DNA of 64,000 bases, taken from assembly GCF_036365525.1 (NCBI RefSeq), contig NC_090399.1, positions 66,706,862 through 66,770,861 of the forward strand. Direction: 5' to 3'. Below are positions 1 to 64,000 of this stretch, in pieces. The translations under genes and the position numbers were made by a program. This DNA is from Heterodontus francisci. Lineage: Eukaryota. Below the pieces are notes generated by a model. That model ran no database searches, was not told the DNA's origin, and saw only the letters and a list, made by a program, of their open reading frames with translations. How positions within the stretch are numbered: the stretch's first letter is position 1; each line of letters opens with the position of its first letter.

Positions 1-3000
1 CCTGTCTCTGTGTTTCAGTCTCTCACTCTGTCCAGAGCCCGAGTACTGGGAGAGACAGACACAGATACATGGAGCTGGGTGCAGGGTGGGGATTGTGTTG
101 GATTTATCTCTGTGTCTGGTTCAGTCTCTATTCTAACCCTGTCTCTGTGTTTCAGTCTCTCACTCTGTCCAGACCCCGAGTACTGGGAGAGACAGACACA
201 GATACACAAAGCTGGGTGCAGGGTGGGGATTGTGTTGGATTTATCTCTGTGTCTGGTTCAGTCTCTATTCTAACCCTGTCTCTGTGTTTCAGTCTCTCAC
301 TCTGTCCAGACCCCGAGTACTGGGAGAGACAGACACAGATACACAGAGCTGGGTGCAGGGTGGGGATTATGTTGGATTTATTTCTGTGTCTGGTTCAGTC
401 TCTATTCTAACCCTGTCTCTGTGTTTCAGTCTCTCACTGTGTCTAGACCCCGAGTACTGGGAGAGACAGACACAGATACACAGAGCTGGGTGCAGGGTGG
501 GGATTGTGTTGGATTTATCTCTGTGTCTGGTTCAGTCTCTATTCTCACCCTGTCTCTGTGTTTCAGTCTCTCACTCTGTCCAGAGCCCGAGTACTGGGAG
601 AGAGACACACAGATACACAGAGCTGAGTGCAGGGTGGGGATTGTGTTGCATTTATTTCTGTGTCTGGTTCAGTCTCTAATCTATTCCTGTCTCTGGGTTT
701 CAGTCTCTCACTGTGTCTAGACCCCGAGTACTGGGAGAGACAGACACAGATACACAGAGCTGGGTGCAGGGTGGGGATTGTGTTGCATTTATTTCTGTGT
801 CTGGTTCAGTCTCTATTCTAACCCTGTCTCTGTGTTTCAGACTCTCACTGTGTCCAGACACCGAGTACTGGGAGAGACAGACACAGATACACAGAGCTGG
901 GTGCGGGGTGGGGATTGTGTTGGGATTTATTTGAATGTCTGGTTCAGTCTCTATTCTAACCCTGTCTCTGTGTTTCAGTCTCTCACTCTGTCCAGAACCC
1001 GAGTTCTGGGAGAGACTGACACAGATACATGGAGGTGGGTGCAGGGTGGGGATTGTGTTGGGATTTATTTCTATGTCTGGTTCAGTCTCTATTCTAACCC
1101 TGTCTCTGTGTTTCAGTCTCTCACTGTGTCTAGACCCCGAGTACTGGGAGAGACAGACACAGATACACAGAGCTGGGTGCAGGGTGGGGATTGTGTTGCA
1201 TTTATTTCTGTGTCTGGTTCAGTCTCTATTCTAACCCTGTCTCTGTGTTTCAGTCTCTCACTGTGTCTAGACCCCGAGTACTGGGAGAGACAGACACAGA
1301 TACACAGAGCTGGGTGCAGGGTGAGGATTGTGTTGCATTTATTTCTGTGTCTGGTTCAGTCTCTATTCTAACCCTGTCTCTGTGTTTCAGTCTCTCACTG
1401 TGTCTCGACCCCGAGTACTGGGAGAGACAGACACAGATACACGGAGCGGGGTGCAGGGTGGTGATTGTGTTGGATTTATTTCTGTGTCTGTTTCAGTCTC
1501 TATTCTAACCCTGTCTCTGTGTTTCAGTCTCTCACTCTGTCCAGACCCCGAGTACTGGGAGAGACAGACACAGATACACAGAGCTGGGTGCAGAGTGGGG
1601 ATTGTGTTGGATTTATTTCTATGTCTGGTTCAGTCTCTATTCTCACCCTGTCTCTGTGTTTCAGTCTCTCACTCTGTCCAGAGCCCGAGTACTGGGAGAG
1701 ACAGACACAGATACACGGAGCTGGGTGCAGGGTGGGGATTGTGTTGCATTTATTTCTGTGTCTGGTTCAGTCTCTAATCTATTCCTGTCTCTGGGTTACA
1801 GTCTCTCACTCTGTCCAGACCCCGAGTACTGGGAGAGACAGACACAGATACACAGAGCTGGGTGCAGGGTGGGGATTGTGTTGGATTTATTTCTATGTCT
1901 GGTTCAGTCTCTATTCTAACCCTGTCTCTGTGTTTCAGTCTCTCACTGTGTCTAGACCCCGAGTACTGGGAGAGACAGACACAGATACACAGAGCTGGGT
2001 GCAGGGTGGGGATTGTGTTGGATTTATTTCTCTGTCTGTTTCAGTCTCTATTCTAACCCTGTCTCAGTGTTTCAGTCTCTCACTGTGTCTAGACCCCGAG
2101 TACTGGGAGAGACAGACACAGATACACAGAGCTGGGTGCAGGGTGGGGATTGTGTTGGATTTATTTCTCTGTCTGTTTCAGTCTCTATTCTAACCCTGTC
2201 TCTGTGTTTCATTCTCTCACTGTGTCTAGACCCCGAGTACTGGGAGAGACAGACACAGATACACAGAGCTGGGTGCAGGGTGGGGATTGTGTTGGATTTA
2301 TTTCTATGTCTGGTTCAGTCTCTATTCTAACCCTGTCTCTGTGTTTCAGTCTCTCACTGTGTCTAGACCCCGAGTACTGGGAGAGACAGACACTGATACA
2401 CAGAGCTGGGTGCAGGGTGGGGATTGTGTTGGATTTATTTCTATGTCTGGTTCAGTCTCTATTCTAACCCTGTCTCTGTGTTTCAGTCTCTCACTCTGTC
2501 CAGACCCCGAGTACTGGGAGAGACAGACACAGATACACAGAGCTGGGTGCAGAGTGGGGATTGTGTTGGATTTATTTCTATGTCTGGTTCAGTCTCTATT
2601 CTCACCCTGTCTCTGTGTTTCAGTCTCTCACTCTGTCCAGAGCCCGAGTACTGGGAGAGACAGACACAGATACATGGAGCTGGGTGCAGGGTGGGGATTG
2701 TGTTGGATTTATCTCTGTGTCTGGTTCAGTCTCTATTCTAACCCTGTCTCTGTGTTTCAGTCTCTCACTCTGTCCAGACCCCGAGTACTGGGAGAGACAG
2801 ACACAGATACACAGAGCTGGGTGCAGGGTGGGGATTGTGTTGGATTTATCTCTGTGTCTGGTTCAGTCTCTATTCTAACCCTGTCTCTGTGTTTCAGTCT
2901 CTCACTCTGTCCAGACCCCGAGTACTGGGAGAGACAGACACAGATACACAGAGCTGGGTGCAGGGTGGGGATTGTGTTGGATTTATTTCTGTGTCTGGTT

Positions 3001-6000
3001 CAGTCTCTATTCTAACCCTGTCTCTGTGTTTCAGTCTCTCACTGTGTCTAGACCCCGAGTACTGGGAGAGACAGACACAGATACACAGAGCTGGGTGCAG
3101 GGTGGGGATTGTGTTGGATTTATCTCTGTGTCTGGTTCAGTCTCTATTCTCACCCTGTCTCTGTGTTTCAGTCTCTCACTCTGTCCAGAGCCCGAGTACT
3201 GGGAGAGAGACACACAGATACACAGAGCTGAGTGCAGGGTGGGGATTGTGTTGCATTTATTTCTGTGTCTGGTTCAGTCTGTATTCTAACCCTGTCTCTG
3301 TGTTTCAGTCTCTCACTGTGTCCAGTCCCTGAGTACTGGGAGAGACAGACACTGATACACAGAGCTGGGTGCAGGGTGGGGATTGTGTTGTATTTATTTC
3401 TGTGTCTGGTTCAGTCTCTATTCTAACCCTGTCTCTGTGTTTCAGTCTCTCACTGTGTCTAGACCCCGAGTACTGGGAGAGACAGACACAGATACACAGA
3501 GCTGGGTGCAGGGTGGGGATTGTGTTGGATTTATTTCTATGTCTGGTTCAGTCTCTATTCTCACCCTGTCTCTGTGTTTCAGTCTCTCACTCTGTCCAGA
3601 GCCCGAGTACTGGGAGAGACAGACACAGATACACAGAGCTTTGTGCAGGGTGGGGATTGTGTTGGATTTATTTCTCTGTCTGGTTCAGTCTGTATTCTAA
3701 CCCTGTCTCTGTGTTTCAGTCTCTCACTGTGTCCAGACCCCGAGTACTGGGAGAGACAGACACTGATACACTGAGCTGGGTGCAGGGTGGGGATTGTGTT
3801 GGATTTATTTCTGTGTCTGGTTCAGTCTCTATTCTAACCCTGTCTCTGTGTTTCAGTCTCTCACTGTGTCCAGACCCCGAGTACTGGGAGAGACAGACAC
3901 AGATACACAGAGCTGGGTGCAGGGTGGGGATTCTGTTGGGATTTATTTGAATGTCTGGTTCAGTCTCTATTCTAACCCTGTCTCTGTGTTTCATTCTCTC
4001 ACTGTGTCTTGACCTCGAGTACTGGGAGAGACAGACACTGATACACAGAGCTGGGTGCAGGGTGGGGATTGTGTTGGATTTATTTCTATGCCTGGTTCAG
4101 TCTCTATTCTAACCCTGTCTCTGTGTTTCAGACTCTCACTGTGTCTAGACACCGAGTACTGGGAGAGACAGACACAGATACACAGAGCTGGGTGCAGGGT
4201 GGGGATTGTGTTGGGATTTATTTGAATGTCTGGTTCAGTCTCTATTCTAACCCTGTCTCTGTGTTTCAGTCTCTCACTGTGTCAAGACCCCGAGTACTGG
4301 GAGAGACAGACACAGATACACGGAGCTGGGTGCAGGGTGGGGATTCGGTTGGGATTTATTTGAATGTCTGGTTCAGTCTCTATTCTAACCCTGTCTCTGT
4401 GTTTCAGTCTCTCACTGTGTCTAGACCCCGAGTACTGGGAGAGACAGACACAGATACACAGAGCTGGGTGCAGGGTGGGGATTGTGTTGCATTTATTTCT
4501 GTGTCTGGTTCAGTCTCTATTCTAACCCTGTCTTTGTGTTTCAGTCTCTCACTGTGTCCAGACCCCGAGTACTGGGAGAGACAGACACAGATACCCAGAG
4601 CTGGGTGCAGGGTGGGGATTGTGTTGGATTTATTTCTCTGTCTGCCTCAGTCTCTATTGTAACCCTTTCTTTGTGTTTCAGTCTCTCACTGTGTCTAGAC
4701 CCCGAGTACTGGGAGAGACAGACACAGATACACAGAGCTGGGTGCAGGGTGGGGATTGTGTTGCATTTATTTCTGTGTCTGGTTCAGTCTCTAATCTATT
4801 CCTGTCTCTGGGTTTCAGTCTCTCACTGTGTCTAGACCCCGAGTACTGGGAGAGACAGACACAGATACACAGAGCTGGGTGCAGGGTGGGGATTGTGTTG
4901 CATTTATTTCTGTGTCTGGTTCAGTCTCTAATCTATTCCTGTCTCTGGGTTTCAGTCTCTCACTGTGTCTAGACCCCGAGTACTGGGAGAGACAGACACA
5001 GATACACAGAGCTGGGTGCAGGGTGGGGATTGTGTTGGGATTTATTTGAATGTCTGGTTCAGTCTCTATTCTAACCCTGTCTCTGTGTTTCAGTCTCTCA
5101 CTCTGTCCAGAACCCGAGTACTGGGAGAGACAGACACAGATACACGGAGCGGGGTGCAGGGTGGTGATTGTGTTGGATTTATTTCTGTGTCTGTTTCAGT
5201 CTCTATTCTAACCCTGTCTCTGTGTTTCAGTCTCTCACTCTGTCCAGACCCCGAGTACTGGGAGAGACAGACACAGATACACAGAGCAGGGTGCAGAGTG
5301 GGGATTGTGTTGGATTTATTTCTATGTCTGGTTCAGTCTCTATTCTCACCCTGTCTCTGTGTTTCAGTCTCTCACTCTGTCCAGAGCCCGAGTACTGGGA
5401 GAGACAGACACAGATACACGGAGCTGGGTGCAGGGTGGGGATTGTGTTGCATTTATTTCTGTGTCTGGTTCAGTCTCTAATCTATTCCTGTCTCTGGGTT
5501 TCAGTCTCTCACTCTGTCCAGAGCCCGAGTACTGGGAGAGACAGACACAGATACACAGAGCTGGGTGCAGGGTGGGGATTGTGTCGGATTTATTTCTGTG
5601 TCTGGTTCAGTCTCTATTCTAACCCTGTCTCTGTGTTTCAGTCTCTCACTCTGTCCAGACCCCGAGTACTGGGAGAGACAGACACAGATACACAGAGCTG
5701 GGTGCAGAGTGGGGATTGTGTTGGATTTATTTCTATGTCTGGTTCAGTCTCTATTCTCACCCTGTCTCTGTGTTTCAGTCTCTCACTCTGTCCAGAGCCC
5801 GAGTACTGGGAGAGACAGACACAGATACACGGAGCTGGGTGCAGGGTGGGGATTGTGTTGCATTTATTTCTGTGTCTGGTTCAGTCTCTAATCTATTCCT
5901 GTCTCTGGGTTTCAGTCTCTCACTCTGTCCAGAGCCCGAGTACTGAGAGAGACAGACACAGATACACAGAGCTGGGTGCAGGGTGGGGATTGTGTTGGAT

Positions 6001-9000
6001 TTATTTCTCTGTCTGGTTCAGTCTCTATTCTAACCCTGTCTCTGTGTTTCACTCTCTCACTGTGTCCAGACCCCGAGTACTGGGAGAGACAGACACTGAT
6101 ACACAGAGCTGGGTGCAGGGTGGGGATTGTGTTGGATTTATTTCTATGTCTGGTTCAGTCTCTATTCTCACCCTGTCTCTGTGTTTCAGTCTCTCAATCT
6201 GTCCAGACCCCGAGTACTGGGAGAGACAGACACAGATACACAGAGCTGGGTGCAGGGTGGGGATTGTGTTGGATTTATTTCTGTGTCTGGTTCAGTCTCT
6301 ATTCTAACCCTGTCTCTGTGTTTCACTCTCTCACTGTGTCCAGACCCCGAGTACTGGGAGAGACAGACACAGATACACAGAGCTGGGTGCAGGGTGGGGA
6401 TTGTGTTTGATTTATTTCTCTGTCTGGTTCAGTCTGTATTCTAACCCTGTCTCTGTGTTTCAGTCTCTCACTCTGACCAGAGCCCGAGTATTGGGAGAGA
6501 CAGACACAGATACACAGAGCTGGGTGCAGGGTGGGGATTGTGTTGGATTTATTTCTGTGTCTGGTTCAGTCTCTATTCTAACCCTGTCTCTGTGTTTCAG
6601 TCTCTCACTCTGTCCAGACCCCGAGTACTGGGAGAGACAGACACAGATACACAAAGCTGGGTGCAGGGTGGGGATTGTGTTGGATTTATCTCTGTGTCTG
6701 GTTCAGTCTCTATTCTAACCCTGTCTCTGTGTTTCAGTCTCTCACTCTGTCCAGACCCCGAGTACTGGGAGAGACAGACACAGATACACAGAGCTGAGTG
6801 CAGGGTGGGGATTGTGTTGGATTTATTTCTGTGTCTGGTTCAGTCTCTATTCTAACCCTGTCTCTGTGTTTCAGTCTCTCACTGTGTCTAGACCCCGAGT
6901 ACTGGGAGAGACAGACACAGATACACAGAGCTGGGTGCAGGGTGGGGAATTTGTTGGATTTATCTCTGTGTCTGGTTCAGTCTCTATTCTCACCCTGTCT
7001 CTGTGTTTCAGTCTCTCACTCTGTCCAGAGCCCGAGTACTGGGAGAGAGACACACAGATACACAGAGCTGAGTGCAGGGTGGGGATTGTGTTGCATTTAT
7101 TTCTGTGTCTGGTTCAGTCTGTATTCTAACCCTGTCTCTGTGTTTCAGTCTCTCACTGTGTCCAGTCCCTGAGTACTGGGAGAGACAGACACAGATACAC
7201 AGAGCTGGGTGCAGGGTGGGGATTGTGTTGTATTTATTTCTATGTGTGGTTCAGTCTGTATTCTAACCCTGTCTCTGTGTTTCAGTCTCTCACTGTGTCT
7301 AGACCCCGAGTACTGGGAGAGACAGACACAGATACACAGAGCTGGGTGCAGGGTGGGGATTGTGTTGGATTTATTTCTATGTCTGGTTCAGTCTCTATTC
7401 TAACCCTGTCTCTGTGTTTCACTCTCTCACTGTGTCCAGACCCCGAGTACTGGGAGAGACAGACACAGATACACAGAGCTGGGTGCAGGGTGGGGATTGT
7501 GTTGGATTTATTTCTATGTCTGGTTCAGTCTCTATTCTCACCCTGTCTCTGTGTTTCAGTCTCTCACTCTGTCCAGAGCCCGAGTACTGGGAGAGACAGA
7601 CACTGATACACAGAGCTTTGTGCAGGGTGGGGATTGTGTTGGATTTATTTCTCTGTCTGGTTCAGTCTGTATTCTAACCCTGTCTCTGTGTTTCAGTCTC
7701 TCACTGTGTCTAGACCCCGAGTACTGGGAGAGACAGACACTGATACACAGAGCTGGGTGCAGGGTGGGGATTGTGTTGGATTTATTTCTGTGTCTGGTTC
7801 AGTCTCTATTCTAACCCTGTCTCTGTGTTTCAGTCTCTCACTGTGTCCAGACCCCGAGTACTGGGAGAGACAGACACAGATACACAGAGCTGGGTGCAGG
7901 GTGGGGATTGTGTTGGGATTTATTTGAATGTCTGGTTCAGTCTCTATTCTAACCCTGTCTCTGTGTTTCATTCTCTCACTGTGTCTTGACCCCGAGTACT
8001 GGGAGAGACAGACACTGATACACAGAGCTGGGTGCAGGGTGGGGATTGTGTTGGATTTATTTCTATGCCTGGTTCAGTCTCTATTCTAACCCTGTCTCTG
8101 TGTTTCAGACTCTCACTGTGCCTAGACACCGAGTACTGGGAGAGACAGACACACATACACAGAGCTGGGTGCAGGGTGGGGATTGTGTTGGGATTTATTT
8201 GAATGTCTGGTTCAGTCTCTATTCTAACCCTGTCTCTGTGTTTCAGTCTCTCACTGTGTCAAGACCCCGAGTACTGGGAGAGACAGACACAGATACACGG
8301 AGCTGGGTGCAGGGTGGGGATTCGGTTGGGATTTATTTGAATGTCTGGTTCAGTCTCTATTCTAACCCTGTCTCTGTGTTTCAGTCTCTCACTGTGTCTA
8401 GACCCCGAGTACTGGGAGAGACAGACACAGATACACAGAGCTGGGTGCAGGGTGCAGATTGTGTTGGATTTATTTCTATGTCTGGTTCAGTCTCTATTCT
8501 GACCCTGTCTCTGTGTTTCATTCTCTCACTGTGTCCAGACCCCGAGTACTGGGAGAGACAGACACAGATACACAGAGCTGGGTGCAGGGTGGGGATTGTG
8601 TTGGATTTATTTCTATGTCTGGTTCAGTCTCTATTCTAACCCTGTCTCTGTGTTTCAGTCTCTCACTGTGTCTAGACCCCGAGTACTGGGAGGGACAGAC
8701 ACAGATACACAGAGCTGGGTGCAGGGTGGGGATTGTGTTGGATTTATTTCTATGTCTGGTTCAGTCTCTATTCTAACCCTGTCTCTGTGTTTCAGTCTCT
8801 CACTGTGTCTGGACCCCGAATACTGGGAGAGACAGACACAGATACACAGAGCTGGGTGCAGGGTGGGGATTGTGTTGGATTTATTTCTATGTCTGGTTCA
8901 GTCTCTATTCTAACCCTGTCTCTGTGTTTCAGTCTCTCACTGTGTCTAGACCCCGAGTACTGGGAGAGACAGACACAGATACACAGAGCTGGGTGCAGGG

Positions 9001-12000
9001 TGGGGATTGTGTTGGATTTATTTCTATGTCTGGTTCAGTCTCTATTCTAACCCTGTCTCTGTGTTTCAGTCTCTCACTGTGTCTAGACCCCGAGTACTGG
9101 GAGAGACAGACACTGATACACAGAGCTGGGTGCAGGGTGGGGATTGTGTTGGATTTATTTCTGTGTCTGGTTCAGTCTCTATTCTAACCCTGTCTCTGTG
9201 TTTCAGTCTCTCACTGTGTATGGACCCCGAGTACTGGGAGAGACAGACACAGATACACAGAGCTGGGTGCAGGGTGGGGATTGTGTTGGATTTATTTCTG
9301 TGTCTGGTTCTGTCTCTATTCTAACCCTGTCTCTGTGTTTCAGTCTCTCACTGTGTCTAGACCCCGAGTACTGGGAGAGACAGACACAGATACACAGAGC
9401 TGGGTGCAGGGTGGGGATTCGGTTGGGATTTATTTGAATGTCTGGTTCAGTCTGTATTCTAACCCTGTCTCTGTGTTTCAGTCTCTCACTCTGTCCAGAC
9501 CCCGAGTACTGGGAGAGACAGACACAGATACACAGAGCTGGGTGCAGGGTGGGGATTGTGTTGGGATTTATTTGAATGTCTGGTTCAGTCTCTATTCTAA
9601 CCCTGTCTCTGTGTTTCAGTCTCTCACTGTGTCTAGACCCCGAGTACTGGGAGAGACAGACACAGATACACAGAGCTGGGTGCAGGGTGGGGATTGTGTT
9701 GGATTTATTTCTATGCCTGGTTCAGTCTCTATTCTAACCCTGTCTCTGTGTTTCAGACTCTCACTGTGTCAAGACCCCGAGTACTGGGAGAGACAGACAC
9801 AGATACACAGAGCTGGGTGCAGGGTGGGGATTCGGTTGGGATTTATTTGAATGTCTGGTTCAGTCTCTATTCTAACCCTGTCTCTGTGTTTCAGTCTCTC
9901 ACTGTGTCCAGACCCCGAGTACTGGGAGAGACAGACACAGATACACAGAGCTGGGTGCAGGGTGGGGATTGTGTTGGATTTATTTCTATGTCTGGTTCAG
10001 TCTCTATTCTAACCCTGTCTCTGTGTTTCAGTCTCTCACTGTGTCTAGACCCCGAGTACTGGGAGAGACAGACACAGATACACAGAGCTGGGTGCAGGGT
10101 GGGGATTGTGTTGGATTTATTTCTATGTCTGGTTCAGTCTCTATTCTAACCCTGTCTCTGTGTTTCAGTCTCTCACTCTGTCCAGACCCCGAGTACTGGG
10201 AGAGACAGACACTGATACACAGAGCTGGGTGCAGGGTGGGGATTGTGTTGGATTTATTTCTGTGTCTGGTTCAGTCTCTATTCTAACCCTGTCTCTGTGT
10301 TTCAGTCTCTCACTGTGTCTAGACCCCGAGTACTGGGAGAGACAGACACTGATACACAGAGCTGGGTGCAGGGTGGGGATTGTGTTGGATTTATTTCTGT
10401 GTCTGGTTCAGTCTCTATTCTAACCCTGTCTCTGTGTTTCAGTCTCTCACTGTGTATGGACCCCGAGTACTGGGAGAGACAGACACAGATACACAGAGCT
10501 GGGTGCAGGGTGGGGATTGTGTTGGATTTATTTCTGTGTCTGGTTCTGTCTCTATTCTAACCCTGTCTCTGTGTTTCAGTCTCTCACTGTGTCTAGACCC
10601 CGAGTACTGGGAGAGACAGACACAGATACACAGAGCTGGGTGCAGGGTGGGGATTCGGTTGGGATTTATTTGAATGTCTGTTTCAGTCTGTATTCTAACC
10701 CTGTCTCTGTGTTTCAGTCTCTCACTCTGTCCAGACCCCGAGTACTGGGAGAGACAGACACAGATACACAGAGCTGGGTGCAGGGTGGGGATTGTGTTGG
10801 GATTTATTTGAATGTCTGGTTCAGTCTCTATTCTAACCCTGTCTCTGTGTTTCAGTCTCTCACTGTGTCTAGACCCCGAGTACTGGGAGAGACAGACACA
10901 GATACACAGAGCTGGGTGCAGGGTGGGGATTGTGTTGGATTTATTTCTATGCCTGGTTCAGTCTCTATTCAAACCCTGTCTCTGTGTTTCAGACTCTCAC
11001 TGTGTCAAGACCCCGAGTACTGGGAGAGACAGACACAGATACACAGAGCTGGGTGCAGGGTGGGGATTCGGTTGGGATTTATTTGAATGTCTGGTTCAGT
11101 CTCTATTCTACCCCTGTCTCTGTGTTTCAGACTCTCACTGTGCCTAGACACCGAGTACTGGGAGAGACAGACACTGATACACAGAGCTGGGTGCAGGGTG
11201 GGGATTGTGTTGGATTTATTTCTATGTCTGGTTCAGTCTCTATTCTAACCCTGTCTCTGTGTTTCAGTCTCTCACTCTGTCCAGACCCCGAGTACTGGGA
11301 GAGACAGACACAGATACACAGAGCTGGGTGCAGGGTGGGGATTGTGTTGGATTTATTTCTATGTCTGGTTCAGTCTCTATTCTAACCCTGTCTCTGTGTT
11401 TCAGTCTCTCGCTCTGTCCAGACCCCGAGTACTGGGAGAGACAGACACTGATACACAGAGCTGGGTGCAGGGTGGGGATTGTGTTGGATTTATTTCTGTG
11501 TCTGGTTCAGTCTCTATTCTAACCCTGTCTCTGTGTTTCAGTCTCTCACTGTGTCTAGACCCCGAGTACTGGGAGAGACAGACACTGATACACAGAGCTG
11601 GGTGCAGGGTGGGGATTGTGTTGGATTTATTTCTGTGTCTGGTTCAGTCTCTATTCTAACCCTGTCTCTGTGTTTCAGTCTCTCACTGTGTCTAGACCCC
11701 GAGTACTGGGAGAGACAGACACAGATACACAGAGCTGGGTGCAGGGTGGGGATTGTGTTGGGATTTATTTGAATGTCTGGTTCAGTCTCTATTCTAACCC
11801 TGTCTCTGTGTTTCATTCTCTCACTGTGTCTAGACCCCGAGTACTGGGAGAGACAGACACAGATACACGGAGCTGGGTGCAGGGTGGGGATTGTGTTGGA
11901 TTTATTTCTATGTCTGGTTCAGTCTCTATTCTAACCCTGTCTCTGTGTTTCATTCTCTCACTGTGTCTAGACCCCGAGTACTGGGAGAGACAGACACAGA

Positions 12001-14558
12001 TACACAGAGCTGGGTGCAGGGTGGGGATTCGGTTGGGATTTATTTGAATGTCTGGTTCAGTCTCTATTCTAACCCTGTCTCTGTGTTTCAGTCTCTCACT
12101 GTGTCTAGACCCCGAGTACTGGGAGAGACAGACACAGATACACAGAGCTGGGTGCAGGGTGGGGATTGTGTTGGATTTATTTCTATGTCTGGTTCAGTCT
12201 CTATTCTAACCCTGTCTCTGTGTTTCAGTCTCTCACTGTGTCTAGACACCGAGTACTGGGAGAGACAGACACTGATACACAGAGCTGGGTGCAGGGTGGG
12301 GATTGTGTTGGATTTATTTCTATGTCTGGTTCAGTCTCTATTCTAACCCTGTCTCTGTGTTTCAGTCTCTCACTGTGTCTAGACCCCGAGTACTGGGAGA
12401 GACAGACACTGATACACAGAGCTGGGTGCAGGGTGGGGATTGTGTTGGATTTATTTCTATGTCTGGTTCATTCTCTATTCTAACCCTGTCTCTGTGTTTC
12501 AGTCTCTCACTCTGTCCAGACCCCGAGTACTGGGAGAGACAGACACAGATACACAGAGCTGGGTGCAGGGTGGGGATTGTGTTGGATTTATTTCTATGTC
12601 TGGTTCAGTCTCTATTCTAACCCTGTCTCTGTGTTTCAGTCTCTCACTCTGTCCAGACCCCGAGTACTGGGAGAGACAGACACTGATACACAGAGCTGGG
12701 TGCAGGGTGGGGATTGTGTTGGATTTATTTCTGTGTCTGGTTCAGTCTCTATTCTAACCCTGTCTCTGTGTTTCAGTCTCTCACTGTGTCTAGACCCCGA
12801 GTACTGGGAGAGACAGACACTGATACACAGAGCTGGGTGCAGGGTGGGGATTGTGTTGGATTTATTTCTGTGTCTGGTTCAGTCTCTATTCTAACCCTGT
12901 CTCTGTGTTTCAGTCTCTCACTGTGTCTAGACCCCGAGTACTGGGAGAGACAGACACAGATACACAGAGCTGGGTGCAGGGTGGGGATTGTGTTGGGATT
13001 TATTTGAATGTCTGGTTCAGTCTCTATTCTAACCCTGTCTCTGTGTTTCATTCTCTCACTGTGTCTAGACCCCGAGTACTGGGAGAGACAGACACAGATA
13101 CACGGAGCTGGGTGCAGGGTGGGGATTGTGTTGGATTTATTTCTATGTCTGGTTCAGTCTCGATTCTAACCCTGTCTCTGTGTTTCATTCTCTCACTGTG
13201 TCTAGACCCCGAGTACTGGGAGAGACAGACACAGATACACAGAGCTGGGTGCAGGGTGGGGATTGTGTTGGGATTTATTTGAATGTCTGGTTCAGTCTCT
13301 ATTCTTACCCTGTCTCTGTGTTTCATTCTCTCACTGTGTCCAGACCCCGAGTACTGGGAGAGACAGACACAGATACACAGAGCTGGGTGCAGGGTGGGGA
13401 TTGTGTTGGATTTATTTCTGTGTCTGGTTCAGTCTCTATTCTAACCCTGTCTCTGTGTTTCAGTCTCTCACTGTGTCTAGACCCCGAGTACTGGGAGTGA
13501 CAGACACTGATACACAGAGCTGGGTGCAGGGTGGGGATTGTGTTGGATTTATTTCTGTGTCTGTTTCAGTCTGTATTCTAACCCTGTCTCTGTGTTTCAG
13601 TCTCTCACTGTGTTTAGACCCCGAGTACTGGGAGAGACAGACACAGATACACAGAGCTGAGTGAAGGGTGGGGATTGTGTTGGATTTATTTCTGTGTCTG
13701 GTTCAGTCTCTATTCTAACCCTGTCTCTGTGTTTCAGTCTCTCACTGTGTCTAGACCCCGAGTACTGGGAGAGACAGACACAGATACACAGAGCTGGGTG
13801 CAGGGTGGGGATTGTGTTGGGATTTATTTCTGTGTCTGGTTCAGTCTCTATTCTCACCCTGTCTCTGTGTTTCACTCTCTCACTGTGTCTTGACCCCGAG
13901 TACTGGGAGAGACAGACACAGATACACAGAGCTGGGTGCAGGGTGGGGATTGTGTTGGATTTATTTCTATGTCTGGTTCAGTCTCTATTCTAACCCTGTC
14001 TCTGTGTTTCAGTCTCTCACTGTGTCTAGACCCCGAGTACTGGGAGAGACAGACACTGATACACAGAGCTGGGTGCAGGGTGGGGATTGTGTTGGATTTA
14101 TTTCTGTGTCTGGTTCAGTCTCTATTCTAACCCTGTCTCTGTGTTTCAGTCTGTCACTGTGTCTAGACCCCGAGTACTGGGAGAGACAGACACTGATACA
14201 CAGAGCTGGGTGCAGGGTGGGGATTGTGTTGGATTTATTTCTATGTCTGGTTCAGTCTCTATTCTAACCCTGTCTCTGTGTTTCAGTCTCTCACTGTGTC
14301 CAGACCCCGAGTACTGGGAGAGACACACAGATACACAGAGCTGGGTGCAGGGTGGGGATTGTGTTGGATTTATTTCTGTGTCTGGTTCAGTCTCTATTCT
14401 AACCCTGTCTCTGTGTTTCAGTCTCTCACTGTGTCTAGACCCCGAGTACTGGGAGAGACAGACACTGATACACAGAGCTGGGTGCAGGGTGGGGATTGTG
14501 TTGGATTTATTTCTAAGTCTGGTTCAGTCTCTATTCTAACCCTGTCTCTGTGTTTCAG
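1..14558 (+). repeat. 137-bp tandem satellite (about 106 copies in the window, continuing past the left edge), filling the intron upstream of the alpha1 exon
   Basis: Unit: ctaaccctgtctctgtgtttcagtctctcact(c/g)tgtc(c/t)agaccccgagtactgggagagacagacacagatacacagagctgggtgcagggtggggattgtgttggatttatttct(g/a)tgtctggttcagtctctatt. ORF starts recur every 137 nt (e.g. 8459, 8596, 8733, 8870). There are 138-bp and 135-bp indel variants. Confidence 0.98.
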
Positions 14559-14819
14559 ACTCTCACTCTCTGCGGTATTTTCACACCTCAACGACCCCGA
14601 TTCCCGGTCTCCCGGAGTTTGTGACTGTTGGTTATGTGGATGAGCTACAGATTGATCACTATGACAGTGATCTGAAGAAGGCTGTCCCTCGGCAGAGCTG
14701 GATGGCGGAGAGTCAGGGCCTTGATTACTGGGAGGAGGAGACACAGAAACGCTGGTTTTGGGAGGAGGACGGGAAGGTCAATATTCGTAACGTCATGAAG
14801 CAGAGCAACCAGTCTACCG
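14559..14819 (+). CDS. UAA: MHC class I heavy chain, alpha1-domain exon (phase 1-1, 261 nt): (D)SHSLRYFHTSTTPIPGLPEFVTVGYVDELQIDHYDSDLKKAVPRQSWMAESQGLDYWEEETQKRWFWEEDGKVNIRNVMKQSNQST
   Basis: Acceptor ctaaccctgtctctgtgtttcag|AC at 14558/14559 and donor G|GTGAGT at 14819/14820. Class I alpha1 motifs SHSLRYF, PEFV.VGYVD, YDSD, PRQ.W and YWE, plus the N86 sequon NQS. The UAA assignment rests on remembered similarity to nurse shark Gici-UAA, not on a search. Confidence 0.96.
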
Positions 14820-14968
14820 GTGAGTGTCTCTCAGTATACCCGGGATCAGATCTGGGAATGGGGGGGGTGCGGTGTGGATGGGGATCGGGAATCAGATCTG
14901 GGAATGGGGGATGTGGATGGGGATTGAATGATCCAGTGATCTGGGATGTGAAACTCTCTCATTAACAG
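14820..14968 (+). other. Short GT-AG intron (149 bp) between the alpha1 and alpha2 exons
   Basis: Begins GTGAGT and ends ttaacAG. Splicing joins the two exons in frame (ST-G-IHT). Confidence 0.95.
14842..14925 (+). repeat. Two-copy imperfect direct repeat (~40-45 bp) in the short intron
   Basis: gggatcagatctgggaatggggg...tgtggatggggatc is followed by gggaatcagatctgggaatgggggatgtggatggggatt. Confidence 0.8.
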
Positions 14969-15241
14969 GGATACACACCTGGCAGATGATGTGCGGCTGT
15001 GAACTGCGGGATGACGGCAGCACCGAGGGGTTTACCCAGTTTGGCTGGGACGGGAAAGACCTGATCAGCTTCGACAAGGAGAATATGGTGTGGGTGACCC
15101 CGGTCAGCTGGGGAGAGATCACCAAGAACAAGTGGGATCAGAACAAGGCCAGGAACCAGTATTGGAAGGGTTACCTGGAGGGAATCTGCATAGAGTGGCT
15201 GAAGAATTACCTGAAGCTGGGAGAAAAAGAACTGAGACCCG
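14969..15241 (+). CDS. UAA: MHC class I alpha2-domain exon (phase 1-1, 273 nt): (G)IHTWQMMCGCELRDDGSTEGFTQFGWDGKDLISFDKENMVWVTPVSWGEITKNKWDQNKARNQYWKGYLEGICIEWLKNYLKLGEKELRP
   Basis: Acceptor ctctctcattaacag|GG at 14968/14969 and donor G|GTGAGT at 15241/15242. Conserved disulfide Cys pair (GC..; ICIEW) and motifs HT.Q, DG.D, TK.KW, YLEG.C.EWL..Y. In frame with the alpha1 exon. Confidence 0.97.
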
Positions 15242-15319
15242 GTGAGTGAGAGTGAGGAGAATGAGTGAGGATGAGTGAATGAGGGAAGGGACAGTGACTG
15301 AGGAGGAGACAGTGGAGGT

Positions 15320-18300
15320 GAGTGAGGGGGAACTGAAAGAGAGGGAACGAGTGAGGGGGGATCTGAGAGCGAGAGAATGAGTGGGGAAGGAACAGAGAGC
15401 AAGCGAAGGAGTGAGGGGGGACCTGAGAGTGAGTAAACGAGTGAGGGAGGAACTGACAGCGAGTGAATAAGCGAGGAGGAACTGAGAGCGAGGGAGTGAG
15501 TGAGGGGGGAACCTGAGAGCGAGGGAACAAGATAGGGAGGAACTGAGAGTGAGTGAACAAGTGAGGGGGGAACTGAGTGTGAGTGAACAAGTGAGGGAGG
15601 AACTGAGAGCGAGTAACCAAGTAAGGAGGAACTGAGAGCGAGTGAACGAGTGAGGGGGGAACTGAGAGTGAGGGAACGAGTGAGGGAGGAACTGACAGCG
15701 AGTGAACAAGTGAGGAGGAACTGAGAGCGAGTGAACGAGTGAGGGGGGAACTGACAGTGAGGGAACGAGTGAGGGAGGAACTGACAGCGAGTGAACAAGT
15801 GAGGAGGAACTGAGAGCGAGGGAGTGAGTGAGGGAGGAACTGAGAGTGAGTGAACGAGTGAGGGAGGAACTGAGAGCGAGTGAACAAGTGAGGGAGAAAC
15901 TGAGAGTGAGTGAACAAGTGAGGGAGGAACTCAGAGCGAGTGAACAAGTAAGGAGGAACTGAGAGCGAGGGAGTGAGTGAGGGGGGACCTGAGAGCGAGG
16001 GAACAAGTGAGGAGGAACTGAGAGTGAGTGAACAAGTGAGGGAGGAACTGAGAGCGAGTGAACAAGTAAGGAGGAACTGAGATCGAGTGAACGAGTAAGG
16101 GAGGAACTGAGCGCGAGGGAGTGAGTGAGGGGGGACCTGAGAGCGAGGGAACAAGTGAGGAGGAACTGAGAGTGAGTGAACGAGTGAGGGAGGAACTGAG
16201 AGCGAGTGAACGAGTGAGGGAGGAACTGAGGGCGAGGGAACAAGTGAGGAGGAACTGAGAGTGAGTGAACGAGTGAGGGAGGAACTGACAGCGAGTGAAC
16301 AAGTGAGGAGGATCAGAGAGCGAGTGAACGAGTGAACGAGTGAGGGGGGACCTAAGAGTGAGGGAGGAACTGAGAGTGAGTGAACAAGTGAGGGGGACCT
16401 GAGAGCGAGGGAACAAGTGAGGAGGAACTGAAAGCGAGGGAACGAGTGAGGGAGGAACTGAGAGCGAGTGAACCAGTGAGGAGGAACTGAGAGTGAGTGA
16501 ACGAGTGAGGGAGGAACTGAGAGCGAGTGAACAAGTGAGGAGGAACTGAGAGTGAGTGAACGAGTGAGGGAGGAACTGAGAGCGAGTGAACGAGTGAGGG
16601 GGGAACTGAGAGTGAGGGAACGAGTGAGGGCGGAACTGAGAGCGAGTGATCGAGTGAGGGGGGAACTGAGTGAGGGAACGAGTGAGGGAGGAACTGAGAG
16701 CGATTGAACGAGTGTGGGGGGAACTGAGAGTGAGTGAACGAGTGAGGGGGGGCACTGAGAGTGAGGGAACGAGTGATGAAGGAACTGAGAGCGAGTGAAC
16801 GTGTGAGGGGGGAACTGAGAGTGAGTGAACGAGTGAGGGGGGAACTGAGAGTGAGGGAACGTGTGAGGGAGGAACTGAGAGCGAGTGAACGAGTGAGGGG
16901 GGAACTGAGAGTGAGAGAATGAGGAAGGGGGAACTGAGAGTGAGGGATCAAGTGAGGGGGGAACTGAGAGTCAGGGAACGAGTGAGGGAGGAACTGAGAG
17001 CATGTGAAGGGGGGAACTGAGAGTGAGTGAACGAGTGAGGGGGGAACTGAGAGTGAGGGAACGAGTGAGGGAGGAACTGAGAGCGAGTGAACGAGTGTGG
17101 GGGGAACTGAGAGCGAGGGAACGAGTGTGGGGGGAACTGAGAGCGAGTGAACGAGTGAGGGAGGAACTGAGAGCGAGTGAACGAGTGAGGGGGGAACTGA
17201 GAGTGAGGGAACGAGTGAGGGAGGAACTGAGAGCGAGTGAACGAGTGAGGGGGGAACTGAGTGAGGCAACGAGTGAGGGAGGAACTGAAAGCGAGTGACC
17301 GAGTGTGGGGGGCACTGAGAGTGAGGGAATGAGTGAGGGAGGAACTGAGAGTGAGCGAACGAGTGAGGGGAAAACTGAGAGTGAGTGAACGAGTGAGGGG
17401 GGAACTGAGAGTGAGCGAACGAGGAAGGGGAGAACTGAGAGTGAGGGAACGAGTGAGGGGGGAACTGAGAGTGAGTAAACGAGTGAGGGGGGAACTGAGA
17501 GTAAGTAAATGAGTGAGGGGGAAATGAGAGTGGGAGAACGAGTGAGGGGGGAACTGAGAGCAAGTGAGGTGGGAACTGAGAGTGAGTGAACGAGTGAGGG
17601 AGGAATTGAGTGAGAGCGAATGGTTGAGGGAGGAACTGAGAGAGAGCGAACGAGTGAGGGGGGGAACTGAGAGTGAGGGAACGAGTGAGGGAGGAACTGA
17701 GAGCAAGTGAACGAGCGAGGGGGGAACTGAGAGTGAGGGAACAAGTGAGGGGGGAACTGGGAGTGCGTGAACGAGTGAGGGGGGAACTGGGAGTGAGTGA
17801 ACGAGTGAGGGGGGAACTGAGAGTGAGTGAACGAGTGAGGGGGGAACTGAGAGAAAGGGAATGAGTGAGGGAGGAATTGAGAGTGAGTGAACGAGTGAGG
17901 GGGGAACTGAGAGTGAGTGAACGAGTGAGGGGGGAACTGAGAGTGAGTGAACAAGTGAGGGGGGAACTGAGAGCGATTGAACGAGTGAGGGGGGAACTGA
18001 GAGTGCGCGAAAGAGTGAGGGGGGAACTGAGAGTGAGCGAACGAGTGAAGGTGGAACTGAGAGTGAGTGAACCAGTGAGGGGGGAACTGAGAGTGATTGA
18101 CGAGTGAGGGGGGAACTGAGAGAGAGGGAACGAGTGAGGGGGGAACTGAGAGCGAGTGAACGAGTGAGGGGGGAACTGAGAGCGAGGGAGTGAGTGAGGG
18201 AGGAACTGAGAGTGAGTGAACGAGTGAGGGAGGAACTGAGAGCGAGTGAACAAGTGAGGGAGAAACTGAGAGTGAGTGAACAAGTGAGGGAGGAACTCAG

Positions 18301-21300
18301 AGCGAGTGAACAAGTAAGGAGGAACTGAGAGCGAGGGAGTGAGTGAGGGGGGACCTGAGAGCGAGGGAACAAGTGAGGAGGAACTGAGAGTGAGTGAACA
18401 AGTGAGGGAGGAACTGAGAGCGAGTGAACAAGTAAGGAGGAACTGAGATCGAGTGAACGAGTAAGGGAGGAACTGAGCGCGAGGGAGTGAGTGAGGGGGG
18501 ACCTGAGAGCGAGGGAACAAGTGAGGAGGAACTGAGAGTGAGTGAACGAGTGAGGGAGGAACTGAGAGCGAGTGAACGAGTGAGGGAGGAACTGAGGGCG
18601 AGGGAACAAGTGAGGAGGAACTGAGAGTGAGTGAACGAGTGAGGGAGGAACTGACAGCGAGTGAACAAGTGAGGAGGATCAGAGAGCGAGTGAACGAGTG
18701 AACGAGTGAGGGGGGACCTAAGAGTGAGGGAGGAACTGAGAGTGAGTGAACAAGTGAGGGGGACCTGAGAGCGAGGGAACAAGTGAGGAGGAACTGAGAG
18801 TGAGTGAACGAGTGAGGGAGGAACTGAGAGCGAGTGAACAAGTGAGGAGGAACTGAGAGTGAGTGAACGAGTGAGGGAGGAACTGAGAGCGAGTGAACGA
18901 GTGAGGGGGGAACTGAGAGTGAGGGAACGAGTGAGGGCGGAACTGAGAGCGAGTGATCGAGTGAGGGGGGAACTGAGTGAGGGAACGAGTGAGGGAGGAA
19001 CTGAGAGCGATTGAACGAGTGTGGGGGGAACTGAGAGTGAGTGAACGAGTGAGGGGGGGCATTGAGAGTGAGGGAACGAGTGATGAAGGAACTGAGAGCG
19101 AGTGAACGTGTGAGGGGGGAACTGAGAGTGAGTGAACGAGTGAGGGGGGAACTGAGAGTGAGGGAACGTGTGAGGGAGGAACTGAGAGCGAGTGAACGAG
19201 TGAGGGGGGAACTGAGAGTGAGAGAATGAGGAAGGGGGAACTGAGAGTGAGGGATCAAGTGAGGGGGGAACTGAGAGTCAGGGAACGAGTGAGGGGGGAA
19301 CTGAGAGCATGTGAAGGGGGGAACTGAGAGTGAGTGAACGAGTGAGGGGGGAACTGAGAGTGAGGGAACGAGTGAGGGAGGAACTGAGAGCGAGTGAACG
19401 AGTGTGGGGGGAACTGAGAGCGAGGGAACGAGTGTGGGGGGAACTGAGAGCGAGTGAACGAGTGAGGGAGGAACTGAGAGCGAGTGAACGAGTGAGGGGG
19501 GAACTGAGAGTGAGGGAACGAGTGAGGGAGGAACTGAGAGCGAGTGAACGAGTGAGGGGGGAACTGAGTGAGGCAACGAGTGAGGGAGGAACTGAAAGCG
19601 AGTGACCGAGTGTGGGGGGCACTGAGAGTGAGGGAATGAGTGAGGGAGGAACTGAGAGTGAGCGAACGAGTGAGGGGAAAACTGAGAGTGAGTGAACGAG
19701 TGAGGGGGGAACTGAGAGTGAGCGAACGAGGAAGGGGAGAACTGAGAGTGAGGGAACGAGTGAGGGGGGAACTGAGAGTGAGTAAACGAGTGAGGGGGGA
19801 ACTGAGAGTGAGGGAATGAGTGAGGGAGGAACTGAGAGTGAGCGAACGAGTGAGGGGAAAACTGAGAGTGAGTGAACGAGTGAGGGGGGAACTGAGAGTG
19901 AGCGAACGAGGAAGGGGAGAACTGAGAGTGAGGGAACGAGTGAGGGGGGAACTGAGAGTGAGTAAACGAGTGAGGGGGGAACTGAGAGTAAGTAAATGAG
20001 TGAGGGGGAAATGAGAGTGGGAGAACGAGTGAGGGGGGAACTGAGAGCAAGTGAGGTGGGAACTGAGAGTGAGTGAACGAGTGAGGGAGGAATTGAGTGA
20101 GAGCGAATGGTTGAGGGAGGAACTGAGAGAGAGCGAACGAGTGAGGGGGGGAACTGAGAGTGAGGGAACGAGTGAGGGAGGAACTGAGAGCAAGTGAACG
20201 AGCGAGGGGGGAACTGAGAGTGAGGGAACAAGTGAGGGGGGAACTGGGAGTGCGTGAACGAGTGAGGGGGGAACTGGGAGTGAGTGAACGAGTGAGGGGG
20301 GAACTGAGAGTGAGTGAACGAGTGAGGGGGGAACTGAGAGAAAGGGAATGAGTGAGGGAGGAATTGAGAGTGAGTGAACGAGTGAGGGGGGAACTGAGAG
20401 TGAGTGAACGAGTGAGGGGGGAACTGAGAGTGAGTGAACAAGTGAGGGGGGAACTGAGAGCGATTGAACGAGTGAGGGGGGAACTGAGAGTACGCGAAAG
20501 AGTGAGGGGGGAACTGAGAGTGAGCGAACGAGTGAAGGTGGAACTGAGAGTGAGTGAACCAGTGAGGGGGGAACTGAGAGTGATTGACGAGTGAGGGGGG
20601 AACTGAGAGAGAGGGAACGAGTGAGGGGGGAACTGAGAGCGAGTGAACGAGTGAGGGGGGAACTGAGAGCGAGGGAACGAGTTAGGGGGAACTGAGAGTG
20701 AGGGAACGAGTGAGGGGGGAACTCAGAGTGAGGGAACGAGTGAGGTGGGAACTGAGAGTGAGGGTACGAGTGAGGGGGAAACTGAGAGCGAGGGAACGAG
20801 TGTAGGTGGAACTGAGAGTGAGTGAACGAGTGAGGGGGGAACTGAGAGCGAGAGAGGGGGGAACTGAGAGAGAGGGAAGGAGTGAGGGTGGAACTGGGAG
20901 TGAGAGAACGAGTGAGGGTGGAACTGAGAGAAAGACAACGAGTGAGGGGGAAACTGAGCGTGAGCGAGTGGAGGGGGAACTCAGAGTGAGCGAGTGAGGG
21001 GGTACAGAGCATGAGCGAGTGGGGGGGGGAACTGATTGTGAGCGAGTGGGGGGGGGAACTGAGAGTGAGAGAGTGGCGGGGGAACTGAGAGTGAGCGAGT
21101 GAGGGGGGAACTGAGAGTGAGAGAGTGGCGGGGGAACTGAGAGTCAGTGAGTGGGGGGGAACTGAGAGTGAGCGAGTGGGGGGGAACTGAGAGTGAGCGA
21201 GTGGGGGGGAACTGAGAGTGAGCGAGTGGAGGGGGAACAGATCGTGAGCGAGTGGAGGGGGAACTGATCGTGAGCGAGTGGGGGGGAACTGAGAGTCAGT

Positions 21301-24300
21301 GAGTGGGGGGAAACAGAGATTGACTGAGTGAGGGGGAACTGAGAGTGAGGGAACGAGTGAGGGGGGAACTGAGAGTGAGTGAACGAGTGTGGGGGGAACT
21401 GAGAGTGAGTGAACGAGTGAGGAAGGAACTGAGAGCGAGTGAACGAGTGAGGGGGGAACTGAGAGCAAGGGAACGAGTGAGGGAGGAACTGAAAGCGAGT
21501 GACCGAGTGTGGGGGGCACTGAGAGTGAGGGAATGAGTGAGGGAGGAACTGAGAGTGAGCGAACGAGTGAGGGGAAAACTGAGAGTGAGTGAACGAGTGA
21601 GGGGGGAACTGAGAGTGAGCGAACGAGGAAGGGGAGAACTGAGAGTGAGGGAACGAGTGAGGGGGGAACTGAGAGTGAGTAAACGAGTGAGGGGGGAACT
21701 GAGAGTGAGGGAATGAGTGAGGGAGGAACTGAGAGTGAGCGAACGAGTGAGGGGAAAACTGAGAGTGAGTGAACGAGTGAGGGGGGAACTGAGAGTGAGC
21801 GAACGAGGAAGGGGAGAACTGAGAGTGAGGGAACGAGTGAGGGGGGAACTGAGAGTGAGTAAACGAGTGAGGGGGGAACTGAGAGTAAGTAAATGAGTGA
21901 GGGGGAAATGAGAGTGGGAGAACGAGTGAGGGGGGAACTGAGAGCAAGTGAGGTGGGAACTGAGAGTGAGTGAACGAGTGAGGGAGGAATTGAGTGAGAG
22001 CGAATGGTTGAGGGAGGAACTGAGAGAGAGCGAACGAGTGAGGGGGGGAACTGAGAGTGAGGGAACGAGTGAGGGAGGAACTGAGAGCAAGTGAACGAGC
22101 GAGGGGGGAACTGAGAGTGAGGGAACAAGTGAGGGGGGAACTGGGAGTGCGTGAACGAGTGAGGGGGGAACTGGGAGTGAGTGAACGAGTGAGGGGGGAA
22201 CTGAGAGTGAGTGAACGAGTGAGGGGGGAACTGAGAGAAAGGGAATGAGTGAGGGAGGAATTGAGAGTGAGTGAACGAGTGAGGGGGGAACTGAGAGTGA
22301 GTGAACGAGTGAGGGGGGAACTGAGAGTGAGTGAACAAGTGAGGGGGGAACTGAGAGCGATTGAACGAGTGAGGGGGGAACTGAGAGTACGCGAAAGAGT
22401 GAGGGGGGAACTGAGAGTGAGCGAACGAGTGAAGGTGGAACTGAGAGTGAGTGAACCAGTGAGGGGGGAACTGAGAGTGATTGACGAGTGAGGGGGGAAC
22501 TGAGAGAGAGGGAACGAGTGAGGGGGGAACTGAGAGCGAGTGAACGAGTGAGGGGGGAACTGAGAGCGAGGGAACGAGTTAGGGGGAACTGAGAGTGAGG
22601 GAACGAGTGAGGGGGGAACTCAGAGTGAGGGAACGAGTGAGAGGGGAAGTGAGAGTGATTGAACGAGTGAGGTGGGAACTGAGAGTGAGGGTACGAGTGA
22701 GGGGGAAACTGAGAGCGAGGGAACGAGTGTAGGTGGAACTGAGAGTGAGTGAACGAGTGAGGGGGGAACTGAGAGCGAGAGAGGGGGGAACTGAGAGAGA
22801 GGGAAGGAGTGAGGGTGGAACTGGGAGTGAGAGAACGAGTGAGGGTGGAACTGAGAGAAAGACAACGAGTGAGGGGGAAACTGAGCGTGAGCGAGTGGAG
22901 GGGGAACTCAGAGTGAGCGAGTGAGGGGGTACAGAGCATGAGCGAGTGGGGGGGGGAACTGATTGTGAGCGAGTGGGGGGGGGAACTGAGAGTGAGAGAG
23001 TGGCGGGGGAACTGAGAGTGAGCGAGTGAGGGGGGAACTGAGAGTGAGAGAGTGGCGGGGGAACTGAGAGTCAGTGAGTGGGGGGGAACTGAGAGTGAGC
23101 GAGTGGGGGGGAACTGAGAGTGAGCGAGTGGGGGGGAACTGAGAGTGAGCGAGTGGAGGGGGAACAGATCGTGAGCGAGTGGAGGGGGAACTGATCGTGA
23201 GCGAGTGGGGGGGAACTGAGAGTCAGTGAGTGGGGGGAAACAGAGATTGACTGAGTGAGGGGGAACTGAGAGTGAGGGAACGAGTGAGGGGGGAACTGAG
23301 AGTGAGTGAACGAGTGTGGGGGGAACTGAGAGTGAGTGAACGAGTGAGGAAGGAACTGAGAGCGAGTGAACGAGTGAGGGGGGAACTGAGAGCAAGGGAA
23401 CGAGTGAGGGAGGAACTGAAAGCGAGTGAAAGAGTGAGGGGGGAACTGAGAGTGAGTGAACGAGTGAGGGGGGAACTGAGAGTGAGCAAGTGAGGGGGAA
23501 CTGATCGTGAGCGAGTGGGGGGGGGGAACTGAGAGTCAGTGAGAGGGGGGAAACTGAGATTGACTGAGTGAGGGGGAACTGAGAGTGAGGGAACGAGTGA
23601 GGGGGGAACTGAGAGTGAGTGAAAGAGTGTGGGGGGAACTGAGAGTGAGTGAACGAGTGAGGGAGGAACTGAGAGCGAGTGAACGAGTGAGGGGGGAACT
23701 GAGAGTGAGGGAACGAGTGAGGGATGAACTGAAAGCGAGTGAAAGAGTGAGGGGGGAACTGAGAGTGAGTGAACGAGTGAGGGGGGAACTGAGAGTGAGT
23801 GAACGAGTGAGGGAGGAACTTAGAGTGAGAGAACGAGTGAGGGGGGAACTGAGAGTGAGGGAACGAGTGAGGGGGGAAACTGAGAGTGAGTGAACCAGCG
23901 ACGGGAGAGCTGAAAGTGAGTGAACGAGTGAGGGGGGAACTGAAAGTGAGGGAACGAGTGAGGGAGGAACTGAGAGCGAGTGAACGAGTGAGGGGGAAAC
24001 TGAGAGCGAGTGAACGAGTGAGGGGGGAACTGAGAATGAGCGAAAGAGTGAGGGAGGAACTGAGAGTGAGTGAACGAGTGAGGGGGGAACTGAGTGAGCG
24101 AACGAGGAAGGGAAGAACTGAGAGTGAGGGAATGTGGGAGGGTGGATCTGAGAGTGAGTGAACGAGTGAGGGAGGAACTGAGAGTGAGTAAACGAGTGAG
24201 GGGGGAAATGAGAGTGGGAGAACGAGTGAGGGGGGAACTGAGAGTGAGTGAACGAGTGAGGGAGGAACTTAGAGCGAGAGAACGAGTGAGGGGGGACTGA

Positions 24301-27300
24301 GAGCGAGGGAACGAGTGAGGGGGGAACGGAGAGTGAGTGAACGAGTGAGGAACGAACTTAGAGTGAGTGAACGAGTGAGGGGGGAACTGAGAGTGAGGGA
24401 ACGAGTGAGGGCGGAACTGAGAGCGAGTGATCGAGTGAGGGGGGAACTGAGTGAGGGAACGAGTGAGGGAGGAACTGAGAGCGATTGAACGAGTGTGGGG
24501 GGAACTGAGAGTGAGTGAACGAGTGAGGGGGGGCACTGAGAGTGAGTGAACGAGTGAGGGGGGAACTGAGAGTGAGGGAACGTGTGAGGGAGGAACTGAG
24601 AGCGAGTGAACGAGTGAGGGGGGAACTGAGAGTGAGAGAATGAGGAAGGGGGAACTGAGAGTGAGGGAACGAGTGTGGGGGGAACTGAGAGCAAGTGAAG
24701 GGGGGAACTGAGAGTGAGTGAACGAGTGAGGGGGGAACTGAGAGCGAGGGAACGAGTGAGGGAGGAACTGAGAGCGAGTGAACGAGTGAGGGGAGAACTG
24801 AGAGTGAGGGAACGAGTGAGGGAGGAACTGAGAGTGAGGGAACGAGTGAGGGCGGAACTGAGAGCGAGTGATCGAGTGAGGGGGGAACTGAGTGAGGGAA
24901 CGAGTGAGGGAGGAACTGAGAGCGATTGAACGAGTGTGGGGGGAACTGAGAGTGAGTGAACGAGTGAGGGGGGGCACTGAGAGTGAGTGAACGAGTGAGG
25001 GGGGAACTGAGAGTGAGGGAACGTGTGAGGGAGGAACTGAGAGCGAGTGAACGAGTGAGGGGGGAACTGAGAGTGAGAGAATGAGGAAGGGGGAACTGAG
25101 AGTGAGGGAACGAGTGTGGGGGGAACTGAGAGCAAGTGAAGGGGGGAACTGAGAGTGAGTGAACGAGTGAGGGGGGAACTGAGAGTGAGGGAACGAGTGA
25201 GGGAGGAACTGAGAGCGAGTGAACGAGTGAGGGGGGAACTGAGAGTGAGTGAACGAGTGAGGGAGGAACTGAGAGCGAGTGAACGAGTGAGGGGAGAACT
25301 GAGAGTGAGGGAACGAGTGAGGGAGGAACTGAGAGCGAGTGAACGAGTGTGGGGGCACTGAGAGTGAGGGAATGAGTGAGGGAGGAACTGAGAGTGAGTG
25401 AACGAGTGAGGGGGGAACTGAGAGCGAGGGAACGAGTGTGGGGGGAACTGAGAGTGAGTGAACGAGTGAGGGAGGAACTGAGAGCGAGTGAACGAGTGAG
25501 GGAGGAACTGAGAGCGAGTGAACGAGTGAGGGGGGAACTGAGAGTGAGGCAACGAGTGAGGGAGGAACTGAAAGCGAGTGACCGAGTGTGGGGGGCACTG
25601 AGAGTGAGGGAATGAGTGAGGGAGGAACTGAGAGTGAGCGAACGAGTGAGGGGAAAACTGAGAGTGAGTGAACGAGTGAGGGGGGAACTGAGAGTGAGCG
25701 AACGAGTGAGGGAGGAACTGAAAGCGAGTGAAAGAGTGAGGGGGGAACTGAGAGTGAGCAAGTGAGGGGGAACTGATCGTGAGCGAGTGGGGGGGGGGGA
25801 ACTGAGAGTCAGTGAGAGGGGGGAAACTGAGATTGACTGAGTGAGGGGGAACTAAGAGTGAGGGAACGAGTGAGGCGGGAACTGAGAGTCAGTGAAAGAG
25901 TGTGGGGGGAACTGAGAGTGAGTGAACGAGTGAGGGAGGAACTGAGAGCGAGTGAACGAGTGAGGGAGGAACTTAGAGTGAGAGAACGAGTGAGGGGGGA
26001 ACTGAGAGCGAGGGAACGAGTGAGGGGGGAAACTGACAGTGAGTGAACCAGCGACGGGAGAGCTGAAAGTGAGTGAACGAGTGAGGAGGGAACTGAAAGT
26101 GAGGGAACGAGTGAGGGAGGAACTGAGAGCGAGTGAACGAGTGAGGGGGGAACTGAGAGCGAGTGAACGAGTGAGGGGGGAACTGAGAATGAGCGAAAGA
26201 GTGAGGGAGGAACTGAGAGTGAGTGAACGAGTGAGGGGGGAACTGAGAGTGAGCGAACGAGTGAAGGGGCAACTGAGAGTGAGTGAACCAGTGAGGGGGA
26301 AACTGAGAGTGATTGAGCGAGTGAGGGGGGAACTGAGAGAGAGGGAACGAGTGAGGGGGGAACTGAGAGCGAGGGAACGAGTGAGGGGGGAACTGAGAGC
26401 GAGTGAACGAGTGAGGGGGGAACTGAGAGTGAGGGAACGTGGGAGGGAGGAACAGTGAGTGAATGAACGAGTGTGGGGGGAACTGAGATTGAGTGAACGA
26501 GTGAGGGAGGAACTGAGAGTGAGCGAACGAGTGAGGGGGGAAGTGAGAGTGAGTGAACGAGTGAGGGGGGAACTGAGAGTGAGTGAACGAGTGAGGGGGG
26601 AACTGGGAGTGCGTGAACGAGTGAGGAGGGAACTGGGAGTGAGTGAACGAGTGAGGGGGGAACTGAGAGCGAGGGAACGAGTGAGGGAGGAACTGAAAGC
26701 GAGTGACCGAGTGTGGGGGGCACTGAGAGTGAGGGAATGAGTGAGGGAGGAACTGAGAGTGAGCGAACGAGTGAGGGGAAAACTGAGAGTGAGTGAACGA
26801 GTGAGGAGGGAACTGAGAGTGAGCGAACGAGGAAGGGGAGAACTGAGAGTGAGGGAACGAGTGAGGGGGGAACTGAGAGTGAGTAAACGAGTGAGGGGGG
26901 AACTGAGAGTGAGCGAACGAGTGAGGGGAAAACTGAGAGTGAGTGAACGAGTGAGGAGGGAACTGAGAGTGAGTGAACGAGTGAGGGGGGAACTGAGAGT
27001 GAGGGAACGAGTGAGGGGGGAACTGGGAGTGCGTGAACGAGTGAGGAGGGAACTGGGAGTGAGTGAACGAGTGAGGGGGGAACTGAGAGCGAGGGAACGA
27101 GTGAGGGAGGAACTGAAAGCGAGTGACCGAGTGTGGGGGGCACTGAGAGTGAGGGAATGAGTGAGGGAGGAACTGAGAGTGAGCGAACGAGTGAGGGGAA
27201 AACTGAGAGTGAGTGAACGAGTGAGGAGGGAACTGAGAGTGAGCGAACGAGGAAGGGGAGAACTGAGAGTGAGGGAACGAGTGAGGGGGGAACTGAGAGT

Positions 27301-30300
27301 GAGTAAACGAGTGAGGGGGGAACTGAGAGTGAGTAAACGAGTGAGGGGGAAATGAGAGTGGGAGAACGAGTGAGGGGGGAACTGAGAGCAAGTGAGGGGG
27401 GAACTGAGAGTGAGTGAACGAGTGAGGGAGGAATTGAGTGAGAGCGAACGGTTGAGGGAGGAACTGAGAGAGAGCGAACGAGTGAGGGGGGAACTGAGAG
27501 TGAGGGAACGAGTGAGGGAGGAACTGAGAGCAAGTGAACGAGTGAGGGGGATCTGAGAGTGAGGGAACGAGTGAGGGGGGAACTGGGAGTGCGTGAACGA
27601 GTGAGGGGGGAACTGGGAGTGAGTGAACGAGTGAGGGGGGAACTGAGAGTGAGTGAACGAGTGAGGGGGGAACTGAGAGCAAGGGAATGAGTGAGGGAGG
27701 AATTGAGAGTGAGTGAACGAGTGAGGGGGGAACTGAGAGTGAGTGAACGAGTGAGGGGGGAACTGAGAGCGATTGAACGAGTGAGGGGGGAACTGAGAGT
27801 GAGCGAAAGAGTGAGGGGGGAACTGATAGTGAGCGAACGAGTGAAGGTGGAACTGAGAGTGAGTGAACCAGTGAGGGGGGAACTGAGAGTGATTGAGCGA
27901 GTGAGGGGGGAACTGAGAGAGAGGGAACGAGTGAGGGGGGAACTGAGAGCGAGTGAACGAGTGAGGGGGGAACTGAGAGCGAGGGAACGAGTGAGGGGGA
28001 ACTGAGAGTGAGGGAACGAGTGAGGGGGGAACTCAGAGTGAGGGAACGAGTGAGAGGGGAACTGAGAGTGATTGAACGAGTGAGGTGGGAACTGAGAGTG
28101 AGGGTACGAGTGAGGGGGGAACTGAGAGCGAGGGAACGAGTGTAGGTGGAACTGAGAGTGAGTGAACGAGTGAGGGGGGAACTGAGAGCGAGAGAGGGGG
28201 GAACTGAGAGAGAGGGAAGGAGTGAGGGTGGAACTCGGAGTGAGAGAACGAGTGAGGGTGGAACTGAGAGAAAGACAACGAGTGAGGGGGAAACTGAGCG
28301 TGAGCGAGTGGAGGGGGAACTCAGAGTGAGCGAGTGAGGGGGAACTGAGCATGAGCGAGTGGGGGGGGAACTGATTGTGAGCGAGTGGGGGGGGAACTGA
28401 GAGTGAGAGAGTGGCGGGGGAACTGAGAGTGAGCGAGTGGGGGGGGAACTGAGAGTGAGAGAGTGGCGGGGGAACTGAGAGTGAGCGAGTGGGGGGGGAA
28501 CTGAGAGTGAGAGAGTGGCGGGGGAACTGAGAGTCAGTGAGTGGGGGGAACTGAGAGTGAGCGAGTGGGGGGGAACTGAGAGTGAGCGAGTGGAGGGGGA
28601 ACTGATCGTGAGCGAGTGGGGGGGGAACTGAGAGTGAAAGAGTGGCGGGGAACTGAGAGTGAGCGAGTGGGGGGGAACTGAGAGTGAGGGAACGAGTGAG
28701 GGAGGAACTGAGAGTGAGGGAGGAACTGAGAGCGAGTGAACGAGTGAGGGGGGAACTGAGTGAGGCAACGAGTGAGGGAGGAACTGAAAGCGAGTGACCG
28801 AGTGTGGGGGGCACTGAGAGTGAGGGAATGAGTGAGGGAGGAACTGAGAGTGAGCGAACGAGTGAGGGGAAAACTGAGAGTGAGTGAACGAGTGAGGGGG
28901 GAACTGAGAGTGAGCGAACGAGGAAGGGGAGAACTGAGAGTGAGGGCACGAGTGAGGGGGGAACTGAGAGTGAGTAAACGAGTGAGGGGGAAATGAGAGT
29001 GGGAGAACGAGTGAGGGGGGAACTGAGAGCAAGTGAGGGGGGAACTGAGAGTGAGTGAACGAGTGAGGGAGGAATTGAGTGAGAGCGAACGGTTGAGGGA
29101 GGAACTGAGAGAGAGCGAACGAGTGAGGGGGGAACTGAGAGTGAGGGAACGAGTGAGGGAGGAACTGAGAGCAAGTGAACGAGTGAGGGGGGAACTGAGA
29201 GTGAGGGAACGAGTGAGGGGGGAACTGAGAGTGAGTGAACGAGTGAGGGGGAAACTGAGAGCGAGAGAGGGAGGAACTGAGAGAGAGGGAAGGAGTGAGG
29301 GTGGAACTGAGAGAAAGACAACGAGTGAGGGGGAAACTGAGCGTGAGCGAGTGGAAGGGGAACTCAGAGTGAGCGAGTGAGGGGGAACTGAGCATGAGCG
29401 AGTGGGGGGGGGGAACTGATTGTGAGCGAGTGGGGGGGGAACTGAGAGTGAGAGAGTGGCGGGGGAACTGAGAGTGAGCGAGTGGGGGGGGGAACTGAGA
29501 GTGAGAGAGTGGCGGGGAACTGAGAGTCAGTGAGTGGGGGGAACTGAGAGTGAGCGAGTGGGGGGGAACTGAGAGTGAGCGAGTGGGGGGGAACTGAGAG
29601 TGAGCGAGTGGAGGGGGAACTGATCGTGAGCGAGTGGGGGGGGGAACTGAGAGTGAAAGAGTGGCGGGGAACTGAGAGTGAGCGAGTGGGCGGGAACTGA
29701 GAGTGAGCGAGTGGAGGGGGAACTGATCGTGAGCGAGTGGGGGGGGGGGAACTGAGAGTCAGTGAGAGGGGGGAAACTGAGATTGACTGAGTGAGGGGGA
29801 ACTAAGAGTGAGGGAACGAGTGAGGCGGGAACTGAGAGTGAGTGAACGAGTGTGGGGGGAACTGAGAGTGAGTGAACGAGTGAGGGAGGAACTGAGAGCG
29901 AGTGAACGAGTGAGGGGATAACTGAGAGCGAAGGAACGAGTGAGGGGGGAACTGAAAGCGAGTGAAAGAGTGAGGGGGGAACTGAGAGTGAGTGAACGAG
30001 TGAGGAGGGAACTGAGAGTGAGCAAGTGACGGGGAACTGATCGTGAGCGAGTGGGGGGGGGCGAACTGAGAGTCAGTGAGAGGGGGGAAACTGAGATTGA
30101 CTGAGTGAGGGGGAACTAAGAGTGAGGGAACGAGTGAGGCGGGAACTGAGAGTCAGTGAAAGAGTGTGGGGGGAACTGAGAGTGAGTGAACGAGTGAGGG
30201 AGGAACTGAGAGCGAGTGAACGAGTGAGGGGGGTACTGAGAGTGAGGGAACGAGTGAGGGATGAACTGAAAGCGAGTGAAAGACTGAGGGGGGAACTGAG

Positions 30301-33300
30301 AGTGAGTGAACGAGTGAGGGGGGAACTGAGAGTGAGTGAACGAGTGAGGGAGGAACCTAGAGTGAGAGAACGAGTGAGGGGGGAACTGAGAGCGAGGGAA
30401 CGAGTGAGGGGGGAAACTGAGAGTGAGTGAACCAGCGACGGGAGAGCTGAAAGTGAGTGAACGAGTGAGGAGGGAACTGAAAGTGAGGGAACGCGTGAGG
30501 GAGGAACTGAGAGCGAGTGAACGAGTGAGGGGGGAACTGAGAGCGAGTGAACGAGTGAGGGGGGAACTGAGAATGAGCGAAAGAGTGAGGGAGGAACTGA
30601 GAGTGAGTGAACGAGTGAGGGGGGAACTGAAAGCGAGTGACCGAGTGTGGGGGGCACTGAGAGTGAGGGAATGAGTGAGGGAGGAACTGAGAGTGAGCGA
30701 ACGAGTGAGGGGAAAACTGAGAGTGAGTGAACGAGTGAGGAGGGAACTGAGAGTGAGCGAACGAGGAAGGGGAGAACTGAGAGTGAGGGAACGAGTGAGG
30801 GGGGAACTGAGAGTGAGTAAACGAGTGAGGGGGGAACTGAGAGTGAGTAAACGAGTGAGGGGGAAATGAGAGTGGGAGAACGAGTGAGGGGGGAACTGAG
30901 AGCAAGTGAGGGGGGAACTGAGAGTGAGTGAACGAGTGAGGGAGGAATTGAGTGAGAGCGAACGGTTGAGGGAGGAACTGAGAGAGAGCGAACGAGTGAG
31001 GGGGGAACTGAGAGTGAGGGAACGAGTGAGGGAGGAACTGAGAGCAAGTGAACGAGTGAGGGGGATCTGAGAGTGAGGGAACGAGTGAGGGGGGAACTGG
31101 GAGTGCGTGAACGAGTGAGGGGGGAACTGGGAGTGAGTGAACGAGTGAGGGGGGAACTGAGAGTGAGTGAACGAGTGAGGGGGGAACTGAGAGCAAGGGA
31201 ATGAGTGAGGGAGGAATTGAGAGTGAGTGAACGAGTGAGGGGGGAACTGAGAGTGAGTGAACGAGTGAGGGGGGAACTGAGAGCGATTGAACGAGTGAGG
31301 GGGGAACTGAGAGTGAGCGAAAGAGTGAGGGGGGAACTGAGAGTGAGCGAACGAGTGAAGGTGGAACTGAGAGTGAGTGAACCAGTGAGGGGGGAACTGA
31401 GAGTGATTGAGCGAGTGAGGGGGGAACTGAGAGAGAGGGAACGAGTGAGGGGGGAACTGAGAGCGAGTGAACGAGTGAGGGGGGAACTGAGAGCGAGGGA
31501 ACGAGTGAGGGGGAACTGAGAGTGAGGGAACGAGTGAGGGGGGAACTCAGAGTGAGGGAACGAGTGAGAGGGGAACTGAGAGTGATTGAACGAGTGAGGT
31601 GGGAACTGAGAGTGAGGGTACGAGTGAGGGGGGAACTGAGAGCGAGGGAACGAGTGTAGGTGGAACTGAGAGTGAGTGAACGAGTGAGGGGGGAACTGAG
31701 AGCGAGAGAGGGGGGAACTGAGAGAGAGGGAAGGAGTGAGGGTGGAACTCGGAGTGAGAGAACGAGTGAGGGTGGAACTGAGAGAAAGACAACGAGTGAG
31801 GGGGAAACTGAGCGTGAGCGAGTGGAGGGGGAACTCAGAGTGAGCGAGTGAGGGGGAACTGAGCATGAGCGAGTGGGGGGGGAACTGATTGTGAGCGAGT
31901 GGGGGGGGAACTGAGAGTGAGAGAGTGGCGGGGGAACTGAGAGTGAGCGAGTGGGGGGGGAACTGAGAGTGAGAGAGTGGCGGGGGAACTGAGAGTGAGC
32001 GAGTGGGGGGGGAACTGAGAGTGAGAGAGTGGCGGGGGAACTGAGAGTCAGTGAGTGGGGGGAACTGAGAGTGAGCGAGTGGGGGGGAACTGAGAGTGAG
32101 CGAGTGGAGGGGGAACTGATCGTGAGCGAGTGGGGGGGGAACTGAGAGTGAAAGAGTGGCGGGGAACTGAGAGTGAGCGAGTGGGGGGGAACTGAGAGTG
32201 AGGGAACGAGTGAGAGAGGAACTGAGAGTGAGGGAGGAACTGAGAGCGAGTGAACGAGTGAGGGGGGAACTGAGTGAGGCAACGAGTGAGGGAGGAACTG
32301 AAAGCGAGTGACCGAGTGTGGGGGGCACTGAGAGTGAGGGAATGAGTGAGGGAGGAACTGAGAGTGAGCGAACGAGTGAGGGGAAAACTGAGAGTGAGTG
32401 AACGAGTGAGGGGGGAACTGAGAGTGAGCGAACGAGGAAGGGGAGAACTGAGAGTGAGGGCACAAGTGAGGGGGGAACTGAGAGTGAGTAAACGAGTGAG
32501 GGGGAAATGAGAGTGGGAGAACGAGTGAGGGGGGAACTGAGAGCAAGTGAGGGGGGAACTGAGAGTGAGTGAACGAGTGAGGGAGGAATTGAGTGAGAGC
32601 GAACGGTTGAGGGAGGAACTGAGAGAGAGCGAACGAGTGAGGGGGGAACTGAGAGTGAGGGAACGAGTGAGGGAGGAACTGAGAGCAAGTGAACGAGTGA
32701 GGGGGGAACTGAGAGTGAGGGAACGAGTGAGGGGGGAACTGAGAGTGAGTGAACGAGTGAGGGGGAAACTGAGAGCGAGAGAGGGAGGAACTGAGAGAGA
32801 GGGAAGGAGTGAGGGTGGAACTGAGAGAAAGACAACGAGTGAGGGGGAAACTGAGCGTGAGCGAGTGGAAGGGGAACTCAGAGTGAGCGAGTGAGGGGGA
32901 ACTGAGCATGAGCGAGTGGGGGGGGGGAACTGATTGTGAGCGAGTGGGGGGGGAACTGAGAGTGAGAGAGTGGCGGGGGAACTGAGAGTGAGCGAGTGGG
33001 GGGGGGGAACTGAGAGTGAGAGAGTGGCGGGGAACTGAGAGTCAGTGAGTGGGGGGAACTGAGAGTGAGCGAGTGGGGGGGAACTGAGAGTGAGCGAGTG
33101 GGGGGGAACTGAGAGTGAGCGAGTGGAGGGGGAACTGATCGTGAGCGAGTGGGGGGGGGGAACTGAGAGTGAAAGAGTGGCGGGGAACTGAGAGTGAGCG
33201 AGTGGGGGGGAACTGAGAGTGAGCGAGTGGAGGGGGAACTGATCGTGAGCGAGTGGGGGGGGGGGAACTGAGAGTCAGTGAGAGGGGGGAAACTGAGATT

Positions 33301-36300
33301 GACTGAGTGAGGGGGAACTAAGAGTGAGGGAACGAGTGAGGCGGGAACTGAGAGTGAGTGAACGAGTGTGGGGGGAACTGAGAGTGAGTGAACGAGTGAG
33401 GGAGGAACTGAGAGCGAGTGAACGAGTGAGGGGATAACTGAGAGCGAAGGAACGAGTGAGGGGGGAACTGAAAGCGAGTGAAAGAGTGAGGGGGGAACTG
33501 AGAGTGAGTGAACGAGTGAGGAGGGAACTGAGAGTCAGTGAAAGAGTGTGGGGGGAACTGAGAGTGAGTGAACGAGTGAGGGAGGAACTGAGAGCGAGTG
33601 AACGAGTGAGGGGGGTACTGAGAGTGAGGGAACGAGTGAGGGATGAACTGAAAGCGAGTGAAAGACTGAGGGGGGAACTGAGAGTGAGTGAACGAGTGAG
33701 GGGGGAACTGAGAGTCAGTGAAAGAGTGTGGGGGGAACTGAGAGTGAGTGAACGAGTGAGGGAGGAACTGAGAGCGAGTGAACGAGTGAGGGGGGTACTG
33801 AGAGTGAGGGAACGAGTGAGGGATGAACTGAAAGCGAGTGAAAGACTGAGGGGGGAACTGAGAGTGAGTGAACGAGTGAGGGGGGAACTGAGAGTGAGTG
33901 AACGAGTGAGGGAGGAACCTAGAGTGAGAGAACGAGTGAGGGGGGAACTGAGAGCGAGGGAACGAGTGAGGGGGGAAACTGAGAGTGAGTGAACCAGCGA
34001 CGGGAGAGCTGAAAGTGAGTGAACGAGTGAGGAGGGAACTGAAAGTGAGGGAACGCGTGAGGGAGGAACTGAGAGCGAGTGAACGAGTGAGGGGGGAACT
34101 GAGAGCGAGTGAACGAGTGAGGGGGGAACTGAGAATGAGCGAAAGAGTGAGGGAGGAACTGAGAGTGAGTGAACGAGTGAGGGGGGAACTGAGAGTGAGC
34201 GAACGAGTGAAGGGGCAACTGAGAGAGAGGGAACGAGTGAGGGGGGAACTGAGAGCGAGGGAACGAGTGAGGTGGGAACTGAGAGCGAGTGAACAAGTGA
34301 GGGGGGAACTGAGAGTGAGGGAACGTGGGAGGGAGGAACAGTGAGTGAATGAACGAGTGTGGGGGGAACTGAGATTGAGTGAACGAGTGAGGGAGGAACT
34401 GAGAGTGAGCGAACGAGTGAGGGGGGAAGTGAGAGTGAGTGAACGAGTGAGGGGGGAACTGAGAGTGAGGGAACGAGTGAGGGGGGAACTGGGAGTGCGT
34501 GAACGAGTGAGGAGGGAACTGGGAGTGAGTGAACGAGTGAGGGGGGAACTGAGAGTGAGGGAACGAGTGAGGGAGGAACTGAGAGCGAGTGAACAAGTGA
34601 GGGGGGAACTGAGTGAGGCAACGAGTGAGGGAGGAACTGAAAGCGAGTGACCGAGTGTGGGGGGCACTGAGAGTGAGGGAATGAGTGAGGGAGGAACTGA
34701 GAGTGACCGAACGAGTGAGGGGAAAACTGAGAGTGAGTGAACGAGTGAGGGGGGAACTGAGAGTGAGCGAACGAGGAAGGGGAGAACTGAGAGTGAGGGA
34801 ACGAGTGAGAGGGAACTGAGAGTGAGTAAACGAGTGAGGGGGGAACTGAGAGTGAGTAAACGAGTGAGGGGGAAATGAGAGTGGTAGAACGAGTGAGGGG
34901 GGAACTGAGAGCAAGTGAGGGGGGAACTGAGAGTGAGTGAACGAGTGAGGGAGGAATTGAGTGAGAGCGAACGGTTGAGGGAGGAACTGAGAGAGAGCGA
35001 ACGAGTGAGGGGGGACCTGAGAGTGAGGGAACGAGTGAGGGAGGAACTGAGAGCAAGTGAACGAGTGAGGGGGGAACTGAGAGTGAGGGAACGAGTGAGG
35101 GGGGAACTGGGAGTGCGTGAACGAGTGAGGGGGGAACTGGGAGTGAGTGAACGAGTGAGGGGGGAACTGAGAGTGAGTGAACGAGTGAGGGGGGAACTGA
35201 GAGCAAGGGAATGAGTGAGGGGGGAACTGAGAGTGAGTGAACGAGTGAGGGGGGAACTGAGAGTGAGTGAACGAGTGAGGGGGGAACTGAGAGCGATTGA
35301 ACGAGTGAGGGGGGAACTGAGAGTGAGTGAACGAGTGAGGGGGGGAACTGAGAGTGAGCGAACGAGTGAAGGTGGAACTGAGAGTGAGTGAACCAGTGAG
35401 GGGGTTCTGAGAGTGATTGAGCGAGTGAGGGGGGAACTGAGAGAGAGGGAACGAGTGAGGGGGGAACTGAGAGCGTGTGAACGAGTGAGGGGGGAACTGA
35501 GAGCGAGGGAACGAGTGAGGGGGAACTGAGAGTGAGGGAACGAGTGAGGGGGGAACTCAGAGTGAGGGAACGAGTGAGAGGGGAACTGAGAGTGATTGAA
35601 CGAGTGAGGTGGGAACTGAGAGTGAGGGTACGAGTGAGGGGGGAACTGAGAGGCAACGAGTGAGGGGGGAACTGAGAGCAAGGGAACGAGTGAGGGGGGA
35701 AATGAGAGTGAGGGGGGAACTACGAGTGTGCGAACGAGTGAGGGGGGAACTGAGAGTGAGTGAACGAATGAGGGGGGAGCTGATAGTGAGCGAATTACTG
35801 AGGGGGGAATTGAGAGCGAAGGAACGAGTGAGGGGGGAATTGAGAGAGAGGGAACGAGTGAGAGGGGGACTGAGAGCGAGGGAGCGAGTGAGGGGGGAAC
35901 TGAGAGTGAGCGAACGAGTGAGGGGGGAACTGAGAGTGAGTGAATGTGTGTGGGGGGAACTGAGAGCGAGCGAACGAGTGAGAGGGGAACTGAAAGTGAG
36001 GGAACGAGTGAGGGGGGAACTGAGAATGTGCGAATTACTGAGGGGGGAATTGAGAGAGAAGGAACGAGTGAGGGGGGAACTGAGAGCGAGGGAGCGAGTG
36101 AGGGGGGGAACTGAGAATGAGCGAATTACTGAGGGGGGAATTGAGAGAGAAGGAACGAGTGAGGGGGGAACTGAGAGCGAGTGAGCGAGTGAGGAGGGAA
36201 CTGAGAGTGAGCGAACGAGACGGGGGGACTGAGAGTGAACGAACGAGTGAGGGGGGACCTGATAGTGAGTGAATGAGTGAGGGGGGAACTGAGAGAGAAG

Positions 36301-38465
36301 GAACGAGTGAGGGGGGAATTGATAGAGAGGCAACGAATGAGAAGGGAACTGAGAGCAAGGGAGCGAGTGAGGGGGGAACTGAGAGCGAGGGTACGAGTGA
36401 GGGGGGAACTGAGAGCGAGGGAACGAGTGAGGGCGGAGCTGAGAGTGAACGAATGAGAGGGGGGGGACTGAGAGTGAGCGAATCAGTGAGGGTGAAACTG
36501 AGAGCGAGGGAACGAGTGAGGAGGGAACTCAGAGTGAGGGAACGAGTGAGGGGGAACTGAGAGTGAGCAAGTGACTGAGGGGGGAACTGAGAGTGAGCGA
36601 GTGAGTAAGGGGGGAACTGAGAGTGAGCGAACGAGTGAGGGGGGAACTGAGAGCGAGGGTACGAGTGAGGGGGGAACTGAGAGCGAGGGTACGAGTGAGA
36701 GCGGAGCTGAGAGTGAGCGAACGAGTGAGGGGGGAACTGAGAGTGAGCGAACCAGCGAGGGTGAAACTGAGAGCGAGGGATCGAGTGAGGAGGGAACTCA
36801 GAGTGAGGGAACGAGTGAGGGGGGAACTGAGAGCGAGGGAACGAGTGTAGGCGGAACTGAGAGTGAGTGAACGAGTGAGGGGGGAACTGAGAGCGAGTGA
36901 CGGGGGAACTGAGAGCGAGGGAACGAGTGTAGGCGGAACTGAGAGTGAGTGAACGAGTGAGGGGGGAACTGAGAGAGACTGAGTGAGGGGGAACTGAGAG
37001 TGTGCGAGTGAGTGAGGGGGGAACTGAGAGTGAGCGAGTGAGTGATGGGGGAACTGAGATTGAGCGAGTGGAGGGGGAACTGAGAGTGAGCGATTGGAGG
37101 GGGAACTGATTGAGCGAGTGAGGGGGGAACTGAGAGCGGGCGAACGAGTGAGGGAGGAACTGAGAGCGAGAGAACGATTGAGGGGGGAACTGAGAGTGAG
37201 TGAACGAGTGACGGGGGAACTGAGAGCGAGCGAACGAGTGTGGGGGGAACTGACAGCGAGCGAATGAGTGAGGGGGCAACTGAGAGTGAGCGAATTACTG
37301 AGGGGGGAATTGAGAGAGAAGGAACGAGTGAGGGGGGAATTGAGAGAGAGGGAACGAGTGAGAGGGGGAACTGAGAGCGAGGAAGCGAGTGAGAGGGGAA
37401 CTGAGAGTGAGCGAATTACTGAGGGGGGAATTGAGAGAGAAGGAACGAGTGTGGGGGGAATTGAGAGAGAGGGAACGAGTGAGAGGGGGAACTGAGAGCG
37501 AGGGAGCGAGTGAGAGGGGAACTGAGAGTGAGCGAATTACTGAGGGGGGAATTGAGAGAGAAGGAACGAGTGAGGGGGGGAACTGAGAGCGAGGGAGCGA
37601 GTGAGAGGGGAACTGAGAGTGAGCGAATTACTGAGGGGGGAATTGAGAGAGAAGGAACGAGTGAGGGGGGGAACTGAGAGCGAGGGAGCGAGTGAGAGGG
37701 GAAATGAGAGTGAGCGAATTACTGAGGGGGGAATTGAGAGAGAGGGAACGAGTGAGAGGGGAACTGAGAGCGAGGGAGAGAGTGAGAGGGGAACTGAGAG
37801 CGAGGGAACGAGTGAGGGGGGAACTGAGAGAGAGGGAATGAGTGAGGGGGGAACTGAGAGAGAGGGAACGAATGAGGGGGTTACTGAGAGAGAGGGAACG
37901 AGTGAGGGGGGAGCTGAGAGCGAGTAAACGAGTGAGGGGGGAACTGAGAGAGAGGGAATGAGTGAGGGGGGAACTGAGAGAGAGGGAACGAATGAGGGGG
38001 GTACTGAGAGCGAGTAAATGAGTGAGGGGGAACTGAGAGAGAGGGAATGAGTGAGGGGGGAACTGAGAGAGAGGGAACGAATGAGGGGGTTACTGAGAGA
38101 GAGGGAACGAATGAGGGGGGAACTGAGAGCGAGTGAGGGGGGAACTAAGAGCGAGAGAACGAGTGAGAGGGGAACTGAGAGCGAGTGAACCAGTGAGGGG
38201 GGAACTGAGAGAGAGGGAACGAATGAGGGGGGTACTGAGAGCAAGACAACGAGTGAGGGGGAACTGAGAGACAGTGAACGAGTGAGGGGGGAAATGAGAG
38301 TGAGCGAGTGGAGGGGTAACTGAGAGTGAGCGAGTGGAGGGGGCACTGAGTGAGCGAGTGAGTGAGGTGGGAACTGAGAGTGAGTGAGTGAGGGGGGAAC
38401 TGGAGAGTGAGCGAGTGGAGGGGGAACTGAGAGTGAGCGAGTGAGTGATTGAGGGGGGTAACTGA
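15320..38465 (+). repeat. Purine-rich ~30-bp minisatellite (consensus GAACTGAGAGTGAGTGAACGAGTGAGGGGG, roughly 800 units) filling the 23,313-bp alpha2-alpha3 intron (15242-38554)
   Basis: 30-nt periodicity is visible as vertically aligned columns (e.g. 17761-18000, 26401-27340). There are 24-28-bp deletion variants, and the array degenerates at both ends. Boundaries are approximate. Confidence 0.97.
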
Positions 38466-38530
38466 GGCGGGCGGGTGAGGGGAGTGGGATGGACCGAGAG
38501 AGGGCGAGTCTGTTTCTCTGGATTACTGGA

Positions 38531-38554
38531 CTAACTCCTCTCTCTCTGTCTCAG
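38531..38554 (+). promoter_or_regulatory. 3' splice site of the alpha3 exon (branch point, polypyrimidine tract, CAG)
   Basis: CTAACtcctctctctctgtctCAG lies in the short unique stretch that ends the purine-rich array. Confidence 0.9.
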
Positions 38555-38818
38555 TTGCTCCCTCCGTGTCCTTTACCCGTCGCGGTGATAGTAACCGACT
38601 GTCCTGTGTCACCACTGGGTTTTACCCTCAAGCCATCGAGGTGACTCTGCGCAGAGATGGGGTTTCCCTCGATGAATCTCTCTCCGACGGGATCCTTCCC
38701 AATCACGATGGCACCTACCAGACCCACAAATGGACTGATGTTGATCCCGAGGACCAGGCCAAGTTCTCCTGTGAGGTGGATCACAGCGGGCTGAAGGAGA
38801 AGATGGTGGTGTTTTATG
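38555..38818 (+). CDS. UAA: MHC class I alpha3 (Ig C1-set) exon (phase 1-1, 264 nt): (V)APSVSFTRRGDSNRLSCVTTGFYPQAIEVTLRRDGVSLDESLSDGILPNHDGTYQTHKWTDVDPEDQAKFSCEVDHSGLKEKMVVFY
   Basis: Branch point CTAAC (38531-38535), pyrimidine tract and cag| at 38554; donor G|GTAAGT at 38818/38819. Ig-C1 motifs LSC..TGFYP, PNHDGTYQ and FSC.V.H.GL. In frame with the alpha2 exon. Confidence 0.96.
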
Positions 38819-38837
38819 GTAAGTCTTTCTCCCACAG

Positions 38838-41800
38838 TGAGAGGATCCAGTCTCACTACAGGAGGGAGGGAGGGTCAGTGCTGAGCTGCGTGAGGATCCA
38901 GTCTCACTACAGGAGGGAGGGTCCGTGCTGAGCTGTGTGAGGATCCAGTCTCACTACAGGAGGGAGGGTCAGGGCTGAGCTGTGTGAGGATCCAGTCTCA
39001 CTACAGGAGGGAGGGTCCGTGCTGAGCTGTGTGAGGATCCAGTCTCACGACAGGAGGGAGGGTCAGTGCTGAGCTGTGTGAGGATCCAGTCTCACTACAG
39101 GAGGGAGGGTCAGTGCTGAGCTGTGTGAGGATCCAGTCTCACTACAGGAGGGAGGGTCAGTGCAGAGCAGTGTGAGGATCCAGTCTCACTACAGGAGGGA
39201 GGGTCAGTGCTGAGCTGTGTGAGGATCCAGTCTCACTACAGGAGGGACGGTCAGTGCTGAGCTGTGTGAGGATCCAGTCTCACCGCAGGAGGGAGGGTCA
39301 GTGTTGAGCTGTGTGAGGATCCAGTCTCAGTACAGGAGGGAGGGTCAGTGCTGAGCTGTGTGAGGATCCAGTCTCACTACAGGAGAGAGTGTCAGCTCTG
39401 AGCTGTGTGAGGATCCAGTCTCCACTACAGGAGGGAGGGTCAGTGCTGAGCTGTGTGAGGATCCAGTCTCACGACAGGAGGGAGGGTCAGTGCTGAGCTG
39501 TGTGAGTATCCAGTCTCACTACAGGAGGGAAGGTCAGTGCTGAGCTGTGTGAGGATCCAGTCTCACTACAGGAGGGAGGGTCAGTGCTGAGCTGCGTGAG
39601 GATCCAGTCTCACTACAGGAGGGAGGGAGGGTCAGTGCTGAGCTGTGTGAGGATCCAGCCTCACTACAGGAGGGAGGGTCAGTGCTGAGCTGCGTGAGGA
39701 TCCAGTCTCACTACAGGAGGGAGGGAGGGTCAGTGCTGAGCTGTGTGAGGATGCAGTCTCACTACAGGAGGGAGGGTCAGTGCTGAGCTGTGTGAGGATC
39801 CAGTCTCACTACAGGAGGGAGGGTCAGTGCTGAGCTGCGTGAGGATCCAGTCTCACTACAGGAGGGAGGGAGGGTCAGTGCTGAGCTGTGTGAGGATGCA
39901 GTCTCACTACAGGAGGGAGGGTCAGTGCTGAGCTGTGTGAGGATCCAGTCTCACTACAGGAGGGAGGGAGGGTCAGTGCTGAGCTGTGTGAGGATCCAGT
40001 CTCACGACAGGAGGGAGGGTCAGTGCTGAGCAGTGTGAGGATCCAGTCTCACTACAGGAGAGAGGGTCTGTGCTGAGCTGTGTGAGGATCCAGTCTCCAC
40101 TACAGGAGGGAGGGTCAGTGCTGAGCTGTGTGAGGATCCAGTCTCACGACAGGAGGGAGGGTCAGTGCTGAGCTGTGTGAGTATCCAGTCTCACTACAGG
40201 AGGGAAGATCAGTGCTGAGCTGTGTGAGGATCCAGTCTCACTCCAGGAGGGAGCGTCAGTGCTGAGCTGTGTGAGGATCCAGTCTCACTACAGGAGGGAG
40301 GGTCAGTGCTGAGCTGTGTGAGGATCCAGTCTCACTACAGGAGGGAGGCCCATTGCTGAGCTGTGTGAGGATCCAGTCCCACTACAGGAGGGAGGGTCAG
40401 TGCTGAGCTGTGTGAGGATCCAGTCTCACTACAGGAGGGAGGGTCAGTGCTGAGCTGTGTGAGGATCCAGTCTCAATACAGGAGGGAGGGAGGGTCAGTG
40501 CTGAGCTGTGTGAGGATCCAGTCTCACTACAGGAGGGAGGGAGGGTCAGTGCTGAGCTGTGTGAGGATCCAGTATCACTACTGGAGGGAGGGAGGGTCAG
40601 TGCTGAGCTGTGGGAGGATTCAGTCTCACTGCAGGAGGGAGGGTCAGTGCTGAGCTGTGTGAGGATCCAGTCTCACTACAGGAGGGAGGGTCAGTGCTGA
40701 GCTGTGTGAGGATCCAGTCTCACTACAGGATGGAGGGTCAGTGCTGAGCTGTGTGAGGATCAATTCTCACGACAGGAGGGAGGGTCAGTGCTGAGCTGTG
40801 TCCGGATCCAGTCTCACTACAGGATGGAGGGAGGGTCAGTGCTGAGCTGTGTGAGGATCCAGTCTCACTACAGGAGGGACGGTCAGTGCTGAGCTGTGTG
40901 AGGATCCAGTCTCACCGCAGGAGGGAGGGTCAGTGTTGAGCTGTGTGAGGATCCAGTCTCCACTACAGGAGGGAGGGTCAGTCCTGGGCTGTGTGAGGAT
41001 CCAGTCTCACTACAGGAGGGAGGGAGGGTCCGTGCTGAGCTGTGTGAGGATCCAGTCTCACTACAGGAGGGCGGGTCAGTGCTGAGCTGTGTGAGGATCC
41101 AGTCTCACTACAGGAGGGAGGGTCAGTGCTGAGCTGTGTGAGGATCCAGTCTCTCTACAGGAGGGAGGGAGGGTCAGTGCTGAGCTGTGTGAAGATCCAG
41201 TCTCACTACAGGAGGGAGGGTCAGTGCTGAGCTGTGTGAGGATCCAGTCTCACTACAGGAGGGAGGGAGGGTCAGTGCTGAGCTGTGTGAGGATGCAGTC
41301 TCACTACAGGAGGGAGGGTCAGTGCTGAGCTGTGTGAGGATCCAGTCGCACTACAGGAGGGAGGGAGGGTCAGTGCTGAGTAGTGTGAGGATCCAGTCTC
41401 ACTACATGAGGGAGGGAGGGTCAGTGCTGAGCTGTGTGAGGATCCAGTCTGACTCCAGGAGGGAGGGAGCGTCAGTGCTGAGCTGTGTGAGGATCCAGTC
41501 TCACTGCAGGAGGGAGGGAGGGTCATGCTAAGCTGTGTCAGGATCCAGTCTGACTCCAGGAGGGAGGGAGCGTCAGTGCTGAGCTGTGTGAGGATCCAGT
41601 CTCACTACAGGAGGGAGGGTCAGTGCTGGGCTGTGTGAGGATCCAGTCTCACTACAGGAGGGAGGGAGGGTCCGTGCTGAGCTGTGTTAGGATCCAATAT
41701 CACTACAGGAGGGCGGGTCAGTGCTGAGCTGTGTGAGGATCCAGTCTCACTACAGGAGGGAGGGTCAGTGCTGAGCTGTGTGAGGATCCTGTCTCTCTAC

Positions 41801-44800
41801 AGGAGGGAGGGAGGATCAGTGCTGAGCTGTGTGAGGATCCAGTCTCACTGCAGGAGGGAGGGAGGGTCAGTGCTGAGCTGTGTGAGGATCCAGTCTCCAC
41901 TACAGGAGGGAGGGTCAGTGCTGAGCTTTGTGAGGATCCAGTCTCACTACAGGAGGGAGGGTCAATGCTGAGCTGTGTGAGGATCCAGTCTCCACTACAG
42001 GAGGGAGGGTCGGTGCTGAGCTGTGTGAGGATCCAGTCTCAGTACAGGAGGGAGGGTCAGTGCTGAGCTGTGTGAGGATCCAGTCTCACTACAGGAGAGA
42101 GGGTCAGCTCTGAGCTGTGTGAGGATCCAGTCTCCACTACAGGAGGGAGGGTCAGTGCTGAGCTGTGTGAGGATCCAGTCTCACGACAGGAGGGAGGGTC
42201 AGTGCTGAGCTGTGTGAGTATCCAGTCTCACTACAGGAGGGAAGGTCAGTGCTGAGCTGTGTGAGGATCCAGTCTCACTACAGGAGGGAGGGTCAGTGCT
42301 GAGCTGCGTGAGGATCCAGTCTCACTACAGGAGGGAGGGAGGGTCAGTGCTGAGCTGTGCGAGGATCCAGCCTCACTACAGGAGGGAGGGTCAGTGCTGA
42401 GCTGCGTGAGGATGCAGTCTCACTACAGGAGGGAGGGAGGGTCAGTGCTGAGCTGTGTGAGGATGCAGTCTCACTACAGGAGGGAGGGTCAGTGCTGAGC
42501 TGTGTGAGGATCCAGTCTCACTACAGGAGGGAGGGAGGGTCAGTGCTGAGCTGTGTGAGGATCCAGTCTCACGACAGGAGGGAGGGTCAGTGCTGAGCAG
42601 TGTGAGGATCCAGTCTCACTACAGGAGAGAGGGTCAGTGCTGAGCTGTGTGAGGATCCAGTCTCCACTACAGGAGGGAGGGTCAGTGCTGAGCTGTGTGA
42701 GGATCCAGTCTCACGACAGGAGGGAGGGTCAGTGCTGAGCTGTGTGAGTATCCAGTCTCACTACAGGAGGGAAGATCAGTGCTGAGCTGTGTGAGGATCC
42801 AGTCTCACTCCAGGAGGGAGCGTCAGTGCTGAGCTGTGTGAGGATCCAGTCTCACTACAGGAGGGAGGGTCAGTGCTGAGCTGCGTGAGGATCCAGTCTC
42901 ACTACAGGAGGGAGGGAGGGTCAGTGCTGAGCTGTGTGAGGATGCAGTCTCACTACAGGAGGGAGGGTCAGTGCTGAGCTGTGTGAGGATCCAGTCTCAC
43001 TACAGGAGGGAGGGAGGGTCAGTGCTGAGCTGTGTGAGGATCCAGTCTCACGACAGGAGGGAGGGTCAGTGCTGAGCAGTGTGAGGATCCAGTCTCACTA
43101 CAGGAGAGAGGGTCAGTGCTGAGCTGTGTGAGGATCCAGTCTCACTACAGGAGGGAGGGTCAGTGCTGGGCTGTGTGAGGATCCAGTCTCACTACAGGAG
43201 GGAGGGAGGGTCCGTGCTGAGCTGTGTTAGGATCCAATATCACTACAGGAGGGCGGGTCAGTGCTGAGCTGTGTGAGGATCCAGTCTCACTACAGGAGGG
43301 AGGGTCAGTGCTGAGCTGTGTGAGGATCCTGTCTCTCTACAGGAGGGAGGGAGGATCAGTGCTGAGCTGTGTGAGGATCCAGTCTCACTGCAGGAGGGAG
43401 GGAGGGTCAGTGCTGAGCTGTGTGAGGATCCAGTCTCCACTACAGGAGGGAGGGTCAGTGCTGAGCTTTGTGAGGATCCAGTCTCACTACAGGAGGGAGG
43501 GTCAATGCTGAGCTGTGTGAGGATCCAGTCTCACTGCAGGAGGGAGGGAGGGTCAGTGTTGAGCTGTGTGAGATCCAGTCTCACTACAGGTGGGAGGGTC
43601 AGTGCTGAGCTGTGTGAGGATCCAGTCTCACTACAGGAGGGAGGGTCAGTGCTGAGCTGTGTGAGGATCCAGTCTCACTACAGGAGGGAGGGAGGGTCAG
43701 TGCTGAGCTGTGTGAGGATCCAGTCTCACTACAGGAGGGAGGGAGGGTCAGTGCTGAGCTGTGTGAAGATCCAGTCTCACTACAGGAGGGAGGGTCAGTG
43801 CTGAGCTGTGTGAGGATCCAGTCTCACTACAGGAGGGAGGGAGGGTCAGTGCTGAGCTGTGTGAGGATGCAGTCTCACTACAGGAGGGAGGGTCAGTGCT
43901 GAGCTGTGTGAGGATCCAGTCTGACACCAGGAGGGAGGGAGCGTCAGAGCTGAGCTGTGTGAGGATCCAGTCTCACGACAGGAGGGAGGGAGGGTCAATG
44001 TTGAGCTGTGAGGAGATCCAGTCTGACTCCAGGAGGGAGGGAGGGTCAGTGCTGAGCTGTGTGAGGATCCAGTCTCACTGCAGCAGGGAGGGAGGGTCAT
44101 GCTAAGCTGTGTGAGGATCCAGTCTGACTCCAGGAGGCAGGGAGCGTAAGTACTGAGCTGCGTGAGGATCCAGTCTCACGACAGGAGGGAGGGAGGGTCA
44201 GTGTTGAGCTGTGTGAGGATCCAGTCTCACGACAGGAGGGAGGGAGGGTCAGTGCTGAGCTGTGTGAGGATCCAGTCTCACTACAGGAGGGAGGGAGGGT
44301 CAGTGTTGAGCTATGTGAGGATCCAGTCTTACGACAGGAGGGAGGGTCAGTGCTGAGCTGTGTGAGGATCCAGTCTAACTCCAGGAGGGAGGGAGTGTCA
44401 GTGCTGAGCTGTGTGAGGATCCAGTCTCACTACAGGAGGGAGTGTCAATGCTGAGCTGTGTGAGGATCCAGTCTCCACTACAGGAGAGAGGGTCAGTGCT
44501 GAGCTGTGTGAGGATCCAGTCTCACTACAGGAGGGAGTGTCAATGCTGAGCTGTGTGAGGATCCAGTCTCCACTACAGGAGGGAGGGTCAATGCTGAGCT
44601 GTGTGAGGATCCAGTCTCCACTACAGGAGGGAGGGTCAGTGCTGAGCTGTATGACGATCCAGTCTCAGTACAGGAGGGAGGGTCAGTGCTGAGCTGTGTG
44701 AGGATCCAGTCTCACTACAGGAGAGAGGGTCAGTGCTGAGCTGTGTGAGGATCCAGTCTCCACTACAGGAGGGAGGGTCAGTGCTGAGCTGTGTGAGGAT

Positions 44801-47800
44801 CCAGTCTCACGACAGGAGGGAGGGTCAGTGCTGAGCTGTGTGAGTATCCAGTCTCACTACAGGAGGGAAGGTCAGTGCTGAGCTGTGTGAGGATCCAGTC
44901 TCACTCCAGGAGGGAGGGAGGGTCAGTGCTGAGCTGTGTGAGGACGCAGTCTCACTACAGGAGGGAGGGTCAGTGCTGAGCTGTCTGAGGATCCAGTCTC
45001 ACTACAGGAGGGAGGGAGGGTCAGTGCTGAGCTGTGTGAGGATCCAGTCTCACGACAGGAGGGAGGGTCAGTGCTGAGCTGTCTGAGGATCCAGTCTCAC
45101 TGCAGGAGGGAGGGAGGGTCACTGCTGAGCTGTGTGAGGATCCAGTCTCACTACAGGAGGGAGGGAGGGTCAGTGTTGAGCTGTGTGAGATCCAGTCTCA
45201 CTACAGGAGGGACGGTCAGTGCTGAGCTGTGTGAGGATCCAGTCTCACTACAGGAGGGAGGGTCAGTGCTGAGCTGTGTGAGGATCCAGTCACACTACAG
45301 GAGGGAGGGTCAGTGCTGAGCTGTGTGAGGATCCAGACTGACTACAGGAGGGAGGGAGGGTCAGTGTTGAGCTGTGTGAGGATCCCTCTCACGACAGGAG
45401 GGAGGGTCAGTGCTGAGCTGTGTGAGGATCCAGTCTCACTACAGGAGCGAGGGAGGATCAGTGCTGAGCTGTGTGAGGATCCAGTCTCACTACAGGAGGG
45501 AGGGTCAGTGCTGAGCAGTGTGAGGATCCAGTCTCACTACAGGAGGGAGGGAGGGTCAGTGCTGAGCTGCGTGAGGATCCAGTCTCACTACAGGAGGGAG
45601 GATCAGTGCTGAGCTGTGTGAAGATCCAGTCTCACTACAGGATGGAGGGTCAGTGCTGAGCTGTGTGAGGATCCATTCTCACTACAGGAAGGAGGGTCAG
45701 TGCTGAGCTGTGTGAGGATCCAGTCTCACGACAGGAGGGAGGGTCAGTGCTGAGCTGTGTGAGGATCCAGTCTCACTACAGGAGGGAGGGTAAGTGCTGG
45801 GCTGTGTGAGGATCCAGTCTCACTACAGGAGGGAGGGAGGGTCAGTGCTGAGCTGTGTGAGGATCCAGTCTCACTACAGGAGGGCGGGTCAGTGCTGAGC
45901 TGTGTGAGGATCCAGTCTCACTACAGGAGGCAGGGTCAGTGCTGAGCTGTGTGAGGATCCAGTCTCTCTACAGGAGGGAGGGAGGGTCAGTGCTGAGCTG
46001 TGTGAGGATCCAGTCTCAAGACAGGAGGGAGGGAGGGTCAGTGCTGAGCTGTGTGAGGATCCAGTCTCACTACAGGAGGGAGGGTCAGTGCTGAGCTGTG
46101 TGAGGATCCAATCTCACTGCAGGAGGGAGGGTCAGTGCTGAGCTGTGTGAGGATCCAGTCTCACGACAGGAGGGAGGGTCAGTGCTGAGCTGTGTGAGGA
46201 TCCAGTCTCTCTACAGGACGGAGGGTCAGTGCTGAGCTGTGTGAGGATCCAGTCTCACTACAGGAGGCAGGGAGAGTCAGTGCTGAGCTGTGTGAGGATC
46301 CAGTCTCACTACAGGAGGGAGGGTCAGTGCTGAGCTGTGTGAGGATCCAGTCTCACTCCAGGAGGGAGGGAGGGTCAGTGCTGAGCTGTGTGAGGATCCA
46401 GTCTCACTGCAGGAGGGAGGGTCAGTGCTGAGCTGTGTGAGGATCCAGTCTCATTGCAGGAGGGAGGGTCAGTGCTGAGCTGTGTGAGGATCCAGTCTCA
46501 CTACAGGAGGGAGGATCAGTGCTGAGCTGTGTGAGGATCCAGTCTCAATACAGGAGGGAGGGAGAGTCAGTGATGAGCTGTGTGAGGATCCAGTCTCACT
46601 ACAGGAGGGAGGGTCAGTGCTGAGCTGTGCGAGGATCCAGTCTCACTACAGGAGGGAGGGTCAGTGCTGAGCTGTGTGAGGATCCAGTCTCACTACAGGA
46701 GGGAGGGTCAGTGCTGAGCTGTGTGAAGATCCATTCTCACTACAGGAGGGAGGGTCAGATCTGAGCTGCGTGAGGATCCAGTCTCACTACAGGAGGGAGG
46801 GTCAGTGCTGAGCTGTGTGAGGATCCAGTCTCAATACAGGAGGGAGGGTCAGTGCTGAGCTGTGTGAGGATCCAGTCTTACGACAGGAGGGAGGGTCAGT
46901 GCTGAGCTGTGTGAGGATCCAGTCTGACTCCAGGAGGGAGGGAGTGTCAGTGCTGAGCTGTGTGAGGATCCAGTCTCACTACAGGAGGGAGGGTCAGTGT
47001 TGAGCTATGTGAGGATCCAGTCTCACTCAAGAAGGAGGGTCAGTGCTGAGCTGTGTGAGGATCCAGTCTCACTACAGGAGGGAGGGTCAGTGTTGAGCTA
47101 TGTGAGGATCCAGTCTCACTACAGGAGGGAGGGTCAGTGCTGAGCTGTGTGAGGATCCAGTCTCACTACAGGAGGGAGGGTCAGTGTTGAGCTATGTGAG
47201 GATCCAGTCTCACTACAGGAGGGAGGGTCAGTGCTGAGCTGTGCGAGGATCCAGTCTCACTACAGGAGGGAGGGTCAGTGTTGAGCTATGTGAGGATCCA
47301 GTCTCACTACAGGAGGGAGGGTCAGTGCTAAGCTATGTGAGGATCCAGTCTCACTAGAGGAGGGAGAGTCAGTGCTGAGCTGTCTGAGGATCCAGTCTCA
47401 CAACAAGAGGGAGGGTCAGTGCTGAGCTGTGTAATGATCCAGGCTCACTAAAGGAGGGAGGGAGGGACTGTGCTGAGCTGTGTGAGGATCCAGGATCACC
47501 ACAGGAGGGAGGGAGGGTCAGTGCTGAGCTGTGTGAGGATCCAGTCTCACGACAGGAGGGAGGGTCAGTGCTGAGCTGTGTGAGGATCCAGTCTCACTAC
47601 AGGAGGGAGGGTCAGTGCTGAGCTGTGTGAGGATCCAGTCTCACTACAGGAGGGAGGGTCAGTGCTGAGCTGTGTGAAGATCCATTCTCACTACAGGAGG
47701 GAGGGTCAGATCTGAGCTGCGTGAGGATCCAGTCTTACGACAGGAGGGAGGGTCAGTGCTGAGCTGTGTGAGGATCCAGTCTGACTCCAGGAGGGAGGGA

Positions 47801-50800
47801 GTGTCAGTGCTGAGCTCTGTGAGGATCCAGTCTCACTACAGGAGGGAGGGTCTGTGCTGAGCTGTGTGAGGATCCAGTCTCCACTACAGGAGAGAGGGTC
47901 AGTGCTGAGCTGTGTGAGGATACAGTCTCACTACAGGAGGGAGGGTCGATGCTGAGCTGTGTGAGGATCCAGTCTCCACTACAGGAGGGAGGGTCAATGC
48001 TGAGCTGTGTGAGGATCCAGTCTCCACTACAGGAGGGAGGGTCAGTGCTGAGCTGTATGACGATCCAGTCTCATTACAGGAGGGAGGGTCAGTGCTGAGC
48101 TGTGTGAGGATCCAGTCTCACTACAGGAGAGCGGGTCAGTGCTGAGCTGTGTGAGGATCCAGTCTCCACTACAGGAGGGAGGGTCAGTGCTGAGCTGTGT
48201 GAGGATCCAGTCTCACGACAGGAGGGAGGGTCAGTGCTGAGCTGTGTGAGTATCCAGTCTCACTACAGGAGGGAAGGTCAGTGCTGAGCTGTGTGAGGAT
48301 CCAGTCTCACTACAGGAGGGAGGGAGGGTCAGTGCTGAGCTGTGTGAGGATCCAGTCTCACTACAGGAGGGAGGGAGGGTCAGTGCTGAGCTGTGTGAGA
48401 ATCCAGTCTCACGACAGGTGGGAGGGTCAGTGCTGAGCAGTGTGAGGATCCAGGCCCACTACAGGAGGGAGGGAGGGTCAGTGCCGAGCTGTGTGAGGAT
48501 CCAGTCTCACTGCAGGAGGGAGGGAGGGTCACTGCTGAGCAGTGTGAGGATCCTGTCTCACTACAGGAGGGAGGGAACGTCAGTGTTGAGCTGTGTGAGA
48601 TCCAGTCTCACTACAGGAGGGAGGGTCAGTGCTGAGCTGTGTGAGGATCCAGTCTCAATACAGGAGGGAGGGTCAGTGCTGAGCTGTGTGAGGATCCAGT
48701 CTCACTACAGGAGGTAGGGTCAGTGCTGAGCTGTGTGAGGATCCAGACTGACTACAGGAGGGAGGGAGGGTCAGTGTTGAGCTGTGTGAGGATCCCTCTC
48801 ACGACAGGAGGGAGGGTCAGTGCTGAGCTGTGTGAGGATCCAGTCTCACTACAGGAGCGAGGGAGGGTCAGTGCTGAGCTGTGTGAGGATCCAGTCTCAC
48901 TACAGGAGGGAGGGTCAGTGCTGAGCAGTGTGAGGATCCAGTCTCACTACAGGAGGGAGGGAGGGTCAGTGCTGAGCTGTGTGAAGATCCATTCTCACTA
49001 CAGGAGGGAGGGAGGGTCAGTGCTGAGCTGTGTGAGGATCCAGTCTCACTACAGGAGGGCGGGTCAGTGCTGAGCTGTGTGAAGATCCAGTCTCACTACA
49101 GGATGGAGGGTCAATGCTGAGCTGTGTGAGGATCCAGTCTCACTACAGGAAGGAGGGTCAGTGCTGAGCTGTGTGAGGATCCAGTCTCACTACAGGAGGG
49201 AGGGTCAGTGCTGAGCTGTGTGAGGATCCAGTCTCACTACAGGAGGGAGGGTCAGTGCTGGGCTGTGTGAGGATCCAGTCTCACTACAGGAGGGAGGGAG
49301 GGTCAGTGCTGAGCTGTGTGAGGATCCAGTCTCACTACAGGAGGGCGGGTCAGTGCTGAGCTGTGTGAGGATCCAGTCTCACTACAGGAGGCAGGGTCAG
49401 TGCTGAGCTGTGTGAGGATCCAGTCTCTCTACAGGAGGGAGGGAGGGTCAGTGCTGAGCTGTGTGAGGATCCAGTCTCAAGACAGGAGGGAGGGAGGGTC
49501 AGTGCTGAGCTGTGTGAGGATCCAGTCTCACTACAGGAGGGAGGGTCAGTGCTGAGCTGTGTGAGGATCCAATCTCACTGCAGGAGGGAGGGTCAGTGCT
49601 GAGCTGTGTGAGGATCCAGTCTCACGACAGGAGGGAGGGTCAGTGCTGAGCTGTGTGAGGATCCAGTCTCACTACAGGACGGAGGGTCAGTGCTGAGCTG
49701 TGTGAGGATCCAGTCTCACTACAGGAGGCAGGGAGATTCAGTGCTGAGCTGATGAGGATCCAGTCTCACTACAGGAGGGAGGGTCAGTGCTGAGCTGTGT
49801 GAGGATCCAGTCTCACTCCAGGAGGGAGGGAGGGTCAGTGCTGAGCTGTGTGAGGATCCAGTCTCACTGCAGGAGGGAGGGTCAGTGCTGAGCTGTGTGA
49901 GGATCCAGTCTCACTACAGCAGGGAGGGTCAGTGCTGAGCTGTGTGACGATCCAGTCTCATTACAGGAGGGAGGGTCAGTGCTGAGCTGTGTGAGGATCC
50001 ACTCTCACTACAGGAGGGAGGGTCAGTGCTGAGCTGTGTGAGGATCCAGTCTGACTACAGGATGGAGGGAGGGTCAGTGTTGAGCTGTGTGAGGATCCAG
50101 TCTCATTGCAGGAGGGAGAGTCAATGCTGAGCTGTGTGAGGATCCAGTCTCACTACAGGAGGGAGAGTCAGTGCTGAGCTGTGTGAGGATCCAGTCTCAC
50201 TACTGGAGGGAGGGTCAGTGCTGAGCTGTGTGAGGATCCAGTCGCACTACAGGAGGGAGGGTCAGTGCTGAGCTGTGTGAGGATCCAGTCTGACTACAGG
50301 AGGGAGGGAGGGTCAGTGTTGAGCTGTGTGAGGATCCAGTCTCATTGCAGGAGGGAGAGTCAATGCTGAGCTGTGTGAGGATCCAGTCTCACTACAGGAA
50401 GGAGAGTCAGTGCTGAGCTGTGTGAGGATCCAGTCGCACTACAGGAGGGAGGGTCAGTGCTGAGCTTTCTGAGGATCCAGTCTCACTGCAGGAGGGAGGG
50501 AGAGTCAGTGCTAAGCTATGTGAGGATCCAGTCTCACTAGAGGAGGGAGAGTCAGTGCTGTGCTTTCTGAGGATCCAGTCTCACAACAAGAGGGAGGATC
50601 AGTGCTGAGCTGTGTGAGGATCCAGGCTCACTACAGGAGGCAGGGAGGGTCAGTGCTGAGCTGTGTGAGGATCCAGTCTCACTACAAGACGGAGGGTCAG
50701 TGCTGAGCTGTGTGAGGATCCAGTCTCACTACAGGAGGGAGGGAGGGTCTGTGCTGAGCTGTGTGAGGATCCAGGATCACCACAGGAGGGAGGGAGGGTC

Positions 50801-53800
50801 AGTGCTGAGCTGTGTGAGGATCCAGTCTCACTACAGGAGGGAGGGTCAGTGCTGAGCTGTGTGAGGATCCAGTCTCACTACAGGAGGGAGGGTCAGTGCT
50901 GAGCTGTGTGAAGATCCATTCTCACTACAGGAGGGAGGGTCAGATCTGAGCTGCGTGAGGATCCAGTCTCACTACAGGATGGTGGGTCAGTGCTGAGCTG
51001 TGTGAGGATCCAGTCTCACTACAGGAGGGAGGATCAGTGCTGAGCTGTGTGAGGATCCAGTCTCACTACAGGAGGGAGGGTCAGTGCTGAGCTGTGTGAG
51101 GATCCAGTCTCACTCCAGGAGGGAGAGTCAGTGCTGAGCTGTGTGAGGATCCAGTCTGACTACAGGAGGGAGGATCAGTGCTGAGCTGTGTGAGTATCCA
51201 GCTTCACTACAGGAGGGAGGATCAGTGCTGAGCTGTGTGAGGATCCAGTCTCACTACAGGAGGGAGGGTCAGTGCTGGGCTGTGTGAGGATCCAGTCTCA
51301 CTACAGGAGGGAGGGTCAGTGCTGAGCTGTGTGAGGATCCAGTCGCACTACAGGAGGGAGGGAGGGTCAGTGCTGAGCTGTGTGAAGATCCAGTGTCACT
51401 ACAAGACGGAGGGTCAGTGCTGAGCTGTGTGAGGATCCAGTCTCACGACAGGAGGGAGGGAGGGTCTGTGCTGAGCTGTGTGAGGATCCAGTCTCACTAC
51501 AGGAGCGAGGGAGGGTCAGTGCTGAGCTGTGTGAGGATCCAGTCTCACTACAGGAGGGAGGATCAGTGCTGAGCTGTGTGACGATCCAGTCTCACTACAG
51601 GAGGGAGGGTCAGTGCTGAGCTGTGTGAGGATCCAGTCTCACTACAGGAGGGAGGGTCAGTGCTGAGCTGTGTGAGGATCCAGTCTGACTACAGGAGGGA
51701 GGGAGGGTCAGTGTTGAGCTGTGTGAGGATCCAGTCTCACGACAGGAGGGAGGGTCAGTGCTGAGCTGTGTGAGGATCCAGTCTCACTACAGGAGCGAGG
51801 GAGGGTCAGTGCAGAGCTGTGTGAGGATCCAGTCTCACTACAGGAGGGAGGGTCAGTGCTGAGCAGTGTGAGGATCCAGTCTCACTACAGGAGGGAGGGA
51901 GGGTCAGTGCTGAGCTGTGTGAAGATCCATTCTCACTACAGGAGGGAGGGTCAGTGCTGAGCTGCGTGAGGATCCAGTCTCACTACAGGAGGGAGGATCA
52001 GTGCTGAGCTGTGTGAGGATCCAGTCTCACTACAGGAGGGAGGGTCAGTGCTGAACTGTGTGAGGATCCAGTCTCACTACAGGAGGGAGGGTCAGTGCTG
52101 GGCTGTGTGAGGATCCAGTCTCACTACAGGAGGGAGGGAGGGTCAGTGCTGAGCTGTGTGAGGATCCAGTCTCACTACAGGAGGGCGGGTCAGTGCTGAG
52201 CTGTGTGAGGATCCAGTCTCACTACAGGAGGCAGGGTCAGTGCTGAGCTGTGTGAGGATCCAGTCTCTCTACAGGAGGGAGGGAGGGTCAGTGCTGAGCT
52301 GTGTGAGGATCCAGTCTCACGACAGGAGGGAGAGAAGGTCAGTGCTCAGCTGTGTGAGGATCCAGTCTCACTACAGGAGGGAGGGTCAGTGCTGAGCTGT
52401 GTGAGGATCCAGTCTCACTGCAGGAGGGAGGGTCAGTGCTGAGCTGTGTGAGGATCCAGTCTCACGACAGGAGGGAGGGTCAGTGCTGAGCTGTGTGAGG
52501 ATCCAGTCTCACTGCAGGGCGGAGGGTCAGTGCTGAGCTGTGTGAGGATCCAGTCTCACAACAGGAGGCAGGGAGAGTCAGTGCTGAGCTGTGTGAGGAT
52601 CCAGTCTCACTACAGGAGGGAGGGTCAGTGCTGAGCTGTGTGAGGATCCAGTCTCACTCCAGGAGGGAGGGAGGGTCAGTGCTGAGCTGTGTGAGGATCC
52701 AGTCTCACTGCAGGAGGGAGGGTCAGTGCTGAGCTGTGTGAGGATCCAGTCTCACTACAGCAGGGAGGGTCAGTGCTGAGCTGTGTGAGGATCCATTCTC
52801 ACTACAGGAGGGAGAGTCAGTGCTGAGCTGTGTGAGGATCCAGTCTCACCGCAGGAGGGAGGGTCAGTGCTGAGCTGTGTGAGGATCCAGTCTCACCGCA
52901 GGTGGGAGGGTCAGTGCTGAGCTGTGTGAGGATCCAGTCTCACCGCAGGAGGGAGAGTCAGTGCTGAGCTGTGTGAGGATCCAGTCTCACGACAGGAGGG
53001 AGGGAGGGTCAGTGCTGAGCTGTGTGAGGATCCAGTCTCACTGCAGGAGGGAGAGTGAGTGCTGAGCTGTGTGAGGATCCAGTCTCACTACAGGAGGGAG
53101 GGAGGGTCAGTGCTGAGATGTGTGAGGATCCAGTCTCACTACAGGAGGGAGGGAGCGTCGGTGCTGAGCTGTGTGAGGATCCAGTCTCACTACAGGAGGG
53201 AGAGTGAGTGCTGAGCTGTGTGAGGATCCAGTTTCACTACAGGAGGGAGGGTCAGTGCTGAGCTGTGCGAGGATCCACTCTCACTACAGGAGGGAGGGTC
53301 AGTGCTGAGCTGTGTGAGGATCCAGTCTCTCTACAGGAGGGAGGGAGGGTCAGTGCTGAGCTGTGTGAGGATCCAGTCTCACGACAGGAGGGAGAGAGGG
53401 TCAGTGCTGAGCTGTGTGAGGATCCAGTCTCACTACAGGAGGGAGGGTCAGTGCTGAGCTGTGTGAGGATCCAGTCTCACTACAGGAGGGAGGGTCAGTG
53501 CTGAGCTGTGTGAGGATCCAGTCTCACTACAGGAGGGAGGGTCAGTGCTGAGCTGTGTGAGGATCCAGTCTCACTCCAGGAGGGACGGTCAGTGCTGAGC
53601 TGTGTGAGGATCCAGTCTCAATACAGGAGGGAGGGAGGGTCAGTGCTGAGCTGTGTGAGGATCCAGTCTGACTACAGGAGGGAGGGTCAGTGCTGAGCTG
53701 TGTGAGGATCCAGTCTCACTACAGGAGGGAGGGTCAGTGCTGAGCTGTGTGAGGATCCAGTCTCACTACAGGAGGGAGGGAGGGTCAGTGCTGAGCTGTG

Positions 53801-56800
53801 TGAGGATCCAGTGTCACTACAGGAGGGCGGGTCAATGCTGAGCTGTGTGAGGATCCAGTCTCTCTACAGGAGGGAGGGAGGGTCAGTGCTGAGCTGTGTG
53901 AGGATCCAGTCTCACTACAGGAGGGAGGGAGTGTCAGTGCTGAGCTGTGTGAGGATCCAGTCTCACGACAGGAGGGAGGGAGGGTCAGTGCTGAGCTGTG
54001 TGAGGATCCAGTCTCACTACAGGAGGGAGGGTCAGTGCTGAGCTGTGTGAGGATCCAGTCTCACTACAGGAGGGAGGGTCAGTGCTGAGCTGTGTGAAGA
54101 TCCATTCTCACTTCAGGAGGGAGGGTCAGTGCTGAGCTGCGTGAGGATCCAGTCTCACGACAGCAGGGAGGGAGGGTCAGTGCAGAGCTGTGTGAGGATC
54201 CAGTTTCACTGCAGGAGGGAGGATCAGTGCTGAGCTGTGTGAGGATCCAGTCTGACTACAGGAGGGAGGGTCAGTGCTGAGCTGTGTGAGGATCCAGTCT
54301 CACTACAGGAGGGAGGGTCAGTGCTGAGCTGTGTGAGGATCCAGTCTCACTCCAAGAGGGAGGGTCAGTGCTGAGCTGTGTGAGGATCCAGTCTGACTAC
54401 AGGAGGGAGGGTCAGTGCTGAGCTGTGTGAGGATCCAGTCTCACTACAGGAGGGAGGGTCAGTGCTGAGCTGTGTGAGGATCCAGTCTCACTACAGGAGG
54501 GAGGGTCAGTGCTGGGCTGTGTGAGGATCCAGTCTCACTACAGGAGGCAGGGAGGGTCAGTGCTGAGCTGTGCGAGGATCCAGTCTCACTACAGGAGGGA
54601 GGGTCAGTGCTGGGCTGTGTGAGGATCCAGTCTCACTACAGGAGGCAGGGAGGGTCAGTGCTGAGCTGTGTGACGATCCAGTCTCACTACAGGAGGGAGG
54701 GTCAGTGCTGAGCTGTGTGAGGATCCAGTCTCACTTTTGGTGGGAGGGTCAGTGCTGAGCTGTGTGAGGATCCAGTCTGACTACAGGAGGGAGGGAGGGT
54801 CAGTGTTGAGCTGTGTGAGGATCCAGTCTCACTACAGGAGGGAGGGTCAGTGCTGAGCTGTGTGAGGATCCAGTCTCACTACAGGAGGGAGGGTCAGTGC
54901 TGAGCTGTGTGAGGTTCCAGTCTCACTCCAGGAGGGAGCGAGGGTCAGTGCTGAGCTGTGTGAGGATCCAGTCTCACTCCAGGAGGGAGGGTCAGTGCTG
55001 AGCTGTGTGACGATCCATTCTCACTACAGGAGGGAGGGTCAGTGCTGAGCTGTGTGACGATCCAGTCTCACTACAGGAGGGAGGGTCAGTGCTGAGCTGT
55101 GTGAGGATCCAGTCTCACTGCAGGAGGGAGGGTCAGTGCTGAGCTGTGTGACGATCCAGTCTCACTACAGGAGGGAGGGTCAGTGCTGAGCTGTGTGAGG
55201 ATCCAGTCTCACTGCAGGAGGGAGGGTCAGTGCTGAGCTGTGTGACGATCCAGTCTCACTACAGGAGGGAGGGTCAGTGCTGAGCTGTGTGAGGATCCAG
55301 TCTCACTACAGGAGGGAGGGTCAGTGCTGAGCTGTGTGAGGATCCAGTCTCACTACAGGAGGGAGGATCAGTGCTGAGCTGTGTGACGATCCAGTCTCAC
55401 TACAGGAGGGAGGGTCAGTGCTGAGCTGTGTGAGGATCCAGTCTCACTACAGGAGGGAGGGTCAGTGCTGAGCTGTGTGAGGATCCAGTCTGACTACAGG
55501 AGGGAGGGAGGGTCAGTGTTGAGCTGTGTGAGGATCCAGTCTCACGACAGGAGGGAGGGTCAGTGCTGAGCTGTGTGAGGATCCAGTCTCACTACAGGAG
55601 CGAGGGAGGGTCAGTGCAGAGCTGTGTGTGGATCCAGTCTCACTACAGGAGGGAGGGTCAGTGCTGAGCAGTGTGAGGATCCAGTCTCACTACAGGAGGG
55701 AGGGAGGGTCAGTGCTGAGCTGTGTGAAGATCCATTCTCACTACAGGAGGGAGGGTCAGTGCTGAGCTGCGTGAGGATCCAGTCTCACTACAGGAGGGAG
55801 GATCAGTGCTGAGCTGTGTGAGGATCCAGTCTCACTACAGGAGGGAGGGTCAGTGCTGAACTGTGTGAGGATCCAGTCTCACTACAGGAGGGAGGGTCAG
55901 TGCTGGGCTGTGTGAGGATCCAGTCTCACTACAGGAGGGAGGGAGGGTCAGTGCTGAGCTGTGTGAGGATCCAGTCTCACTACAGGAGGGCGGGTCAGTG
56001 CTGAGCTGTGTGAGGATCAAGTCTCACTACAGGAGGCAGGGTCAGTGCTGAGCTGTGTGAGGATCCAGTCTCTCTACAGGAGGGAGGGAGGGTCAGTGCT
56101 GAGCTGTGTGAGGATCCAGTCTCACGACAGGAGGGAGAGAGGGTCAGTGCTGAGCTGTGTGAGGATCCAGTCTCACTACAGGAGGGAGGGTCAGTGCTGA
56201 GCTGTGTGAGGATCCAGTCTCACTGCAGGGCGGAGGGTCAGTGCTGAGCTGTGTGAGGATCCAGTCTCACAACAGGAGGCAGGGAGAGTCAGTGCTGAGC
56301 TGTGTGAGGATCCAGTCTCACTACAGGAGGGAGGGTCAGTGCTGAGCTGTGTGAGGATCCAGTCTCACTCCAGGAGGGAGGGAGGGTCAGTGCTGAGCTG
56401 TGTGAGGATCCAGTCTCACTGCAGGAGGGAGGGTCAGTGCTGAGCTGCGTGAGGATCCAGTCTCACTACAGGAGGGAGGATCAGTGCTGAGCTGTGTGAG
56501 GATCCAGTCTCACTACAGGAGGGAGGGTCAGTGCTGAACTGTGTGAGGATCCAGTCTCACTACAGGAGGGAGGGTCAGTGCTGGGCTGTGTGAGGATCCA
56601 GTCTCACTACAGGAGGGAGGGAGGGTCAGTGCTGAGCTGTGTGAGGATCCAGTCTCACTACAGGAGGGCGGGTCAGTGCTGAGCTGTGTGAGGATCAAGT
56701 CTCACTACAGGAGGCAGGGTCAGTGCTGAGCTGTGTGAGGATCCAGTCTCTCTACAGGAGGGAGGGAGGGTCAGTGCTGAGCTGTGTGAGGATCCAGTCT

Positions 56801-59800
56801 CACGACAGGAGGGAGAGAGGGTCAGTGCTGAGCTGTGTGAGGATCCAGTCTCACTACAGGAGGGAGGGTCAGTGCTGAGCTGTGTGAGGATCCAGTCTCA
56901 CTGCAGGGCGGAGGGTCAGTGCTGAGCTGTGTGAGGATCCAGTCTCACAACAGGAGGCAGGGAGAGTCAGTGCTGAGCTGTGTGAGGATCCAGTCTCACT
57001 ACAGGAGGGAGGGTCAGTGCTGAGCTGTGTGAGGATCCAGTCTCACTCCAGGAGGGAGGGAGGGTCAGTGCTGAGCTGTGTGAGGATCCAGTCTCACTGC
57101 AGGAGGGAGGGTCAGTGCTGAGCTGTGTGAGGATCCAGTCTCACTACAGCAGGGAGGGTCAGTGCTGAGCTGTGTGAGGATCCAGTCTCACTACAGGAGG
57201 GAGGGTCAGTGCTGAGCTGTGTGAGGATCCACTCTCACTACAGGAGGGAGAGTCAGTGCTGAGCTGTGTGAGGATCCAGTCTCACCGCAGGAGGGAGGGT
57301 CAGTGCTGAGCTGTGTGAGGATCCAGTCTCACCGCAGGAGGGAGGGTCAGTGCTGAGCTGTGTGAGGATCCAGTCTCACCGCAGGAGGGAGAGTCAGTGC
57401 TGAGCTGTGTGAGGATCCAGTCTCACGACAGGAGGGAGGGAGGGTCAGTGCTGAGCTGTGTGAGGATCCAGTCTCACTGCAGGAGGGAGAGTGAGTGCTG
57501 AGCTGTGTCAGGATCCAGTCTCACTACAGGAGGGAGGGAGGGTCAGTGCTGAGATGTGTGAGGATCCAGTCTCACTACAGGAGGGAGGGAGCGTCGGTGC
57601 TGAGCTGTGTGAGGATCCACTCTCACTACAGGAGGGAGAGTGAGTGCTGAGCTGTGTGAGGATCCAGTTTCACTACAGGAGGGAGGGTCAGTGCTGAGCT
57701 GTGCGAGGATCCACTCTCACTACAGGAGGGAGGGTCAGTGCTGAGCTGTGTGAGGATCCAGTCTCTCTACAGGAGGGAGGGAGGGTCAGTGCTGAGCTGT
57801 GTGACGATCCAGTCTCACTACAGGAGGGAGGGTCAGTGCTGAGCTGTGTGAGGATCCAGTCTCACTGCAGGAGGGCGGGTCAGTGCTCAGCTGTGTGACG
57901 ATCCAGTCTCACTACAGGAGGGAGGGCAGTGCTGAGCTGTGTGAGGATCCAGTCTCACTACAGGAGGGAGGGTCAGTGCTGAGCTGTGTGAGGATCCAGT
58001 CTCACTACAGGAGGGAGGATCAGTGCTGAACTGTGTGACGATCCAGTCTCACTACAGGAGGGAGGGTCAGTGCTGAGCTGTGTGAGGATCCAGTCTCACT
58101 ACAGGAGGGAGGGTCAGTGCTGAGCTGTGTGAGGATCCAGTCTGACAACGTGGAGGGAGGGAGGGTCAGTGTTGAGCTGTGTGAGGATCCAGTCTCACGA
58201 CAGGAGGGAGGGTCAGTGCTGGGCTGTGTGAGGATCCAGTCTCACTACAGGAGGGAGGGAGGGTCAGTGCTGAGCTGTGTGAAGATCCATTCTCACTACA
58301 GGAGGGAGGGTCAGTGCTGAGCTGCGTGAGGATCCAGTCTCACTACAGGAGGGAGGATCAGTGCTGAGCTGTGTGAGGATCCAGTCTCACGACAGGAGGG
58401 AGGGTCAGTGCTGAGCTGTGTGAGGATCCAGTCTCACTACAGGAGGGAGGGTCAGTGCTGGGCTGTGTGAGGATCCAGTCTCACTACAGAAGGGAGGGAG
58501 GGTCAGTGCTGAGCTGTGTGAGGATCCAGTCTCACTACAGGAGGGCGGGTCAGTGCTGAGCTGTGTGAGGATCCAGTCTCACTACAGGAGGCAGGGTCAG
58601 TGCTGAGCTGTGTGAGGATCCAGTCTCTCTACAGGAGGGAGGGAGGGTCAGTGCTGAGCTGTGTGAGGATCCAGTCTCACGACAGGAGGGAGAGAGGGTC
58701 AGTGCTGAGCTGTGTGAGGATCCAGTCTCACTACAGGAGGGAGGGTCAGTGCTGAGCTGTGTGAGGATCCAGTCTCACTGCAGGAGGGAGGGTCAGTGCT
58801 GAGCTGTGTGAGGATCCAGTCTCACGACAGGAGGGAGGGTCAGTGCTGAGCTGTGTGAGGATCCAGTCTCACAACAGGAGGGCGGGTCAGTGCTGAGCTG
58901 TGTGAGGATCCAGTCTCACTACAGGAGGCAGGGTCAGTGCTGAGCTGTGTGAGGATCCAGTCTCTCTACAGGAGGGAGGGAGGGTCAGTGCTGAGCTGTG
59001 TGAGGATCCAGTCTCACGACAGGAGGTAGAGAGGGTCAGTGCTGAGCTGTGTGAGGATCCAGTCTCAATACAGGAGGGAGGTCAGTGCTGAGCTGTGTGA
59101 GGATCCAGTCTCACTGCAGGAGGGAGGGTCAGTGCTGAGCTGTGTGAGGATCCAGTCTCACGACAGGAGGGAGGGTCAGTGCTGAGCTGTGTGAGGATCC
59201 AGTCTCACTGCAGGGCGGAGGGTCAGTGCTGAGCTGTGTGAGGATCCAGTCTCACAACAGGAGGCAGGGAGAGTCAGTGCTGAGCTGTGTGAGGATCCAG
59301 TCTCACTACAGGAGGGAGGGTCAGTGCTGAGCTGTGTGAGGATCCAGTCTCACTCCAGGAGGGAGGGAGGGTCAGTGCTGAGCTGTGTGAGGATCCAGTC
59401 TCACTACAGCAGGGAGGGTCAGTGCTGAGCTGTGTGAGGATCCACTCTCCCTACAGGAGGGAGAGTCAGTGCTGAGCTGTGTGAGGATCCAGTCTCACCG
59501 CAGGAGGGAGGGTCAGTGCTGAGCTGTGTGAGGATCCAGTCTCACCGCAGGAGGGAGGGTCAGTGCTGAGCTGTGTGAGGATCCAGTCTCACCGCAGGAG
59601 GGAGAGTCAGTGCTGAGCTGTGTGAGGATCCAGTCTCACCGCAGGAGGGAGAGTCAGTGCTGAGCTGTGTGAGGATCCAGTCTCACGACAGGAGGGAGGG
59701 AGGGTCAGTGCTGAGCTGTGTGAGGATCCAGTCTCACTGCAGGAGGGAGAGTGAGTGCTGAGCTGTGTGAGGATCCAGTCTCACTACAGGAGGGAGGGAG

Positions 59801-62800
59801 GGTCAGTGCTGAGATGTGTGAGGATCCAGTCTGACTCCAGGAGGGAGGGAGCGTCGGTGCTGAGCTGTGTGAGGATCCAGTCTCACTGCAGGAGGGAGAG
59901 TGAGTGCTGAGCTGTGTGAGGATCCAGTCTCACTACAGGAGGGAGGGAGAGTCAGTGCTGAGCTGTGTGAGGATCCAGTTTCACTGCAGGAGGGAGGGTC
60001 AGTGCTGAGCTGTGTGAGGATCCAGTCTCACCGCAGGAGGGAGAGTCAGTGCTGAGCTGTGTGAGGATCCAGTCTCACTACAGGAGGGAGGATCAGTGCT
60101 GAGCTGTGTGACGATCCAGTCTCACTACAGGAGGGAGGGTCAGTGCTGAGCTGTGTGAGGATCCAGTCTCACTACAGGAGGGAGGGTCAGTGCTGAGCTG
60201 TGTGAGGATCCAGTCTGACAACGTGGAGGGAGGGAGGGTCAGTGTTGAGCTGTGTGAGGATCCAGTCTCACGACAGGAGGGAGGGTCAGTGCTGGGCTGT
60301 GTGAGGATCCAGTCTCACTACAGGAGGGAGGGAGGGTCAGTGCTGAGCTGTGTGAAGATCCATTCTCACTACAGGAGGGAGGGTCAGTGCTGAGCTGCGT
60401 GAGGATCCAGTCTCACTACAGGAGGGAGGATCAGTGCTGAGCTGTGTGAGGATCCAGTCTCACGACAGGAGGGAGGGTCAGTGCTGAGCTGTGTGAGGAT
60501 CCAGTCTCACTACAGGAGGGAGGGTCAGTGCTGGGCTGTGTGAGGATCCAGTCTCACTACAGAAGGGAGGGAGGGTCAGTGCTGAGCTGTGTGAGGATCC
60601 AGTCTCACTACAGGAGGGCGGGTCAGTGCTGAGCTGTGTGAGGATCCAGTCTCACTACAGGAGGCAGGGTCAGTGCTGAGCTGTGTGAGGATCCAGTCTC
60701 TCTACAGGAGGGAGGGAGGGTCAGTGCTGAGCTGTGTGAGGATCCAGTCTCACGACAGGAGGGAGAGAGGGTCAGTGCTGAGCTGTGTGAGGATCCAGTC
60801 TCACTACAGGAGGGAGGGTCAGTGCTGAGCTGTGTGAGGATCCAGTCTCACTGCAGGAGGGAGGGTCAGTGCTGAGCTGTGTGAGGATCCAGTCTCACTA
60901 CAGGAGGGAGGGTCAGTGCTGAGCTGTGTGAGGATCCAGTCTCACAACAGGAGGCAGGGAGAGTCAGTGCTGAGCTGTGTGAGGATCCAGTCTCACTACA
61001 GGAGGGAGGGTCAGTGCTGAGCTGTGTGAGGATCCAGTCTCACTCCAGGAGGGAGGGAGGGTCAGTGCTGAGCTGTGTGAGGATCCAGTCTCACTGCAGG
61101 AGGGAGGGTCAGTGCTGAGCTGTGTGAGGATCCAGTCTCACTACAGCAGAGAGGGTCAGTGCTGAGCTGTGTGAGGATCCACTCTCACTACAGGAGGGAG
61201 AGTCAGTGCTGAGCTGTGTGAGGATCCAGTCTCACCGCAGGAGGGAGGGTCAGTGCTGAGCTGTGTGAGGATCCAGTCTCACCGCAGGAGGGAGGGTCAG
61301 TGCTGAGCTGTGTGAGGATCCAGTCTCACCGCAGGAGGGAGAGTCAGTGCTGAGCTGTGTGAGGATCCAGTCTCACCGCAGGAGGGAGAGTCAGTGCTGA
61401 GCTGTGTGAGGATCCAGTCTCACGACAGGAGGGAGGGAGGGTCAGTGCTGAGCTGTGTGAGGATCCAGTCTCACTGCAGGAGGGAGAGTGAGTGCTGAGC
61501 TGTGTGAGGATCCAGTCTCACTACAGGAGGGAGGGAGGGTCAGTGCTGAGATGTGTGAGGATCCAGTCTGACTCCAGGAGGGAGGGAGAGTCAGTGCTGA
61601 GCTGTGTGAGGATCCAGTTTCACTGCAGGAGGGAGGGTCAGTGCTGAGCTGTGCGAGGATCCACTCTCACTACAGGAGGGAGGGTCAGTGCTGAGCTGTG
61701 TGAGGATCCAGTCTCACTACAGGAGGGAGGGAGGGTCAGTGTTGAGCTGTGTGAGGATCCAGTCTCACTGCAGGAGGGAGAGTCAGTGCTGAGCTGTGTG
61801 AGGATCCAGTCTCACTACAGGAGGGAGGGAGGGTCAGTGCTGAGATGTGTGAGGATCCAGTCTGACTCCAAGAGGGAGGGAGAGTCAGTGCTGAGCTGTG
61901 TGAGGATCCAGTTTCACTGCAGGAGGGAGGGTCAGTGCTGAGCTGTGCGAGGATCCACTCTCACTACAGGAGGGAGGGTCAGTGCTGAGCTGTGTGAGGA
62001 TCCAGTCTCACTACAGGAGGGAGGGAGGGTCAGTGTTGAGCTGTGTGAGTATCCAGTCTCACTGCAGGAGGGAGAGTCAGTGCTGAGCTGTGTGAGGATC
62101 CAGTCTCACTACAGGAGGGAGGGAGGGTCAGTGCTGAGCTGTGTGAGGATCCAGTCTCACTGCAGGAGGGAGAGTCAGTGTTGAGCTGTGTGAGGATCCA
62201 GTCTCACTACAGGAGGGAGGGTCAGTGCTGAGCTGTGCGAGGATCCAGTCTCACTGCAGGAGGGAGGGAGCGTCAGTGCGAAGCTATGTGAGGATCCAGT
62301 CTCACTACAGGAGGGAGGGAGGGTCAGTGCTGAACTGAGTGAGGATCCAGTCTCACTAGAGGAGGGAGAGTCAGTGCTGAGCTGTCTGAGGATCCAGTCT
62401 CACTACAAGAGGGAGGGTCAGTGCTGAGCTCTGTGAGGATCCAGGCTCACTACAGGAGGCAGGGAGGGTCACTGCTGAGCTGTGTGTGGATCCAGTCTCA
62501 CTACAAGACGGAGGGTCAGTGCTGAGCTGTGTGAGGATCCAGTCTCACTACAGGAGGGAGGGAGGGTCTGTGCTGAGCTGTGTGAGGATCCAGGATCACC
62601 ACAGGAGGGAGGGACGGTCAGTGCTGAGCTGTGTGAGGATCCAGTCTCACGACAGGAGGGAGGGTCAGTGCTGAGCTGTGTGAGGATCCAGTCTCACGAC
62701 AGGAGGGAGGGTCAGTGCTGAGCTGTGTGAGGATCCAGTCTCACTACAGGAGCGAGGGAGGGTCAGTGCTGAGCTGTGTGAGGATCCAGTCTCACGACAG

Positions 62801-64000
62801 GAGGGAGGGTCAGTGCTGAGCAGTGTGAGGTTCCAGTCTCACTACAGGAGGGAGGGAGGGTCAGTGCTGAGCTGTGTGAAGATCCATTCTCACTAAAGGA
62901 GGGAGGGTCAGTGCTGAGCTGCGTGAGGATCCGGTCTCACTACAGGAGGGTGGGTCAGTGCTGAGCTGTGTGAGGATCCAGTTTCACTACAGGAGGGAGG
63001 ATCAGTGCTGAGCTGTGTGAGGATCCAGTCTGACTACAGGAGGGAGGGTCAGTGCTGAGCTGTGTGAGGATCCAGTCTCACTACAGGAGGGAGGGTCAGT
63101 GCTGAGCTGTGTGAGGATCCAGTCTCACTCCAGGAGGGAGGGTCAGTGCTGAGCTGTGAGACGATCCAGTCTCACTACAGGAGGGAGGGTCAGTGCTGAG
63201 CTGTGTGAGGATCCAGTCTGACTACAGGAGGGAGGGTCAGTGCTGAGCTGTGTGAGGATCCAGTCTCACTACAGGAGGGAGGGTCAGTGCTGAGCTGTAT
63301 GAGGATCCAGTCTCACTACAGGAGGGAGGGTCAGTGTAGGGCTGTGTGAGGATCCAGTCTCACTACAGGAGGGAGGGAGGGTCAGTGCTGAGCTGTGTGA
63401 GGATCCAGTCTCACTACAGGAGGGAGGGAGGGTCAGTGCTGAGCTGTGTGAGGATCCAGTCTCACTACAGGAGGGCGGGTCAATGCTGAGCTGTGTGAGG
63501 ATCCAGTCTCACGACAGGAGGGAGGGAGGGTCAGTGCTGAGCTGTGTGAGGATCCAGTCTCAATACAGGAGGGAGCGTCAGTGCTGAGCTGTGTGAGGAT
63601 CCAGTTTCACTGCAGGAGGGAGGGTCAGTGCTGAGCTGTGTGAGGATCCAGTCTCACCGCAGGAGGGAGAGTCAGTGCTGAGCTGTGTGAGGATCCAGTC
63701 TCACTGCAGGAGGGAGGGTCAGTGCTGAGCTGTGTGAGGATCCAGTCTCACTACAGGAGGCAGGGTCAGTGCTGAGCTGTGTGAGGATCCAGTCTCACTA
63801 CAGAAGGGAGGGAGGGTCAGTGCTGAGCTGTGTGAGGATCCAGTCTCACTACAGGAGGGCGGGTCAGTGCTGAGCTGTGTGAGGATCCAGTCTCACTACA
63901 GGAGGCAGGGTCAGTGCTGAGCTGTGTGAGGATCCAGTCTCTCTACAGGAGGGAGGGAGGGTCAGTGCTGAGCTGTGTGAGGATCCAGTCTCACGACAGG
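38838..64000 (+). repeat. 47/51-bp minisatellite (consensus GCTGAGCTGTGTGAGGATCCAGTCTCACTACAGGAGGGAGGGTCAGT, with or without an extra GGAG; about 520 units), filling the intron after alpha3 and continuing past the right edge
   Basis: Uninterrupted tandem units start about 19 nt after the alpha3 donor. Most units carry a BamHI site (GGATCC). I saw no unique sequence up to 64000. Confidence 0.98.

Follow-up and report, generated by a model that had tools for sequence, protein, structure and literature searches.

Repeated alpha1 acceptor sites in intron 1 of an MHC class I gene of Heterodontus francisci, probably derived from a partial exon duplication

In intron 1 of an MHC class I heavy-chain gene of the shark Heterodontus francisci, the acceptor of the alpha1 exon stands at the end of a long row of sites that resemble it. 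The locus raises two questions: how the row arose, and how the leader exon is joined to the one acceptor that opens the real exon. We analysed a window of 64 kb on contig NC_090399.1 (G000:C29:66706862-66770861; coordinates marked C29 refer to this contig) and its surroundings. In the reading that we consider probable, the array is an amplified partial exon duplication, likely tolerated, whose acceptors are likely skipped for want of a full exon and a good donor.

The window contains most of one class I heavy-chain gene on the plus strand. Its parts, with intact exons, are as follows.

C29:66700334-66700382, plus strand, leader exon of 49 nt, MIELTVLVLLCGGVSA, about 6,500 bases before the window, donor CAG/GTGGGT
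1..14558, plus strand, in-window part of the array, 105 decoys and the real acceptor, delimited by repeat scan and site spacing
14534..14558, plus strand, real alpha1 acceptor, closing the last array unit, with CTAAC, pyrimidine tract and CAG
14559..14819, plus strand, MHC class I alpha1 exon of 261 nt, open, donor CCG/GTGAGT
14969..15241, plus strand, alpha2 exon of 273 nt, open; the 149 nt intron 2 before it is spliced out in contigs
38555..38818, plus strand, alpha3 exon, C1-set Ig by domain match, open
C29:66796996, plus strand, transmembrane exon, 51.3 kb after alpha3 and outside the window

Intron 1 extends for 21,037 nt from the leader exon to alpha1. The sequence-only reading had taken the functional acceptor to be simply the last repeat unit and had placed a GTGAGT donor 261 nt downstream of it, and both statements agree with this layout.

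The alpha1, alpha2 and alpha3 exons matched MHC_I or C1-set domains. The top solved structure for the alpha1 exon in a PDB search was 6LUP (E 7e-25), the nurse shark classical class I molecule Gici-UAA*01 (PMC8236899). Compared with 6LUP, the present gene has Q in place of R near the end of alpha1, and a paralog described below keeps R. This position is presumably R84. The peptide-anchor residues of class Ia molecules are Y7, Y59, R84, T143, K146, W147, Y159 and Y171; by eye, seven of the eight were found in the array-bearing gene, with Q for R84, and all eight in the paralog. Allelic polymorphism and broad, high expression are further marks of class Ia. Classical class Ia of sharks (UAA) is described as tightly linked to psmb8/9 and tap (PMC10751288). 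A single exon, assigned to the proteasome family and not to a particular subunit, was located at C29:65.90 Mb, about 0.8 Mb from the gene.

The array has a period of 137 bp and comprises 137 acceptor-like sites, namely 136 decoys and, as the last, the real alpha1 acceptor. Within the window 106 sites are spaced 135-138 nt apart, and TRF returned 106.2 copies with period 137 and 95% matches. Upstream, the array starts some 4,150 bases outside the window, following 64-bp and 40-bp arrays, and this part adds 31 sites, the first two without AG. AG is kept in 119 of the 136 decoys and gone from 17. CTAAC plus CAG is present in 91/136, and 85/136 match the last 25 nt of the real acceptor; for the 105 in-window decoys the corresponding counts are 92 (AG), 73 (CTAAC plus CAG) and 71 (25-nt match). 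Over the last 60 nt none of the 136 decoys matched the real acceptor exactly, each having 1-8 mismatches. The earlier claim of about 100 decoys identical to the real site is borne out in that repeated acceptors exist, but there are 136 of them, and "identical" is too strong for a set with 17 sites lacking AG and no 60-nt match. The leader donor was also said to have to bypass the upstream acceptors, and this is supported: a real leader exon lies upstream, and its donor has 136 look-alike sites to pass. The authentic +1 A is carried, as CAG/ACTCTCAC, by 9/136 decoys, and the copies reported to read CAG/ACTCTCAC were recovered at all six places (838, 4129, 8106, 9754, 10990 and 11128).

A 32-nt word of the unit had 93 exact matches in the 6.0-Gb genome, all in intron 1 of this gene and of its paralog, and the reversed word had none. 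Chance is therefore excluded as the origin of the repeated acceptors. Units average 97% identity to their consensus, and 99 of the 136 are distinct, with repeated blocks. Long tandem arrays are error-prone, and an assembly artefact might be supposed to have created or inflated this one; with so many distinct units, a separate array in the paralog and the unit itself present in contigs of RNA runs, we regard such an artefact as extremely unlikely.

Four parts make up each unit: roughly 70 nt from the end of the intron, the acceptor itself, nt 2-9 or 2-11 of the exon, and a piece of the alpha1 helix from a distant part of that exon. Likeness to the head of the exon stops by nt 9-11 in 130/136 decoys. 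In one frame the consensus then gives DPEYWERQTQI, part of the helix shifted out of frame: unit nt 20-72 correspond in the alignment to nt 162-215 of the alpha1 exon, less one base. One copy may serve as an example.

13757..13809, plus strand, alpha1-helix-derived piece (unit nt 20-72), reading DPEYWERQTQI in another frame and corresponding to alpha1 exon nt 162-215

When unit nt 13-90 were aligned to alpha1, none of 1000 dinucleotide shuffles reached the observed score for five of six class I exons tested; for the gene's own alpha1 exon 1/1000 did. The alignment score was 57 on the paralog alpha1 and 16-23 on the controls (alpha2, alpha3 and reverse strand). In a PDB search with the 28-residue translation of the unit, the best 60 of 69 matches were all MHC class I alpha1 helices, each individually weak (E 0.09-0.96). 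Judged by these alignments, the unit is an internally deleted partial duplicate of the alpha1 exon, and the decoy acceptors are explained in this way without any function being assigned to them.

The same unit occurs at a second locus.

C29:66346507-66346770, minus strand, paralog alpha1, preceded by 15 acceptor-like sites (14 decoys) with an identical unit consensus

The array of the paralog starts in unique intron sequence at CAGGGATTG. Unique intron-1 sequence of the two genes is 97.7% alike (599/613), against only 81% (212/261) in alpha1, where 32 codons differ by amino-acid-changing substitutions and 4 by silent ones only (15 and 4 in alpha2). The helix piece matches the paralog exon at 40/49 positions and the exon of the present gene at 34/49. 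Since the piece lies nearer to the paralog exon, the array is likely older than the separation of the two genes and likely retains an earlier alpha1-helix sequence. Homogenisation of the two arrays between loci is unneeded: zero differences between the consensuses has P about 0.04 at 2.3% divergence, before consensus smoothing is taken into account.

On this evidence the following course of events is proposed. One partial duplication would have taken in about 70 nt of intron and about 215 nt of exon and been joined at a GGGA microhomology; the paralog exon has CGGGAAG at the end of the helix piece. About 150 nt would have been lost within the exon copy, the duplication and the loss being possible in either order. 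The duplication would predate the paralog split, and unequal exchange or slippage would then have led to 15 sites in one gene and 137 in the other. On this view each of the 136 decoys would belong to an additional copy of the intron-1/alpha1 junction, joined to a fragment of the alpha1 helix and repeated head to tail, and no selected function of the array would be required.

A function might be sought in recombination. The fragment covers the alpha1 helix and stands in 136 copies beside the exon, the excess of amino-acid-changing codons is found next to an intron that has hardly diverged, and in human CBS a junction duplicate has been suggested to act as a template for conversion (PMC2630376). 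The older helix fragments could on these grounds supply short tracts for the peptide-binding region, or favour exchange between the two genes. However, the codons of the unit occur in neither exon (PEYWER in the unit, LDYWEE and PDYWEQ in the exons), units so close to one consensus offer little variety, and the helix piece is one base short compared with the exon. Such a reservoir seems to us very unlikely. One class Ia gene per elasmobranch assembly has been described (PMC10751288); because of this, and because the 97.7% intron identity contrasts with the 32:4 ratio of alpha1 codons, the UAA-like sister pair may result from a recent duplication with strong diversifying change.

Other class I loci were compared in the same genome. 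Alpha1-like sequences were found in 24 places, and the intron tails of 12 were looked at. Apart from the two sister genes, to which the array is restricted, none of 10 other class I loci had an AG-bearing repeat of its own acceptor in the stretch checked at each locus. At five of these 10, all on C29, arrays of 43-53 bp that are poor in AG end near the alpha1 acceptor; they repeat a branch-point-like CTGAT and a pyrimidine tract and omit the AG, and the longest extends over at least 18 kb. Other local tandem arrays occupy introns 1, 3 and 4 of the array-bearing gene and the corresponding introns of sister genes; local expansion of repeats is thus usual in these class I genes.

Some of these arrays have features of their own. 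Intron 3 (15242-38554) is made up of 30-bp repeats in which GTGAGT occurs 190 times, 149 of them as AGA/GTGAGT, which resembles the real donor of alpha2, CCG/GTGAGT. Intron 4 measures 51.3 kb and is nearly all one 47-bp array (38837-64000 of the window and onward). A third copy of the leader and the start of intron 1, 98.7% alike, lies on the plus strand from C29:66837782 onward; it leads into an array of 32-bp repeats, 69 kb or more in length, and another class I alpha1 adjoins it in back-to-back arrangement. A search of that locus found no alpha1 exon belonging to this third leader.

To compare donor strength, we counted matches to the nine-position consensus and computed the energy of the duplex with U1, a crude score. 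The best donor in the unit, AGG/GTGGGG, has 4/9 matches and -8.7 kcal/mol. The leader, alpha1 and alpha2 donors have 7/9 each, with -13.3, -11.3 and -10.2 kcal/mol, respectively. This bears out the earlier premise that the units lack a strong donor such as that of alpha1, and because the best unit donor is weaker, exon definition is likely the filter by which decoys are skipped. The donor score is not proof of exon definition, because the transmembrane-exon donor (6/9, -9.2 kcal/mol) comes close to the unit donor and three units do better. These three carry donor-like sites (GAG/GTGGGT, AGG/GTGAGG) behind an intact AG, and by sequence they would most likely be the places of any leak.

1035 and 1321, plus strand, units with improved donors by donor scoring; a third lies about 1,830 bases before the window
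13738..13804, plus strand, example pseudo-exon of 67 nt from a decoy AG to AGG/GTGGGG, comprising the exon head and then the alpha1-helix piece

An out-of-frame pseudo-exon of 67 nt is predicted for 107/119 AG decoys, 64 of them with a stop, and reading through past the AG would meet a stop within 5 codons in 60/119. Leaks onto decoys would be unproductive, as had been supposed for any use of them. In the proposed mechanism, exon definition would keep the pseudo-exon of 67 nt from being used, and the occasional leak would give a frameshifted RNA that is degraded. A recursive splice site is AG/GT, an acceptor followed immediately by a donor. In each of the 119 AG decoys the base after AG is T or A, and recursive splicing was ruled out here.

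Apart from the donor, other sequence features may bear on the decoys. The base after AG is T in 110/119. The motif GA[AG]GA, used as a purine-rich exon enhancer motif, occurs 0 times in the unit and 5 and 2 times in two real exons, a crude count. In the decoy AG, the G has been replaced by each of the three other bases, at 17/137 sites here and at 3/15 sites of the paralog, where each of the three losses among 14 decoys is different; the first two sites of the longer array are among those without AG. From this one might suppose that the decoys are mildly harmful and silenced by non-donor features (the +1 T, loss of enhancers, binding of silencers), with AG-less units being favoured. However, AG is retained in 119/136 decoys, nine decoys with the authentic +1 A persist, and 11/137 unit positions vary as much as the G of AG or more, all three substitutions being seen at 6/137. 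We consider this explanation unlikely; as a post hoc observation, the loss of AG is at best a hint of a mild cost.

Transcript evidence came from contigs of three runs of one sample, a form in which rare products are dropped by assembly. None of the runs listed was recorded as RNA; those used were presumed to be RNA, and spliced joins do appear in them; run X6, from another organism, gave coverage of alpha2 only. In contigs of two of the three runs the letters of the leader stand directly before 14556, that is, the leader is joined to the real acceptor. The gene had been assumed to be transcribed and spliced at this site, and the join is seen, assignable to the present gene or to the paralog with 14 decoys alike since both leaders agree there. 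In one run a 226-nt contig equals the alpha1 of this gene exactly and continues into alpha2, with a GT..AG intron removed between them. The unit was seen as one 167-nt contig per run, unspliced and passing through a decoy acceptor. Among the contigs listed for the three runs of this sample there was no junction of leader to decoy and no loose end at a unit; a further 15 loose ends and 470 pieces fall outside this listing. Contig depths (8-56 for the unit, 66-121 for sequence exactly of this gene, thousands or more for paralog-like sequence) were set aside, since depth in contigs is no basis for ranking genes or their parts. That more decoys seem to go with less RNA was discounted, being confounded by promoter and intron size as well.

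These contigs bear on the idea of a rheostat, in which slight leakage at every decoy feeds RNA into degradation and the amount of class I mRNA is lowered or tuned by how many units there are. As many as 119 AG-bearing decoys precede the real site, and with frameshifting pseudo-exons at 107 of them and early stops at 60, any leak would yield nothing useful and would show up poorly in steady-state RNA. In humans, the length of repeats has been tied to splicing at thousands of loci (PMC10078293), and tandem sites of UBC are used stochastically (PMC10809524). But the contigs listed contain no trace of a leader-to-unit joint, nothing links unit number to expression, and the published cases discussed next are described as splicing normally. 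Tuning by leakage appears to us quite unlikely. A combined version, in which the number of leaky units (14 decoys in one gene, 136 in the other) sets class I output while the array keeps a fossil allele of the peptide-binding helix for copying back into the exon, is likewise given a small chance.

The closest relatives of the array that we found are the "mirage" minisatellites of amphioxus, described in the globin gene BflGb6 and also in BflGb9, Adh3, troponin C and PGBD5 (PMC3087553, PMC3902484). In BflGb6, tandem copies of 150-160 bp comprise the end of an intron and the start of an exon, with 6 and 3 copies per haplotype (PMC3087553). Many mirage units keep their splice signals, and regular splicing is reported to be undisturbed (PMC3087553, PMC3902484). 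The shark array likewise unites the 3' end of an intron with the 5' part of the next exon and keeps many but not all splice signals. Its unit crosses an exon-intron boundary; the units are similar (97% on average) and 119/136 decoys retain AG. Length differs as 137 against 15 sites, compared between two paralogs only. As for regular splicing, the contigs of one sample show the leader at the real acceptor and list no joint at a decoy, with the gene of the join ambiguous. In structure the array falls within the definition of a mirage. It differs from that of BflGb6 in having 137 and 15 sites rather than 6 and 3, and in an exon part that is a chimera of the head and exon nt ~162-215 rather than a plain head; a plain head is not part of the definition as worded in the portions of PMC3087553 and PMC3902484 available to us. 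Unlike the amphioxus cases, it lies in a vertebrate MHC gene and is common to two paralogs. Scale, chimeric unit and MHC setting are what sets it apart.

Two human cases are comparable in part. In CBS 844ins68 an intron/exon junction is duplicated, the distal site is used and normal mRNA is described (PMC2630376, PMC4479818); unlike in the shark, there is one extra copy of 68 bp and no array. In F7 IVS7 a 37-bp VNTR forms a minisatellite over an exon boundary, its identical pseudo-sites are silent and the exon-adjacent site wins (PMC1557585); it differs from the shark array in lying on the donor side and having 5-9 copies. The silence in F7 was attributed to oriented scanning rather than to exon definition alone (PMC1557585). 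No report of such an array in sharks was found in the literature on shark MHC, splice-site repeats and CBS, taken outside supplements and most subscription journals.

The locus is an extreme natural test of the choice of 3' splice sites, with 85 upstream sites that match the true acceptor over 25 nt. Two nearly identical genes that stand about ninefold apart in decoy number offer an easy test of exon definition against first-come use. Alpha1-helix primers in PCR, or short-read typing, could hit the intron copies. If it were true that copy number tunes the level of class I, the array would be a new source of variation in MHC expression. The finding extends mirages to a vertebrate MHC gene, in which an older alpha1-helix sequence is likely preserved.

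Follow-up and report, generated by a model that had tools for sequence, protein, structure and literature searches.

The 64,000-nt stretch of horn shark (Heterodontus francisci) DNA analysed here, hereafter the window, covers the middle of an MHC class I gene of the UAA lineage that is expressed and already has a public annotation. Three long introns of this gene are occupied almost entirely by three different tandem arrays. We consider it likely that this gene carries three unrelated arrays, one of them derived from a class I exon-2 border, and that the arrays are most probably neutral passengers. As a rule, MHC class I genes are compact; in this gene, introns 1, 3 and 4 are inflated to >14.5 kb, 23.3 kb and >25 kb, respectively, while intron 2 stays short. 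The gene itself is not new, since a RefSeq annotation already exists.

The coding anatomy proposed in the initial annotation (798 nt, or ~1.2% of the window) has been confirmed by exon borders and Pfam domains. Three intact exons (261 + 273 + 264 nt, 1.25% of the 64 kb) all have GT-AG borders in phase 1, with alpha1 and alpha2 matching Pfam PF00129 on separate exons (profile positions 2-88 and 93-179, respectively), followed by a membrane-proximal Ig C1-set domain in alpha3 (PF07654, 8.5e-14). When the exons were searched one by one rather than as a joined spliced model, the public protein P0174 was 100% identical on all three, with alpha1 at residues 18-103, alpha2 at 105-194 and alpha3 at 196-282. 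P0174 is the 343-aa RefSeq entry 'class I histocompatibility antigen, F10 alpha chain-like [Heterodontus francisci]', a member of the UAA lineage. Among class I relatives gathered by a representative search and by a query with a public Triakis protein, alpha2, alpha3 and the transmembrane region (TM) show 84-95% identity to the horn shark UAA-type sequences P0171 and P0175 (O19481), and alpha1 is 66% identical to Triakis UAA. Of the eight conserved residues that bind the peptide termini (Y7, Y59, Y/R84, T143, K146, W147, Y159 and Y171), seven are kept. The gene shares domain order and phase-1 exons with classical-type class I sequences of the shark UAA lineage (for example Triakis scyllium O46840; H. 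francisci cDNAs O19481 and O19480), but differs from them at position 84, which is Q here and R in all five other aligned shark sequences.

The view that the reading frame is intact and the gene functional is supported by the complete RefSeq match and by spliced contigs from runs that were guessed to be RNA. A 282-nt contig of run X5, mismatch-free on alpha1, joins position 14818 to 14968 with GT..AG ends and thus spans the alpha1-alpha2 joint. For the other two joints, a contig of run X6 carries the leader letters GGTCTCTG directly 5' of position 14556, and a contig from organism B runs past 15241 into 30 letters identical to the sequence from 38555 onward, these two contigs being from this gene or from close relatives. 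In the likely RNA runs, the depth over the 137-bp unit of intron 1, with all copies summed, is ~8-12 vs 66-121 on the exons of this gene, which fits intronic RNA or DNA carry-over.

Each long intron holds its own array, beginning at or near the exon edge, as had been claimed and as both TRF and unique 15-mer bins now bear out (Table 1). TRF recovered three arrays, with units of 137 bp, 30 bp and 47/98 bp, and no 200-nt bin outside the exon islands reaches 60% unique 15-mers. In intron 3, 23,129 of 23,313 nt (99%) belong to the 30-bp array. No relatedness was found among the three units, no higher-order repeat structure is evident (lag identity only decays with register drift), and a search of the whole window against Rfam gave no match.

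Table 1. Exons, introns and tandem arrays along the window (all on the + strand).
Feature	Position	Strand	Details
137-bp satellite, 3' part of intron 1	1..14558	+	TRF; ~106 copies; runs off window start
Class I alpha1-helix relic, last-unit example	14438..14500	+	63 nt, DPEYWERQT.IHRAGCRVGIV; in every unit
Exon 2 (alpha1)	14559..14819	+	261 nt, phase 1; Pfam MHC_I 4.6e-19
Intron 2	14820..14968	+	149 nt, repeat-free
Exon 3 (alpha2)	14969..15241	+	273 nt, phase 1; Pfam MHC_I 9.5e-24
True donor G|GTGAGT, then degenerate edge of 30-bp array	15242..15319	+	only GGTGAGT in intron 3
30-bp G/A-rich array (GAACTGAGAGTGAGTGAACGAGTGAGGGGG)	15320..38448	+	~790 copies; TRF
Unique tail of intron 3	38449..38554	+	106 nt; ACTAAC branch point, pyrimidine tract, acceptor
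Exon 4 (alpha3, Ig C1-set)	38555..38818	+	264 nt, phase 1; Pfam C1-set 8.5e-14
Donor G|GTAAGT and 18 unique nt, then 47/51-bp array from 38837	38819..64000	+	TRF

The 137-bp array provides the clearest link between a satellite and its host gene. It comprises 106 TRF copies with 95% matches (span 1-14567), with copy identities of 94-99% and length variants of 137, 138, 106 and 168 bp occurring among them. Within each unit, a pseudo-exon is preceded by the elements of a splice acceptor (CTAAC branch point, pyrimidine tract and CAG). In terms of source, the unit joins the tail of intron 1 to 8-9 nt from the start of alpha1 and to a ~63-nt alpha1-helix relic (DPEYWERQTQI...). The array runs into the true acceptor and overlaps the first 8-9 exon bases, with bases 2-9 of exon 2 (CTCTCACT) common to the exon and the satellite unit. 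The real 23-nt acceptor is present in 72 exact copies within the array, in which neither GTGAGT nor GTAAGT occurs. In a DNA run, the summed contig depth over the unit is ~280-860 vs ~3 on single-copy exons, and although contig depth is not copy number, as the tool itself cautions, this ratio suggests ~10^2 copies genome-wide, largely covered by the at least 106 copies found here.

That this unit aligns to the alpha1 acceptor together with an alpha1 coding fragment, as first proposed, has held up against shuffled sequences, in PDB matches and in tblastn searches with reversed controls. In nucleotide local alignments to the gene's own alpha1, the observed score was reached by 1/1000 and 4/1000 shuffles. 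When the 24-aa translation of the relic was compared with PDB by phmmer, all 60 of the matches listed were MHC class I chains, mostly at mature residues ~55-72 (80-96 in precursor or fusion chains), and in tblastn searches at least 20 bits were obtained for 187 of 278 proteins from the class I searches, vs 9 of 278 reversed controls. Pfam returned no match for the 24-aa relic because the peptide is too short. The relic evolves neutrally: no coding constraint was found on it, and variation among copies is without codon-position bias. Its PEYWERQTQI segment is closer to canonical UAA-type alpha1 than to the corresponding LDYWEEETQK of the gene's own exon, and therefore the source appears to be an ancestral or paralogous exon. 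Judged from these alignments, the 137-bp unit preserves the remains of an exon-2 border from a class I gene; its source may be a paralogue, with the array then arriving by unequal crossover.

The other two arrays show a weaker relation to the exons, or none. Degenerate copies of the 30-mer begin at the alpha2 donor, the array (80-82% TRF matches) ends 106 nt before the alpha3 acceptor, and its sense strand has a GC skew of +0.7 over 23 kb. Intron 3 contains 562 runs of at least 4 G and 189 GTGAGT hexamers, at which the -1 base is A in all except the true donor and one other. The proposed alignment of the 30-bp unit to the alpha2 end plus its donor reaches p ~0.016-0.024, a weak result, when the test is anchored at the junction, where the exonic part is only the 9-nt GAACTGAGA; against anywhere in the alpha2 exon, the unit aligns no better than shuffles (456/1000), and it gave no protein-level signal against class I proteins. 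Depth over the first 30-mer copies corresponds to ~3,000-3,700 single-copy equivalents vs ~790 copies here, and therefore the 30-mer family, or look-alike simple repeats, probably also occurs elsewhere. The array in intron 4 starts 18 nt after the alpha3 donor and has ~520 copies of a 47/51-bp unit with 89-90% matches, occupying at least 25 kb before it runs off the window end. The weak alignment of this unit to the alpha3 end that had been reported was not reproduced, its score of 14 lying below the shuffle mean of 15.6, and nothing above controls was obtained when it was compared with the flanks of alpha3, with the other two units or with class I proteins, exon-5 region included.

Taken against the proposal that satellites have arisen from the gene's own exon and junction sequences, these results retain the 137-bp array, with an ancestral or paralogous exon as its source, leave the 30-bp array marginal and remove the 47-bp array. 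The further proposal that such satellites arose repeatedly at junctions lacks support, since only one of three arrays qualifies, the 30-bp array being marginal and the 47-bp array failing. For the 137-bp array, we infer a partial tandem duplication in a class I gene, of a segment that would have begun ~58 nt before the exon-2 acceptor and extended into alpha1, after which an internal deletion would have cut the exon part down to its first 8-9 nt and ~63 nt of helix sequence. Unequal exchange or replication slippage would then have amplified the 137-bp unit so formed, with the most 3' copy presumably still providing the acceptor that the intact exon uses. Ordinary intronic minisatellite expansion, in effect passive bloat, would account for the 30-bp and 47-bp arrays, and the 30-mer may have been seeded in GT/GA-rich, donor-proximal sequence. 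Such arrays would be tolerated because minimal splice signals are kept, because the ~100 decoy acceptors of intron 1 precede pseudo-exons without a usable donor, so that no exon definition would take place, and because decoy GTGAGT motifs in intron 3 lack a G at -1.

Three other explanations of the arrays, and one broader proposal, have to be weighed against the neutral reading. The arrays could instead serve as modulators of splicing or expression, through hairpin-masked decoy acceptors, through arrays of G runs and U1-binding GTGAGT motifs by which the upstream donor would be protected or strengthened, through R-loops on the G-rich non-template strand, or through transcriptional delay. Features that would suit such roles are plentiful, as they include the exact decoy acceptors of intron 1, the GTGAGT hexamers, G runs and GC skew of intron 3, and the lack of any AATAAA or ATTAAA hexamer in 63 kb of sense-strand array. 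The 137-bp unit also folds into a hairpin in which the relic base-pairs with the pyrimidine tract and AG (z -2.2 to -2.6 vs -0.6 at the real acceptor), and this structure over a decoy acceptor, slightly better than chance, could hint at selection. However, every such feature follows automatically from amplifying one short unit, the z-scores of the hairpin are modest and the relic is neutral in its evolution, and we consider a modulatory role unlikely. A selected role as recombination platforms, in which satellites shared by paralogues or alleles would allow single exons, or alpha1 and alpha2 as one cassette, to pass between them by unequal crossover, would agree with the position of alpha1-alpha2 as a 683-bp cassette between one array of >14 kb and another of >23 kb, with a relic that is more like paralogues than the gene's own exon, and with the mosaic make-up of horn shark UAA-type proteins, in which alpha1 is very divergent and alpha3 and TM are nearly identical. 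The sharpest identity break, however, falls between alpha1 and alpha2 (63% to 84% vs P0171; 39% to 85% vs P0175), at the 149-bp intron rather than at any of the giant introns. The three arrays are moreover mutually unrelated, and the 137-bp family looks low-copy, on the order of this one array. With this break and a relic free of coding constraint, the earlier suggestion of a platform for crossover or domain shuffling finds no support, and we rate it as quite improbable.

It could also be argued that the array lengths are assembly artefacts, over-expanded or mis-joined, and that the real introns are much shorter. The array lengths are those given by the assembly, and independent short contigs, probably from the same animal, show the exon-array junctions only; contigs over the window are short. 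Against this, the copies are heterogeneous (95%, 80-82% and 89-90% matches, with 47/51 and 137/138/106/168 variants) and would be well resolved by long accurate reads, the run contigs reproduce the exon-array junctions, and the RefSeq model spans these introns, all of which makes such an artefact very unlikely. Beyond this one gene, it may be proposed that in the horn shark antigen-receptor and MHC genes, in preference to others, lie within arrays that grew out of the genes' own signals (here splice acceptors and exon tips). The process would be directed at these loci, for instance tandem amplification linked to transcription or to breaks; decoy signals would arise by the hundred, alpha1 and alpha2 would be held together as one cassette with an array on either side, and recombination or expression of these genes would be affected. 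We hold this proposal to be improbable and prefer the reading of the arrays as neutral passengers of a working gene.

The initial annotation knew of no description of such an architecture, and targeted literature searches likewise found none; the cDNA-based shark class I literature, as searched, does not mention satellite-filled introns. Vertebrate intronic VNTRs and minisatellites, such as the 30-bp array in intron 3 of human CACNA1C, have units of tens of bp, extend over multiple kb within an expressed gene and probably arise by slippage or unequal exchange. The horn shark case differs from these in that a single gene has three of its introns filled to ~99% by three separate arrays, which reach up to its splice sites. 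A long intron is also known from classical class I genes (UBA) of salmonids, where a long intron 2 has been proposed to promote shuffling of alpha1 and alpha2 exons; in the shark gene, as opposed to UBA, alpha1 and alpha2 are separated by a short intron of 149 bp, and it is the introns beyond the peptide-binding cassette that are long.

A further likeness is to the Drosophila Y-linked genes kl-2, kl-3 and kl-5 (PMC6508621, PMC11207136), which likewise have small exons and introns that are nearly all tandem satellite and are transcribed and spliced out. Near-total satellite introns are thus common to both, while the megabase scale of the kl introns is not found in the shark gene. The kl introns consist of simple 5-10-bp satellites on a heterochromatic Y and are served by a dedicated germline expression programme, whereas the introns here are tens of kb in a vertebrate immune gene, with one unit taken from an exon border of the gene's own family. 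Within sharks, a passage of PMC1513397, citing Ohta 2002, describes GC-rich simple repeats in a nurse shark class I gene.

These findings mean that an expressed shark class I gene works with ~99% of three introns replaced by satellites. The ~100 copies of its own acceptor that lie upstream of the real one provide a natural test case for how the spliceosome ignores decoys in long repetitive introns, and the 137-bp unit illustrates cleanly how a satellite can originate at an exon border, keeping in it the fossil of an older or paralogous alpha1 helix. Should the MHC, Ig and TCR loci of this genome share the pattern, it would bear on immune-locus evolution in large shark genomes, and it would caution annotators against taking exon-like relics within satellites for genes.

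The three exons recovered in the window (table) sum to 798 nt of coding sequence (261+273+264), exactly the figure that the initial annotation had given, with canonical splice borders throughout; the anatomy is real. Pfam places C1-set on alpha3 (8.5e-14) and MHC_I on alpha1 (4.6e-19) and alpha2 (9.5e-24), which cover complementary halves of that profile. Intron 2 measures 149 nt and intron 3 measures 23,313 nt, and introns 1 and 4, which extend beyond the window, are longer than 14.5 kb and 25 kb, respectively. All but ~1.1 kb of the 64 kb is assigned by Tandem Repeats Finder to three tandem arrays.

Exons and tandem arrays of the class I gene, in window positions
Feature	Positions	Size or copies	Phase or matches	Borders (intron/exon, exon/intron)	Method
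Exon alpha1	14559-14819	261 nt	phase 1	...tttcag/AC, CCG/gtgagt	
Exon alpha2	14969-15241	273 nt	phase 1	...aacag/GG, CCG/gtgagt	
Exon alpha3	38555-38818	264 nt	phase 1	...ctcag/TT, ATG/gtaagt	
137-bp unit array	1-14567	106 copies	95% matches		Tandem Repeats Finder
30-bp unit array	15320-38448	~790 copies	80-82% matches		Tandem Repeats Finder
47-bp unit array, alternatively scored as 98-bp dimer (47+51)	38837-64000	~520 copies	89-90% matches		Tandem Repeats Finder

Exon translations were queried one at a time rather than as a joined model. Among protein representatives, alpha1 matches shark and ray class I proteins, the top single-domain match being the Triakis scyllium class I protein (66% identity), which as a query in turn returns several Heterodontus francisci proteins. 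The horn shark protein P0174, named 'class I histocompatibility antigen, F10 alpha chain-like' (343 aa), is a 100% match for all three exons (residues 18-103, 105-194 and 196-282), so that the gene is already publicly annotated with exactly these exon joins. Identity to the horn shark paralogue P0171 is 88% in the leader, 63% in alpha1, 84% in alpha2, 94% in alpha3 and 90% in the TM/cytoplasmic part, and identity to the cDNA-derived P0175 (O19481) is just 39% in alpha1, 85% in alpha2 and 95% in alpha3; by sequence, the gene belongs to the UAA lineage. Seven of the eight conserved residues that bind the peptide termini are kept. Position 84, which contacts the peptide C-terminus, is Q, where R stands in all 5 of the 5 other shark class I sequences aligned, and this residue may point to a changed F pocket or a non-classical gene. 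The Q lies within alpha1 residues MKQSNQS (window 14800-14812), and the gene shares the Cys in MCGCEL with the nurse shark structure chain.

The array borders are sharp shifts in base composition, with a sense-strand GC skew of about +0.1 in the 137-bp array, +0.7 in the 30-bp array and +0.34 in the 47-bp array, and a 15-mer uniqueness scan of the window confines unique sequence to 14.6-15.4 kb and 38.4-38.8 kb. Across the ~63 kb of intronic array (1-14558, 15242-38554 and 38819-64000) there is no transposon or other insert, no 200-nt bin with at least 60% unique 15-mers, and, in the sense orientation, no AATAAA or ATTAAA. That 63 kb of shark intron should be free of transposons suggests recent expansion or ongoing turnover of the arrays. 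The sense strand of the intron-3 array (15242-38554) is strongly G- and purine-rich, with an AT skew of +0.45 and 562 runs of at least four G, a composition that would favour R-loops and G-quadruplexes and that loosely resembles immunoglobulin switch regions. The 30-bp array is traversed on the minus strand by ORFs of 269-374 aa (14962-16243 and 37537-38346) whose products would be low-complexity repeats of the SLSVPPSLVHS type; such ORFs follow mechanically from the repeat and are no evidence of a gene.

In register with the real acceptor, the 137-bp consensus opens with TCTCTCACT, whose final 8 bases are alpha1 exon bases 2-9, followed by a short junction, a segment of ~63 nt reading DPEYWERQTQIHRAGCRVGIV, and ~58 nt ending in TTCTAACCCTGTCTCTGTGTTTCAG, which correspond to the real branch point, pyrimidine tract and acceptor. 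A class I origin of the middle segment, an alpha1-helix relic, is supported by three independent tests. Local alignment with alpha1 of the same gene, the first 10 nt being left out, gives a score of 29, which is equalled in 1 of 1000 and 4 of 1000 dinucleotide shuffles. The 24-aa translation of the segment, searched with phmmer against all PDB chains, has 105 matches, and each of the 60 listed matches is an MHC class I heavy chain; most align at mature residues ~55-72, and precursor or fusion chains at 80-96 (for example, DPEYWERQTGI in 7edo). In tblastn against the 137-bp unit, 187 of 278 proteins from the class I searches reach at least 20 bits (best 32), as opposed to 9 of 278 in the reversed-sequence control (best 23.1), with alignments that span unit nt 11-79, such as PDYWERQTQILRGAEQIGKV against PEYWERQTQIHRAGCRVGIV. 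The relic is nearer to the canonical UAA type, as in PEYWEQQTQI (P0226, a further horn shark class I protein), PDYWEQQTQI (P0171) and PDYWERQTQI (Triakis), than to the gene's own exon (LDYWEEETQK). Among 56 in-register copies, variation clusters at a few subfamily-defining sites and is not biased by codon position (0.011, 0.026 and 0.018 at positions 1-3), so the relic is not under coding constraint.

The sole exonic match of the 30-bp unit is the 9-nt GAACTGAGA at the alpha2 end, and over any exon position the unit aligns to alpha2 no better than shuffles do (456/1000). When the alignment is anchored on the junction (GAACTGAGA[cccg]GTGAGTGA..GAGTGAGG) and the exon tail is swapped, p is 0.024 with real exon 13-mers and 0.016 with random 13-mers; since there were three junctions and a free choice of criteria, these values make an origin from the alpha2 end and its donor suggestive at most. 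The 47-bp unit scores below the shuffle mean against alpha3, the alpha3 flanks and the other units. Neither unit has class I similarity at the protein level above reversed controls, and the 137-bp, 30-bp and 47-bp units show no relatedness to one another. The exon-border origin proposed in the initial annotation for the satellites thus stands for the 137-bp unit and is not borne out for the other two.

As the most likely mechanism, we infer a tandem duplication that had its two breakpoints ~58 nt ahead of the exon-2 acceptor and within alpha1, and that would leave the gene intact: the downstream duplicate would run on into the complete exon, the upstream duplicate would become a donor-less pseudo-exon, and internal deletion and unequal exchange would then give rise to the 137-bp unit and to an array whose last copy would still supply the working acceptor. 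The mismatch between relic and exon reflects either an exon that has since diverged or been converted, or an array acquired from a paralogue by unequal crossover. The 30-bp and 47-bp arrays look like passive minisatellite expansions.

In the 137-bp array the real 23-nt acceptor recurs in 72 exact copies and the motif TTTCAG 99 times, and GTGAGT and GTAAGT are absent, so the decoy acceptors of the array would have no downstream donor or exon definition. Intron 3 holds 189 GTGAGT hexamers, and GGTGAGT occurs just once, as the true donor. Decoys without a donor, a single GGTGAGT and the lack of AATAAA/ATTAAA may together account for a gene that still works. As RNA, every 137-bp unit (14395-14531) is predicted to fold into a hairpin in which the purine-rich relic is bound to the pyrimidine tract and AG by base pairing (z = -2.5, -2.6 and -2.2; 1-3 of 200 shuffles fold as well), and the real acceptor context (14532-14668) gives z = -0.6; the effect is modest.

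The leader-alpha1, alpha1-alpha2 and alpha2-alpha3 joins are each seen in contigs, from runs whose RNA status is a guess. A 282-nt contig of X5, a run on the animal that also gave the DNA runs, has zero mismatches over 14593-14818 and jumps 149 nt with GT..AG ends, and is the alpha1-alpha2 splice of exactly this gene. A contig of run X6, aligned from 14556, is preceded by GGTCTCTG and, with the shared CAG, reads ...GVSA/DSHS, which is the leader-alpha1 join of P0174 or P0171. Over 14559-15241, X5 and X6 also hold close paralogues (few letter differences) at 100-1000x the contig depth of this gene. In run X8, labelled as a different organism (organism B), a 696-nt contig is ~90% identical over alpha2 and runs beyond 15241, where its next 30 letters are identical to 38555 onward, the alpha2-alpha3 join. 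The exon-array junctions are reproduced by DNA-run contigs (407 nt at 14538-14944; 493 nt at 14995-15487). The mismatch-free contigs of this gene in X5 and X6 have depths of ~66-121, contig depth being a rough guide only, and it is probably a minor-expressed member of its family.

In the DNA run, where depth does not equal copy number, summed contig depth is ~280-860 on the 137-bp unit against ~3 on single-copy exon bins, or roughly 10^2 copies, for which the at least 106 copies of the window can largely account. The first consensus-like 30-mer copies reach depths of ~10,000-12,000, under the same limit on depth, which is several times the ~790 local copies, so that more of this family, or simple repeats that resemble it, are probably present elsewhere too. 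The organism B run contains the 137-bp unit as a collapsed 167-nt contig (137+30) with 3 differences, and a 292-nt contig that starts 30 nt before the acceptor and continues into an alpha1 exon of 91% identity (region 14392-14748). Because both the unit and the satellite-exon contig are shared, the junction probably predates the split from organism B.

It had also been suggested that the arrays serve as platforms for domain shuffling among paralogues or modulate splicing and expression. Shuffling mainly in the giant introns would be expected to place breaks in paralogue identity across them; the largest break instead lies at the 149-bp intron that separates alpha1 from alpha2, which argues against such a platform. 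A modulator role found no backing either, as only features expected of any amplified unit were seen. No description of such an architecture was found in the searchable literature, where the nearest remark is a passage on GC-rich simple repeats in a nurse shark class I gene (PMC1513397); gigantic introns filled with satellite are already known in Drosophila Y genes (PMC6508621). The gene is known and expressed, one of its three satellites is derived from an exon border, and neutral intron bloat is the best reading of the arrays.

What the first reader, a model, noticed from the sequence alone, without database searches (positions are those of the whole stretch)
1..14558. The 137-bp unit contains a degenerate copy of the alpha1-helix coding segment (PEYWERQTQIHR-[G]-WVQGG)
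Seen: unit gagtactgggagagacagacacaga matches exon 14723-14747 gattactgggaggaggagacacaga at 20/25 nt. One frame reads DPEYWERQTQIHR and, after a 1-nt shift, WVQGG. This is collinear with the exon's GLDYWEEETQKRWFWEEDG. Established: (G)PEYW(D/E)R.TQ is the canonical class I alpha1 motif around Y59, leading into the polymorphic peptide/TCR-contacting helix. The repeat is closer to that canonical motif than this gene's own exon (LDYWEEE). Inference: the unit came from an ancestral allele or paralogous alpha1 exon by an internal deletion joining the exon start (tctcactct) to the Y59 region, and was then amplified over 100-fold.
Basis: partly seen in the sequence, partly recalled or inferred. Interest (0 to 1): 0.8.

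Follow-up and report, generated by a model that had tools for sequence, protein, structure and literature searches.

The report
Exon-border satellite in shark MHC gene
A 137-base repeat copied at least 106 times in the first intron of a horn-shark MHC class I gene contains a decayed scrap of the gene's peptide-binding (alpha1 helix) exon. This makes the satellite a relic of a duplicated intron/exon border that keeps an older, more typical version of the helix than the gene itself.

Summary

**The array and the gene**
- Window 1-14558 holds 106 full 137-bp units, on average 97% identical to their consensus. The array ends exactly at the acceptor of the alpha1 exon.
- All three exons in the window match the NCBI horn-shark (Heterodontus francisci) class I protein P0174 at 100%.

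**Anatomy of the unit**
- nt 1-10/12 repeat the exon start.
- nt 12-72 are collinear with exon 14712-14773: 41 of 62 nt identical, with one 1-nt gap (0 of 2000 shuffles reach this score).
- nt 73-137 are the intron's 3' end, carrying CTAAC, a pyrimidine tract and CAG.

**Match to the protein family**
- Translated with one -1 frameshift, the unit reads PEYWERQTQIHR/WVQGG.
- The four Triakis scyllium class I alleles that score best match 13 of 18 residues, or 14 if the broken codon is read as Gly. Horn-shark paralogue P0171 matches 13.
- The gene's own exon matches only 7.
- Family-wide score is 71, against 35±4 (maximum 55) for shuffled units.

**What is inferred, not shown**
- The 142-nt internal deletion.
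- Whether the donor was the lineage's own ancestral exon or a paralogue.

**Context**
- The scan already noted the same unit at other class I genes of this genome (s1-873570, s1-874233).
- No function was shown. The copies are too uniform to serve as a gene-conversion library.

The parts
1..14558 (+). 137-bp tandem array: 106 full units plus an 18-nt partial unit at the window start. It fills the 3' part of intron 1 of the class I gene and runs off the window start.
   Evidence: TRF. BLAST of the consensus gives 106 full units averaging 97% identity. Pairwise unit identity is about 95%, with no clear higher-order period.
2213..2349 (+). One of four units identical to the consensus (the others start at 8933, 10032 and 12092).
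   Evidence: Exact match. Its frames read LSLCLDPEYWERQTQIHRAGCRVG and ...SWVQGGDC.
14422..14433 (+). Copy of the exon start in the last unit (unit nt 1-10/12, TCTCTCACT...).
   Evidence: The real exon reads ACTCTCACTCT. 34 of 106 units carry C at nt 10, extending the match to CTCTCACTCT. Array periodicity continues to 14567.
14433..14493 (+). Alpha1-helix-like segment in the last unit (unit nt 12-72), corresponding to codons about 52-71 around Y59, with one 1-nt deletion.
   Evidence: Collinear DNA alignment to 14712-14773 is 41 of 62 identical, reached by 0 of 2000 shuffles. Protein-level scores are 69-71 against a null of 35±4.
14494..14558 (+). Intron-derived part of the last unit (unit nt 73-137): CTAAC branch-point-like motif at 14536-14540, pyrimidine tract, and CAG acceptor at 14556-14558.
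   Evidence: No similarity to exon 2, intron 2 or exon 3. Its last 23 nt resemble the 3' end of intron 3 (8 of 1000 shuffles). In this last unit it serves as the real acceptor.
14559..14819 (+). Alpha1 exon (exon 2) of the class I gene. Codons run 14561-14818, phase 1.
   Evidence: Pfam MHC_I 4.6e-19. 100% identical to P0174 residues 18-103. D17 = G|AC fits the junction at 14559. A perfect contig in a run guessed to be RNA covers 14593-14818 and joins 14819 to 14969.
14712..14773 (+). Exon segment homologous to the unit (SQGLDYWEEETQKRWFWEEDG).
14820..14968 (+). Intron 2 (149 nt, GT..AG).
   Evidence: Joint seen in contig record 14 of run X5.
14969..15241 (+). Alpha2 exon (exon 3).
   Evidence: Pfam MHC_I 9.5e-24. 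100% identical to P0174 residues 105-194.
15242..38554 (+). Intron 3, almost entirely a 30/60-bp GAGTGA-rich satellite that starts at the donor.
   Evidence: TRF and sequence.
38555..38818 (+). Alpha3 exon (exon 4, C1-set Ig domain).
   Evidence: Pfam C1-set 8.8e-14. 100% identical to P0174 residues 196-282.
38819..64000 (+). Intron 4. A 47-bp satellite begins 18 nt after the donor and runs off the window end.
   Evidence: TRF reports 38837-64000, 521 copies. Sequence.

Best explanation
The 137-bp unit is a non-coding relic of a tandem duplication that spanned the intron-1/exon-2 border of a class I gene. That gene's alpha1 helix resembled those of the Triakis alleles and horn-shark P0171 (UAA-like).

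Each unit consists of:
- about 65 nt of the intron's 3' end (branch-point-like CTAAC, pyrimidine tract, CAG);
- the first 10-12 nt of the alpha1 exon;
- about 61 nt from codons ~52-71, the Y59 region that opens the alpha1 helix.

The roughly 142 nt between the exon start and codon 52 are missing, and one base is lost in the helix part. The unit was then multiplied to more than 100 copies, and the copies were kept alike by unequal exchange or slippage (concerted evolution).

Shown: the tandem structure, the exon-start copy in register with the array, the collinear DNA and protein similarity, and the fact that the fragment is nearer to typical shark class I helices than to this gene's present exon.

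Inferred:
- a single internal deletion;
- an array that arose in the common ancestor of the neighbouring class I paralogues, after which P0174's own helix diverged (LDYWEEETQKRWFWEEDG);
- no coding role for the fragment today. A leader spliced to a decoy acceptor meets a stop after 5 codons in 42 of the 91 decoys and within 190 codons in 46 more. Three frames stayed open over the 200 codons read.
For: - Array and consensus.
- The array ends at the acceptor, and periodicity runs 9 nt into the exon.
- The C10 variant in 34 units extends the exon-start match.
- DNA similarity to the own exon: score 29 against 17±2.4 (2 of 2000; 5 of 3000 local shuffles) and collinear 41 of 62 with 0 of 2000. The repeat finder D3 found the same match independently.
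- Protein level: maximum 71 against a null of 35-36±3-4, 0 of 500 in two nulls. The profile hit lies at positions 53-65, reached by 0 of 3000 shuffles.
- Best partners are the four top Triakis scyllium alleles (14 of 18), horn-shark P0171 (13 of 18), Carcharodon P0265 (13) and nurse-shark UAA 6LUP (12). The own exon scores 7 of 18.
- The pattern [ED]YWE[RQ]QTQI..GW.Q.G occurs in only 5 of 283 alpha1 domains, all Triakis alleles or P0171.
- The exon-like and intron-like halves of the unit diverge equally (2.8% and 3.4%), so the coding-like part is under no extra constraint.
- The gene is annotated and spliced normally.
- Unit contigs with 3-4 differences occur in runs of two other species labels.
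- The scan noted the same unit at other class I genes of this chromosome (not checked here). Both points fit an old, shared origin.
Against: - No paralogue or orthologue DNA could be read, so the donor lineage rests on 18-21 translated residues and one assumed frameshift.
- Pfam itself gives no hit for the unit's translation, because the fragment is too short.
- Without the frameshift, an in-frame path to the 'ILRSSEH' lineage (P0009, P0226) scores about as well (71 and 63). The assignment to the UAA-like lineage is therefore not exclusive.
- The length arithmetic 65+215-142-1=137 follows from the alignment and is not independent evidence for a single deletion.
- A neutral fragment that still keeps 13-14 of 18 residues implies either a fairly recent origin or a very slow rate. 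That was not resolved.
Confidence: 0.8

Rival explanations
1. The exon scrap was imported from a paralogous class I gene (P0171-like, highly expressed) by non-allelic recombination or gene conversion. It was not inherited from this gene lineage's own ancestral exon. The amplification followed, or the whole array was transferred.
For: The unit is much nearer to P0171 (13 of 18) than to the adjacent exon (7 of 18). P0171 and P0174 are on the same 74-Mb record and are 94% identical in alpha3 but only 63% in alpha1, which suggests exchange or mosaic evolution among the paralogues.
Against: The unit shares R62 and R67 with Triakis and not with P0171, and shares GG with P0171 and not with Triakis. 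That fits an ancestral state better than a recent copy of P0171. The intron-side and exon-start parts of the unit are continuous with this gene's own acceptor. The same array is reported at several paralogues, which is explained more simply by inheritance through gene duplication.
Confidence: 0.15
2. Chance resemblance. The AG/AC-rich low-complexity stretch of the unit only happens to look like the purine-rich Y59 region.
For: The matching stretch is purine-rich on both sides. Pfam finds nothing in the translation. The strict-scoring DNA match to the own exon is only 29 nt long, with p about 0.001-0.002.
Against: Shuffles that keep the local composition (only nt 17-82 permuted) never reach the observed protein score (0 of 500, max 55 against 71) or the profile score (0 of 3000). 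The hit lies at the correct profile position, is collinear with the exon-start copy, and sits in an array that demonstrably begins inside this very exon.
Confidence: 0.02
3. The array is a working part of the gene. It could be a bank of pseudo-exon donors for gene conversion into the polymorphic alpha1 helix, as with chicken pseudo-V genes. It could also be a set of decoy or recursive splice sites that tunes expression.
For: 91 units keep a TTTCAG acceptor with the exon-start context, and a CTAAC motif lies upstream. The fragment covers the polymorphic helix. A run guessed to be RNA holds the unit at low depth.
Against: The copies are nearly uniform. Only four sites in the coding-like part vary in 5 or more units, and none is patterned like allelic variation. 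The adjacent exon differs from the unit at 21 of 62 aligned positions (20 mismatches and one gap), so there is no sign of conversion. The unit has no strong donor site (read directly from the sequence). Divergence is the same in the exon-like and intron-like halves. Normal splicing is seen.
Confidence: 0.03

Closest known systems
Classical shark MHC class I (UAA-type): Triakis scyllium class I alleles (AAB97336-AAB97353), nurse-shark UAA*01 (PDB 6LUP), horn-shark P0171
   Same: Residues 54-71 of their alpha1 domain (PDYWERQTQIARGWEQTG and similar) match the unit's translation at 12-14 of 18. The match is collinear and lies at the expected distance from the exon start.
   Different: The unit holds only about 21 codons plus 3-4 codons of the exon start. 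It carries a frameshift, lies in an intron and is not an open exon. It is a relic, not a member gene.
Satellite-filled giant introns (Drosophila kl-3 and kl-5, PMC6508621)
   Same: Expressed genes whose introns consist largely of tandem satellite arrays. Here introns 1, 3 and 4 are at least 14.5 kb, 23 kb and at least 25 kb of satellite.
   Different: In this gene the intron-1 satellite is derived from the gene's own exon/intron border and abuts the splice site. The size is tens of kb, not megabases. No special expression programme was shown.
Satellites born from unique genic sequence (CapA satellite of Platyrrhini, derived from an intron; bioRxiv 10.1101/213868)
   Same: The origin of a tandem family can be traced to a single-copy genic progenitor.
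   Different: The progenitor here includes coding sequence and a functional acceptor. As far as seen, the array stays at its birthplace in class I genes.
Pseudogene donor arrays for gene conversion (chicken Ig pseudo-V; from general knowledge)
   Same: Multiple truncated copies of a variable-region coding segment lie upstream of the functional exon.
   Different: The copies are about 95% alike and show no diversity patterned on alleles. No conversion tract is seen in the adjacent exon.
Earlier scan finding s1-873570 (14 copies of the same 137-base unit at another horn-shark class I gene)
   Same: Same unit length, same position at the alpha1 acceptor and same reading as an exon-border relic.
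   Different: That array has 14 copies and this one at least 106. Its claims were not re-tested here.

Membership tests
Sequence derived from an MHC class I alpha1 exon | Nucleotide similarity to an alpha1 exon above the composition-matched chance level | tested here: met
   Score 29 against 17±2.4 (2 of 2000; 5 of 3000 local shuffles). Collinear 41 of 62, reached by 0 of 2000. Independent hit D3.
Sequence derived from an MHC class I alpha1 exon | The translation matches the family at the homologous position | tested here: met
   Frameshift-aware maximum 71 against a null of 35±4 (0 of 500 in each of two nulls). The own-built profile hits positions 53-65 at 10.1 bits (0 of 3000).
Sequence derived from an MHC class I alpha1 exon | Recognised by the curated Pfam model MHC_I (PF00129) | tested here: not met
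   No family at E up to 10 for the 38- and 45-residue translations. A fragment of 13-18 residues is below what the 179-position model can detect.
Sequence derived from an MHC class I alpha1 exon | Physical continuity with a real alpha1 exon (the exon start is present in the unit, in register) | tested here: met
   Periodicity extends to 14567, 9 nt into the exon. 34 units match CTCTCACTCT.
Satellite / large minisatellite (tandem repeat array) | Head-to-tail copies of constant period, many copies, high homogeneity | tested here: met
   106 units of 135-138 nt, 97% identical to the consensus, at least 14.5 kb.
UAA-type (classical) shark class I as donor lineage | Lineage-specific helix pattern EYWE[RQ]QTQI..GW.Q.G | tested here: inconclusive
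   The pattern is found in only 5 of 283 domains, all Triakis alleles or P0171, and in the unit only after one assumed frameshift. An in-frame path to the P0009/P0226 lineage scores similarly. The DNA of these exons was not available.
Gene-conversion donor array (pseudo-V type) | Copies diversified at the positions that vary in the functional exon | tested here: not met
   Only nt 19, 45, 53 and 60 vary in 5 or more units in the coding-like part. The exon-like and intron-like halves diverge equally.
Gene-conversion donor array (pseudo-V type) | Tracts identical to donor copies in functional alleles | not testable with these tools
   This needs allele DNA from many individuals. The adjacent exon is only 66% identical to the unit.
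Transposable-element or RNA-gene-derived repeat | Match to a known RNA family (for example a tRNA-derived SINE) | tested here: not met
   Rfam hits are all far below their gathering scores, the best being 27 bits against 80.

The most novel reading that the evidence does not exclude
The same exon-border satellite sits in front of the alpha1 exon of several linked class I paralogues, and other satellites follow the alpha2 and alpha3 exons. These long shared arrays could act as homology tracts for unequal exchange, moving the alpha1/alpha2 (peptide-binding) exon pair between loci. That would explain why horn-shark paralogues are 91-95% alike in alpha3 but only 38-63% alike in alpha1. On this reading the unit's scrap is a dated fossil of the ancestral helix.
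Probability: 0.08. Interest if true: 0.8.

Novelty: new variant of a known kind. Interest (0 to 1): 0.45.

Why it matters
The origin of a satellite can rarely be traced. Here the progenitor is identifiable to the codon: the intron/exon border of an MHC class I peptide-binding exon.

- The array preserves an older, more typical state of the alpha1 helix next to a gene whose own helix has diverged strongly. This gives a built-in outgroup for dating paralogue divergence in a shark MHC.
- It places about 90 near-perfect copies of the real acceptor upstream of it. That makes a natural test case for how the spliceosome picks the right site across a repeat-filled intron.
- It warns annotators that alpha1-like hits in shark MHC introns can be satellite relics rather than pseudogenes.

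Tried and rejected
1. The word-based protein search with the 86-residue alpha1 exon gave nothing because of its length limits. It was replaced by the exhaustive HMMER search.
No nucleotide comparison with other class I exons and no tree of exon DNA could therefore be made.
3. Pfam on the unit's translation gave no hit.
4. Similarity of the unit to intron 2 on the + strand was not significant (258 of 2000). The 27-nt inverted repeat between the unit and the start of intron 2 was also not significant (105 of 1000).
5. The unit's nt 73-137 showed nothing against the rest of exon 2, intron 2 or exon 3.
6. The extra base in the 138-nt units does not restore the reading frame. It lies in the intron-like part.
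7. No clear higher-order repeat was found. Lag-9 identity is only marginally raised.
8. Rfam gave only sub-threshold chance matches.
9. A metagenome scan for a 25-mer of the unit gave 0 matches.
10. Four literature searches found no description of this array or of exon-border satellites in shark MHC. A fifth search tried to confirm the UAA naming of the Triakis alleles and found no relevant paper.
Full-length database proteins (P0005, P0174) were used where length mattered.


Full report
**What is in the window**

Positions 1-14558 are a head-to-tail array with a 137-bp period. TRF reports 106.2 copies at 95% matches. BLAST of the consensus finds 106 full units, on average 97.0% identical to it. 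The array runs off the window start.

The last unit ends at ...GTGTTTCAG (14558) and is followed directly by a class I alpha1 exon. The exon translations hit Pfam MHC_I (alpha1 4.6e-19, alpha2 9.5e-24) and C1-set (8.8e-14). All three exons are 100% identical to P0174, an NCBI protein named 'class I histocompatibility antigen, F10 alpha chain-like [Heterodontus francisci]'. The genome is therefore horn shark.

Residue D17 of P0174 is the split codon G|AC, so the annotated model uses the acceptor at 14558|14559.

Exon bounds read from the sequence and from the contig joint:
- exon 2: 14559-14819
- intron 2: 14820-14968
- exon 3: 14969-15241
- exon 4: 38555-38818

A run of the same species label, guessed to be RNA, holds a contig identical to 14593-14818 and joined across intron 2 (GT..AG). 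The gene is therefore most likely expressed and correctly spliced.

**Check of the observation**

A consensus unit (for example 2213-2349) reads LSLCLDPEYWERQTQIHRAGCRVG in one frame and ...SWVQGGDC in the neighbouring frame.

**Is the match more than chance?**

At DNA level, unit against own exon:
- Smith-Waterman score 29 against 17.1±2.4 for dinucleotide shuffles (2 of 2000).
- 5 of 3000 shuffles reach it when only the purine-rich segment is shuffled.
- With +1/-1 scoring the match becomes a collinear alignment of unit nt 12-72 with exon 14712-14773. The score is 18 against 8.8±1.6 (0 of 2000).
- That alignment has 41 of 62 identical columns and one 1-nt gap, placed where the reading frame has to shift.
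- The repeat finder independently groups exon 14712-14734 with the unit copies (D3).

At protein level, I aligned 167 class I alpha1 domains to the unit with a frameshift-tolerant dynamic programme (BLOSUM62, frameshift penalty -8). The domains came from the exhaustive HMMER search.
- Best score 71.
- The maximum over all domains is 35.4±3.9 (max 47) for whole-unit shuffles and 36.2±3.3 (max 55) for shuffles confined to nt 17-82. Neither null reaches 71 in 500 trials.
- The reverse complement scores 32 and the reversed sequence 37.

A profile HMM built from 282 alpha1 domains, excluding the window's own, hits the real unit at profile positions 53-65. That is the homologous place. It scores 10.1 bits, never reached in 3000 shuffles of either kind. 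The resemblance is real.

**Anatomy of the unit**

- nt 1-10/12 repeat the exon start. TCTCTCACT compares with the exon's ACTCTCACT. 34 of 106 units have C at nt 10, extending the match to CTCTCACTCT. The array's periodicity runs 9 nt into the exon.
- nt 12-72 correspond to codons about 52-71.
- nt 73-137 match nothing in exon 2, intron 2 or exon 3. They carry CTAAC, a pyrimidine tract and CAG. Their last 23 nt resemble the 3' end of intron 3 (8 of 1000 shuffles), which marks them as an ordinary branch-point/acceptor module.

Relative to the exon, about 142 nt (the equivalent of 14570-14711) are absent. That gives 65 + 215 - 142 - 1 = 137. This sum follows from the alignment and is not independent proof of a single deletion.

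**Which helix does the scrap resemble?**

Read with the one-base loss, the unit gives PEYWERQTQIHR(G)WVQGG. Over residues 54-71:

| Sequence | Matches of 18 |
|---|---|
| Four best-scoring Triakis scyllium class I alleles (PDYWERQTQIARGWEQTG or ...ILRGWEQTG) | 14 |
| Horn-shark P0171 (PDYWEQQTQIALGWEQGG) | 13 |
| Carcharodon P0265 | 13 |
| Nurse-shark UAA, PDB 6LUP chain | 12 |
| The gene's own exon (LDYWEEETQKRWFWEEDG) | 7 |

The own exon falls in the lower half of the 165 domains of equal length. The pattern [ED]YWE[RQ]QTQI..GW.Q.G occurs in only 5 of 283 domains, all Triakis alleles or P0171.

P0171 is probably the highly expressed paralogue. In the run guessed to be RNA, a contig at depth about 5800 runs on beyond the window's sequence with letters that translate to P0171's ...MMPRQRWMAE. 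The contig of this gene has depth 121.

The assignment to the UAA-like lineage is likely but not exclusive. An in-frame path to the 'ILRSSEH' lineage (Chiloscyllium P0009 at 71, horn-shark P0226 at 63) scores similarly, because most of the score comes from PEYWE.QTQI.

**Origin**

The simplest history is as follows.
1. A tandem duplication spanned the last ~65 nt of intron 1 through about codon 71 of an alpha1 exon with a UAA-like helix.
2. The interior was lost.
3. The unit was amplified by unequal exchange.

The unit shares R62 and R67 with Triakis but GG70-71 with P0171. That pattern suits an ancestral state better than a recent copy of P0171. Contigs of 167 nt (137+30, a closed k=31 cycle) carry the unit with 3-4 differences in runs of two other coded species labels. 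Earlier notes of this scan report the same 137-base unit at a class I gene 358 kb upstream (14 copies, s1-873570) and a satellite of at least 17 kb at another alpha1 acceptor 246 kb downstream (s1-874233). I did not check these notes.

Together this favours an array older than the paralogue duplications, followed by divergence of P0174's own helix. Import from a paralogue remains possible (about 0.15).

**Function**

Nothing indicates a coding or donor role.
- The exon-like and intron-like halves diverge equally from the consensus (2.8% and 3.4%).
- Only four coding-like sites vary in 5 or more units.
- The adjacent exon is 66% identical to the unit, so no conversion tract is visible.
- 91 units keep TTTCAG followed by the exon-start context. 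A leader spliced to one of them in the real phase would meet a stop after 5 codons in 42 cases and within 190 codons in 46 more. Three frames stayed open over the 200 codons read.

Whether these decoys are ever used could not be tested.

**Limits**

No DNA of paralogues or orthologues could be compared, and no nucleotide tree could be built.
- Pfam does not see the fragment.
- Rfam gives only sub-threshold matches.
- A metagenome scan for the unit found nothing.
- Four literature searches found no prior description. The nearest published analogues are satellite-filled giant introns in Drosophila (PMC6508621) and a primate satellite traced to an intron (bioRxiv 10.1101/213868).
- Naming the Triakis alleles as the classical UAA locus rests on my own knowledge of the 1997 description, not on a tool result. 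A search to confirm it found no relevant paper. 6LUP as nurse-shark UAA*01 is stated in PMC8236899.

**Verdict**

This is a new variant of a known kind: a satellite traceable to a genic progenitor, here an exon/intron border of an MHC class I gene. The scan had already met it at a paralogue. Interest is moderate.

Noticed in passing
window 15242-38554 and 38819-64000: Introns 3 and 4 are also almost pure satellites that abut splice sites. A 30/60-bp GAGTGA-rich array starts at the exon-3 donor G|GTGAGTGAG. A 47-bp array starts 18 nt after the exon-4 donor and runs off the window. The whole 64-kb window is about 800 nt of exon plus three satellites.
   Followed up: partly
proteins P0171, P0174, P0175, P0206 (horn shark): These linked paralogues are 91-95% identical in alpha3 and 82-84% in alpha2 where measured. 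In alpha1 they are only 38-63% identical. This is exon-wise mosaic divergence in the class I cluster.
   Followed up: partly
window 14559-14819: The gene's own alpha1 helix is unusually acidic and Trp-rich (DYWEEETQKRWFWEEDG). Where Triakis has T-R before the NQS motif, this gene has K-Q. Y7, Y59 and the alpha2 T/K/W/Y/Y set look conserved by eye. Classical or non-classical status was not assessed.
   Followed up: no
window 1-14558: 91 decoy acceptors (TTTCAG plus exon-start context) precede the real one. In the leader's phase, 42 give a stop after 5 codons (SHCV*). Units with C at nt 15 read on for 13-190 codons across units.
   Followed up: partly
window 13982-14148 and 14392-14558: Unit contigs of 167 nt occur at low depth in runs guessed to be RNA, for the source species and for a second species label. 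They also occur in a DNA run of a third label. The choice between pre-mRNA, DNA carry-over and real transcripts was not resolved.
   Followed up: no
window units starting at 8247, 9344/9482, 10580/10718 and 11954: 138-nt unit variants carry an extra G in GTTGGGATTT and GAA in place of CTA at nt 93-95. They recur about every 9 units, hinting at a weak higher-order repeat. Lag-9 identity is only marginally raised.
   Followed up: partly
window 14842-14915 (intron 2): A 28-nt direct repeat (GGGATCAGATCTGGGAATGGGG...) spaced 46 nt apart inside the short intron 2.
   Followed up: no
run X7 (second species label), laid on window 14529-14748: A 292-nt contig begins exactly 30 nt before the exon and continues through the exon with 19 differences. 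This would be expected if that species' homologue is also preceded by the repeat, with the k=31 unitig breaking at the repeat edge.
   Followed up: no

Follow-up and report, generated by a model that had tools for sequence, protein, structure and literature searches.

A giant 30-bp minisatellite related to the alpha2 exon/intron 3 junction in a shark MHC class I gene

How did a short repeat come to fill ~23 kb of a single intron directly behind a coding exon, and do the hundreds of donor-like sites in it serve the host gene? The window analyzed here, a stretch of 64,000 nt of Heterodontus francisci (NC_090399.1, assembly GCF_036365525.1), holds a shark MHC class I gene. Its alpha2 domain matches the nurse shark structure 6LUP (E = 9e-41), and a database protein identical to the host gene, which reads ELRP-VAPS, bears a class I label for Heterodontus francisci. 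As a sequence-only reading had noticed, a 30-bp unit is repeated hundreds of times beside the alpha2 donor; the array has a period of 30 and 791 copies (Table 1), and its regular part sets in ~80 nt past the donor, behind a decayed edge. Canonical short-loop G-quadruplex motifs occur just once in intron 3.

Table 1. Features of the host gene and its arrays (positions in the window)
Feature	Position	Strand	Remarks
137-bp array, intron 1	1..14567	+	~4 kb more upstream of the window
MHC class I alpha1 exon	14559..14819	+	
Intron 2, 149 nt	14820..14968	+	contig joint skips 149 nt, GT..AG
alpha2 exon, end = ELRP	14969..15241	+	
Junction segment with homology to a single repeat unit (exon part 13 nt, intron part 17 nt)	15229..15258	+	20/30 ungapped, 25 matches gapped
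Authentic donor CCG/GTGAGTGA (bar = exon/intron border)	15239..15249	+	donor GT at 15242; in-register U1 duplex -10.2 kcal/mol
Strongest pseudo-donor GAG/GTGAGTGA, within the decayed 5' edge of the array	15315..15325	+	U1 duplex -11.6 kcal/mol
30-bp minisatellite in intron 3, ~791 copies	15320..38448	+	80% purine; kilobase-scale internal duplications
One unit identical to the consensus	16721..16750	+	
alpha3 acceptor	38535..38554	+	only pyrimidine tract plus AG of intron 3
alpha3 exon	38555..38818	+	
47-bp array in intron 4	38837..64000	+	intron 51.3 kb overall

Sequence comparison supports homology of the repeat unit to the junction, taking in the final 13 bases of the alpha2 exon and the opening 17 bases of intron 3. 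The gapped alignment of the unit with the junction matches 25 bases; when the unit was shuffled 20,000 times with dinucleotides preserved, the kind of check proposed with the sequence-only reading, 17 shuffles reached its score (P = 0.00085). The exon side alone, with nine exact bases, was equalled by 481 of 20,000 shuffles (P = 0.024), yet of 9,925 other windows, each 13 nt long and taken from class I coding sequence, none shares nine bases with the unit. Furthermore, when 6.0 Gb was searched, all 152 exact matches to the consensus were found in two class I third introns, and all 2,014 matches with at most two mismatches lay in the host intron 3 or in the 84.5-kb intron 3 of a sister gene; within two mismatches, the 30-mer is thus not common at unrelated loci, whereas its being common there was what the earlier reading had named as fatal to itself. 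Two paralogue-type patterns gave 39 and 27 matches, every one of them directly behind a class I alpha2 exon.

The repeat is shared by much of the gene family. Among 21 class I paralogues (one member each was taken, beyond three, from near-identical groups at 57-62 Mb, and 42.30M, without alpha2 in its stretch, was left out), 16 carry at least seven anchored units and five carry at most two, with a range of 0 to 2,470. The alpha2 and alpha3 frames are open in 67.04M and 32.21M, which have two and no anchored units, respectively. The suggested comparison with short-intron paralogues proved informative: in 42.45M (intron of 541 nt) and 42.84M (637 nt), the array begins within the exon, and 11 exon bases plus the donor are repeated exactly (P = 0.003). 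At the other extreme, the sister gene has ~2,770 copies, array lengths being those of one assembly in which the sister array includes a 200-N gap.

The junction origin proposed by the sequence-only reading thus holds as to homology and confinement, but the source would be an older class I gene, since the ungapped identity of the unit is 25/30 to the 42.84M paralogue unit vs. 20/30 to its own junction. Inheritance from such a gene, rather than copying from the present host junction, is supported by this comparison. At the edge of the array, five units also preserve the ancestral GT (unit positions 18-19). The gapped register ("CCCG lost, AC gained"), whose 25 matched bases were reproducible, was set aside in favor of the ungapped one, which is likely the better supported of the two given its fit to the paralogue unit.

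We consider it probable that, in some older class I gene of sharks, a short duplication of the junction was followed by near-neutral growth to a giant array. A single short duplication across the alpha2/intron 3 junction would have left the first copy as the functional exon end, with later copies becoming intronic; the exon end is constrained as protein (the alpha2 end is ELRP or near-identical in many sharks), so copying presumably ran from exon to intron. The repeat, whose presence in the paralogues is observed, may then have been inherited by them or exchanged among them. In the ancestor of the host and sister genes, a unit whose donor was degraded (A for G at -1, A for G at +5, C for T at +6, frequent loss of +2) would have expanded, reaching 23 and 84.5 kb; the kilobase-scale internal duplications point to unequal exchange as the likely means. 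The array is likely a selectively near-neutral passenger, judging from the absence of a need for it. Some observations count against this account: ELRP is the more frequent end in shark proteins, yet the repeat core resembles the ELRV form, and five of the 21 paralogues carry two anchored units or fewer.

Compatible with the junction duplication, and a tentative possibility in its own right, is that the shared repeat provides homology for swapping alpha1-alpha2 against alpha3 among class I genes. Genes of the 60.11M type are 81% identical to the host in alpha2 and 58% in alpha3, the corresponding values for 42.84M being 70% and 80%. In cross-species trees of 27 of 47 proteins (after removal of fused, partial and redundant ones), an alpha3-type group was rejected for alpha1-alpha2 (p-AU = 0.007) and a horn-shark grouping for alpha3 (p-AU = 0.0004); a further set of trees covered the 18 genes having both exons. 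Two proteins of Heptranchias group as sisters in alpha1-alpha2 (100/100), yet their alpha3 domains are unlike. Consistently, the 3' ends of the intron track the alpha3 type, and the repeat sits in the 5' part. However, the sites of exchange might instead be the exon ends, or conversion might involve just the groove exons; the groups were defined once the alpha3 types had been seen, and in the trees many forks are open and the outgroup branches are long. If the repeat does drive such exchange, it would explain mechanistically why domains are discordant in the oldest vertebrates that have an MHC.

The ELRV-like core can also be read as a repeat that was born beside an ELRP exon, changed by drift and afterwards replaced the final codon of the ELRV paralogues, which would make the perfect match there secondary. 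Units show GTC at the last-codon position where the exons have CCC, CAC or CCG, and ELRP is widespread, as expected from overwriting; but ELRA-type ends in other sharks allow a stepwise route to V, and birth in an ELRV lineage followed by spread fits the same table. We regard overwriting as unlikely, and just as unlikely the composite view that a junction-derived minisatellite was kept in diverged class I lineages as homology for moving the peptide-binding alpha1-alpha2 exons onto different alpha3 domains, with a possible rewriting of the final alpha2 codon in one lineage as well.

The donor-like hexamers counted in the intron, 187 A/GTGAGT and 656 A/GTGAGG, confirm that many units carry them. 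Among 1,049 GTRAG sites (45 per kb, sense strand), base -1 is A in 1,013 and G in two. At the inherited donor position, G/GTRAG is kept in none of 621 anchored units of the host and none of 2,470 of the sister gene, while it is intact in 5/12 units of 42.84M and 110/456 of 46.13M. Because the ungapped register was adopted, the inherited donor is read as degraded and the A/GTGAGT hexamers as likely secondary, weak sites. In duplexes formed by the genome's own U1 5' end, bulk array sites reach -5.1 to -6.5 kcal/mol and the inherited position -1.9, vs. -10.2 for the authentic donor, -11.3 for the alpha1 donor and -9.1 for the alpha3 donor, energies that are crude and overrate G-U pairs; 54.55M is absent from the donor-energy and GTRAG tables. 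Selection might have purged strong pseudo-donors, such that only a disarmed unit could reach tens of kilobases. The zero counts in both giant arrays and the altered GT in 22/22 units of 32.76M accord with purging, but both giant arrays go back to a single founder and therefore represent one event, the array of 46.13M has reached 15.7 kb with its intact units, and the sister gene bears 101 G/GTRAG sites at a different unit position. Purging thus appears quite unlikely.

U1 is known to suppress intronic polyadenylation, and the sequence-only reading took the array for a carpet of U1-like sites; on this view the array would be maintained because it guards the long intron against being cleaved and polyadenylated prematurely. 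The sense-strand density of GTRAG would suit this function, with U1 binding predicted from duplexes only. However, the 23.3 kb contain no AATAAA, no ATTAAA and 21 weak AGTAAA, and the 84.5-kb sister intron contains one AATAAA. Moreover, the intron owes its length solely to the repeat, a related repeat is also present in paralogue introns of 0.5-0.9 kb, the 21-kb intron 1 has only three GTRAG, and the bulk sites are weak with the inherited donor nearly dead. This proposal found no support and is highly improbable. The view that GA/GT-rich sequence of low complexity matched by chance, or that the repeat came from elsewhere, might draw on the exon-only match taken alone, yet is ruled out for matches to at most two mismatches because of the genome confinement and the exact junction copies in paralogues.

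One related-organism contig (presumed RNA, with rare variants dropped) exits alpha2 at 15241 and continues with the start of alpha3; none of the contigs covered 15247-15300, an absence that does not speak against pseudo-donor use. Splicing likely remains correct, because the donor furthest upstream would be the one chosen, a pseudo-exon would find no acceptor in the intron (a pyrimidine tract plus AG occurs once in 23.3 kb of the host and once in 84.5 kb of the sister gene), and any extension of the alpha2 exon would meet an immediate in-frame TGA at 15247-15249. The idea that G at -1 marks the true donor stands insofar as it separates the donor from nearly all decoys, but such a mark is unneeded: a site predicted to be stronger is found 76 nt past the start of the intron, and the own donor of 46.13M is A/GTGAGT, with 147 G/GTRAGT sites behind it.

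The host array is locus-specific, head-to-tail, intronic and adjoins an exon, and its unit spans the exon/intron boundary, as in mirage minisatellites. It is likely an unusually large case of this known class, to which the Adh3 and globin mirages of amphioxus belong (in the passages of PMC3087553 consulted), rather than a U1-binding device. The 37-bp VNTR of human F7 intron 7, CBS intron 13, 6-16 intron 2, LAMIN B2 and PDGF intron 4 are described in the relevant part of PMC1557585 as having a first unit that spans the exon end and donor, with the upstream donor used; for F7 this was shown experimentally in mammalian cells. The host gene would resemble them in its first unit and upstream donor use. 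In the same part of that source, the F7 group has 5-26 copies with identical pseudo-donors, whereas the shark arrays have ~790 and ~2,770 copies, a degraded inherited donor and a distribution across a multigene family; the host array is not of the strict F7 type, in which the donor is reiterated unchanged. The copy number is about two orders of magnitude above published cases, and the array accounts for the ~100-kb span of these class I genes and for the difficulty of assembling them. The family also forms a natural series, with intact and degraded pseudo-donors, introns of 0.5 to 84.5 kb, and donors stronger or weaker than their decoys, usable to test first-site choice outside mammals.

A literature search, with subscription journals and supplements outside its scope, found no paper on such a repeat in shark class I genes. 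The host gene type is treated with 6LUP and in work on elasmobranch MHC organisation (PMC10751288), in passages that do not mention the word "intron". The consulted part of PMC10620051 reports tandem repeats to be richer on short shark chromosomes, which has no bearing on the origin of the array, and that of PMC10078293 holds nothing bearing on it. New here are the size of the array, its family-wide spread, a possible role in shuffling alpha1-alpha2 against alpha3, and an acceptor mirage in intron 1. By eye, the 47-bp array matches neither junction, and a 72-bp array likewise gives no match to a junction. The 137-bp unit of intron 1 combines the alpha1 acceptor with the start of the exon and a fossil fragment of alpha1 coding sequence (reading PEYWERQTQI), and its array is a second mirage in the host gene, of the acceptor type. 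Compared with the three to six units of amphioxus globin mirages (same passages of PMC3087553), the shark has hundreds to thousands, with a donor and an acceptor mirage in one gene.

An MHC class I gene, whose closest solved structure is shark class I 6LUP, occupies the window (G000:C29:66706862-66770861, in a genome of 6.0 Gb), and the databases contain a 343-aa protein that matches its alpha2 exon exactly and carries the label of a Heterodontus francisci class I molecule. The leader and transmembrane exons lie beyond the window limits, and tandem repeats fill the long ones among its introns of 21.0, 0.15, 23.3 and 51.3 kb. The alpha1 helix (14700-14770) reads ETQKRWFWEEDGK, odd against QTQIALGWEQGGK in the sister gene; judging from this sequence, the peptide groove may be atypical.

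Exons and tandem arrays of the class I gene (window positions)
Feature	Position	Remark
137-bp array	1-14567	intron 1; acceptor-side mirage (minisatellite whose unit spans an exon-intron boundary)
alpha1 exon	14559-14819	
alpha2 exon	14969-15241	
30-bp array	15320-38448	791 copies
alpha3 exon	38555-38818	
47-bp array	38837-64000	intron 4, which it makes 51.3 kb long; also in stretches L081-L083

The sequence-only reading had derived the 30-bp unit of intron 3 from the alpha2 junction by gapped alignment. The alignment was reproduced (P = 0.00085 against shuffled sequence). Its intron half coincides partly with the decayed edge of the array; the exon half, nine exact bases, is independent of that edge (P = 0.024 by itself), and among 9,925 further windows taken from class I coding regions none matches the unit as well as the alpha2 end does. 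Taken singly, the window's locus is suggestive of a junction origin, and the paralogues decide. The exact 30-mer has 152 genome matches, 44 in the window and 108 in the sister's 84.5-kb intron 3; with two mismatches, all 2,014 (342 and 1,672) again fall within this pair of introns. Searches with two paralogue-type patterns produced 39 and 27 matches, every one immediately 3' of a class I alpha2 exon. The 30-mer is not common at unrelated loci: genome-wide, matches with up to two mismatches are confined to class I genes, and the repeat is not a dispersed satellite.

At least seven anchored units were found in 16 of the 21 paralogues examined. Paralogues with short introns, a comparison already proposed from sequence, include 42.45M and 42.84M (introns of 541 and 637 nt), in which the array begins within the exon according to the repeat finder and the units copy 11 exon bases and the donor unchanged. 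Because the window's unit, ungapped, is identical to this type at 25 of 30 positions, versus 20 of 30 for its own junction, and because five edge units retain older bases at positions 18-19, the unit (13 exon and 17 intron bases) was inherited and not copied from the present junction. Derivation from an alpha2 junction thus stands, given the exact copies in short-intron paralogues, but the source is not the window gene's present junction. Copying ran from exon to intron, since the exon end is under protein constraint. The unit resembles an ELRV exon end, whereas ELRP is more frequent among sharks, and either type may have seeded it. In the ungapped register the inherited donor reads TGA/GTGAAC or worse, and G/GTRAG is retained at that position in 0 of 621 anchored units of the window's array; the AGA/GTGAGT sites fall where the exon's last codon would be, and are secondary, not inherited donors. 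Exact 120-mers recurring at offsets of 1.9-3.5 kb point to recent block duplications inside the array.

Boundary-spanning minisatellites are known in F7, CBS, 6-16, LAMIN B2 and PDGF (PMC1557585) and as amphioxus "mirages" (PMC3087553). The 30-bp array is of this described type, its size and family-wide spread being notable; our literature search found no description of this 30-bp repeat in shark class I genes.

Using the 5' end of the genome's own U1, predicted pairing energies are -10.2 kcal/mol for the authentic donor, -5.1 to -6.5 for bulk decoys and -1.9 for the inherited position; of 1,682 GT sites, two pair at least as strongly as the authentic donor, the first at 15318. Donor strength would favor the authentic site in the window's gene, but cannot be a general rule if 46.13M is expressed: in this paralogue, whose alpha2 and alpha3 frames are both open, an A/GTGAGT donor stands ahead of 147 G/GTRAGT sites. 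Intron 3 is 80% purine and its single pyrimidine tract with AG is the alpha3 acceptor, therefore a pseudo-exon cannot be defined. Extension of the alpha2 exon would run into TGA at 15247. In source runs presumed to be RNA, one contig, identical over 226 nt to the window's gene, runs from alpha1 directly into alpha2, and in one from a related organism 15241 is followed at once by the beginning of alpha3. Human F7 splices at its first donor even where stronger copies lie farther downstream (PMC1557585).

The proposal that the array protects the long intron, as a carpet of U1-like sites suppressing premature polyadenylation, is not sustained. By motif count the 23.3-kb intron 3 has 0 AATAAA, 0 ATTAAA and 21 AGTAAA, so there appears to be no evident signal to suppress; the repeat is equally dense in introns of just 0.5-0.9 kb, the 21-kb intron 1 has only three GTRAG, and two paralogues with open exons carry almost no units.

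The 137-bp unit carries the alpha1 acceptor, whose final 10 bases occur 109 times, nine of these with nine exact exon bases. A fossil alpha1 segment in it aligns to the sister's alpha1 exon better than all 3,000 shuffles (score 49, versus 29 for the window gene's own exon). Copies number about 136 in the window's gene and 14.6 in the sister. The donor array is without acceptors and the acceptor array nearly without donors, a complementarity that tolerance by selection would predict. The 47-bp array also occurs 3' of alpha3 in the sister and in 67.04M (12.7 copies). Upstream of the window (L078), one 40-bp array precedes the leader and another lies in intron 1, and a 64-bp array directly 3' of the leader donor resembles that donor with its GT altered; beyond the transmembrane exon (L083) lies one of 72 bp. 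In several paralogues (L014-L019), intron 2 repeats an acceptor-region motif, TCTGATTGGCTG-like, right up to the splice site, and intron 1 of others does likewise with another unit.

Similarities of alpha2 and alpha3 disagree among the class I paralogues, and cross-species trees reject one another's groups (p-AU 0.007 and 0.0004). Because the intron-3 sequence common to the lineages is the 30-bp repeat, it may be a site of alpha2/alpha3 exchange. The class I family also has at least seven nearly identical members on C29, the contig carrying the window, and on three unplaced contigs (L097, L098, L109 and related 57-62 Mb genes); their alpha2 resembles the window gene's, but their alpha3 is very different. 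In 67.04M, intron 3 (L068:663-5324) holds a T-run-headed insertion from 8 nt after the donor, which looks like a retrotransposon tail, in place of nearly the whole array; two 30-bp units are left at the 3' end. Finally, the alpha2 exon of 66.83M is interrupted by an in-frame stop, and 46.56M and 54.55M appear broken.
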